NCBI RefSeq assembly: GCF_004010195.1
Contig: NC_057718.1
Span: 100,482,965 to 100,527,245 of the forward strand
DNA: 44,281 nt
Source: Chiloscyllium plagiosum
Taxonomy: Eukaryota
Direction: 5' to 3'
The position numbers and the translations under genes are program-made. Within the stretch, counting starts at the first letter, position 1, and the number at the start of each line of letters is the position of its first letter. Below, piece after piece: positions 1 to 44,281 of this stretch. The notes under the pieces are model-generated. The model was not told the origin of the DNA and ran no database searches. It worked only from the letters and a program-made list of their open reading frames with translations.

Positions 1-2
1 TG

Positions 3-119
3 AAAGCTGGGCAGTTTGCTGCGAACAATGATCTGTTTAAGGTTTGGTGGTTGTTTAAAGGTGAGAAGTGGAGGCGTGGGGAAGGTCTTCACGAGGTGCT
101 CATCCTTGTTGATAATGTG
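3..119 (-). mobile_element. Penelope-like element ORF remnant (RT-endonuclease linker region)
   Basis: Minus strand translates HIINKDEHLVKTFPTPPLLTFKQPPNLKQIIVRSKLPSF, a typical PLE linker motif (FP.PPL..F.QPPNLK..LVRS.L). Confidence 0.75.
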
Positions 120-380
120 TTAATGCATTCTAGACTGACAGAGTGTATGTGCACGTAGTCCTGAATGAGTAAAGGAAGTAGATTAGTCCTTAACACAACT
201 TTAAGATCAGAGCCAGGTATATCTAGGGTTACCATATAGATAGCAAGGTTTAATATTAAAATGTAATAAAGGGTTTATTTTGATCTCTAAGCTTTAAGAT
301 AGTTCTTAATCTTGTTTTCTCCTGGACCAGCTGTCTCAAACATAATGTTTTATCAAATCACACAATTAGCGAGTTTTGAG

Positions 381-535
381 TCATCACCACAGGAAATGAA
401 ATCGCCAACCCAAAGAAACCCAAACATGTAAATAGGAAGCAGGAATTTTCAGCATTGCTTCGCCTGAGGCCCACTGAGGATGTTACCTAGTCTGGAAATG
501 AACTTTCCTGCTCAGCGAGCAAACCTACATCCAAA
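381..535 (+). mobile_element. Penelope-like terminal fragment with an internally deleted hammerhead motif
   Basis: CCA-CTGAGGA-TGTTACC-TAG-TC-TGG at 471-495 parallels the intact motif at 35397-35436, but the 3' half of stem II and GAAAC are missing. Confidence 0.55.
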
Positions 536-546
536 TCACACAATAA

Positions 547-1944
547 ATGATGGTGGCAGTGATGGGATTCACTGCCTGGAGGATTATGGCCGCAGTGATG
601 AGCAAGAAACAGATCTGGATCAGCTGGAAAAGAATTCCAAAAGCCATTTATTCCTGAGACCATTGCTACAGCTTTAAGAATGCTAAGCAACCAGAATAGC
701 CATCACCAGGACACTATAAGTCTCAAAAAGCATTTTCAGGTCAGTAATAAGAGAAACAAGCCATTATAAAGCAAAGAGAGCAGCAAAAGCCCATTGCAGC
801 GAAGGGGAGAATTCTGATGAGCACTCTCAAAAAGAGGATAATTACAGACAGCCAAGACAGATTTGATCCCTTCTGGGAAAGGACAAAACATCTTTTGGTT
901 CCACCTGAAACCTTAGGCCGAAGACCATGCTGGAACTTCTAACTATGAGTTAAGAAATTTATGGATTATTTACTTGACAGCAACAGCGATTTAAGGTAGT
1001 TCTTCAGGTACAGGCTTAGAGAAAATCAATTGGAAAAGAAAATTTGGGAATAAGAACCATATTGCAACTTGAAAGATCAGAGCTCTGACAGTAAAGCTAG
1101 TGAAATCTTTATTTTGATGGTTTAAACGTCAAATTCAAAGTTCCATTCAACAACTGAGGAGTTTTATTGATTTCATTCATTAAAATACAAATGGTTGAAT
1201 GAAGAAAAAGGAGAATCTGATCACATGGTGTCAAATTTGGTGAAAATACCTTGGACACAGAAACAAATTGGCTCAATCATGATAGACATCTTTGATATGG
1301 TCAAAAAGGATCATCTTAACTCATTGACTGAGGCCATTTTGAGAGAGATTCTACCCATGGAATCTTGGGACATCATTCGGCCATCTTGGAAATGGAATAT
1401 CTTCATTCATCGCCATATTTGTGAAGGAAAACCAAACTTTCCATTGAAAGCCACACTTAAAACAGCTAAATAATGTAAACAACGTTCAGTTTTACAACAA
1501 AGACTCAGTAACAACTCTAACCAACTCAGAATGAATGCCACAAAACAGCACCTTATCCTGTCAACATTTCCACTGAAATTATCGACAGTGGGAGTCTGGC
1601 CTCTGTAATGCCTGATACAAGTTTGGGATTGATTATGGAGGGACTGTGGAGGGACTCCAGGCTCCCGCCCAACCACCAAAACAGTTCCTCCATATGGTGA
1701 TCCTGGAAAACCACTTTCATTAAGTCCAGGCTGCGTGCCAATGCTAATGTTTATCCGTTTGGATGGGATGTGCTGCCTTCCAGCACCAGATACAATCTTC
1801 TTGGTGCAAGCCCAGAGAGTGTGTGCTGTCTTTCCAATGTTAGATGGAGTGACGATAAGATGGAAAGTCTGCTTTCAGGTGGTTCCAGTTGGCCCCCATC
1901 ACCCAGTCAAATCATGGACTTGGTATTTTTTTTTAAATAACTGA
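547..1944 (+). pseudogene. Decayed coding-like segment, possibly a retroelement/endogenous-viral envelope remnant
   Basis: Frameshifted + strand peptides: hydrophobic VAVMGFTAWRIMAAVMS, heptad-like TDLDQLEKN / TIATALRMLSNQ / RQIQSSIQQLRSF, then LTEAILREILP, TFPLKLSTVGVW and a Cys-rich part. No firm family recognition. Confidence 0.3.
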
Positions 1945-2002
1945 TTGTTCTGCTTTTGCTCTTTCTCAGATGTGCATTGGTTTCATGCCATGTACAGTAT
2001 GT

Positions 2003-2155
2003 CAGTGCTGGCTCAGTGGGTAGTATTCTCACCTCTGAGTTACAAGGTCAGAGTAAGAATCTAACACAAAAATCAAGACTGACACACCAGTGCAGTAGTG
2101 AGGGAGTGCTGTACAATCGGAGGTGTCCTCTTTCAGACATGCTAAACTGAGGCCC
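2003..2155 (+). mobile_element. DeuSINE-type (SacSINE1-like) SINE fragment
   Basis: tRNA-like head GGCTCAGTGGGTAG plus Deu-domain-like core ctgacacaccagtgcagtagtgagggagtgctg...ggaggtg...aaactgaggccc. Confidence 0.65.
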
Positions 2156-2473
2156 AGTACAGTACTCGGAGTGTCTCTATGACTCTAAGTCCAGATACCA
2201 TGCCCATCAGTGTCTTTCTGATGGAGAAGTGTCCACACTCAGGAAAGATTTACATTTATATCGCGCTTTTCATGATCTCTCGATCACTCTAATCATTTTA
2301 CAGGCAACAAGGCACTTTTGGAAGTGTACCTGCTGTTGTAATATAGGAATCATAGCAGCCAGTTTTGCACACAACAAGGTCCCACAACAGACAATGTAAT
2401 AATGACCACACACCCAGAGTTTAGTGATGGGATAAGCATTATCCAGAGCAGCGTGAATAGCTCTTAGTAATAG

Positions 2474-2625
2474 AGTCATAAAGATGTACAGCATGGAAAC
2501 AGACCCTTCAGTCCAACTTGTCCATGCAACCAAATATCATAAATTAATCCAGTCCCATTTGCCAGCACTTGGCCCACATCCCTCTAAACTCTTCCAATTC
2601 ATATACTCATCCAGATGCCTTTTAA
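2474..2625 (-). mobile_element. CR1-type LINE 3' tail fragment
   Basis: Close match to the tail of the CR1 copy at 19225-19672. Confidence 0.8.
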
Positions 2626-3704
2626 TCATTTCCCCATCAATCACTGAAGTACATTGGCTCCTGGTTCAACAACACCTGCCTTTGATATTTTTGCACCCTG
2701 TGTATACAAATCCCTCTCTGGCCTTACCCCTCCAAACTGTTCCATCCCTTCATCAGTCAGCTGTTTCAAGTTTCTTCACTCTACATGTTCAGCACACTGC
2801 AGGGAACAGAGAATGATTCACTCCCATCTACTGCTGTACAGCTCGTGTGTGTCTCAGTGTCTGACTGACGCAATCTTTAACATCCAACTGATGCACATGA
2901 GACAATGCAACACTCCTTCAGTAGTGCACTGGAGTACTCCCAGTAACTAGGCTCAAGTCAGGATCTTACCATTTGAGGACTAACAGCTGCCAATATGAAT
3001 ATTACTAATCCATGAGGCAGGATATTGGCAAAGGACTTAACACCACTCACTGTTATTTAGACATGCCTTTGCTCATTTAACTCTCAGAACTTTGGTCATT
3101 TGTTAGAGGTGTGAGCCAATAATGGCATGGTGAGGTTAATAAAGGTCCTTGGTTCAAGTCCAGAGCAATACAAACCGTTATGTGGCTCTTCAAACAATTG
3201 TAGGATTGGAAAATTAAATGGGCCAAGTTGAGGAAGAAGTATAATTTTGAACTGGGATGTAAATTGAATGACCGAACAGGTACAGGAAGAGAAATGAAAA
3301 GGAAAGAAAGCTAGGATTACGTGCAAGTGAAAAAAGGGAGGAAGAAAACTTTGTTTTTTAAAAAAACTTTATTTTAAAACTCTCCAACAACCATTAAAAC
3401 CTGTATAAAAAAAACCCCATGCTTGTTAGTTTCCTGTACCCAGTGGGGTTTTAACTAGCAGCAACTCTCACTGAACATATTGCTAAAGAGGTACTCCGAA
3501 TTGAAATGATTGGACTCAATATTGTGAGGTGGATTTAATTTGTATTAGCCATGCAAATATGGCAACGCTACACCTTTCTCAAGGTACTTCTTGTAACAGT
3601 AACTTCTGTTCTAATTCAGTGTTAAGATCAACCAAGATCTTGTTGAATAGTGGACTTGTCTTGAGATGCTGAATAGACTTTTCCTGTTGCTATTGCTTCT
3701 GATC

Positions 3705-4017
3705 CTAGAATCCCTCTAGTGTGGAAGTAGGCCATTTGGCCCATTGAGTCCACACCAACCCTTCAAAGCACATCCCACCCAGACCTGTAACCCTGCTTTT
3801 CCCATGGCTAACCCACCTAACCTGCACGTCCGACACTATAGTCAATTTGGAACGGCCATTCCATCTAACTTGCAGGCCCTTAGACTGTGGGAGGAAACCC
3901 ACACAGACACGGGGAGAATGTGCAAAACTCCACGCAGACAGTCACCCGAGACTGGGATCGAACCCAGGTTCCTGGCGCTGTGAAGCAGCAGTGCTAACCA
4001 CTGAGCCACCGTGCCAC
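3705..4017 (-). mobile_element. HE1-type tRNA-derived SINE
   Basis: Reverse complement begins GGCACGGTGGCTCAGTGGTTAGCACTGCTGC...GGTTCGATCCC (A/B boxes) and ends in a CR1-like tail. Confidence 0.9.
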
Positions 4018-4096
4018 TCCATGCAGAGTCTGTTTTAGCCTGAGCTGTGAATGTGCGCACTTGCCATTTACCCGTGCCCGGTTTTGAACCATCCAG

Positions 4097-4358
4097 GTCA
4101 CGATTGAGGTGGTTGATGGGACTGAAATCGAGGCCGAGAGAGACCTACGGCGGGTAACGAAGCCAAGCTGGCCTGTGCCGTCGTCCGACTGGAGGAACTG
4201 GTGGCAGAAATCATCGGCAAACACCGCTGGGAGCAACGGAGACCACCAGGAGAGCAGCCGGGCTGGTGAAAACAGCAATTTCCTGAACCCAGCAGAGAGC
4301 TGGGATAGCAGCACTGTGACTCAGCGCAGGTGGCAGTCCAAAGGACCGACTGAGTATG
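4097..4358 (+). CDS. ISM1: Isthmin-1 internal coding exon (equivalent to human exon 3; 262 nt, phase 0 to 1)
   Basis: Acceptor ...atccAG|GTC and donor TAT G|GTacgt. Translates VTIEVVDGTEIEAERDLRRVTKPSWPVPSSDWRNWWQKS...SNFLNP...W...PTEY, matching the ISM1 motif VTIEVVDG...KPSW.VPS.DWR.WWQ.S as I recall it. Confidence 0.95.
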
Positions 4359-4882
4359 GTACGTCAACATTCCTCATCTTTGTTCTGGGTGTTCCATGAA
4401 GCTGGGAACTGGGAGGGAGAGCTGTTGGGAATAAGCCAAGTAAAATAAAATAGGTAAACACTGCAGTGGGAAACACTCTGTGGGCAATGATTGCTACTAA
4501 GCAAGTTGTGCAGCAGAGTCATCTGTGTCGGTGGGGCCCAAACCCTGATGTTGTTTATCATCTCGAAGTCTGAGCGGGAAATTTTGAGTTTTCAGCAAAC
4601 CAAACCCACCACCCACAAACTTTCCCTTCCTCACCCACCCCCCACCACCCCACCATCGACCTCCGTATCCCCCTCCCCCTTTTGGTTCTCTACAGGAGCA
4701 ATAATGCGTTTTTAATTTCTTGTTGACGTGCTGCCTGTCTGGTGGTGGGGAGAGGGCAGAGGAAAAAAGGCTGTAAGCTGCATAATCAGGATTAATGGCT
4801 GAAGCATTCCAGCTGTCCTTGGCTGGAGAGAACAGAATCAAAAAATGTGCAAGCAATCCTTTGTGCAGCTCAATGTGTGTGA

Positions 4883-5149
<267 letters not shown>

Positions 5150-6096
5150 TAAACTGCGATTCTTGTCTGCTGCTGAAACGCTTATTAATTTCTCAATCGC
5201 GTTCTTCAATGGACGTTCAAATCCGAGGGCGGTTTGAGTCGAGAATATGCCCGCTTTTGAAAATGGTCCACGTACAAACAGACCGATTCGCGCAAATGAA
5301 TTTCTGGTCGCGAGAAAGACAACAGCTTGCATTTACGTGGCACTTTTCCACGGTAGAGTTGCCATAATCCGAGAGGGCTGCACTATCATTACAGAGAGGG
5401 AGAGAGAGAGAGACACGCCTGGTGGTGGTTTAGATACTTTAGCTCTTATGACACACCTCTAGGGAAGGTGGGACTTGAACCCAGACCTCCTGGTTCGGAC
5501 GTGAGGACACTACAACAGCACCCCCTTAGGCCAGGGGAGAGGTTGAGAGCGACAGTTGTTGACGGTAACCTCGATCAGTAAGGGACTTGGAACCCACACT
5601 GTTGGTGTCACTCTCCATGAGAAACCAACCATCCAGCCAACTGAGCTACCTGTACCTTACAAAGGTTTGAAAAGACTCTGCTCCCGCTGCCTTTTGAGAG
5701 TGTTCTCAACTCTCCTAACCCTCTGTGAGAAGAAATGTCTCCTTAGCTCGGTTTTGAGTGGGCAACCCTTTATTTATCAACAAGGTTCCTGAATTCTAAA
5801 ATAACCCTCAAAACACATCCTTTTTTTAAATTCATACGTGGGATATGGATGTCGTTGGCTGGGCCTGTATTTATTGCCCATCCCCAATTCCCTTTGAGAA
5901 GTTAGTAGTGAGCTTCCTTCCTGAGCTGCCACAATCCTTGGGCTGTAGGGACACCCATGATGCTGTGAGAAAGGGTATTGCAGGATTTTGACCCAGCAAC
6001 ATTGGAGATATAGTGGTTTAACTCCAAGGTGGATGACTTGTGCAGTGATAGAGTCATTTAGCACAGAAACAGATCCTTTGGCCCAACGCAACTGCC

Positions 6097-6375
6097 ATGG
6101 TGGCTCAGTGGTTAGCACTGCTGCCTCACAGCACCAGAGTCCCAGGTTCGATTCCAGCCTTGGGCGACTGTCTGTGTGGAGTTTGCACATTCTCCCCGTG
6201 TCTGCGTGGGTTTCCTCTGGTTTCCTCCCACAGTCCAAAGATGTGCAGGTCAGGTGAATTGGCCATGCAAAATTGCCCATAGTGTTAGGGAAATGGGTCT
6301 GGGTGGGTTAGTCTTCAGAGGGTCAGTGTGGACTTGTTGGGCTGAAGGGCCTGTTTCCACACTGTAAGGAATCTA
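6097..6375 (+). mobile_element. HE1-type SINE inserted in a CR1 tail (CR1 about 6050-6632, minus strand)
   Basis: A box TGGCTCAGTGG and B box GGTTCGATTCC. The CR1 tail ...ggcccaac resumes at catccatgctgacc after the SINE. Confidence 0.88.
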
Positions 6376-6633
6376 GTCTACATCCATGCTGACCAGGTTA
6401 CCTGAACTGAACTAGTACTATTTGCCTGTGATTGGCCCATATCCCTCTAAACCTTTCCTATGTAAAAGTACCCCTCCACATGCCTTTTAAATGTTGTACC
6501 AGCCTCTACTACTTCCTCTGGCAGCTCATTCCATATAAGTTTTGGATTCCCCCACCCCAGGGCAAAGACCTTGTCTATTCACCCTATCCATCCCTGTCAT
6601 GATTTTATAAACCTTTACAAGGTCACCCCTCAG

Positions 6634-6818
6634 ATTTGGCCAATTCACCTGACCTGCACATTTTTGGACTATGGGCGGAAACTGGAGCACCCGGAGGAAA
6701 CCCACACAGACACGGGGAGAATGTGCAAACTCCACACAGACAGTTGCCCGACACTGGAATCAAACCGTGGTCCCTGGCAGTGCTAACCACTGCTGCCTCA
6801 TAGTGCCATGGTGCCACT
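6634..6818 (-). mobile_element. HE1-type SINE 5' part
   Basis: Reverse-complement match to 6097-6280. Confidence 0.85.
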
Positions 6819-7386
6819 CATGGTGAGTACAGGAAAATTCTACTTCCAACAAAAAGCAATTAAGTTCAGTGTTTTACAACTCGCTTTGCACCTTCTGGGA
6901 GACAAACATCTAGCCGTTTAGAGGAGCATCCAGAACTGGAGCACTCCATTTCAGAATAAAGGGTTAACCATTGGCGATGGGAGTGAGGAGGACTTCCTTC
7001 TCTGAGGGTAAAGACTCTTTGGAACTTCCAGAGAGTTTGAAGATATTCAAGACTGATGCTGTTTTGTTCAGCGCTAGGGGAGTTGACCCCTATGAGCGAG
7101 TGGGAAGGAATATGGAACTGAAGACACAATCTCACGGACTGGCAGAACCAGACTGAGGAATGGCCCGCTCCTGCTTTAGTTTCTTATGTTCTTAAAATTC
7201 ACTTGATTGATCAAACTTTTGACCATCTGTTCTGGTAACTCCTTACCTGTCTCAATATCCAACTTTGTTTGATAGTGCGCCTTCAGTATAGTGCTAGATA
7301 AATGGAAGTTGTTGTTGTCATTTAGGAAACCCTGGCTCTGAATCAGAGCATTTATCTTTTTGACCCATGACTATAGAGCCTTACAG

Positions 7387-7620
7387 GGAACCGGTTTAGC
7401 TCAGTTGGTTGGATTGCTGTTTTACAGAGCAGGTTGATGCCAATAGCGTGGGTTCAATTCCCATTACTGGTTTGAGGGTTACCATGAAGGACTCTCCTTC
7501 TCAACCTCTCCCCTTGCCTGAGGTCTGGTGGCCCTCAGGTTAGATCACCACCAGTCGCTTCTCTTTCTGATGAGAGAGTACCCCTATGGTTTGGTAAGAC
7601 TATGGCAACACAACAACAAC
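7387..7620 (+). mobile_element. Full-length tRNA-derived SINE with (CAA)n tail and 14-bp TSD
   Basis: A box TAGCTCAGTTGG and B box GGTTCAATTCC. TSD ATAGAGCCTTA(C/T)AG at 7373-7386 and 7621-7634. A related antisense fragment lies at about 5400-5650. Confidence 0.8.
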
Positions 7621-9074
7621 ATAGAGCCTTATAGTACCCTGAGGTGTACACTTCAGGTTATACTTCAGGAGTAACCCATGGGTACAGGATTAGAGGGAAG
7701 AAAATGGTGCTACGTAAATGGCATACCATAATATTGTGTATGCTTTGTCAAGATAGAAATGTTTGATCTCAAAGTGATCAATGTTACAATGAACAAGAGG
7801 GAGGTGAACTGGGTCATTGTAAATCACTTAATCTCCCATCACTTGTGGACAACTTCTTAGGGTCATTTGGCATCAGTTTCAGATCAGATTTCCAAGTGCC
7901 CAGAGACATGTGGCTAATGAAGGACTTCTTGAAGTATGTGTTTAAATTAATGAGGTTTTTGGAGATTGACTCTGTGATGTAGGAATCTCAGGGTTAGGGC
8001 ATTCAACCCTTTCAGCTATCTCTGCCATTCAATGTCATCAGGGTTTTGTTTGATTAGGTTATAAGGGAATGAAATATAAGAGATTGATGATTGAGGAATT
8101 TCAGATGGTATCAATGATGTGGCTCATGAAAGTTTGAATTGAAATAATATTGGTATATGATACAAGAGGAGGGCCTCTTGTGATAAGTGGTAATGTTCCT
8201 ACCTCTGGTCTAGGAGGCCAGGGTTCAAGTGCCATCTGTTCCAGAGGTGTGTTATAACAGGTTGATTAACACAATCTACAATACAAGAGGAAACATGATT
8301 TGAAGGTATGGCTGATGGAAAGTGAAGGTCAGGTAAAGGGTCTGAAGTGAAATACTTCAAGGACCAGATCTCCATTCGCTTGCCCTTCCCTCATAATGAT
8401 GTAGATGACTGGAGGGAGCACAGCTAATGGACTCAAACATCACAGAGATTTGCGAAATAGAGAAGCAGGTGGACAGGAATCATGCAGCCTGAGAGGTAAA
8501 TAATGAAGATAAAAGATGGAGAGACCTGGAGTTCAAATTCAGAGAAACCTCCCAGCTGACATAAATAGACAAACCCACAAAAAGTCACATTTTAGATTCC
8601 TTAACGGAGAAGAAATTGGAAATTGGTTAGTGATTTTTATTCTTATTGCAAGGAGGGCTTGTGGCACAATCAGGTCTTAAGTCGCACTCCAGGGCTTGAG
8701 GGTCAAGAAATGGTGTGTTCATAATGTGGCCAAACAGGCTGAAGGTTAATCTGCAAATCCCTCTAACAATGGCAGGCAGTCAGAGAGGTAGAGAAAAACT
8801 CCAGTCTGTAACACACATGTGCAAATCCATATTAACTCTGTAACACAGACTCCCCAACTGACTTATAATGCATCACTCTCACTATTATCGCTGAGCAAGT
8901 AAATGAATCTGTTTTTTTCTTGAAAGCAGTAAGAAAATAGTCTTCAAGACTCGGGATTTTCCAGTATGCAGTGCACAATTAGCAGGAATAATTTGTTTTT
9001 ATAATACAATTTAAAGATAGGAAACCATCCCAGTGCACTTTATAGGAGCATTAGCAAGCAAAGTGTTTGGCTAA

Positions 9075-9385
9075 TCCACTCGTTTCCACTAAGGAGGAGG
9101 GACTAAGACCAGAGACCATAGCCTCAGAGTGAAGGAACGACCCACTAAGATTGAGATGAGGAGGAATTTCTTCACCAGAGAGTGTGGGATCTGTGGAACT
9201 CATTGCTGCAGAGGGTTCTGGGAGTCAGGTCAGATGGATAGGTTTTTAATTGGTGAGAGAATCAAAGGCTACAGGGAGAAGACAGGAGAATGAGAAAAAT
9301 ATCAGCCATGATCGAATGGCAGAGCAGACTCGATGGGCCGAATGGCCTAATTCAGCTGATGTATCTTGAAGTCTTATGGTCTAAG
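9075..9385 (+). mobile_element. CR1 LINE 3' end fragment
   Basis: Reads like TRDHSLRV...EMRRNFF...WNSL, followed by a 3' UTR similar to the copy at 42851-43150. Confidence 0.75.
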
Positions 9386-9807
9386 GTGTTAAAGGGATAT
9401 TTTGGGCAAAACCTGAGGTAGATTTTAAGGAATGTCTCAAAGGAGCTGTGCTCTTCCAGCACCACTAATCCAGAATCTGGTTTCCAGCATCTGCAGTCAT
9501 TTTTTTACCTCAAAGGAGGAGAGGTTTCGGGAGAGAATTTCACAGGTTAGGATTCAGTCGGCTGGAGCAGGCCTGTGACTGGTGGTACAATTAAAATTGA
9601 GGATTCGTGTCAAGCCAAAACTGTGGGTGTGCAGATATCTGAGAAGGATGTAGGCCTGGCTGAGGTTGCAGAGATAAGGAGGGACTTGCTAATTGGACAT
9701 TTTACCCATAGTGCTTCTCCATGCAGAGAAAGAGCTATCATTAGATGAATGTATAGCTTGCTTGTTACCATGGGAACCTTGTTATACTCACGAATGCCTG
9801 TTAAATC

Positions 9808-10132
9808 ATAGGATCCCTAGAATGTGGAAATAGGCCATTTGGCCCAACAAGTCCATACCGACCCTCCAAAGAGTAACCCACCCAGACCCATTCCCCCTAC
9901 CCTATTATCTCACATTTACCCCGACTAATGCCCATAACCTACACATCCCTGGACACTGTGCGTAATTTAGCACGGTCAATGCACCCTAACCTCCGCACCT
10001 TTGGACTGAGGGAGGAAACGGGAGCACCCGGAGGAAACCCACGCAGACACAAGGAGAACATGCAGCCTTCACACCGGCAGTCGCCTGAGCCTGTGGGCTA
10101 GCTGTGCTAACCACTGAGTCACCCTGCTGCCA
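9808..10132 (-). mobile_element. HE1-type SINE
   Basis: Homologous to 3705-4017. Confidence 0.85.
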
Positions 10133-10439
10133 TTAACCTAGCAGCTTCCATGCCTTCTTCACTCTAAAGCAGTCTAAGGCGGCAGGGTGACTTGAAGATT
10201 GCAGGGAATGGCTGGGAGGAAGCTAAATGTACGGATGACAGCAATGTGAGACTCAAGCAAGATGGGAGGAGAGAGAGAGACAATGTCACACACTTCTGGG
10301 TTCAGCTGCCATTAGCATTCTCAAGCAACAAGGTGGGAGTACTGCCATGTGGTCTGGTGAAGATCTCAAAAAGATTCATTGACCATTGGAAACATTTTCT
10401 CAGGATCTACCCAATTGGTCTCAGAGTCTTGTAGGTTTT

Positions 10440-10746
10440 GATTAGATTAGTTTCCCTACAATTGGGAAACAGGCCCTTCGGCCCAACAAGTCCACAACGA
10501 CCCTCTGAAGAGCAACCCACCGAGACCCATTCCCCTACTCCCTGCTAATGCACCTATCACTATGGGCAATTTAGCATGGCCAATTCACCTGGCCTGCACA
10601 TCTTTGGATTCTGGGAGGGAGGAAACCCACGCAGACACAGGGAGAATATGCAAAAACCACACAGACAATCACCCGAGGTGGAAATCGAACCGAGGTCCCT
10701 AGTGCTGTGAGGCAGCAATGCTGACTACTGAGCCACCATGCCACCC
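10440..10746 (-). mobile_element. HE1-type SINE with (ATTAG)n-type tail
   Basis: Homologous to the other copies; gattagattag tail. Confidence 0.87.
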
Positions 10747-11397
10747 CTTTTAATGAGTTTTAGTGAGGTTACCTCACATTCTTCTAAACTGTGAAGAAAA
10801 TAGGCCTCATTTACTCAACTGCTCATCATCTGATAAACTCCTCATTGCAGGGACCAGATTTGGGAACCTTCACTATACCATCTCTGATACAAGTATATTT
10901 CCTTTAAATTATAACATAAAGAATTCATGTTAATATGTGTATCATCATGGGATGTGATTTAAGATCACTTAACTACTGTGAGATTGTTCTCTCTACAAGC
11001 TTTGTTTGAAGACTTGTCCAGTTCATAGTTGGTTATTATCTGTTAATAAAAGATTATGTTTGCCAATGGTAACCAAATCTGTCCCACTTTGGGACACAAC
11101 AACATTAGAACAGAATGTAATCAAATCCTACTGTCTGCTTCTCCACTCAAACCTCACCTTTTCACCAATTATGAGTTAATTCTCATCCGTGGTTTTAACG
11201 AAAAGTATTGGAAGAACATCAGTTACCTCCCAGAGGGGAAAGTGCATTGGCACATTGTGTCTGTTATACTGCACTCTGCTGAATTTGCAGGTTTCCATGG
11301 AATGTACCTTCTGCCAAGCTTTGGGTCTTTACTGTAGCAAATGAATATGGAAACCAGAACTCAATGGCTCGTTGATCTAGGGGTATGATTTTCACTT

Positions 11398-11706
11398 GGG
11401 GCGGCACGGTGGCTCAGTGGTTAGCGTTGCTGCCTCACCGCGCCAGGGACCCAGTTTCGATTCCACCCATGGGCAACTGTCTGTGTGGATTGTATGTTCT
11501 CTCCGTATCTGCGTGGGTTTCCTCCTACAGTCCGAAGATGTGCAAGTTAGGTGCTAAATTGCCCTGGAGTATCCAGGGATGTAGAGGCTGGGTAGATTAG
11601 CCTAGGGGAAATGCAGGGTTATAGGGTGGGTCTGGGTAGGATGCTGTTTCAATGCTTGGTGTGGACCCAATGGGCTGAATGGCCTGCCTCCACACTGTAG
11701 GGATTC
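11398..11706 (+). mobile_element. HE1-type SINE
   Basis: GGGCGGCACGGTGGCTCAGTGGTTAGC...CACACTGTAGGGATTC. Confidence 0.88.
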
Positions 11707-12540
11707 TTTAATTGATTCTGTGAAATGCACACACAATTGAAGATGTAATCTCACCAAGACTGTGTATGATTATCGCAACACTTCTTCATACCTGGATTTC
11801 AATCCCTTCACAATAAAGGTCTGTCTGAGAGGCTGACTCAGTAGGAGCAAGCTTTAATTAGAGTCAGCTCCACACATGCTCAATACCAATGCCAAATAAA
11901 ATATTGCCTCCAGTGGCCAGAGCTATCTCTTATAACGCTTTAATTTCCCAAACCCCCTCATACGAACAAAGTTGTCAGGACACATTACAGAGCGAGTCCA
12001 TTGAATTCTGATCCTCTCTCACAGTGTGACAGAAATGTTCATTGTTTCTCCAAAGCATCTTCTACTCCCAATCCGTCTGGGAGGGCGGCTTGCTGACATT
12101 GAGCGTCTGCCCTCAGGGATAAGGTGAAGCGTAGTTGAGGTGCATCGTATGCCAACAAGGTAAAATGAAACCACATGTCCACAATTAGTCTGTGGACTTG
12201 CATAACCTGACAAATTATTTCCTTACTCTTTCCAGTCTGGAATCCACTGGTTCCTCATTCCTCAGTCCCTGTCAGTCACCACCAACCACTCTGCCCCTCA
12301 GTGCAGGCTGACCCTTCATTTTGGGAAAGCCACAATTATCCAAATCAGTGTCATGGATGGGGGCTATTCTTCCCTCTGTCTCTGGTCACGTTTAGTTGCA
12401 GGACAAGATTTCAGTCTGCCTGGTAGTTATTAAAGGCAGTCACTTCCAACATGCCATGTTTTTTTCCCTGGGGTCGGGGAGTCCAGAACTAGAGGGCATA
12501 GGTTTAGGGTGAGAGGGGAAAGATATAAAAGAGACTATCT

Positions 12541-12978
12541 GTTTGGAGTTTGCACATTCTCCCCGTGTCTGTGTGGGTGTTAAGGGGCATACCGTGATTA
12601 GTTAGAAGTGATGAAGATTTTGGAATGTTACTCATATCCTCTGTAGTGAAGACTGATATAAAATACCTAGCCAATTCCCTATTTCCCATTATCAATTCTC
12701 TTGTCTCATTTTCTATAGAACCAATATTCATCTTGTTAATGGTTTTCTTCGTAAAAAGAAGAAGCTCTTACCATTTTGTCTTTCTGGCTAGCTGTCCCTC
12801 TAATTTTCCTTCTTTTTTTGTCATCCTTTGCTGTTTTATATAATTTTCTTAAACTGCTACCTGTCTTTGCACAATTTTTTTTTTCTGTTAGTTTGATAAA
12901 ATCTTCATCACTTCTAACTAATCACGGTATGCCCCTTAAAACCCACACAGACACGGGGAGAATGTGCAAACTCCACAC
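12541..12978. repeat. About 80-bp inverted repeat (12541-12620 / 12898-12978) around a decayed LINE fragment
   Basis: ...tggagtttgcacattctccccgtgtctgtgtgggtgttaaggggcataccgtgattagttagaagtgatgaagatttt is a near-perfect reverse complement of aaaatcttcatcacttctaactaatcacggtatgccccttaaaacccacacagacacggggagaatgtgcaaactcca. Confidence 0.92.
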
Positions 12979-12984
12979 ACACAG

Positions 12985-13280
12985 CCAGCATTTATTGCCC
13001 ATCCCTAATTGCCTAGAGGGCAGTTAAGAGTTAACCACGTTGCTGTGGGTCTGGAGTCACATGTAGGTCAGGATGGCAGTTTCTTTTCCAAGAGAAGATT
13101 ATTGATCCAGATTGAATTTTCCTCGACAATTGCCAATGGCTTAATGGTTATCATTAGACACTTAACTCCAGATTTTCACTGAATCAAATTCCATCATCCG
13201 TTGTGGTGGGATTCGAACCCAGGTCCTCAGATTGTTGGATTAACAGTCCAGTGATAATACCACTAGGCTAACACCTCCAT
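12985..13280 (-). mobile_element. Second SINE family (tail ...AATTAGGGATGGGCAATAAATGCTGG); related copies at about 21838-22140 (+), 23550-23895 (+) and 38245-38960 (-)
   Basis: Shared B-box GGTTCGAATCCC and shared body gtgactccagacccacagcaatgtggttgactcttaactgccc. Confidence 0.75.
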
Positions 13281-13446
13281 TTAAAGAAGTCATAACGGGG
13301 CACTTGGATAAATTCAAGATAATCAGGAAGAGCCACATGGTTTTGTGAAAGGGAAACCATACTCGACCAATCTAACATTGCTTTTTGAGATGGCAACACA
13401 TGTTACAGATAAAGGGAAACCGGTGAAAATGTTTTACTTAGATTTC

Positions 13447-13722
13447 TAGAAGCATAGAATCCCTACGTGTGGAAAGTGGCCATTCAGCTCATCATGTCTG
13501 CACTGCCCTCCAAAGACCATCCCACCCAGACCTTCATCCTTTCCTTGTAATCCCATATTTCCTATGGCCAATCCACTTAACTTACACATCTTTGGACTGT
13601 GGGAGGAAACCCAAACAGACACAGGGAGAGCTGTCAGAGACACAGACAGTCACCCAAGGCTAGAATCGAACCCAGGTCCCTGGTGATGTGAATCAGCAGT
13701 GCTGGCCACTTGGCCACTGTGC
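13447..13722 (-). mobile_element. HE1-type SINE inserted into an old CR1 RT fragment (about 13280-14000, +)
   Basis: SINE homology; the flanks read like QHGFVKGK...LTNL...YLDF / KAF. Confidence 0.8.
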
Positions 13723-15229
13723 TATCCAGGTGTTTAGTAATACCTGATAGTATTTAATAAGGCACCCATCAATGCTTATTACAGAAAATAAAAGCTAATG
13801 ATATAACAGGTAGCATATTGGCATGATTATTTTTAAGGCGGTGGAAATAAATTCTTGTTAAGAAAAGGGTAAAAGGTTATCGGGGTAGGCATTGAGGTTA
13901 CAGATAGATCAGATATGATCTTATTACATGGCAGAATAGGCTTGAGGAGTGAATGGACTACTGCCCCTGAGTTGCATATTTGTTTGATCACAAATTACTT
14001 GCATTTCATTGTAAATTTCAATACTATCTTCTGCTGCTGTTATCTTACTGAAGGGTGGAGCTGGAACATGGGGCCGAATGGCCTGTTGCTATTCCTTACA
14101 TCCTTATTGTCCATTGTGTTTCTAAGACCTTGATCTATGATGCCACAGAATGAACAGATTTGAATAAATGATTAAGATTCCAAAGTGATTTTCTACTGGT
14201 TGTGATGCCTTACATTGGTCAACGTATAAATTAGTTATTCCTGATGGATTAGGGTCTGTTGGATGATTACCTCTGCCATGAGTAAACATTGGGCAGGCAT
14301 GTTGCCCATCATTTTGTGTCATTCGGAATCAATGATTCGAAAATTAGAGTCTTATTTTTTGACATACCATAGGGGCATGTCACATTTCTCCCATTGCAGG
14401 GAACTGAGCAAGGTTTAACCTTAATACCTGCCCCCTCCCCTTAATTCCCCTGACTGAAAGCTGAGTTTCAAAAGCATAACCTTGCAGGAGGAGCCAACAG
14501 CAAGTCTTATATTTTGGAGCAGGGCAGATTTCAATTTCCATCACCAGATACATAATACACACCTCCGACTCAGTGATTTAACTTGAGTTCTCCTTGAAGG
14601 ACTTTGCAACTAATTACTAAGCAACCTCTTTTATACTCTACCAATTAAAGTTTCTGTAAGAAGTTCAAAGCAAAACTCTCGCAGCCAAGTCATTATTACG
14701 ACTTTGAAAGCATGTATGAGTTACTAATTTTCTTCTCATAGAAACTGAGGAACATTTTAAGCTGTTCATGGCATTTAAATGCTAAATTACAGATAGTTGA
14801 TGCAATTTTTACATCTGACATTGGAATCTTCTTTCTATTACAGCTGCCCTCAATACAGTATATGGCTTCCCAGCAGAAAACTATTACATAGATACCAGCT
14901 TTTCAACGCATCAGCTATACCAATGCAAATAGTAAAATATTAGCAAACTTACTTAAATCTCTAATTATAATTATACAGCATTACTAATGATCATTGTATA
15001 ATGGACATATTTGTAGATATCTTGTACTAAAAGGTGCAGCCCACACTGTACCTTACACGACGCTGCTCATTAAACCTCGAATGTCATATTATAACTTCCA
15101 AATCCACCCTGATTGAATGTGGATATTTTTCAGAAGCTATTGGAAAATAAACATTAGTGGGGATTGCTTTAAATATTAAAATGTTTTAATCTTCAATTAC
15201 TGACTTGTGAAAGGGTTATTTAATTAAGT

Positions 15230-15406
15230 TTAGATCAGAGTGGTGCTGGAAAAGCAGAGCAGGTCAGGCAGCATCTGAGGAGCAAGAAAATCGATGTTTC
15301 GGGCCAAAGCCCTTCATCAGGAATTCCTGATGCTGCCTGACCTGCTGTGCTTTTCCAGCACCACTCTAAACTCTGCTTTCCAGCATCTGCAGTCCTCACT
15401 TCTGCC
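15230..15406. mobile_element. Palindromic PLE-derived element (family A) with hammerhead core on the minus strand (15291-15321)
   Basis: Arms agtggtgctggaaaagcagagcaggtcaggcagcatc / gatgctgcctgacctgctgtgcttttccagcaccact. Minus strand CTGATGA-A-GGGC-TTTG-GCCC-GAAAC-ATC. TSD TTATTTAATTAAGT at 15216-15229 and 15407-15420. Confidence 0.8.
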
Positions 15407-15532
15407 TTATTTAATTAAGTGTCCAACCCAAACAGTAAGCAGTCTCAGCTGCACAATAACACTCTTGCCTCTCAGCTGTGGCATTAGCCTCACCTCTGAG
15501 ATGTGAGTACACATATCCAGACTGAAGCCCAG

Positions 15533-15998
15533 CATAGAACATTGAACATAGAACAGTACAGCATGTCTGTGCTGACTATGATGCCATTCTAAACTAATCC
15601 TATCTGCCTGCACATGGTGCATGTACTTCTCTTCCCTGCTGGTTCATGTATCTGTCTAAATGCCGCTTAAAGAATGATCACATCTGCTTCTACCACCTCC
15701 CCAGGCACCTCCCACCCTCTGTGTGAAAAGCTTGCTTCGCACATCTCCTTTAAACTTGTCCCCTCTCACCTTAAACACATGCACCCTTGTATTTAATATT
15801 ACCACCCAGGGGTAAAGACTGACTGTCCATATAATCCATGTCTCTCATAATTGATCAGGTTGCCCCTCAGCCTCTGACACCCTAGTGAAAACAATCCAAG
15901 TTTTTCCAACCTCTCATTGTAATTAATACACTCCAATCAGGCAATGTTCTGATAAACCTCTTTTGCAACCTCTTCAAAGCGTCCACATTCTTCCTAAA
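15533..15998 (-). mobile_element. CR1 LINE 3' fragment (continues at about 16608-16685)
   Basis: (CATAGAA)n-type tail and CR1 3' ORF2 similarity. Confidence 0.75.
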
Positions 15999-15999
15999 T

Positions 16000-16590
16000 T
16001 GATTTATTTACTGTCACTTGTACCAAAGCACAGTGAAAAGCTTTGTTTATGAGCAGTACAGGCAGGTCATAGTAAGCAAGGATGTACAGATCAAAAGATC
16101 TAGACAAAGCCATTCAGGTAACATTGGACAGATGTACAAAGAGATCAACGTTAGCATGATCAGCATGATTTGAAGTTAGAGAGTTCATTCATCAGTCTAA
16201 TAACAGCGGGGAAGAAGCCGTTCTCGAACCTGTTGGTGCGTGTGTTCAATCGTCTATAGCTTCTGCCTGACAGAAGAGGTTGTAGGAGATCATTACCAGG
16301 GTGCAATGGGTCTTTGATGCTGTTGGCAGCCTTTCTGTGGCAGTGAGCTGTGTAAATGGAGTCCATGGATGGGAGGTTGGCTCCCGTGATGGTCTGGGCT
16401 GTGCACACCACCCTCTGTAGTTTCTTATAATCCTGGGCAGAATAGTTGCCGTACCTGGCCGTTATACACCCAGGCAGTATGGGTTCAATGGTGCATCTGT
16501 AGAAGTGGGTGAGGGTCCTTATGGAAATGCTGAATTTCCTGAGCCGCTTGAGGAAGGAGAGGCGTTGTGCCTTCTTGACCAACATGGGAA
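16000..16590 (-). mobile_element. Rex1/Babar-like LINE 3' end (DUF1891-type RT C-terminus)
   Basis: ORF 16160-16585: KKAQRLSFLKRLRKF...LTHFYRCTIEPILPGCIT.RYGN...KKLQRVV.TA..ITG...LLSGRSYR...RTNRFENGFFP.VIRLMN. Confidence 0.8.
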
Positions 16591-17597
16591 GATCAGGTTG
16601 TCCATTATAGTGTGAGGACCTGTGTCCTAACTAAAGTCTTATACAACTGCAACGTGACTTGCCAACTTTTAAAGTCAATGCCCTGAACAATGAAGGCAAG
16701 CATGCTTGTAGGTCTTCTTCTGGTTTTGAGGGAATGTTAGTAAAGGTTCTGAATTTTCTCTCAGGTGGATGTAAACAATTCCATGGAACTCGTGCAAAAA
16801 TTGTACAGTGTCTTTGTCAATCATTTTCCCTCAAGCAAAACATTAAAATGGATTATTTGGTGATTACACCTTGTGGGAAGATAGTTGTACTCTAAAATTT
16901 TCCCAGTCTTTGCAGCTAATCAGGGATGGAGGATCTTAGAACAGTCAATATCTCCAGAGAAAAAGGTACTTGGTAAACTAATGAAATTTAAAGTTGACAA
17001 GTAGTTGGTAACTTAGGGCCTAAAAAGAAGTGGCTGCTGAAATATCAGAGGCATTGATTATCATCTTCCAACATTCCGTAGAATCGGGGAAGATCTCAGT
17101 AGGTTGAAAAACAGCAAATGTAATGTCTTAAATCAAGAAAGGGAGGGAGACAGAAGGCTGGAAGCTGTAGGCAGTTTGACTTGTACCTAGAATTGGAAAA
17201 ATTGCTGCTATCCATCATTAAGGAATAGTAACAGGACATTTAGAAAATCATAACGTAATTGAGCCATGTCAACAAAGGTTTATGAAATGAAAAGTATGTT
17301 TGAAAAGGTTTTTAAGAGCTCTTTAAAGATGTAACCAGCAGGGTGGTTAAAGAGGGTCCAGAAAATGCAGATTTCCAAAAGGTATTTGTGTGATGCCACA
17401 CAAACTATAGCTCATGACATTGGAATAATATATTAGCTGAATCTGGAATTGTCTAACTTACACAAAACAGTCAGGATAAACTGGTCATTTTTAACATTGG
17501 CAAGCTATAACTAAAGGGGTGTACAGGGATGAGTACAGTTTCCTCAACTATTTACAATTTATTTTTACAATTTGGATAGGACTGTTGAAGCCAAATG

Positions 17598-18770
17598 TGA
17601 TTTGATTTGACTTAGTATTGTCGCGTGTATTGAGATACAGTGAAAAGTATTGTTTTGTGTGCTAACCAGATAAATCATACCTTACATAAGATCATCAGGG
17701 TAATAGAACAGAATGCAGAATATAAAGGAACCTCGATTATCCAAATACCAATTATCCAAAAATCGGATTATCCGAAGGAGATCTCGAGCTCCCGATAAAA
17801 ACATATCAAAGACCTGTTTCCAACAGTGATCGCATCTTTTGTTTACAGTGATTAAGCAGGCATGGTCTCTAAATGACTGACCTCCTGCCCTTTCTCTCCC
17901 CCCAAACTTTCCCTGGAGTTTTACAGAGGGGTGTACCCTATTCCCCACCGTTCCCTAGATAATCTCTCCAACATTGTCCTGTACGGGGCGAACGTGGAAC
18001 CTGTCTAAAAGATTGTGTGCTTGCGTGCACGCACGCGCTATTTGGAGACTTACCCCACAAAGGCAGCAGCGGCAGTCTTGTTGTTGGTGTACAGTCTGGC
18101 TGCCATGGAGAGGGGGCGTGGGTAGAGTTGAACGGAGTTTGGAGTTGGGAGGGTGAGGGCTCGCGTGCTGGGTGCTGCTGCAGTCTCCTGAATGAGGAGC
18201 AGACTTTAAAACTCCGAGCCCCACAGGAAAGGCATTTAATCGATTCACTGAATAATCGATTATCCAAACAAAATAGTGCCTGCCCATCAAGTTTGGATAA
18301 TCGAGGTTCCCCTGTATAGTGTTACAACTACAGAGAAGTTGCAGAGAAAGATCAACTCTAATACATGAGAGGTCTGTTCGTAAGTCTGGTAACAGCAAGG
18401 AAGAAACTGTTCTTAAATTTGTTGGTACGTGTCTTCAAACCTTTGTATCTTCTGCTTAATGGAAGAGGGTGGGAGGGGTCTTTGATGATGCTGGCTGCTT
18501 CCCCAAGGCAGGAGGAGGTGTAGACAGTCAATGGATGGGAGATTGCTTTATGTGATGGACTGGGCTGTGTTCACAATGCTCTGTAATTTCTTGCAGTCTT
18601 GGGCAGAGCATTGCCATCTCGAGCTGTGATGTATCTGGATAAATGCTTTCTGTAGTGTCTCTGTAATAATCGGTAAGAGTCGTTATGTACGTGCTGTATT
18701 TTCTTAGCCCTTGGAGGAAGTAGAGATGTTGCTGTGCTCTCTTGACTGTAGTGTCGGCGTGGATCGACCA
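17598..18770 (-). mobile_element. Rex1/Babar-like LINE 3' end, interrupted by a Tigger-like MITE
   Basis: Homologous to 16000-16590; (GATTT)n-type tail at about 17598-17612. Confidence 0.72.
17723..18314. mobile_element. Non-autonomous Tigger/pogo-like (Tc1/mariner superfamily) DNA transposon
   Basis: TIRs TAAAGGAACCTCGATTATCC ... GGATAATCGAGGTTCCCCTG, TA duplication at 17721-17722 and 18315-18316, and subterminal ATTATCC repeats. Confidence 0.85.
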
Positions 18771-18909
18771 GTATGTTTACTGATGATGCAAAAGTAGGTA
18801 GGAAAGCAACTTGTTAAAGGGAGTCAAAGTGTTAGGAAAGGGATGTAAATATGGTGAGTCGGCAAATAATTACCAGATGAAGTATAATGTGCAGAAATGT
18901 GAATTAATG

Positions 18910-20485
18910 AGGATTTACGAAGCAAAGTCAAATTTGACAAATTATTGGTTTTTTGAAGATATAACTAGCAGAGTGGATAAGGGGGAAGCCAGTGGACGTG
19001 GTTTGCTTGTATTTTCAGAAGACTTTTCTTAAGATCCCACAGAAGACATTAGCATGCAAGATCAAAACATATTGGATTTGAGGTCATATGTGAAATGGAT
19101 GGAGAACTAGTTGGCAGGCAGGAAAGAAAGAGTAAGAATACATGGGTCTTTTTCCAAGTGGCAAGCAGTGATCAGTGGGTTACATGAGGGATCAGTGCTT
19201 GGACCCCAGCTATTCACAATATACAGAGTCATAAAGATGTATAGCACGGAAACAGACCCTTCAGTCCAACTCATCCATGCTGACCAGATATCCTAAATTA
19301 ATCTAGTCCCATTTGCCAGCACTTGTCCCATATCGTTCTAAACCCTTCCTACTCATATACCCATCTAGATGCCTTTTAAATGTTGTAATTGTACCAGCCT
19401 CCACCACTTTCTCTGGCAGCTCATTCCAAATATATACCACCCTCTGAGTGAAAAAGTTTCCCTTTAGGTTCCTTGTAAATATTTCCCCTCTCACCCTAAA
19501 CCTATGCCCTCTAGTTCTGGACTCCCTGAACCCAGAGAAAAGACCTTGTCTATTTACCCTATTGATGCCCCTCATGATTTTATAAACCTCTATAAGGTCA
19601 CCCCTCAGCCTCCAATGCTCCAGGGAAAACAGCCCCAGCCTATTCAGCCTCTCCCTATAGCTCAAGTCCTCCATAGAAATGATTTAGATAAGGATAAGGA
19701 TTCCATATCTTTGAGTTGGAGAACGTCAGTGTGGTTTGAACATGTTAAATAGGAAAATATGTTGCAGATGGAGTGTAATGTGGATAAATATGAGATAATG
19801 AGATCTGAATACCTTTGTGCACTAGTTGCTGAAATTAAGCATGCACGTGCAGCAGGTGGTGAAGAAGACAAATGATATGTTGATCTTCACAGTGAGAGAA
19901 TTCGAGTGCAGGAATAGAGAGATCTTGCTGCAATCGTACAGGACCTTGGTGAGACCACACCTGGAGTACTGCATGCCTTATCTGAGAAGGATGTTCCGGC
20001 TATGGAGGCAATACATAGGAGGCTTACCAGACTGATTCCTGGGATAGTGGGACTGATATACTTGGAGAAACCAGATCAGTTAGGATGATATTCATGGGAG
20101 TTTAAAAGAATAAGCATGGTTCTCATAGAAACCTATAAAATCCTAACAGCCTTAGACAAGGTAGATGCAGGAAGGATGTTCCTGACGACTGGAGAACCAG
20201 GGATCACAATCTAAGGATATAGGGTTGGCCTTTTAGCACTGAGATGAGGAGAAATGTCTTCACCCAGGGAGTGCTGTACCTGTAGAATTCTCTCCTAAAC
20301 GGTTAAGGCCAAAACATTAGATGTTTTCAAGAAGGAGATAGATATAATTCTTAGGGCTAAAGGACGCAGTGGGTATGGGGAGAAAGCAGGAATAGGAGAC
20401 TGAGTTGGATGATCAGCCGCAATCATACGGAATGATGGAGCAGAGTCGAAGGGCTGAATGGCCTATTGCGGCTCCGATGTGCTAT
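18910..20485 (+). mobile_element. Second CR1 copy nested in the outer CR1
   Basis: NLTN..FFEDITSRVDKG...W.AVISG...[12 protein letters not shown]...LVRPHLEYC...tail. Short duplication ATTAATG at 18903-18909 and 20486-20492. Confidence 0.72.
19225..19672 (-). mobile_element. Young CR1 (HER1-like) LINE 3' end
   Basis: Open ORF 19303-19674 EDLSYRERLNRLGLFSLE..RLRGDLIEVYKIMRG...TRGH...FFTQRVV..WNELP. It splits the host motif FTIY/.NDLD. Confidence 0.9.
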
Positions 20486-20650
20486 ATTAATGCACTTTGG
20501 TAGAAAGAGTAGAAAAGAACTTAATTATTTAAGTTTTTGATGGACTGTAGAGAACAGCATTTGGATATCTTCATGCATGAAATACAAAAAGTTAGAACAT
20601 CGATGCAGCAAGTAATTAAGAAGGTGAATGAACATTGGCCTTTATTGCAA

Positions 20651-20918
20651 AATGTGAAGGTGCCGGTGTTGGTCTGGGGTGGACAAGGTCAGATGTCACA
20701 CGACACCAGGTTATATTCCTGATGAAGAGCTTATGCCCGAAACGTCGACTCTCCTACTCTTTGGATGCTGCCTGACCTGCTGTGCTTTTCCAGCTCCGCA
20801 CTTCTGTGACACCAGGTCATAGGCCAACAGATTTATTTGAAAACACAAGGTTTTGGAGCAGTGCTTGTGATTTCAAATAAACCTGTTGGACCGTAATCTA
20901 GTGTCGTGTGACTTCTGA
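20651..20918. mobile_element. Palindromic PLE-derived element (family C) containing a nested family-A fragment
   Basis: Arms gtcacacgacaccaggttat / taatctagtgtcgtgtgac; approximate flanking duplication ctttatt(g/a)caa. Confidence 0.65.
20716..20750 (+). ncRNA. Minimal hammerhead ribozyme motif (family A), sense to ISM1 intron
   Basis: TTC-CTGATGA-A-GAGC-TTAT-GCCC-GAAAC-GTC-GA: intact core and GUC triplet, with one A.C mismatch in stem II. Confidence 0.6.
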
Positions 20919-21610
20919 CTTTATTACAAGATGGTCTGTAGAATAAAAGTAGGGAAGTCTGGCTACAAGTATACAGCCCATTTGTGAGATCCTTTCAAGA
21001 GTATTGCATACAGCTTTGGTCTGGTTATTTAAGGATCAATATTCTATGAATTTGAGGCACTTCAGAGAAAATTCAACATGATGGAGATGTTTGTCTTAAG
21101 AGGTAACGGTTGAGCATTTTGGGCCTGTATTCAGTGTAGGTCATCTTATTAATAAACACATGCATTCTGAGGGAACTTGACAAGATGTTGAGAAGATGTT
21201 TCCTCTCTGGGGGGGAATATAGCACTAGGGGGCATTGGGGTCAAGCCCTCATCACTAAGGGGATTGTGAATCTTTGAAAATCTCTACCTAGAGACTGAAT
21301 TATTAACTGTGCTCAAGCCTGCTATTTTTGAGTTTTAGATGGTGGTTAATAGTTACAGGAAGCAGGCGGGATAATGGAATTAAGGCGAAAGATCAGAATT
21401 GTGCAGCAGAATCAAGCATGAATGGTCTACACTTGTTCAAATTTCTTATGTTTTCCTTGCCTATTGTGCTTCCATGATAGCAAGAGCGTTCACACATTCA
21501 GAGGCTCCTGTGTGCTGAGGGAAATTGTGAAAATACAGGTCTTCATTTTTAAGTATTTTACTAACTCTTTAAAACCGGTTGTTTTTCCCGATTTCCCCTC
21601 CTTTTCCAAG

Positions 21611-21700
21611 GAATTGAAGATACTTTCAAGACTGCAGCCACAGAGATGAGTCTAATGGCTGGAGGTGAAGATATAAATGCCACTGAGTTATTTGGACTAG
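21611..21700 (+). CDS. ISM1: Isthmin-1 linker exon (90 nt, phase 1 to 1)
   Basis: Polypyrimidine tract then ttccAAG|GA; donor CTA G|GTaggt. Encodes (G)[29 protein letters not shown], similar to ISM1 GIEDTFRTAATEVSLLAG...NAT.LF. Phase is compatible with both neighbouring exons. Confidence 0.93.
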
Positions 21701-23029
21701 GTAGGTTTCTGGTCTTGCTGATAAGGCTACATTCTCAAAGTAAATTATTTTTAAGATCATGTGACATGGTAATGGTCGATATAATCAGCACCCTTTATAC
21801 TGATACACGACTCACTGATAGAGTCTCTTGATCATTAACCCAGGTATTGTTCTGAGAACCAGGGTTTGAATCCTGCCATGGCAGATGGTGACATTTGAAT
21901 TCAATAAAAATCTGGAATTAAGAGTCTAATAATGACCATGAATCCATCGTCAATTATTGGAAAAACCCATTTGGTTCATTAATGTCCTCTGGGAAAGGAA
22001 ATCTGTCCTCCTCATCTGGTCTGGCCTACGTTGTGACTCCAGACCCAGAGCAATGTGGTTGACTCTTAACTGCCCTCTGGACAATTAGGGCTGGGCAATA
22101 AATGCTGGTCTGCCCAGTGACACCTTCATCCCGTGAATGAACAGATTAAAAAAAAAAGCAAGTGTGGCTGGGCTGCATAAAATTTCCAACTGGCATCGGA
22201 ACTAGTGACATTGATCACAGGAAAAACATAGGAAGATAGGAAATAGGAGCAGGAGTAGGCCATTTGGTCTTTTGGGCCTACTCTGTTTATGGATATGATC
22301 ATGGCTGATTATGCAACTGTTCCTACTTTCTCCCCATCCCCTTTAGCCCTAAGATCTATATCTATCTCCTGTTGCGCAACTGCTTTCTGTGCCAGAGAAT
22401 TCCACAGATTCACCACTCTCTGAGTGAGACATTTCTCCTCGTCTCAGTCCCAAATGGCCTACCCATTGCCTACTTATGCTTTTCATCATCACCCCTCAGA
22501 CGCTGGGCGCTCAGTTTGAGAGATGCAACCACCAACCACCCCCATTTCCCCGACTCAATCCCTCCTAAACACCCCTATTATGACACTTCCACTGGGTCAT
22601 CCGAGGTTGTGAGGCTTCCTGCCTGAACTAACCTCCCAGGCCATGCATTCCAGACCTCATCTCTGGGTGGAAAGAATTTTCCTCAAGTCCCCTCTGAACC
22701 TCCTGCCTTACACCTTAAAATGATGCCCCCTGTTAGTTAGCCTTTAACTAAGTGGAATAGTTGCTTTCTATCCACCCTCACAATTTTATACACCTCAGTC
22801 AGCATGCCCCCCTCTCATTCCCATCCCAAGCCATCTCTAAAGAGGCCACTTTTTGCCAATCAATGACTCCCACATCAATGGGTCCTCACCCTTACTCCTA
22901 TCTTTCTGCAGAACCTTGGCTACCCTCTGGTCATCCTCACTCTACAGTCCCGTTCTTCCTGCGGTATTACCAGTATTGTTAAGAAGTTTCCTGCTTGGGA
23001 AAAAAAATCAGAAAAAAATTTGGATATTC

Positions 23030-23465
23030 AGAAACGATTTCGCAGGATGTTGTTGGGACTAGAGCGTTTGAGATATAAAATAGACTGAAATGACTGGGAG
23101 CCTTTTCACTGGAGTATACGAGGTTTATAAAATCACGAGCGACATAAATAAGGTGAATGGCGAGAGTCTTTTCGCTTAAGTGGGGTGTTCAAAACTAGGG
23201 GACATATTTTTAAGATGAGAGGAGAAAGATTTGAGAAGTACATGAGGGGTGAAATTTTTACATACAAAGTGGTTCATGTGTGGAATGAACTGCCAGAGGA
23301 AGTGGTGGATGCAGGCACCGTTATAACGTTTAAAAGACATTTGGATAAGTACGTGAATAAGAAAGATTTGGAAGGATATGGGCCAAATGCAGGCAGGTGG
23401 GACTAGTTTAGTTTGGAAACATGGCTAGAGTGGACTGGTAAGACCTAATGGTCTGTTTCTGTGTT
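23030..23465 (+). mobile_element. CR1 LINE 3' end
   Basis: ORF 23185-23406 KTRGH.FK.RGERF...VVHVWNELPEEVVDAGT...FKRHLD. Confidence 0.85.
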
Positions 23466-24081
23466 GTTTGTGGGACACTTCCTACGCAAGACCTTCAGAT
23501 GCAGAGACGTGGCAATAAGAGCAGGAATAGGCCATTTGGCCCATCATGGGAAGGCAGTGTGGAGTGGTATAATCACAGGCCTGGTAATCCAGAAGCCTAG
23601 ACTACATTCTGGGAACATGGATTTGAACACCCAACATGGCAGATGGTGAATTCCATAAATATCTGTCATTAAATGCTACTCTAATAGTGACCACGTAGTC
23701 ACTACTGATTATTGCTTAAAAACTCGTCTGGTTTACTAATGTCCTTTGGGGAAGGAAATCTGCCATCCTTACCTGGTCTGACCTACATGTGACTCCAAAA
23801 CATCTGCAATGTGGTAGATCTTTAACTTCCTTCTGAACAATTGGGAATGGATAATAAATCCTGTTCTAGGTAACAATATGCACGCTCCATGAACAAAGAA
23901 CAGTTCCTACCCTGTGATTCAAACAGAGTTGGTTGACTATCTTACCTATACACTATATTTCACCATTATCCCCAGATCCCATGATATCATCATTATGCAT
24001 GAAACTGACAACTTCTGTCTTGAATATGCCCAATGCCTGAGCTTCCAGAGCCTTCCTCAGGGCAGAGAATTCCAAAGATTC

Positions 24082-24280
24082 AAAGTTAAAAATCACACAA
24101 CACCAGGCTATAGTTCAACAGGTTTATTTGGAAGTGCTAGCTGTCTTACGATCTTATACTCCACAACCACCTGATGAAGGAGCAGTGCTAGTGTTTCCAA
24201 ATAAACCTGTAGGACTATAACCTGGTGTTGTGTGATTTTTAACTTTGTACACCCCAGTCCAACACCAGCATCTCCAAATC
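24082..24280. mobile_element. Palindromic PLE-derived element (family C) with a partly deleted hammerhead
   Basis: Arms aaagttaaaaatcacacaacaccagg / cctggtgttgtgtgatttttaacttt. CAC-CTGATGA-AGGAGCAGTGCTAGTG lacks the GAAA segment. Confidence 0.75.
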
Positions 24281-24361
24281 CACCAGCCTTTGAGTGAAGG
24301 AATTCCTTCTCATCTCAGTCTTAGTCTAATCTTATCCTGAGATTATATCCCCAGTTCTGGA

Positions 24362-24632
24362 TAGCACAGTGGTTAGCACTGCTGCCTCCACAGCGCCAGG
24401 GACCCTGTTTCAATTCTACCCTTGGCCTACTGTGTGTGGAGTTTTCAAGTTATATGCATGGTTTCCTCCCACAATCTAAAGATATGCAGGTTAGGTGGGC
24501 TAGCCATGGGAAATTGCCTGTGATTTGTAAACAAGGTGGATTAACCATGGGGTTATGGGGGTAGGGTGAGTCTGGGTGGGATGCTCTTTGAAGGGTCAGT
24601 GTAGACTTGATTGGCCTCTGTCTGCACTGTCG
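24362..24632 (+). mobile_element. Degraded HE1-type SINE
   Basis: cagtggttagcactgctgcctc...cagcgccagggacc homology. Confidence 0.75.
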
Positions 24633-25343
24633 CGATTTCTACTTCCCATTTATCTCTCAGAATTCTGTAAGTTTCAGTGAGATAGCCTCTCTTTCTTTGA
24701 AATATAAGAAAATACAGACCCAGCCTCTTCAATATCACTAGATTTTCAGTCCAGCACTCTTCCTAGTGAACCCTTTCAGTTAATGATGAGTAATTCATCC
24801 CTGAGCACCCTCAAAACATCAACTTTCTAGTTACAAGTCAATTGTGCTAACCCAGTGCACCATGGAGACAGAAGCCATTTGTTAGTCTGAATGCTGTTAT
24901 TGATGACTGACTCAGTGATAACAAGTGATATTATTAATTACCAGTTTAATGAACAGCAGCTCCCAACCAGAATTTAACATGTGCATCAGACAAGTTGATG
25001 AAGTGAATAGTTTTTTTAAAATAAAAAATGGTCATGTCTTTCCTGTTTAATAAAGAGGAAAGAATAATTTAGTTTTTAATAAATGACTAAGGCCAAGTGA
25101 TAGATCCATCAGCAACCACAAAATAAGCAAATTGTTCCCTCAGAGTTAGAACAGACTTGAGACTGAACCACGCCAAACCCTGAGGCAAAAGGTCAGCTAT
25201 TTTATTGGATGGTGTAGCAGGCTCAAGGGGCCAAATGACCTCTTGTTTCTCAGAACGGAATGACTTTTGCAATCAGGGGTTTTGTTCAGGCTTTCAGGGG
25301 CTCACTTGCATCAGCGATGGTGCTTTTCACAAGTCGATACTAA

Positions 25344-25907
<564 letters not shown>

Positions 25908-26544
25908 AAACCTGGCTGGGATTAATAGACCGAATGCTCATTTTCTGGAGGAAGTGAGTTTATTTCCGTGTGTAGTCAGACATCCAGTTCTCTGGATATG
26001 TGCACCCATGCATTCAAAACGCCACAGAACAGAGTTCAGCCACTTGGCACCTTGTCAATGCTTCCTTTTTGCCTGCTCCAAACGTTTCAGGACCATTTTA
26101 TTTTTCCTTTTCCTTTCGGCAGCAGCAGGCTTGTAGTTCAAAGGGAACACTGTACCCATTTTGAACAGTTAAAGGGAAACAAATTTGTTTAATCTAATTC
26201 CATTGGAAGGATTGGGGAGGGTGCGTGTGTGTGTGATGAGTCAACCCACAGTATTCAAAGCATTCTGTGGATTTGAGGCATTTTCGACCATAAGCAAAGG
26301 AGGTGGCACTTTTAAAGAGTTTTGTCCCTCTCCCCATGTCTTTCATACGCTCTTGAGACTTCTTAAAAGCCAGTTTATAAAGTATTAATTGTACTGAATG
26401 CAAAATGTTACAGAGAATCTTACTTTGTAAAGTTGTGACATAGATAATTTTCTCATTGAAACCTCTTTTAAAAAATGTTCCTAAGATTTTTTTAAAAATC
26501 TGCTTTATCTTTGTATAGTATTTATTGAGCTGCAGTTTAACAGG

Positions 26545-26905
26545 CACTCATACTCACACGCACTCATTCATACATTTTCTCACACAGATACTTACAACAC
26601 TGTCACACACATGCACACTTTTTCTCTCACACACATGCATACTTTCTCGCACGCATACTTGCACGCATACACACACGCACATTTTCTCTCTCTCTCTCAT
26701 TCACACACACTTTCCCTCTTTCACACATGCACACTTTCCCTCTCTCTCATATACACACATTCCGTCTCTCACACACAAATATACACAGACACAGATACAC
26801 GGACCATCTCACACACATTTACACATACACACAGAAACACACAGATACACACAGACCCTCTCTCTCACATATACACTCACGCAGACTCTCTCTCACACAC
26901 ACAGC
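26545..26905. repeat. Degenerate (CA)n/(CT)n low-complexity tract in the putative ISM1 3' UTR
   Basis: About 360 nt of interrupted CACACA/CTCTCT; it explains the spurious His/Thr-rich ORFs. Confidence 0.9.
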
Positions 26906-27017
26906 TTCATGTGGTTTGCTTATTTTAGATACCATCTGGACTTTGAGCCAGCTGAACACAGCAAAGACCGAGAGAGAGAGAGAGCTTTCATATCCCTTTT
27001 CAAGAAGCAAATCTGAA

Positions 27018-27023
27018 AATAAA
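27018..27023 (+). terminator. Candidate ISM1 polyadenylation signal AATAAA
   Basis: AATAAA about 1.1 kb after the stop, followed by U-rich and GU-rich sequence (about 27024-27115). No transcript evidence. Confidence 0.35.
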
Positions 27024-28154
27024 TTGTAATTTAATTTTAAAAGTAACCTGAAGGTTTTCCTTCCTCCTACAGCACCCACCCCCAGCCCACCTTTTATCTT
27101 GTGGGTGTGTGTATGAAAGGTTTTAACCTGCACCTTTTATCAGTCCATTGCTATCAGATGGGGGCCAGTTCGTACAAGCGTTTGATCACTGGCCGCCTGG
27201 AGTGACCAGCTGCTGACCCTTATGAGCATGAACAAACACACAGATCAGCTTCAGATGGGCTTGGCTGCTGCAGCTCGCATTGCTTGGCATTCTTATAGCT
27301 TCAAATCTGACTGTCACAGCTCTAACCAATCTATTTTTAATTTCTATCCTAAAATCACCTTCTCATCTCCCAGAGAGAGGGGTGCAAAGTACATTTCTGT
27401 TCTCCCCTGTTTTGTTTAAGACTAGTAAGTGTTTCTGAGATAGTTCAGTGTTAAATGCCAGTCCCTTACATTAACTCCAGCATAAGGTTACATTATCCGG
27501 AGGGATGAGAACAACTGATCTTTATCTAATCATCTCGTCTGCCCAGGAAGTCCTGGAGATCAAAGCAAGGTGCATTTATTTAGCACTATGTCAAGTTAAA
27601 AACAGTTCAGAGGCAGACATACAATCTGCCAAAGCTTGAATCCTTTCTGAATGACATTGCCTGCCTTCATAACAGAACTCTACCAACGGACCATTCTCAG
27701 CTGCTGACTGTTAAAAGTGACATCTTTCAATGCATCACAGAAATCCCTTTCTGAAACTCACTGACACTTCTGCTGGTGAGAATGTGTGTTCTCTTAAAAA
27801 GAAATTAATGTAACAACTACATAATTTGGGGACTTAAAAAAAACACTGAAGGACTGGCACAGAAACAGGAAGAGCATTTAACGGATGCAGTCATTCGAGC
27901 TTTAGAAAAAGTTGCTAAGTGCTTTGTGATCAAGGCTAGCCTCTAATACAGATAAACAGGCTCTCTCTGTGATCTCTCCCACATGCTGTTCCTGATCTCA
28001 GAATATTGGGATCCTCACCGGCTAACTACCTCGATTGGAGGGCAGACGGGAAGGTTGAATCAGGCTCCGCTATTACCAGGTTGGGGTGGAATGGGGAATT
28101 ATTCGGGGTTACGTGAATGCCAGTTTATGGGTTATTGATGAAAGATGTTACTTA

Positions 28155-28530
28155 TAAAGTCATACAGCACGGAAACAGACCCTTCAGCCCAATCAGTCCA
28201 TGTCGAACATAATCCCAAAATGAACTAGTTGCGCTCGCCTGCTCCTAGTCCATATCCCTCCAAACCGTTTCTATTCATGCACTTATCTAAATATCTTTTA
28301 AATGTTATAATCGTGCCCACCCTCTGGAAGTTCATTCTGCACCTGACTCACCCTCTGTGTAAAAAAACTGTCTCTCATGCCTTTTACAAATTTCTCTCCT
28401 CACACCTTAAAATTGCATCCCCCAGTTTTGAAATCCCCCGTCAGAGGGAAAGGACAACTACCATTAACTCTATCCATACCCCTCATTACTTTTATAAACT
28501 TTATCAGGTTGCCTCTCAACCTCCTACGCT
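28155..28530 (-). mobile_element. CR1 LINE 3' end
   Basis: Tail homology to 19225-19672. Confidence 0.78.
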
Positions 28531-28609
28531 CACATGGATGGTAACACTTATTCTCACTCTTTTCACCCCTCCTCTGATGACTGGGAGCAGGCCAATCGAG
28601 TGATTATTG

Positions 28610-28712
28610 ATTCTGAACAGGGACCACTGGACTCGAAACGTTAGCTCTGTTTCTCTGTTCACAGATGCTGCCAGACCCGCTGAGCTTCTCCAGCACTTTC
28701 TGTTTCTGTCTC
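28610..28712 (+). mobile_element. PLE-derived fragment (family B) with a degenerate hammerhead
   Basis: ttCTGAACAgggaccactggactcGAAACGTTagctctg...gatgctgccagacc, homologous to 31762-31855. Confidence 0.6.
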
Positions 28713-29196
28713 AATGACAATTGGACTGGTTAGGTTCTTTGTAGGTATCTGGGTAATCTTTCACATTGACCACTTGATGCCAAAGACAAAGTTGGACTGT
28801 AATGGCCTGGTTATGGGAGCTGCTTGCTCCAGGTCACTGACCTTCAACACTATGATTTGGACTCTATAGTCATCTTTATCCTTTATGAGGAAAATATACT
28901 TCCTCACATGAAGCAAACCAGATTGTAAGCAACTGGTGTCATGTACATCACCTCAAATCAGGGACATGAGTAACCAAGTTAATCCATTTCCTCAGGTGTT
29001 GCTGTTGGGAGAACTCCCAGTTGCTCATTTATGTTTATAGACCTAGGCAGAAACCGACAGGGCAGGTAGACTTGGTTAAATGCCTTTCCTGGAGGAATCA
29101 CATCTCTGACAATCTAGCACAGGTTCAGGGTTACAGATAGAATACGAGTTGAAGCTTCAGTGTGGGGTTTGAGCCCAACAACATGTCAATGTTTAG

Positions 29197-29535
29197 GTAG
29201 CACAGTGGCTCAGAGGTTAGCACTGCTGCCTCACAGCACCAAGGACACAGGTTTAATTCTACCCTCAGGTGTCTGAGAGGAGATTACATGTTTTCCCTGT
29301 GTCTGCGTCGGTTTCTACCAGGCACTCCAGTTTCTCCCTACAGTCCAAAGGTGTGTAGGTTCAGGTGGATTGGCTATGCTAAATTGCCCATAGTGTCCAA
29401 GGTTGAGTAGGTTAGGTTGTCAAGCCATGGAAAATGCAGAGTTACAGGGATGGGGTAGTGGGATGGGGTGCTTTTGGAGGGGCTCTGTGGACTCAATAGG
29501 TAAATGGCGTGCCCCCACACTGAAAGGATTCTATG
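29197..29535 (+). mobile_element. HE1-type SINE
   Basis: gcacagtggctcagaggttagcactgctgcctcacagc homology. Confidence 0.82.
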
Positions 29536-29609
29536 AATGTTGATCTTTACCTAGAGAATGTGGAGCTTGTTTCTTTAAGGAGTAGTCAAGGGGAACAACA
29601 AGGGTAGAT

Positions 29610-30050
29610 GTAGAGCATAAAATGTGGGAGCAGAAGTAGTCGGCTATTCAGCCCATTGAGTCTGCTGTGCCATTCAATGAGGATTCAAATCCATCAACTC
29701 CAACTTCCTGTCTTTATCCCATAACCTGATTCACTTCCTGATTATGAATTTCACTATCCTTGAATATATTTAACTATCAAACCTCCACAGCTCTTAGCAG
29801 TAAAGAATTCCACATATTCACTCTCCTCTGGGCGAAGAAATTCCTCCTCAATTCTGTCTTAAATGGACGACCCTTTACTCTGAGATGATGCCCTCGAGTC
29901 TTAGATTCTACCAAAAGGGGATAAAGTCTCTCAGTATCCACCCTGTCAAGCCCTCTGAGAATTTTGTATGTTCCAATCGGTTATCTTCCACTCTTCTAAA
30001 CTCTAATGGGTACAGGCAGAATTTGCTCAAGCTCCTCCTCATAAGACTTT
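29610..30050 (-). mobile_element. CR1 LINE 3' end
   Basis: Similar to 42870-43270. Confidence 0.72.
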
Positions 30051-30563
30051 CTTCTTTGAGGAGGAGCTAGGTAAGCACAAGTTAAGAAAGATGTCAACTT
30101 TTATTTTGATAGCATTAGACAAAAGAGGGGGAAGAGATTTTTGTGGCAAATGAAGGCTGGCATAGACTAGTTGGAGCGAATGGCCTGTTTCTATACCACA
30201 AGTTTCAGATAAATTTAATGAGGATTCAAATCCATCAAAAAAACTTAAGTGAAACATGAGTATTCAATGTATCATTGATAATTAAATAAGTAACCTATCT
30301 ACAGTCAATGAACAGTAGCTGGTGTGAGAATTGGGGAAGCCTGGAAGAAGGGGAAATTTTTTGGCAAGGCTTAGGTGCTTGCTTTGGTGTAGTGTTGCGG
30401 TGGAGGTTGAGATTGCGGTCTTACTCTAGGAGTGCCACCATCACCACAGGTTACATGTGCTGCTTTCAAGCCTTCCTGAAACAGCAGGTGGACCTGATCA
30501 TCTTAAGGACACTAAGTATGTCTGCGCTGTGGAGGCTGGTGTGAAAGGGAGACCACAATGTCA

Positions 30564-30823
30564 GGGAACACATGATAGTCCACAAGACTCAGTTGGTCGA
30601 AGGCACCCAAAGCAAAAGGTTTCAGCTTTTGGTCACTCCAGTAGCAGGAGGAAGAAGCCTCAAGCAGCAGAGGAACTGATATCAGTCTCCAGGGGGAACA
30701 CATGATAGTCCACAGGACTCAGTTGGTCGAAGGCACCCAAAGCAAAAGGTTTCAGCTTTTGGTCACTCCAGTAGCAGGAGAAGAAGCCTCAAGCAGCAGA
30801 GGAACTGATATCAGTCTCCAGGG
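30564..30823. repeat. Tandem duplication, 130-bp unit x2
   Basis: gggaacacatgatagtccac...gatatcagtctccaggg starts at 30564 and 30694, with one substitution and one 1-nt indel. Confidence 0.95.
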
Positions 30824-31652
30824 ATTTGAAGCTTAGGAAAAGTCCCGGAAAGCTGGAAAGGCAGCGGATGTGGGTGGGGCACAGTCTATGTATCAGACTG
30901 AGAGAAGCAAACATAGAAGAATTTCCCATACAGCTAAAATGTTGTGTTTGGTTCTGAGGGCTCACTGTACTCCCAGGCATTGCTTGTCAGTTGAGATGGA
31001 GGGTGAAGGCAGCCCACAAGCGATATTTGCTTGGTGCAGGTGAGAAACGTTGGAGCTGGAAGAAACCTAAGGGCATTGCCAGCTTAGTGAAGCTAGCTGT
31101 CTGCGAAAGAGCTGGAAATGTGGCAAACATGGGTTGGAATACTTCAGAAATTGAGTGAAACATAAGACCCTGGGGAAGAGATTTAACAGGCATTCAGACA
31201 GTCTGTCATAGAGCAGCTTTGAGAGAATTTCAATGCTGTTTCTCTGACAGTGAAGAATTGGAATCCAAGTGAAGAAGACAAGGTTTTAAGGAGATATGGT
31301 GACCTACAAATCATGCACATCAGGGTGGAATGCTGAGTGGTCTATGGCATGTGTCCTGACCACATCAATTTGATGTAATCTGTGGAGCTTCCAACCACAG
31401 TTAGTCTGTTGATTCATATTTACCTCCTTGTTAATGCTGAAAATTAAAATATAAGCTGCATATATATTGTACATTATTTAAATGATTTAACCTTGTATAG
31501 TAAAGTTAACTTTGTTTTCAAAAATCTTGTAGATTTATTGTCTAAGTCCCTGGGACATCAAATTTTGTGCACTTTTGACAAAAAAAGGTTACTAGTCCCC
31601 AGTCAGTCTGTCACCTAATTTGGTGGTCTCATCTAGGACCATAAGATAATTT

Positions 31653-31860
31653 ATAAAAACTGAAAGAACTACAGATGCTGTAAATTTGAGACAAAAATAG
31701 ACATTACTGGAAAAGCCCAGCAAGTCTGGCAGCATCTGTGGCAAGAAATCAGAGACCGGTAGTTCTGAGGAAGGGTCATTTGGCCTGAAAAGTTAACTCT
31801 GATTTCTCTTTACAGATGCTGCCAGATCTGCTGAGTTTTTCCAGCAATTTAATTTTTTGT
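31653..31860. mobile_element. Palindromic PLE-derived element (family B) with hammerhead core at 31765-31790 (+)
   Basis: CTGAGGA-AGGGTC-ATTT-GGCCT-GAAA; arms ctggaaaagcccagcaagtctggcagcatctgt / acagatgctgccagatctgctgagtttttccag. TSD CCATAA(G/A)ATAATTT at 31639-31652 and 31861-31874. Confidence 0.75.
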
Positions 31861-31873
31861 CCATAAAATAATT

Positions 31874-31891
31874 TGGGGGTTTGTCTGGGAT
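31874..31891 (+). promoter_or_regulatory. Primer-binding site complementary to the tRNA-Pro 3' end (decayed)
   Basis: TGGGGGTTTGTCTGGGAT vs canonical TGGGGGCTCGTCCGGGAT: 15/18 match, all three differences C>T, two at CpG. Confidence 0.7.
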
Positions 31892-32025
31892 CTGAAATCT
31901 ACAGAAAAATATGAGTCTTGGGATTTGTGGAGGTTAAAGCTGACAATAAATTTACAGTGTAGTACTTGTTGAGGATCAAAATAAATTTGCCAGTTGCTAT
32001 GACTGATCCCTCAGCAATTGACTAA

Positions 32026-32150
32026 ATGAAGGGCTTCTGCCCGAAATGTCGATTTTCCTGGTCCTCGCATGCTGCCTGACCTGCTATGTTTTTCCAGCAC
32101 CACTCTAACCTTGACTCTAATCTCCAGCATCTGCAGTCCTTACTTTTGCC
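32026..32150 (+). mobile_element. 5'-truncated PLE-derived family-A fragment
   Basis: atgaagggcttctgcccgaaatgtcgatttt...gctgcctgacctgct...ccagcaccact. Confidence 0.7.
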
Positions 32151-32419
32151 TAAATTTTACCAAGGCTGGGTTAATAACATTCTCAGGAAAGTTGGAGTTA
32201 TAGCAATAACTAGAGCTGAGAAAGTTTACATTATTGAAGAGTTAATGTGATGGAATTTCGAGCTTGAAGAAGGAAAAGTTAAACCAGATAACAATTCAGT
32301 GGATTTGGCAAGAGTTCAATCACAAATGAAGTGGCTTGAGATAGAGAAAGAAAGAAACAAAGGAGTTGTAGACAATAAGAGGTAGAGAAAAGCAAAAGGT
32401 AGATCAAAAAAAAGATCTA

Positions 32420-33200
32420 CCCTTCGGTCTAACCCTTCCATGCCGACCAGATATCCCAACCCAATCTCGTCCCATCTGCCAGTACCCGGCCCATATCCCT
32501 CCAAACCCTTCCTATTCATATACCCATCCAAATGCCTTTTAAATGTTGCAATTCTACCAGCCTCCACCACTGCCTCTGGCAGCTCATTCCATACACGTGC
32601 CACCCTCTGCATGAAAAAGTTGCCCCTTGGGTCTCTTTTATATCTTTCCCCTCTCAATTCTGGAATATTGTGTGCAATTCTGGCCTCCTTTCTATCGGAA
32701 AGATGTTGTGAAACTTAAAAGGGTTCAGAAAAGATTTACAAGGATGTTGCCAGGGTTGGAAGATTTGAGCTATAGGGAGAGGTTGAATAGGCTTGGGCAG
32801 TTTTCCCTGGAGCGTCGGAGGCTGAGGGGTGACCTTAAAGAGGTGTATAAAATCATGAGAGGCATGGATAGGATAAATAGACAATGCCTTTTCCCTGGGG
32901 TGAGGGAGTCCAGAACTATAGGGCATTGGTTTAGGGTGAGGGGGGAAAGATAAAAAAGGGACCTAAGGGACAACGTTTTCATACAGAGGGTGGTGCATGA
33001 ATGGAACGACCTGCCAGAGGAAGTGATGGAGGCTGGTACAATTGCAGCATTTAAAAGGCATCTGGATGGGTATATGAATAGGAAGGGCTTTGAGGGATAT
33101 GGTCCAAGGGCTGGCAAATGGGACATTGGAGGTTAGGATATCTGGTTGGCATGGACAAGTTGGACGAAGGGTCTGTTTTCATGCTGTACATCTCTATGAC
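32420..33200. mobile_element. Two young CR1 3' ends joined in opposite orientation (32420-32655 minus; 32656-33200 plus)
   Basis: ORFs 32316-32657 (-) and 32627-32953 (+) carry CR1 C-terminal motifs; the tails are reverse complements. Confidence 0.88.
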
Positions 33201-33204
33201 TAAG

Positions 33205-34340
33205 ATGAGGAATAAAGTTGGATGGACTAAACAGCATCCTACAAGCACCAGGGGGCTTATGCCAAGATGAAGAGCTCTACTATAGATTAAATCAAGCAAC
33301 AGACGGATATAGTCATACTCATGGAATCGTATCTGAGAGGCAATGTGCCAGACACTACCATCACCATCCCTGGGTATGCCTTGTCCATTCAGCATCACTG
33401 TTGTATAATATTGGAAGCAAGTTGTTCTGGGAGGCATGAACGTTGACCCCATGACTGTATCAATGCATCAGGCCAAACATGGACAATGAAAACTCCTGCT
33501 GGCTACCACTTATCATATACCCCCTCAGTTGATGAATCATTACTCCTCCTTATCAAATGTCAATTGGAAGAGGCACGGAGGGTTGCAAGGGTACAGAGAA
33601 TGGGAATTTCACTCAATCAGCAGGAGTGGTTCAGTAGCATCGTTATTGACTTAGCTGGATGAATCCTAAAGGACACAGCTGCAACATTGGGTCTGTAGCA
33701 AGTAGTGAGGGAACCAACAAGATAGAAAATCTTACTTGACCTCAACCTCACCATTCTACATATCTCATGTGCTCTTGACAGTATTGTTAGGAGTGACCAT
33801 TGTGCAGTCCTTGTGGAGTTGAAATCCTGTCTTCACATTACGGATATTCTGTGTTATGTGTTAAAATCACCCTGCTAATGGGATAGATTTCAAACAGAGC
33901 TAAGATGTCACAGAAGCAACAGATCAGACTTAAACTCTGCAGTTCTGCCACCTCCACCATCAATGGCAAACAATTAAATAGGTAAGGAGGTGATTCCACA
34001 AATATCATGATGTTCAATGATGGGGGAATCCCTGCACAACAGTGCAAAACACAAGGCTGAAGCATTTGCAATGATCCTCAACCAAAAATGCTGGGTGGAT
34101 GATTAATCATCTCAGCCTCCTCTTGAAATCTATACCTTCTCTGAAGCCAGTCTTTCGCCAATTTGATTCACTCGACATGTTATCAAGAAATGGTGGAAGG
34201 CGCACGATACTGCAGAGGTTCTGACAACAATAATAGTGAAGCCATGCTCCAATGTTAACTGTGCCCCTAACCAAACTGTTCCAGTACAGATACAACACTG
34301 GCATCCACTCAGGGTGTACCATATGCACAAAAGCAGGACA
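33205..34340 (+). mobile_element. Old LINE remnant with apurinic-like endonuclease motifs
   Basis: Decayed motifs resembling QQEW, VREPTR...NLLDL.LT and RSDH..V. Clade not determined. Confidence 0.5.
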
Positions 34341-35115
34341 ATTGGTTAGAGGCAGTTAAAGCATAAGTTGCTAACTTTGGTTGTTGTTCACTCAATGGGC
34401 AAAGAGGCAGTGAGCAGGAAAGGGTCTGTTGTTAGCGGTTTCCAGGCAGTCAGGGCTTGGGATAAGATCTGAGGAGTGGTGAGGCACTAGACGATTACTG
34501 GCTTTCTCAGAGAGGGGGAGCAGTCAGATATAGTGTCTCAATTTAACTAAAGAGCTGTGATTGGTTCTGAATAGCTGTATTGAACTGAATTCCCAGGGTC
34601 AATCAAGAGTGAAGAAAGCCTGCAAGTGGCATTTGCTTGGTGCACGCAAGAAATATTGCGGCTCTAGAAGAAACACAGGAACTGTGTCAGCTTAGTGAAG
34701 TCAGCTGCCTGTGAAAAAAAACCCCGTTGGAATTCGAGGTGCTGGAGTGTACCCTTGTGAATCCAGCGGAACACAGTCTCAGGGAAAGAAATTGAACTTT
34801 GCGCAGTCATTGAGGCAGTCCTTGTCAGGTTATGTATTCAAAAGTGAAGAATTGAATCCCACATGATGGAGGTAAAAGTTTTGAAGGTGATTTGGTGATC
34901 CCCATCATTTCACATCTGAATGGGTTACTGAGAAATTTAAGGGATCTACCATGACAGCATTTGCTATTTGATGTGATTTGTGGGAAATTCAACCATAGTT
35001 TGTCTGTTACCTTTTATTTGCCTCATGTTAGTTCTGAGATTCAAAGTTTGGGAGAAGATTTGTAGCTCGGGTGCTCGTTGTTGTGGTTCTGTTCACCGAG
35101 CTGGGAATTTGTGTT

Positions 35116-35155
35116 GCAGACGTTTCGTCCCCTGTCTAGGTGACATCCTCAGTGC
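35116..35155 (-). ncRNA. Minimal type I hammerhead ribozyme motif, intact (antisense twin)
   Basis: Reverse complement GCA-CTGAGGA-T-GTCACCTAGACAGGGGAC-GAAAC-GTC-TGC. Confidence 0.8.
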
Positions 35156-35396
35156 TTGGGAGCCTCCTGTGAAGCGCTTCTGTGATGTTTCCTCCAACAT
35201 TTATAATGGTTTGAATCGAGCGAATTCCTAGAGGCATGGCACTCATCCACAGATTCAATCAATAAGCACATCGACCTGGACCCAATATACCGACCACTGC
35301 AACGGGCAGTTGGAACTGACAACCGGAAGCGGCAGATTCAAACCACTACAAATGCCGGAGGAAAGATCACAGAAGCGCTTCACAGGAGGCTCCCAA

Positions 35397-35436
35397 GCAC
35401 TGAGGATGTCACCCAGACAGGGGACGAAACGTCTGC
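35397..35436 (+). ncRNA. Minimal type I hammerhead ribozyme motif, intact; predicted cleavage after 35433
   Basis: GCA-CTGAGGA-T-GTCACCCAGACAGGGGAC-GAAAC-GTC-TGC: stem I GCA/UGC, stem II GUC.CC/GG.GAC, palindromic ACGU in place of stem III, GUC triplet. Confidence 0.8.
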
Positions 35437-36947
35437 AACACAAATTCCCAGCTTAGTTCTGAGAGTTAAAATATTATTTTACACCCACACATATATACAT
35501 ATCAAATAGATATTATATGTTGAAACAGAGAAAAAGATTGTTTTACTTTGCTAGCCTTGTATTATTTATTGTAATTATTCAAAACTCTGGAATCCTATGG
35601 TTTTATTCTCTTAGTGGGTACCTGGGATTCCAGGTTAAGTTACTTTTAAACTAAAAGGAATGGCTGAACCCTAACCAGATCATAATTTAGCAGTCTCATC
35701 TGAAATCATAACACCAATAAAGAAGGATTTGTCCCTCACAACAATATTATCTTCTTGTATCGAATAATTGAATAATTTATTTCTATGCACATTTGTGTTT
35801 AGTAACAAATTCAGCAAGTATTAGCATTTCCAACACTGGTTTATCTCAGCATCAAAATCTCAAGTCAGTTCTTACGTGTGAGAGTGGAATTTCTTCCACA
35901 GTTAAACCGCATGTGTTCCCTCATTAAAGTCTTACTTCAATGTAATGTCATTGCTCCCAAAAGAGATTTGAACTTTGGTGATGTATTTGTTTGAGGGGCC
36001 CAAAGCTGATAGTAATTTATTAAGTTGGCTGCCCTCAACAGCTCAAGGGTAGTGGCGCGTACTTCAGGAAATGGTTCGCCATAATTCCAAAGATATTTAT
36101 TTAACTGTCAATGTTAATTAGGTGGCTCTGCAGAACCTGGTAAACATGTACAACCTTACGAGCAACTCCAGCGTCTGTGCTGGATTCCAACAATAAATGC
36201 ATTATTTCCTTTTTCGCTGTGGCATTACTGGGATTTTTTTTTTTTAACGTTTTCACAGCCGGGTGACTAGTTCAGAAAGTTAGTGCAGTTTCTTGCTCCG
36301 TATCAGAGCTTGAGACTGAAATTTCATAAGGCCATCCAAATGTTTCCTTTGCTTCGTAACACCATGAGGCTCAGATTTCCTGAGGCCCAAAGTACTGTGT
36401 GTCAAAGTTGTTGGGAGATCTAAAATCACTGCACAAGATTAATCAGAAAGATTTTATACCTTGTAGACTCTCGTATTTAAAAATGATTTGTTTTTAAAAG
36501 GTAACCAACTTAAAATCGATGGCAAAAATCATAATCACAAATTTTAGTTCAGGGATGTTTCTTTGATTTGAACATGTAAATGTTTAAATCAAGTTTGAAG
36601 ATATAAACTTACATCAGACCAACAGTTTTGGAATTAACAGATTTTTCTATGTTCATCTGTTCCTTTGTTCAGTTGTTCCTTCTCACATGTTTAGGTATAT
36701 TCTAGAGCAAATAAATAATTTCCTAGGTGCAATGATAGTGTCCCTGCCTCTGGACCAGAGGCACCAGTTCAAGTCTCACTTGCTTCAAAGGTGTGTCATA
36801 AAATCTCTGAACAGGTTGTTTAGAAACTATCTGGATTGTTTCCTGCCACAAGATTTACAGCTATGACGTTATTTGAAGTAAACTCCATGTTTACTACATC
36901 TCTCTCAGTCCAGTAATTTTTTTCACAACTCTCTGCAGCTGTAGATG

Positions 36948-37157
36948 TGGAGATGCCGGTGATCAACGGGTGGACAAAATCAAAAGTCTCACAGCACCAG
37001 GTTATAGTCTAACAGCTTTATTTAAAATCACAAGCCTTCGGAGCGCTGCTCCTTTGTCAGATGAAGTCTTCTCCTGATGAAGGAGCAGTACGTCAAAAGC
37101 TTGTGATTTTAAATAAATCTGTTGGACTATATCCTGGTGTCATGTGACTCCTGACTT
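36948..37157. mobile_element. Palindromic PLE-derived element (family C) with two mutated hammerhead cores
   Basis: Arms caccaggttatagtc...aaaatcacaagc / gcttgtgatttt...gactatatcctggtg. CTGATGA-AGGAGC at 37074; flanking repeat tgtagatg. Confidence 0.72.
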
Positions 37158-37979
37158 TGTAGATGAGCACGTAGGATTCTCAAAAAAACTGAAGTTTAGT
37201 TGAGAAGAATCCAAACGTGCTGTCTCCCTGTTGGGTTCAAAATTATATGATTTTTGATGGAGTTTTGTGAAAAATAATTGAGAAATAGGTGTGTGTGTGG
37301 CATGGGGAATTGTATTTATACTTACATTTTAAAACTGGTCAAATGATGAAATACAGGTATGCATTGTGAGAATAGGGATTGAATGTGGTCTTATATCTGA
37401 CTAAATATTTAGAAGGTTAATGTATACACATCTGTACTTTGACCTTTGAACAGCAATTGCGTTACATGTAGAAAAAACTTGCTGGCTTTCAACATATTCA
37501 TATAAGACTGGAAGCCAGTTTGCAATTATCTTGTTATAGCAGCTGTAGGGTTCTTTTCCCCCTCCAAACTGTTTCCACCCTGAATATTTTGTCTTCTTCA
37601 GATGACGTGAGGGTGATTAGCGTTGGGGAATAGCCATAAGTACACCCGGCAAGTTCAATTTAACAATGTACCGTAAAAGGCTCACTATGGTGCCACAGGG
37701 ACGCTGAAGGGAACTGACCAATGCCTCACAGAACTCAAAGCATCATCCTTTGATCAATCAGTAGCACACTAATCTCAAAAGTCATGAGGAATCTGCAATC
37801 AAATTCCATTCCATGCTTAAATTTAAAAATTGAGGCTGACACTCCAGTGCTGCTGTGTTGAATGTCACTAAATGGAGGCATCATTTAGGCCTACTTGAGT
37901 GAATTGTAAAAGGTGCAATGGTTCTATGTCAATCAAGAGCAGAGGAGGTCTCCTTGATTGCCCAACCAATATTTATTAT

Positions 37980-38150
37980 GTTAAAAATCACACAACACCA
38001 GGTTATAGTCCAACAGGTTTAATTGGAAGCACACTAGCTTTCGGACCGAAAGCTAGTGTGCTTCCAATTAAACCTCTTGGACTATAACCTGGTGTTGTGT
38101 GATTTTTAACTTTGTACACCCCAGTCCAACACCGGCATCTCTGAATCATG
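37980..38150. mobile_element. Near-perfect hairpin PLE-derived element (family C) inserted in a DeuSINE-like repeat (about 37760-38220)
   Basis: 65-bp arms 37980-38044 and 38046-38110 with one mismatch and a 1-nt spacer. TSD AATATTTATTATGT at 37968-37981 and 38151-38164. Confidence 0.88.
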
Positions 38151-38462
38151 AATATTTATTATGTAACAGCACCAAAACTGAGTATCATGCCATTGATTGT
38201 AGGAACTCGTGTGTGTAATTTTAAAAAAATGCATCCATGCGAAGTGGGTGGTGCTGGGCCAGCATTAATTGTTCTACCTTGATTGTCCAGAGAATAGTTA
38301 AGAGTCAACCACATTGCTTTGCGTCTGCAGTCACATATAGGACAGACCTAGCAACAATTTCCTTCCCTACAGGACATCAGTAAATCAGATACGTTTAGGC
38401 AGTAATCGACAATGGCTTCATGGTCATCATGAAATCCCAAGTCCAGAGTGATTTTTATCGAA

Positions 38463-38676
38463 GGAGGAAAAAGTGAGCACTGCAGATGCTGGAGATCACA
38501 GTCAAGAATGTGGTGCTGGAAAAGCACAGCAGGTCAGGCAGCATCTGAAGAGCAGGAGAATTGATGTTTCAGGCATAAGCCCTTCATCAGGAACCTGATT
38601 CCTGGTGAAGGGCTTATGCCCAAAACATTAATTCTTCTGTTCCTCAGATGCTGCCTGACCTGCTGGGCTTCCCCCC
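38463..38676. mobile_element. Palindromic PLE-derived element (family A) with hammerhead cores on both arms
   Basis: Minus strand CTGATGA-AGGGC-TTAT-GCCT-GAAAC-ATC (38561-38591); the plus copy is mutated (CTGGTGA...AAAA). TSD TGATTTTTAT(C/T)GAA at 38449-38462 and 38677-38690. Confidence 0.8.
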
Positions 38677-38764
38677 TGATTTTTATTGAATTCACATTCC
38701 ACCCTATGCCATGGTAGGATTTAAATCTGGATCACCAGAACATTACCTGTGTCTGTGGATTATT

Positions 38765-38910
38765 AACAAAAACAGAAATTGCTGGAGAAACTCAGCAGGT
38801 CTGGCAGCATTTGTGGAGTGAGAAACAGAGTTAACATTTCAAATCCAGTAACCCTTCTTCAGAACTTGAGCAATTTCTGTTTTTATTTCAGATTTCTAGC
38901 ATTCACAGTT
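38765..38910. mobile_element. PLE-derived family-B element with a degenerate hammerhead on the minus strand (38829-38864)
   Basis: Minus strand TTCTGAAGA-AGGGTT-ACTG-GATTT-GAAAT-GTTAAC; arms aaaaacagaaattgct / agcaatttctgttttt. Confidence 0.68.
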
Positions 38911-39467
38911 TATCTCAGGATTAACAGCCTATCAATAATACCAAGAGGACATTGCCTCCCCCAGAGGCTGCCCCATTCCAACAGTAACTACACTTCAAAA
39001 GCACTTCACTGGCTGTAAAGAACTCTTGAGATATTCTGAGGCAATGAAAGGCTGTACATAAATATAAATCTTTCTGGCTGTGCTAACATTCTAACAATGT
39101 TTAGGGAACTCTCAAAAGGGGCTTGCAGTTCCCCTCACTTAAGTTAATGAAGCATAAGACCCATTACTGGCTAGGCAACAGACCTGTCCTACTCCATACG
39201 ATATAGAGCACATTCCACAAACCAATCCATGCAGCTGTTCACACTACACTTAAGAGTCCTTCCATCCATCTTTGCTTATCTATTCTTACTATTGTAAACT
39301 CTCTATTTCCTTTTCCTTCCTTTGCTTTTTATATTTTCTCCTTAAATACATCTATTATTTGCCTCAATTATTCCCTGCAGTGGGGAGTTTCACATGCTGA
39401 GCAGTTTTTGGGTGAACAGATTTCCTCTAATTTCTACATTGAATTTCTTGAAGACTTCTTGAAGACT

Positions 39468-39770
39468 TGGTGGCTCAGTGGGCTAGCCCTGCTGCTCACA
39501 GTGCCAGGCACCCAGGTTTCACTCCACTCTGAGGAAACTGTGTGGAGTTTGCATTTTCTTCCTGTCTCTGTTTGGGTTTCCTTCATGTGCTTTGGTTTCC
39601 TCCCACAGTCCAAAGATGTGTAGGCTAGGTGGATTGGCAAGCTAAATTGAACATAGTCCCTAGGTGAATGAGGATGGGAAATGCAGGGTTGCACAGATAG
39701 GATAGAGGTGGGATGCTGTTTGGAGGGTTGATGGACCAAATGACTTGCTTCCACACTGTAGGGATTCTAT
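39468..39770 (+). mobile_element. HE1-type SINE
   Basis: tggtggctcagtg...cacactgtagggattcta homology. Confidence 0.82.
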
Positions 39771-40427
39771 CTAAATTACATTGAATGCCTCTCGTTATAT
39801 CTTTTCTCACAAGACAATATATTCTATTTATATGGAACTAAATCCTTCCAGAATTTTAAATATTAGGTCACTCCGCAGCATCCAATTTTCAAGAAAGAGA
39901 ACTAGTTAATCATTCGTTTCCTGAAAGGACTGCACATTTGTATCAGTGTAGAGATTTGTGGTCCTACTGTTCAGTTCACAAGCAAAGAAAAAACAGGTTT
40001 GAAATTATAATGTTAGTCAACAATAACTTGCATTTATGTCGTGTTTTTAATACTGAAAAGCATTCCAACTTGTTTCAGAGATGTAGACAGTAATAAATGA
40101 TGGGAAAATCTACTGTGAGAAATAAATGAACATTGGTCAAAGAAATTGGATTTGAGAGAGGATAAGTGAGGGATGGGAACAGTGGTTTACATGGGATGGG
40201 AATTAGCTAGCTAAAGTCAACACAATGAGTCAAAAACAAGGCGAGGTGCACAACAAAGTTCAGAAGTGGATGGAGGTGATGTCAGTTTGAAATGGTCATA
40301 GAAGAGGGAGGAAATGTCATGAAATGATTTGAAACAAAAATATTCATTTTTAATAGGTGGCAACTGGGGGTCAAGGGGTTGGTTACCCTAGGTCAATTTT
40401 GTCAAAGGTTATGGAGAAATCAAGGAT

Positions 40428-40454
40428 GGTGTGTGTGTGTGTGTGTGTGTGTGT
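40428..40454. repeat. (GT)n microsatellite
   Basis: Run of about 13 GT units. Confidence 0.9.
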
Positions 40455-40937
40455 TGGGGGGCGGGGGTGGGGGGAAGTGCAGGCAGTTGAATGCACCAGT
40501 CCCAGAGGAGGTTATTTGTTATTGGTTTTGGCTGTTTTCAGTTAGGGAGAAACTACAAACTGTCAAGGACAGATACACAATAGAGAAACTCCTATAACCT
40601 TAAATATAAACGACACAAGCAGTGAGTAAAGAACAAGTACTACAATCAAAGGTTTGTGACATCAACAGAAGCAACAAAATGACCAAGGAGTAGCTCTATA
40701 TGGGGAATATTGCTTCCAAGAATAATATCTTATTTGGTAATAAATGTAAAATTATTTAAATTACAGAAGTAAAGTAGCTTTATGTATCCCTAATTTTAAA
40801 TGCTCTGCCATTGATAATTTCAGCTACCTTGGCTTTAAACTCAAGCTCCTTCCCCAAGCATTTCTACATTTCTCCTCAAAATACTTTGACCTCTTTGAAC
40901 AAGTGTTCATAATCTGTTTAGTATCTCTTTATGTGGC

Positions 40938-41392
40938 TTACCAGGATGTTGCCGGGCATGGAAGATCTGAGTTATAAAAAAAAGGCTGCATAGGCTGGGA
41001 CTTTTTTCACTAAAGCTTGGAGGTTGAGAGGGGACCTAATAAGTTTATAAAATAATGAGTGGTATAGATAGAGTTAATGGTGTTGACTTTTCCTTAAAAT
41101 GGGAGATTTCAAGACTAGGGGCATTTTTTAAGGTGTGAGGAGAGAGATTTAAAAAAAGACAAGGGACTTTTTTTTAAACGCATAGGGCAATTCACGTGAA
41201 GAATGAACTCTCTGAGGAGGCAGGCACAATTACAACATTTAAAAGACATTTAGATAAGAACATGAATAGGAAAACTTTGCAGGGATATACGCCAGGAGCA
41301 CGCAGGTGGGACTAGTTTAGCTTGGGATTATGTTCAGCATGAACTGGATGGACTGAAGGGTCTGTGTCTGTGTTGCATGACTGTATGACTCT
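40938..41392 (+). mobile_element. CR1 LINE 3' end
   Basis: TRMLPGMEDLSY...RLRGDL...FKRHLD plus tail homology. Confidence 0.82.
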
Positions 41393-42169
41393 ACAAGACT
41401 AATGTGGAGCACCTCAGAATGTCTTAATATGTTAAAACTGCCGTATAAATGCAAGTTGGTATTATTAATAATGCGCAAGTGGAAAGAGCATATGATGAAT
41501 TGGAAAAAATAAGCGCTAGACAATATATAACAAACAATACAAATGGTCTGAAAGTTGAATTGGGTTGACAGAACAATTTAGGATAATAGCTCAAAAAATT
41601 ACACTGCAGTTGTATTCCAACATGTGCCTGCGCTGTGGTGGTACAATGCCAAATAACAACTTGTTCACAAAGAGACCAGATACCCAGAGTAAATCTCACA
41701 GTAACCTTAGTTTAAAAACTAGGCACAATTTCACTCTGTTGTCTTGGCTATAACTGTACTGTCTTTAGAATATCCAAGACGCAGGGGAAGAAAAGATTGT
41801 GCAAGAAAAGCTGGAGGTACCAGATTAAATATTGTCCTGCACTTAATTTACCCATGCACATTGATTGGCAGTGCCCAGCATCATTCTTTTGTATTTGGTA
41901 CACATTTTCCACTTCTGACAGTGTGATGGTGACTCTGAACTCAGAATCTATTTGCAGGAATCTAGTTACACAGTATCACTGGAGAAATGATCTCCTTAAA
42001 TACTGAATAAAAGAAGGAAGCAGATGCTCCAGTATTGTGGGTGCTTTTTTTTTCTCTGGGTGTTGATTTCTGGTGCAGGCAAAGGTGGTAAAAGCCTTAA
42101 TAAAGATAGTGCCAAGAGCACAGTGAAGTCTTTTCAGATAATATTCAGGGTATTACCAAACCAGCTTTG

Positions 42170-42470
42170 GGGATGTTAAGTACTCCCCAGGCAGTTGTTC
42201 TACTCCCAACTTCAAAATGGTAGACGAACCCCAGGTGGACAGAGGAAGTGCTTCAGGGATATCCTCATGGACTCACTGGCGAGGTGCGGCAGTCCCAGAC
42301 AGCTGGGAATCGCTGGCCCAAGACCGTTCAAAGTGGAGGAGTAGTATCCAGGAAAGCGTTGAGCACCTCGAGACTTATCACCAGAAAAAAAAGAAAGCCA
42401 GGTGCAAACAGCGAAAGAAGCGTACCGTCACACCGATGTCCGACCCACCCCTTACCATGACCACCACCAC
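42170..42470 (+). mobile_element. RTE-like LINE C-terminal remnant
   Basis: PRQLFYSQL...GGQRKCFRD.L...WESLAQDRSKWRSSI motifs. Confidence 0.6.
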
Positions 42471-42850
42471 ATCTCTCTGTACAGTTACCTACAGACTCAC
42501 TGTGAGTGTGGAAGAAAGTCACCCTAATCTGTGAGGGACTGCTGAAATAGTACATCTCTGGCCTAATTTATGATGAAAGCTGTGGTGGCCTGAAAATTTT
42601 TTAAAAATTAAATATTACAAACAATATAGCCATATACAGTTCTGCCTCACGTCCTGCTCCCTACATGTCCTCTTGCGTGAAATATTGTACCTTTCTGACG
42701 AGAGATGCTCACATATTATAGGATGTACGGTTAAATTTGAAGTATTTTTAAAATCTGTGCCTATTTTTAAACAGGCATTTGTTTGATGGATGTATGAATA
42801 AGATAGATCCATAATTTAAATACTGCAAAGTGGAGCTTGCTTTGTGATAA

Positions 42851-44281
42851 CCATAAGACCATAAGACATAGGAGCGGAAGTAAGGCCACTCGGCCCATCG
42901 AGTCCACTCCGCCATTCTATCATGGCTGATGGGCATTTCAACTTACCCGCATTCTCCCCGTAGCCCTTAATTCCTTGTGACATCAAGAATTTATCAATTT
43001 CTGCCTTGAAGACATTTAGCGTCTCAGCCTCCACTGCACTCTGTGGCAATGAATTCCACAGGCCCACCACTCTCTGGCTGAAGAAATGTCTCCGCATTTC
43101 TGTTCTGAATTTACCCCCTCTAATTCTAAGGCTGTGTCCATGGGCCCTAGTCTCCTCGCCTAACGGAAACAATTTCCTAGTGTCCTCCCTTTCCAAGCCA
43201 TGTATTATCTTGTAAGTTTCTATTAGATCTCCCCTTAATCTTCTAAACTCCAATGAATACAATCCCAGGATCCATCGGTGTGAATCTCCGCTGGACACGT
43301 TCCAGTGCCAGTATGTCCTTCCTGAGGTGTGGGGACCAAAACTGGACCCAGTACTCCAAATGGACCTAACCAGAGCTTTATAAAGTCTCAGTAGCACAAC
43401 AGTGCTTTTATATTCCAACCCTCTTGAGATAATTGACAACATTGCATTCGCTTTCTTAATCACGGACACAACCTGCATGTTTACCTTTAGAGAATCCTCA
43501 ACTAGCACTCCCAGATCCCTCTGTACTTTGGCTTTACAAATTTTCTCACCGTTTAGAAAGTAGTCCATGCTTGTATTATTTTTTCCAAAGTGCAAGACCT
43601 CGCATTTGCTCACATTGAATTACATCAGACATTTCCTGGACCACTCCTCCAAACTGTCTAGATCCTTCTGCAGAATCCCAACTTCCTCAGTACTACCTGT
43701 CCACCTAACTTTGTATCATCAGCAAACTTCGCTAGAATGCCCCCAGTCCCTTCATCCAGATCATTAATATATAATGTGAACAGCTGCGGCCCCAACACTG
43801 AACACTGCGGGACACCGCTTGTCACCGGCTGCCATTCCAAAAAAGAACCTTTTATCCCAACTCTCTGCCTTCTGTCAGACAGCCAATCCTCAATCCATAC
43901 CAGTAGCTCACCTCGAACACCATGGGCCCTCACCTTACTCAGCAGCCTCCCGTGTGGCACCTTATCAAAGGCCTGTTGGAAGTCTAGATAGACCACATCC
44001 ACTGGGTTTCCCTGGTCTAACCTACTTGTCACCTCTTCAAAGAACTCCAACAGATTTGTCAGGCACGACCTCCCCTTACTAAATCCATGTTGACTTATTC
44101 TAATCCGACCCTGTTCTTCCAAGCATTTAGAAACCTCATCCTTAATGATAGATTCTAGAATTTTACCAACAACCGAGCTTAGGCTAATTGGCCTATAATT
44201 TTCCATCTTTTGCCTTGATCCTTTCTTGAACAAGGGGGGTTACAACAGCGATCTTCCAATCATCCGGGACTTTCCCCGACT
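42851..44281 (-). mobile_element. Relatively young CR1 LINE, ORF2 reverse-transcriptase region to 3' tail (frameshifted; runs off the window)
   Basis: ORFs 43658-44233 ([16 protein letters not shown]...[12 protein letters not shown]...[12 protein letters not shown]...GVPQ.SVLGP.LF..YINDL...KFADDTKL) and 42816-43613; tail (ACCATAAG)n. Confidence 0.93.

Follow-up and report, generated by a model that had tools for sequence, protein, structure and literature searches.

The stretch of the Chiloscyllium plagiosum genome analysed here (44,281 nucleotides; hereafter, the window) is dotted with short repeats in which the initial annotation recognized about 12 palindromic elements in four groups with a common hammerhead core, and for which it offered two origins, truncated ends of Penelope-like elements (PLEs) or non-autonomous, retrozyme-like elements. 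The locus raises the question of what these insertions derive from and whether they still carry ribozymes. The repeats themselves are real, with all 14 of the reported coordinates falling within repeats of named families. These coordinates correspond to 13 insertions, given that a single insertion has 35116 and 35400 on its two arms and that the element at 20855 hosts the nested copy at 20719 as a separate insertion; together with one that had been overlooked, the total is 14, covering 5.5% of the window (Table 1). Four groups do not hold: families A and B have the 3' body and the tail in common when aligned and accordingly form one lineage, and the element at 474, having just 19 nt in common with the family D element at 35 kb, belongs to a distinct family. 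A palindromic structure is present in 9 of the 13 insertions originally noted, those at 474, 20719, 28613 and 32026 being single arms; in the complete set, there are nine head-to-head hairpins and five single arms. Taken together, the data point with high probability to short, 5'-truncated terminal-repeat (pLTR) pieces of endonuclease-bearing PLEs that represent at least three lineages (A/B, C and D) along with the D-like family at 474.

Table 1. Insertions and host gene features in the 44-kb window (positions in the window; strand is empty for hairpins)
Feature	Position	Strand	Ends and target-site duplication	Core and other properties
Single-arm putative PLE end (474)	367..531	+	13-nt duplication 354-366 / 532-544	CUGAGGA at 474 retained
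Isthmin, candidates for earlier exons	near 4091 and 5024-5140			
A-type stub with tail	9446..9508	+	10-nt duplication 9436-9445 / 9509-9518	coreless; overlooked earlier
Family A head-to-head	15230..15406		tail right; duplication 15216-15229 / 15407-15420	minus-strand core with C3 at 15320; palindrome after GAAA disrupted at a CpG
Family C head-to-head	20655..20918		tail left; duplication 20640-20654 / 20919-20933	CUGANGA missing; split by nested A copy
Family A single arm nested in C element	20716..20807	+	duplication 20702-20715 / 20808-20821	every core letter kept; stem II with one mismatch
Family C head-to-head, within another repeat	24082..24280		tail right; no clear duplication	CUGAUGA at 24171; 9-nt deletion takes out stem II 3' half and GAAA
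Isthmin, final coding exon, AMOP domain	25344..25907	+		
Family B single arm	28611..28714	+	no significant duplication	CUGANGA decayed; post-GAAA ACGU retained
Family B head-to-head	31653..31860		tail left; duplication 31639-31652 / 31861-31874	core on plus strand, 31765, within hairpin loop
Family A single arm with tail	32028..32145	+	weak duplication candidate 32018-32027 / 32146-32155 (p=0.058)	begins within core; no CUGA
Family D head-to-head	35040..35452		60-nt overhang left; duplication 35028-35039 / 35453-35464	both minimal cores intact, minus strand at 35152 and plus strand at 35400; arms 95% alike
PLE ORF C-terminal end (end of GIY-YIG domain)	35222..35416	+		
Family C head-to-head	36948..37157		tail left; duplication 36940-36947 / 37158-37165	cores at 37060 (minus strand) and 37074 (plus strand), both decayed
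Family C young hairpin	37982..38150		tail right; duplication 37968-37981 / 38151-38164	arms 98% alike
Family A head-to-head, within another repeat	38463..38676		duplication 38449-38462 / 38677-38690	two decayed cores (38590 minus, 38602 plus)
Family B insertion	38766..38917		no significant duplication; short inverted arm with tail at 38865-38916	core on minus strand, 38862; stems II and III with G-U wobbles

Family D is identified as a PLE end because its terminal repeat is contiguous with an ORF that encodes RT as well as a GIY-YIG domain at the C-terminal end. The ORF extends upstream of 35222 in other genomic copies, and the D segment is 80-89% identical to Chiloscyllium proteins, one of which contains RT; a related protein (P0003) combines the YVDD motif with a VVY..CxxC..YIG motif, and its C-terminal end matches GIY-YIG clusters at 0.93-0.94. 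In database relatives, the final codons overlap CUGAGGA. In the domain searches, the Pfam match to RVT_1 (E=3e-6) lies under the curated cut-off, no passing GIY-YIG match was obtained for P0001, P0003 or P0004 in Pfam and NCBIfam, and no Pfam family was found for the D fragment itself. Judging by the motif pattern, D is putatively of the Penelope/Poseidon type. A tblastn search with 153 proteins detected PLE-type ORF sequence in the window only at 35222-35452. For A/B, C and 474, neither the collection scans nor the protein search provided an ORF connection: the search with a 44-aa frame of A for sequence upstream of the A copies returned five candidates, none with E<=1, and exact scans of viral contigs and of metagenome contigs with a 31-nt stretch of family A each gave 0 matches. 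The putative PLE identity of these families rests on the motif, the tail, the duplication and the inversion.

The mode of integration is apparent from the borders. Target sites of 8-15 nt are duplicated around 10 of the 14 insertions, and the remaining four show no significant duplication; each of the duplications has p<=0.019 against 2,965 random intervals, these p-values being optimistic given that the element borders were chosen after candidate repeats had been spotted by eye. The duplications are AT-rich (mean AT 0.72 vs 0.57 across the window). For the insertion at 38040, the empty site is seen in an 867-nt contig of a related organism (organism B), which joins 37967 to 38151, with a single copy of the duplication and no insertion. 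The repeat that hosts the 38561 insertion has a paralogue at 21838-21959 with one copy of the duplicated stretch, that is, a paralogous empty site, and paralogues of the repeat hosting the element at 24082 run uninterrupted over the site. All nine hairpins have a one-sided tail, the overhang measuring 30-60 nt at one end and 0-10 nt at the other.

The truncated-PLE origin proposed in the initial annotation is supported by the contiguity of D with the ORF and by the duplications, the empty site, the head-to-head inversion and the one-sided tail, all of which fit published PLE insertions (PMC3846280, PMC8557442). The EN+ PLEs described in these reports show head-to-head inversion of a 5'-truncated copy with palindromic junctions, a one-sided tail (30-40 bp there), short TSDs (8-10 bp there, 8-15 here) that some copies lack, and empty-site proof of insertion. 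Unlike in those cases, the main copy here is only 60-240 nt, so that the entire insertion is a small hairpin, and the partial tandems reported there are absent from this window; nor does the window contain a direct (tandem) pLTR, an arrangement expected for long copies only. Similarly to family D, Poseidon PAc of Anolis carolinensis combines RT with a C-terminal GIY-YIG domain, a hammerhead that overlaps an end of the ORF and AT-rich targets; the position of the hammerhead differs, at the start of the ORF in PAc and in the last codons in D (PMC11167929).

The common hammerhead core is genuine at the level of families, whereas most copies in the window are broken. The minimal motif is intact in D, near-intact in A at 20719, recognizable through alignment in B, and present for C in other copies, the complete family C core being seen only in genomic copies outside the window. 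The extra base after A9, the G-C pair with which stem II begins and the palindromic 15.2-16.2 pair correspond to the published minimal hammerhead (PMC4209133). A strict descriptor of the minimal type I hammerhead has only two matches (35152 minus and 35400 plus), where 200 dinucleotide shuffles average 0.005; with the loose CUGANGA..GAAA pattern, the matches number 12 (shuffle mean 3.9, maximum 11), of which eight are inside elements and four outside. The copies at 20855, 38040 and 32026 lack CUGANGA, at 38040 because both arms begin inside stem II; those at 474 and 24171 have neither the 3' half of stem II nor GAAA, and most of the remaining ones have point changes in the core, many at CpG sites. 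The GAAA at 495-498 was rejected as the core of the 474 element, having neither a stem II nor a palindrome. In an Rfam search of the window, the hammerhead families had no match at E<=1, and microRNA matches, all below the gathering scores, reflect the hairpin shape.

The switch of the post-GAAA palindrome between ACGU and AGCU, which had originally looked like covariation, is real and splits A, B and D from C. In the A/B alignment, 82.8% of the stem I and stem II cells pair, compared to 8-58% in slid registers, and one stem I pair changes from C-G to U-A (3 vs 3 arms), but the covariation does not rise above shuffles, 126-486 of 500 of which reach the observed values.

When single cores are folded, none is clearly stabler than shuffles (z from -1.7 to +1.1), which is to be expected if the motif requires a dimer. 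In the D insertion, both strict cores are zipped into the hairpin in the predicted fold, and imposing the hammerhead fold costs 76 kcal/mol; in the asymmetric hairpins at 15291, 31765 and 38829, the core lies in the loop, unpaired by the other arm, and the predicted fold keeps stem II in two of the three. Symmetric hairpins are unlikely to self-cleave because the antisense arm, which is transcribed first on either strand, is predicted to pair over the core. Among the reads of X21, a poly(A) single-cell run of which about 2% was read, the sole pile of read ends, at 38629, comprises 17 molecules, and no pile falls on a predicted cleavage site, in a type of library that cannot reveal cleavage. 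The stub ribozymes appear to be mostly dead, and the claim of a large reservoir of ribozymes in this genome is weak; what stands of it is the copy number, with two DNA runs each providing more than 200,000 contigs that align to 4 kb of sequence, although summed contig depth is not itself taken as a copy number.

Two origins other than PLE truncation bear on all families. Hairpins of 155-415 nt with flanking duplications could be MITEs, with a centre that is hammerhead-like through descent or chance, but all nine hairpins have asymmetric ends rather than symmetric terminal inverted repeats, the duplications vary in length between 8 and 15 nt instead of having a fixed length, five insertions consist of a single arm and the hairpin centres vary; for D, which is the end of an RT-linked ORF, this origin is refuted, and overall it is highly improbable. 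A comparably small chance is left for non-LTR retrozymes, short units that would spread via circular RNA from two tandem hammerheads. The elements resemble those of animals in being short, without an ORF, hammerhead-bearing (type I) and very abundant, and such retrozymes, for which pLTR ancestry has been proposed (PMC7229834; 10.64898/2026.07.22.740005), are reported in one cartilaginous fish (preprint 10.64898/2026.07.22.740005). In those accounts, however, retrozymes are head-to-tail tandem units with mostly canonical motifs that form circles, whereas the window contains no tandem arrays bearing the core (none of eight TRF rows falls on an element), the cores are solo or on opposite strands, and the motifs are minimal; furthermore, D has ORF sequence, and the one-sided tails and the 8-15 nt duplications indicate PLE integration. 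Nor is the hairpin copied as a unit with identical centres: the centres differ from one another among the four C hairpins and likewise among the four of A/B, and the joints in other genomic copies also vary (38011>38086, 38542>38641 and 38593>38637 among the best-supported ones). The retrozyme-like alternative of the initial annotation is accordingly not sustained.

The starts of the arms behave differently from the centres. All eight A/B arms that reach the core start at almost the same place, at -4, -4, -3, -4, +5, -2, -4 and -4 relative to C3, a clustering not expected from plain random truncation; in C and D, the elements run on upstream of the core, and the starts are not clustered. One explanation, which we consider only tentatively, is that A/B spreads as an RNA of about 130 nt headed by the hammerhead, its 5' end being fixed at the first base of stem I, where either transcription would start or RT would be blocked by the folded ribozyme. 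The more specific proposal that A/B is a non-autonomous retroelement in its own right, about 95-130 nt long, with an RNA that would begin at the first base of stem I and be mobilised in trans by a PLE protein, and with the inversion made at each insertion, appears improbable. Apart from the eight clustered starts, it would account for the duplication or the opposite arm found immediately upstream of these starts in most cases, and an illustrative geometric model gives the clustering a probability of 8e-5 to 6e-10 for mean extensions of 30-150 nt, values that were assumed rather than fitted. However, the pattern would be identical if RT were strongly arrested by the hammerhead hairpin, four further A/B arms begin downstream of the core, C and D reach upstream of theirs, and the clustered start lies upstream of the core, away from the cleavage site. 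In favour of the proposal, the agreement of RNA reads past 38593 (0.48) is close to that at true element ends (0.36-0.47), unlike that of C continuations (0.81-0.91), but it could also reflect variable upstream sequence of the element.

Under the preferred truncated-PLE reading, a PLE protein with RT and GIY-YIG domains would cut AT-rich DNA on either strand, with 8-15 nt between the two cuts, as seen in the duplications and the empty site. Reverse transcription would then begin in the RNA terminal repeat at either of two sites 30-60 nt apart, resulting in one long end with the tail and one short end; the one-sided tails are observed in all nine hairpins, and the two sites are putative here. 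Two RT start sites that produce the tail have been demonstrated in vitro for the lizard element PAc, where both strands are cut and extended, in agreement with the two arms observed here (PMC11167929). Copying seems to end prematurely, in many cases at the hammerhead hairpin or within it; these positions are seen, and the hairpin is a possible cause. A second, inverted copy would be produced as part of that event and attached head to head. It could arise through priming at the nick in the other strand or through the first cDNA folding back, two routes that the data do not separate. The minimal hammerhead would be part of the parent element, thought to act as a dimer, and a decaying passenger in the stubs.

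Elements of this kind have already been described. Metazoan PLE pLTRs contain min-HHRs, mostly as solo motifs from truncated PLEs, with thousands in coelacanth and Xenopus (PMC4209133). The insertions in the window resemble these in the absence of stem III, the palindromic 15.2-16.2 pair, the extra base before stem II, the several consensus families per genome and the occurrence of some opposite-strand pairs 100-700 bp apart, and differ from the cases presented there in their higher density, 14 insertions in 44 kb. The searched portions of PMC4209133 and its supplement contain no shark or Callorhinchus entry, and literature searches on hammerheads and PLEs in sharks and cartilaginous fish yielded no description of the present families.

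Judging by the exon candidates and the final exon of the host isthmin gene (Table 1), the insertions from 9446 to 24280 would be intronic. With the insertions taking up about 5% of the window, forming long RNA hairpins in introns and, in the case of family C, providing poly(A) sites, their correct annotation matters for shark genomes. How PLEs form inverted copies and tails is stated as open in PMC8557442 and PMC11167929, and the latter leaves the inversion and the 5' stops unexplained; a genome with a very large number of short insertions that are flanked by TSDs, differ in age and are in part polymorphic between close species makes the mechanism testable by counting breakpoints. If the hammerhead-headed RNA proposed for A/B is real, the hammerhead would be a structural boundary for PLE copying, beyond its role as a cutter, and the mini-insertions of the shark would be a natural map of the starts, stops and strand switches of PLE reverse transcription.

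The short hammerhead-bearing repeats in the window very probably represent truncated ends of endonuclease-bearing (EN+, GIY-YIG) Penelope-like elements (PLEs) that carry minimal hammerheads in the known layout of an inverted copy plus a tail; this assignment draws on the window itself, four public sequencing runs aligned to 34900-38950, protein searches and published papers. All 14 coordinates that the initial annotation distributed among four families (A to D; elements are named here by these coordinates) lie in repeats, but they correspond to 13 insertions, 35116 and 35400 being the two arms of one D element; a fourteenth insertion is listed in the table. Together, the 14 insertions span 2,456 nt, or 5.5% of the window. 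Their description as palindromic holds for nine, in which a second, inverted arm is present (43-118 nt with 80-98% identity in eight, 19 nt in one), but the other five have a single arm. In all nine hairpins, an overhang of 30-60 nt at one end (the tail) is accompanied by one of 0-10 nt at the other. The division into four families holds in part: A and B have a common 3' body and tail, and the 474 element shares a stretch of only 19 nt with the D element at 35 kb.

The 14 elements are insertions, 10 of them bounded by direct repeats of 8-15 nt (p<=0.019 each, compared with 2,965 random intervals). These p-values are optimistic because the candidates were spotted by eye before the test; in the same test, the flanking duplications of 24171, 28613, 32026 and 38829 fall short of this threshold. 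Two empty sites are independent of this selection. In organism B, a relative of the source, one contig of run X10 connects 37967 straight to 38151, lacking the 38040 hairpin and one duplication copy, within flanks that are about 2-3% diverged; therefore, 38040 either postdates the separation of the two organisms or is polymorphic, and it was a hairpin lacking the catalytic core from the time it inserted. The duplicated stretch of 38561 is present once in a paralogue of its host repeat (21838-21959) that aligns across the 38561 site only; 38561 and 38829, at most 90 nt apart, appear to share one copy of this repeat (38350-38950). At 20655-20918, the A copy 20719 is nested within an arm of the C element 20855 and has its own duplication, so that this A event is the younger of the two.

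The initial suggestion of truncated PLE ends is supported by the connection of D to an open reading frame (ORF) with reverse transcriptase (RT) and GIY-YIG-like parts and, elsewhere, by the tail and inverted copy. The inner part of D translates into a protein end with 80-89% identity to five Chiloscyllium proteins, the nearest named ones coming from Chiloscyllium punctatum, in agreement with a shark origin. One database protein, P0003, encompasses an RT with YVDD (Pfam RVT_1, E=3e-6, below the curated cut-off), a VVY..CxxC..YIG motif downstream of it and a C-end similar to GIY-YIG clusters; at E<=0.001, its relatives number 30,281. In four of the five proteins, the C-terminal residues reach the hammerhead CUGAGGA, and the ORF upstream of D continues in other genomic copies (loose end at 35222). 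The matches P0002 and P0005 are database isoforms of two Chiloscyllium host genes, a 5'-nucleotidase domain protein and MAP3K7, and have ORF sequence of family D at their ends, suggesting read-through or exonisation of PLE ends in gene models. For A/B, C and 474, no connection to an ORF emerged: exact scans of viral and metagenome contigs with a 31-nt family A stretch and a protein search with a 44-aa A frame gave no match, and a tblastn comparison with 153 proteins located PLE-type ORF sequence in the window only at 35222-35452. These are putatively assigned to PLEs because of the common anatomy, the one-sided overhang of all nine hairpins. Their tail and inverted arm match the EN+ PLE insertions described in PMC8557442 and PMC3846280, with a one-sided tail and an inverted 5'-truncated copy. 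For a lizard PLE protein, Frangieh et al. (PMC11167929) report in vitro cutting and extension of both strands at AT-rich sites, and reverse transcription from two start sites that bound the tail. No description of the shark families was found in the literature searched; they are fresh examples of an already described PLE-end type.

The common hammerhead core is intact in the D arms and complete in C copies elsewhere in the genome, but most window copies are broken. A loose pattern yields 12 matches versus 3.9 expected, four of them outside any element; the strict descriptor (CUGANGA, optional extra base, stem II of at least 3 pairs, GAAA, palindromic pair, UH, stem I of at least 2 pairs) is satisfied by two of the 12, both D arms (shuffle mean 0.005). 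The 20719 copy retains all core letters with one stem II mismatch, CUGANGA is absent from 20855, 38040 and 32026, deletions hit stem II and GAAA in 474 and 24171, and in the remaining copies core positions are altered by point changes, many of which fall at CpG sites. The full C core emerges from loose ends that run through stem II and CUGAUGA, those of 402 contigs at 38032 in run X3 and of 394 reads at 38045 in run X21. The ACGU/AGCU switch between families A, B and D and family C is real. The accompanying claim of covariation fares less well: across 12 A/B arms, 82.8% of cells are paired, more than in every slid register but not more than in shuffles, so stem covariation is only suggestive. 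According to Cervera and De la Pena (PMC4209133), minimal hammerheads of PLE terminal repeats likewise lack stem III and have a palindromic 15.2-16.2 pair and an extra base ahead of stem II; they cleave weakly, and as dimers only.

Judging by predicted folding, the window copies are probably not functional ribozymes. Transcription of an insertion with head-to-head arms would yield the antisense arm first, whichever strand is read. The D insertion has a predicted fold of -252 kcal/mol (z = -22), and imposing the hammerhead stems is predicted to cost +76 kcal/mol; three asymmetric hairpins hold the core in the loop, but these cores are decayed and lack a stem III partner. The alternative of retrozyme-like elements would involve head-to-tail units, which retrozymes require according to PMC7229834 and bioRxiv 10.64898/2026.07.22.740005; a tandem-repeat search found none in the window, and retrozyme identity is rejected.

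The predicted large reservoir is supported as regards copy number but unlikely as regards functional ribozymes, the two strict cores both lying in the D hairpin. From two DNA runs, 216,094 and 224,886 contigs aligned to the 4-kb stretch, and summed depth exceeded that of unique flanks by a factor of thousands to several hundred thousand, indicating very high copy number rather than a copy count. Among 12.96 million records of run X21 (poly(A) single-cell RNA), 6,470 aligned, and they come from other copies because 98% continue into unlike sequence. Poly(T) loose ends at 38003 (456 reads) and 38006 (359; 815 in total), in the family C left arm on the minus strand, fall 12-15 nt past an AATAAA/ATTAAA signal, with no genomic A-run; thus, family C copies provide poly(A) sites, the reads being drawn from many C copies rather than singling out this locus. 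Strand bias in the C and D bins fits element-sense RNA; that of A is weak, and B shows none.

Five PLE insertions lie between the listed isthmin exons; one of them is 20719, whose near-intact core is on the sense strand. The ALKBH8_N match probably marks where the ORF of another retroelement ends. The 3' end of the listed LINE recurs in many shorter copies throughout the window, and the tRNA-like SINE family is presumably HE1-type. Inverted pairs also occur in the 32419-33124 / 12535-12984 set: a LINE-type 3' end, which we take to be CR1-like, has 188-nt arms (86%), and a SINE-like repeat has an 87-nt pair (95%).

Other features and the fourteenth insertion in the window
Feature	Position	Strand	Match
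Isthmin gene, earlier exon candidates (thrombospondin-type domain)	4091-5140	plus	
Isthmin gene, AMOP exon	25344-25907	plus	
Fourteenth insertion, A stub without core	9446-9508		
LINE reverse transcriptase fragment, long, two frames	42816-44239	minus	Pfam RVT_1, E=3e-23
tRNA-like SINE family, several copies	6093-6277, 11405-11574, 29201-29470, 39466-39652	both	
ALKBH8_N (DUF1891-like) fragment	16160-16630	minus	Pfam ALKBH8_N

Spread of the hairpin as a fixed unit is contradicted by the hairpin centres, which all differ among the four C copies and among the four A/B hairpins, with further centres in contigs from other copies; because the centres vary, the hairpin is made anew at each insertion. 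C and D reach upstream of their cores to varying lengths. Of the A/B arms, eight extend as far as stem II, with starts at -4, -4, -3, -4, +5, -2, -4 and -4 relative to core position C3, and four others begin downstream of the core. Two explanations fit this cluster of starts, strong stopping at the folded ribozyme or a short RNA whose 5' end lies at stem I, and the 5' boundary of A/B at the front edge of the ribozyme is the best lead to emerge from this analysis.

What the first reader, a model, noticed from the sequence alone, without database searches (positions are those of the whole stretch)
35028..35464. Penelope terminus with two intact, oppositely oriented minimal hammerhead ribozymes around a GIY-YIG remnant
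Seen: an inverted repeat of about 117 bp whose arms each hold GCA-CUGAGGA-stem II-GAAAC-GUC-UGC. Stem I (GCA/UGC) and a GUC cleavage triplet are present, and stem III is reduced to the palindrome ACGU. The spacer encodes the PLE endonuclease C-terminus (EFLEAWHS...SINKHIDLDPIY), and there is a 12-bp TSD. Established: PLE terminal repeats carry such minimal hammerheads, which are thought to cleave as dimers. Inference: this is the parental architecture of the short palindromes across the window. Either transcribed strand would contain one ribozyme plus its antisense, so hairpin formation could switch cleavage off.
Basis: partly seen in the sequence, partly recalled or inferred. Interest (0 to 1): 0.75.

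Follow-up and report, generated by a model that had tools for sequence, protein, structure and literature searches.

The report
Head-to-head shark Penelope retrotransposon stump
This is a short, dead piece of a common shark jumping gene that landed as two mirror-image ends, each carrying the small self-cutting RNA motif such elements are known to have, so it is real but of an already described kind.

Summary
Observation confirmed. 35040-35452 is a 413-bp insertion of a high-copy Penelope/Poseidon-type element, probably of a bamboo shark, flanked by a 12-bp duplication. Two 5'-truncated copies meet head-to-head, each with a minimal hammerhead; a model built from unrelated Penelope elements finds both. 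Inverted end, tail, duplication and opposite-strand hammerheads 100-700 bp apart are all in print. The window's short palindromes share the layout but belong to other families, so this is a sibling, not a parent. The hairpin would bury the ribozyme (+76 to +80 kcal/mol), but it is not a switch: the antisense arm is made first on both strands, each strand has one ribozyme where two are needed, and other copies join at scattered points, 6 of 12 cutting a ribozyme. One lead: the arms differ at two family-polymorphic sites, hinting at two templates (n=1). The scan noted such elements before in this genome.

The parts
35028..35039 (.). Left copy of the 12-bp direct repeat (putative target-site duplication)
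   Evidence: exact, flush with the family's commonest listed end at 35039-35042
35040..35098 (-). One-sided extension ('tail'): continues the left arm into the start of the element's ORF, to +107 from the ATG; this copy has a stop at codon 18 that most family depth lacks
   Evidence: (49 of 53 residues identical to the N-terminus of P0064)
35064..35102 (-). Predicted AC-rich stem-loop 3' of the hammerhead; candidate region for reverse-transcription starts
   Evidence: -11.0 kcal/mol; family ends at 35079 fall in its loop; role inferred from PMC11167929
35099..35217 (-). Left arm: inverted, 5'-truncated copy of the terminal repeat
35116..35155 (-). Minimal type I hammerhead; C3 at 35152, predicted cut between 35119 and 35118
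35144..35146 (-). ATG formed by A9, the extra U and G10.1: likely start of the element's ORF
   Evidence: the frame matches the first residues of three 812-832 aa relatives
35218..35221 (.). 4-nt filler at the head-to-head junction
   Evidence: other copies continue upstream of 35222 with endonuclease sequence instead (loose ends)
35222..35334 (+). Spacer: end of the GIY-YIG endonuclease (EFLEAWH...DPIY, about 35222-35302) and a C-terminal extension
35335..35452 (+). Right arm: sense copy of the terminal repeat, ending at +47 from the ATG
35397..35436 (+). Minimal type I hammerhead; C3 at 35400, ATG 35406-35408, predicted cut after 35433; 35414-35416 reads CAG where the left arm reads TAG, the point at which related proteins end
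35453..35464 (.). Right copy of the 12-bp direct repeat

Best explanation
The locus is an inert by-product of one Penelope-like retrotransposition event. Shown: two 5'-truncated pieces of the same high-copy element lie head-to-head with their 3' ends outward, at +107 and +47 from an ATG inside the hammerhead, between 12-bp direct repeats. Both keep a hammerhead because both pieces are long enough to include it. Inferred: the element's endonuclease nicked both strands 12 nt apart, reverse transcription was primed at both nicks from two internal start sites near an AC-rich stem-loop, both cDNAs stopped early (after 178 and 231 nt) and were joined with a 4-nt filler. The ribozyme's real job belongs to the tandem parent transcript, where two same-strand copies can pair through ACGU, probably with help from the element's protein. 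In this copy a read-through RNA from either side folds into a 119-bp hairpin and should not cleave. About 0.85 for 'inert known by-product'; about 0.5 for priming at both nicks as the specific route.
For: Family identity and ORF geometry. High copy and fixed long end in 3 of 3 contig runs, with unrelated flanks at 35039-35042. Scattered junctions: 12 of the 15 listed joints are head-to-head, all at different points; 6 of 12 keep both ribozymes, 6 of 12 do not; 37 joints not shown. Same layout in 3 of 7 other palindromes of the window and in 3 distinct metagenomic loci among 80 (L019, L032, L061). Folding. Literature: opposite-strand pairs 100-700 bp apart and no monomer cleavage (PMC4209133); inverted truncated copy plus tail (PMC8557442); inverted repeat, tail and 8-10 bp duplication (PMC3846280); both strands cut and extended, two internal start sites, ORF starting at stem II, protein-assisted ribozyme (PMC11167929).
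Against: No empty site seen, so the duplication is not proven. The asymmetry here is 59-60 nt, longer than the 30-40 nt tail in print; the family's ends at 35079 and 35040 are 39 nt apart and fit that length, but this copy's right end at +47 is not among the 18 listed loose-end rows (739 not shown). The joints are single contigs laid at 88% likeness. No cleavage or transcription data were obtained. One insertion cannot decide between priming at both nicks and fold-back.
Confidence: 0.85

Rival explanations
1. Same inert insertion, but the mirror arm arose by fold-back or self-priming and copying of one template, as proposed for rotifer Penelope elements, not by two priming events. This rival concerns the route only and is compatible with the main verdict.
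For: Proposed in PMC3846280 (Discussion) from palindromes at inverted junctions. The arms are 95% alike and 4 of 6 differences are not listed as family variants, so they may be later mutations.
Against: The junction is not a clean palindrome: 117 nt of unique spacer with a 4-nt filler. The arms differ at 35349 and 35365, where both letters are common in the family; chance of 2 or more such hits is 0.05 against 8 common sites but 0.24 against all 19 polymorphic sites. The arms end 60 nt apart.
Confidence: 0.35
2. One reading: the palindrome is a regulated unit in which hairpin formation switches ribozyme cleavage off.
For: The hairpin does exclude the hammerhead fold by 76-80 kcal/mol. An RNA starting at or after 35160 lacks the antisense of the ribozyme and regains partial stem II pairing (0.15-0.45). 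Both ribozymes have an intact core.
Against: No route to an 'on' state from read-through RNA: antisense comes first on both strands. One ribozyme per strand, and monomers of this type showed no cleavage (PMC4209133). 6 of 12 listed head-to-head joints lose or cut the left ribozyme. The ACGU self-duplex is only -1.7 kcal/mol.
Confidence: 0.04
3. The 413-bp unit is a non-autonomous element that moves whole, like a MITE, and is the parent of the shorter palindromes.
For: It has terminal repeats, a duplication and both cis ends; Penelope ends can mobilise what lies between them (PMC3846280, passages).
Against: Summed depth drops at the junction bin (1.1e5 against 8e5 or more in the spacer in X4) and copies reaching 35222 continue with endonuclease sequence, not the left arm. 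None of the 15 listed joints repeats. The short palindromes belong to other families.
Confidence: 0.05

Closest known systems
Minimal hammerheads in terminal repeats of metazoan Penelope-like elements (Cervera and de la Pena 2014, PMC4209133)
   Same: Type I core, extra nucleotide between A9 and G10.1, G10.1-C11.1 pair, palindromic 15.2-16.2 with no loop 3; the paper already reports pairs on opposite strands about 100-700 bp apart (here 248 bp between the C3 positions) and ties such motifs to truncated elements.
   Different: Stem I is 3 bp, against 4-5 bp in the Schistosoma families; stem II is 3+3 bp with a bulge. The parts read name fishes, coelacanth, frog and reptiles, not sharks.
Penelope/Poseidon insertions with inverted pseudo-LTR and tail (Craig et al. 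2021, PMC8557442; Arkhipova et al. 2013, PMC3846280)
   Same: Inverted 5'-truncated copy at the 5' end, head-to-head, tail at one end only, short duplication, repeat including the first codons of the ORF.
   Different: The body is cut down to 117 nt; the asymmetry is 59-60 nt, not 30-40; the duplication is 12 bp, not 8-10; no clean palindrome at the junction.
Poseidon of Anolis carolinensis, PAc (Frangieh et al. 2024, PMC11167929)
   Same: ORF starts at the base of stem II; cut site shortly after the start (28 nt from the A here, 26 there); AC-rich stem-loop downstream; main end at +107 against start sites at +111-118.
   Different: Here the upstream unit's ORF runs through the hammerhead core and stops in stem II, overlapping the next start, so no 3' UTR is left. 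Nothing was assayed here.
Non-LTR retrozymes (bioRxiv 10.64898/2026.07.22.740005)
   Same: Short, non-coding, hammerhead-bearing derivatives of Penelope terminal repeats; reported in one chondrichthyan.
   Different: Retrozymes are head-to-tail tandems with ribozymes on one strand; this is a single head-to-head pair.

Membership tests
EN+ Penelope-like element, Penelope/Poseidon clade | [quoted passage not shown] | tested here: met
   Met for the family, not the stump: P0004 and P0006 carry RVT_1 then GIY-YIG (weak Pfam scores; alignment); the stump keeps only the last residues (86% to P0004).
EN+ Penelope-like element, Penelope/Poseidon clade | [quoted passage not shown] | tested here: met
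   Read by eye in P0004: VVYKIPCKDC..HYIG, and no such cysteine cluster in the linker.
EN+ Penelope-like element, Penelope/Poseidon clade | RT phylogeny against reference clades | tested here: inconclusive
   The tree holds only fetched proteins, no named Penelope, Poseidon or Neptune references.
EN+ Penelope-like element, Penelope/Poseidon clade | Terminal repeat formed by partial tandem, including the ORF start | tested here: met
   The endonuclease C-terminus runs straight into a frame matching ORF N-termini.
EN+ Penelope-like element, Penelope/Poseidon clade | Inverted 5'-truncated copy with one-sided tail | tested here: met
   length 59-60 nt, above the published 30-40.
EN+ Penelope-like element, Penelope/Poseidon clade | Target-site duplication shown by an empty site | tested here: inconclusive
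   Exact flush 12-mer; no joint skipping the insert among the 15 listed and no contig spanning the site.
Minimal type I hammerhead of PLEs | Core CUGANGA / GAAA / UH, extra nucleotide after A9, G10.1-C11.1, palindromic 15.2-16.2 | tested here: met
Minimal type I hammerhead of PLEs | Covariation in stems I and II | tested here: inconclusive
   Across other families strong: 21-27 of 30 sequence-only hits pair at each of 7 positions, against 36-45% in shuffles. Within this family the stems show no listed variant at 5% or more, so no compensatory change can be counted.
Minimal type I hammerhead of PLEs | Self-cleavage as a dimer | not testable with these tools
   Needs an in vitro assay; the one raw RNA run laid 0 reads.
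Rfam hammerhead families | Score against Rfam covariance models | tested here: not met
   No hammerhead hit at E up to 1 in the window or up to 10 in 35370-35470.
Non-LTR retrozyme | Two or more head-to-tail units with hammerheads on one strand | tested here: not met
   One hammerhead per strand.

The most novel reading that the evidence does not exclude
The two arms of Penelope head-to-head insertions are copied from two different RNA templates, or two different repeats of one tandem RNA, by priming at both nicks, and this very abundant shark family, with common subfamily markers inside the arms and several distinct 3' ends, lets that be tested from a genome alone. It would settle how inverted Penelope ends and tails form.
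Probability: 0.3. Interest if true: 0.5.

Novelty: new member of a known kind. Interest (0 to 1): 0.17.

Why it matters
As a locus it matters little: it is one dead insertion among very many. It is a clean example of the known layout, and it shows a compact design in which one 40-nt stretch is ribozyme, end of one reading frame and start of the next. Its use is as material: how Penelope elements make inverted ends is called unresolved in PMC8557442, and comparing the two arms across this family could decide between two-template priming and fold-back. Such insertions would also give long perfect RNA hairpins wherever they are transcribed, which was not tested.

Tried and rejected
No whole genome is held, so copies could not be counted or aligned, and the empty site could not be sought there. 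Rfam: no hammerhead hit; the miRNA hits are palindromes of other families scoring below cut-off. RNA: no RNA holder listed; raw run X22 laid 0 reads, which is no test, and X16 is only guessed to be RNA. Contig 16 of X4 covers 35439-35650 but has only 14 letters inside the element, below the tool's 31, so it is not counted as showing the insertion in another sample. An exact pattern for this family's hammerhead found 0 metagenome stretches; viral contigs held no relative. Alignment A1 was too gapped to scan with; A2 replaced it. Model R1 and one search used a structure two columns off and were discarded; R2 and one search are the corrected ones. For A3, 6 of 30 hits were dropped because they did not pair or had a duplicated stem, so (95% paired, 62 double changes, 0 of 500 shuffles) is biased upward; one search uses all 30. 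Purifying selection on the ribozyme within the family was considered and left open: 0 of 11 variant sites fall in 29 core and stem positions (P 0.005), but P is 0.13 with 15.2/16.2 included and 0.18 for the core alone, and the stretch also codes in two frames. The bacterial promoter scan is not informative for a vertebrate. Pfam scan of 52 of 136 open frames found no host exon nearer than about 9 kb among those scanned. Paper searches with nothing specific: Penelope + shark + hammerhead ribozyme (1 review listed); Penelope + bamboo shark + transposable (2); Penelope + palindrom + shark genome (0); Penelope-like + twin priming + inverted (2 off-topic); Penelope-like + double-stranded RNA + inverted + hammerhead (2 reviews); Penelope + horizontal transfer + cestode (2). 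Repbase and Dfam could not be searched and may hold this family.

Full report
1. The observation. The arms lie at 35099-35217 and 35335-35453, 119 nt with 6 mismatches, around a 117-nt spacer. Each holds GCA, CUGAGGA, an extra U, a stem II of 3+3 bp with a bulged A, GAAACGUC and UGC. The pattern occurs twice in the window and in 0 of 100 shuffles. The predicted cuts are after 35433 (+) and after 35119 (-). An exact 12-mer flanks 35040-35452 (chance about 1e-5). Rfam has no matching model. I built one from hammerheads beside 80 metagenomic relatives of the element's protein; it finds both arms at 28-29 bits, ranks 3 and 4 of 13 matches in the window.

2. What the element is. The spacer frame matches 6 of 6 hits from Chiloscyllium and Hemiscyllium at 70-92%; the host is therefore probably a bamboo shark (inference). 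[quoted passage not shown] The stump keeps only the last ~27 residues of that domain. The frame then runs on through the hammerhead core; 4 of 6 relatives end at EDVT or EDVS, where the left arm reads TAG in stem II. A second frame opens at the ATG made by A9, the extra U and G10.1. It is 49 of 53 identical to the start of a Chiloscyllium protein and aligns with the first residues of three full-length 812-832 aa relatives (40-52% over 33-40 residues). So the arm is the junction of a partial tandem: end of one unit, ribozyme, start of the next. The left arm runs to +107 from this ATG, the right arm to +47.

3. The family. Laid at 88% likeness, three contig sets from three organisms put summed depths of 1e4 to 1e6 on the element against 0-50 on the outer flanks (not a copy number). 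Unrelated flanks attach at 35039-35042 in all three, and at 35079 and 35054 in one. Ends at 35079 and 35040 are 39 nt apart, the published tail length; 35079 lies in the loop of a predicted AC-rich hairpin. Of 15 listed joints (37 not shown), 12 join left-arm to sense sequence, each at its own point; 6 keep both ribozymes, 6 cut or lose the left one. Variants at 5% or more within the ribozyme (40 rows shown, 5 not) fall at N7, the bulge, loop II, position 17 (C to U in 33-51% of depth) and the CpG of the ACGU palindrome (6-9%). None falls in the core or stems I and II. That fits a constrained ribozyme but is weak and confounded by two reading frames. Across other families the stems covary clearly.

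4. The other palindromes. Seven were examined. None matches this element by blastn; they group into other families, several with their own hammerhead remains. Three have flush direct repeats of 14, 14 and 10 bp and a one-sided tail: 15230-15406, 37982-38150, 38459-38676. All three are head-to-head with 3' ends outward. Three of the metagenomic loci show the same layout (L019, L032, L061), and L037 shows the direct form 2.87 kb apart. The layout is shared by mechanism, not by descent from this copy.

5. The hairpin. The whole insert folds at -252 (+) and -270 (-) kcal/mol; forcing the hammerhead fold costs 76 and 80. On both strands the antisense arm comes first, and stem pairing stays below 1e-5 in nascent RNA. 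Alone, the right ribozyme forms its stems at 0.26-0.44 and the left at 0.01-0.02, and neither can close stem III. So a read-through RNA is permanently off. An 'on' state would need an internal start plus a partner in trans; nothing here shows either. No transcription data were obtained. The nearest host exon found is an isthmin-like AMOP exon at 25344-25907 (+), ending in a stop about 9 kb upstream (the gene name is recalled).

6. Mechanism. Shown: geometry, two different 3' ends, filler, scattered junctions. Inferred: nicks 12 nt apart on both strands, each priming a cDNA from an internal site, then joining of two truncated products. PAc cuts and extends both strands, starts at two internal sites that bound the tail, is predicted to be a dimer, and its ribozyme cleaves only with protein and is not needed for insertion in vitro (PMC11167929). 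The rival is self-priming fold-back (PMC3846280). The arms differ at two sites where both letters are common in the family (35349: T in 27-60% of depth; 35365: C in 13-56%), which leans towards two templates, but P is 0.05 to 0.24 by the set of sites chosen, n is 1, and gene conversion would look the same.

7. Known or new. PMC4209133 already reports opposite-strand minimal hammerheads 100-700 bp apart, and PMC8557442 and PMC3846280 the inverted copy, tail and duplication. I found no paper on this shark family in six searches; most subscription papers, Repbase and Dfam were out of reach. Two earlier notes of this scan reach the same kind of verdict for other pieces of this genome; they are unchecked and not counted as support. 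Verdict: new member of a known kind, interest 0.17.

8. What I saw of each paper. PMC4209133: parts 1-2 of 4 (abstract, results, discussion, part of methods). PMC11167929: parts 1-2 of 4 (main text). PMC3846280: passages and Discussion. PMC8557442, PMC8969392, PMC6765202, PMC8166898: passages. bioRxiv 10.64898/2026.07.22.740005: part 1 of 5 and passages. Lunse et al. on dimer cleavage: not seen, known only through its citation in PMC6765202. No supplements were read; those of PMC4209133 and the preprint may list shark motifs. Hammerhead numbering and the rule that U is tolerated at position 17 are recalled, apart from the features quoted from PMC4209133.

Noticed in passing
P0004 and relatives: Outside carpet sharks (Rhincodon 73%, Stegostoma 61-63%), the closest named relatives are from parasitic flatworms (45-56%), and in a 28-row tree the shark clade (97/96) sits among them; a snake protein groups with tapeworm ones. 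An old transfer between parasite and host is possible, but sampling is biased to annotated proteins, the joining forks are weak, and many close hits are unnamed.
   Followed up: partly
window 380-545 (+): Older, decayed end of a related subfamily: 49% identical to the C-terminus of a Stegostoma protein, with CUGAGGA kept and the GAAAC half damaged.
   Followed up: partly
window 15230-15406, 37982-38150, 38459-38676: Head-to-head stumps of two other families with flush 14, 14 and 10 bp direct repeats and one-sided tails; 37982-38150 has lost the CUGANGA half in both arms.
   Followed up: yes
window 20660-20925: A hammerhead-bearing stump of one family (20713-20752, best model score in the window) lies inside a palindrome of another family, apparently nested.
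   Followed up: no
window 31759-31800 (+), 38827-38868 (-), 37068-37108 (+): Further degenerate minimal hammerheads of other families.
   Followed up: partly
window 25344-25907 (+): Exon encoding a whole AMOP domain and ending in a stop; looks like the last coding exon of an isthmin gene (name recalled).
   Followed up: partly
P0003, P0007: Annotated Chiloscyllium isoforms of a 5'-nucleotidase-domain gene and of MAP3K7 end in this element's endonuclease sequence: exonised intronic copies or annotation artefacts.
   Followed up: no
window 43661-44239 (-), 16163-16630 (-): Reverse transcriptase fragment (Pfam RVT_1, E 3.5e-23) and an ALKBH8_N match, probably pieces of other retroelements.
   Followed up: no
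window 37986-38104: Scores 69 bits against the plant MIR860 model, below its cut-off: such palindromes can be miscalled as microRNA genes.
   Followed up: yes
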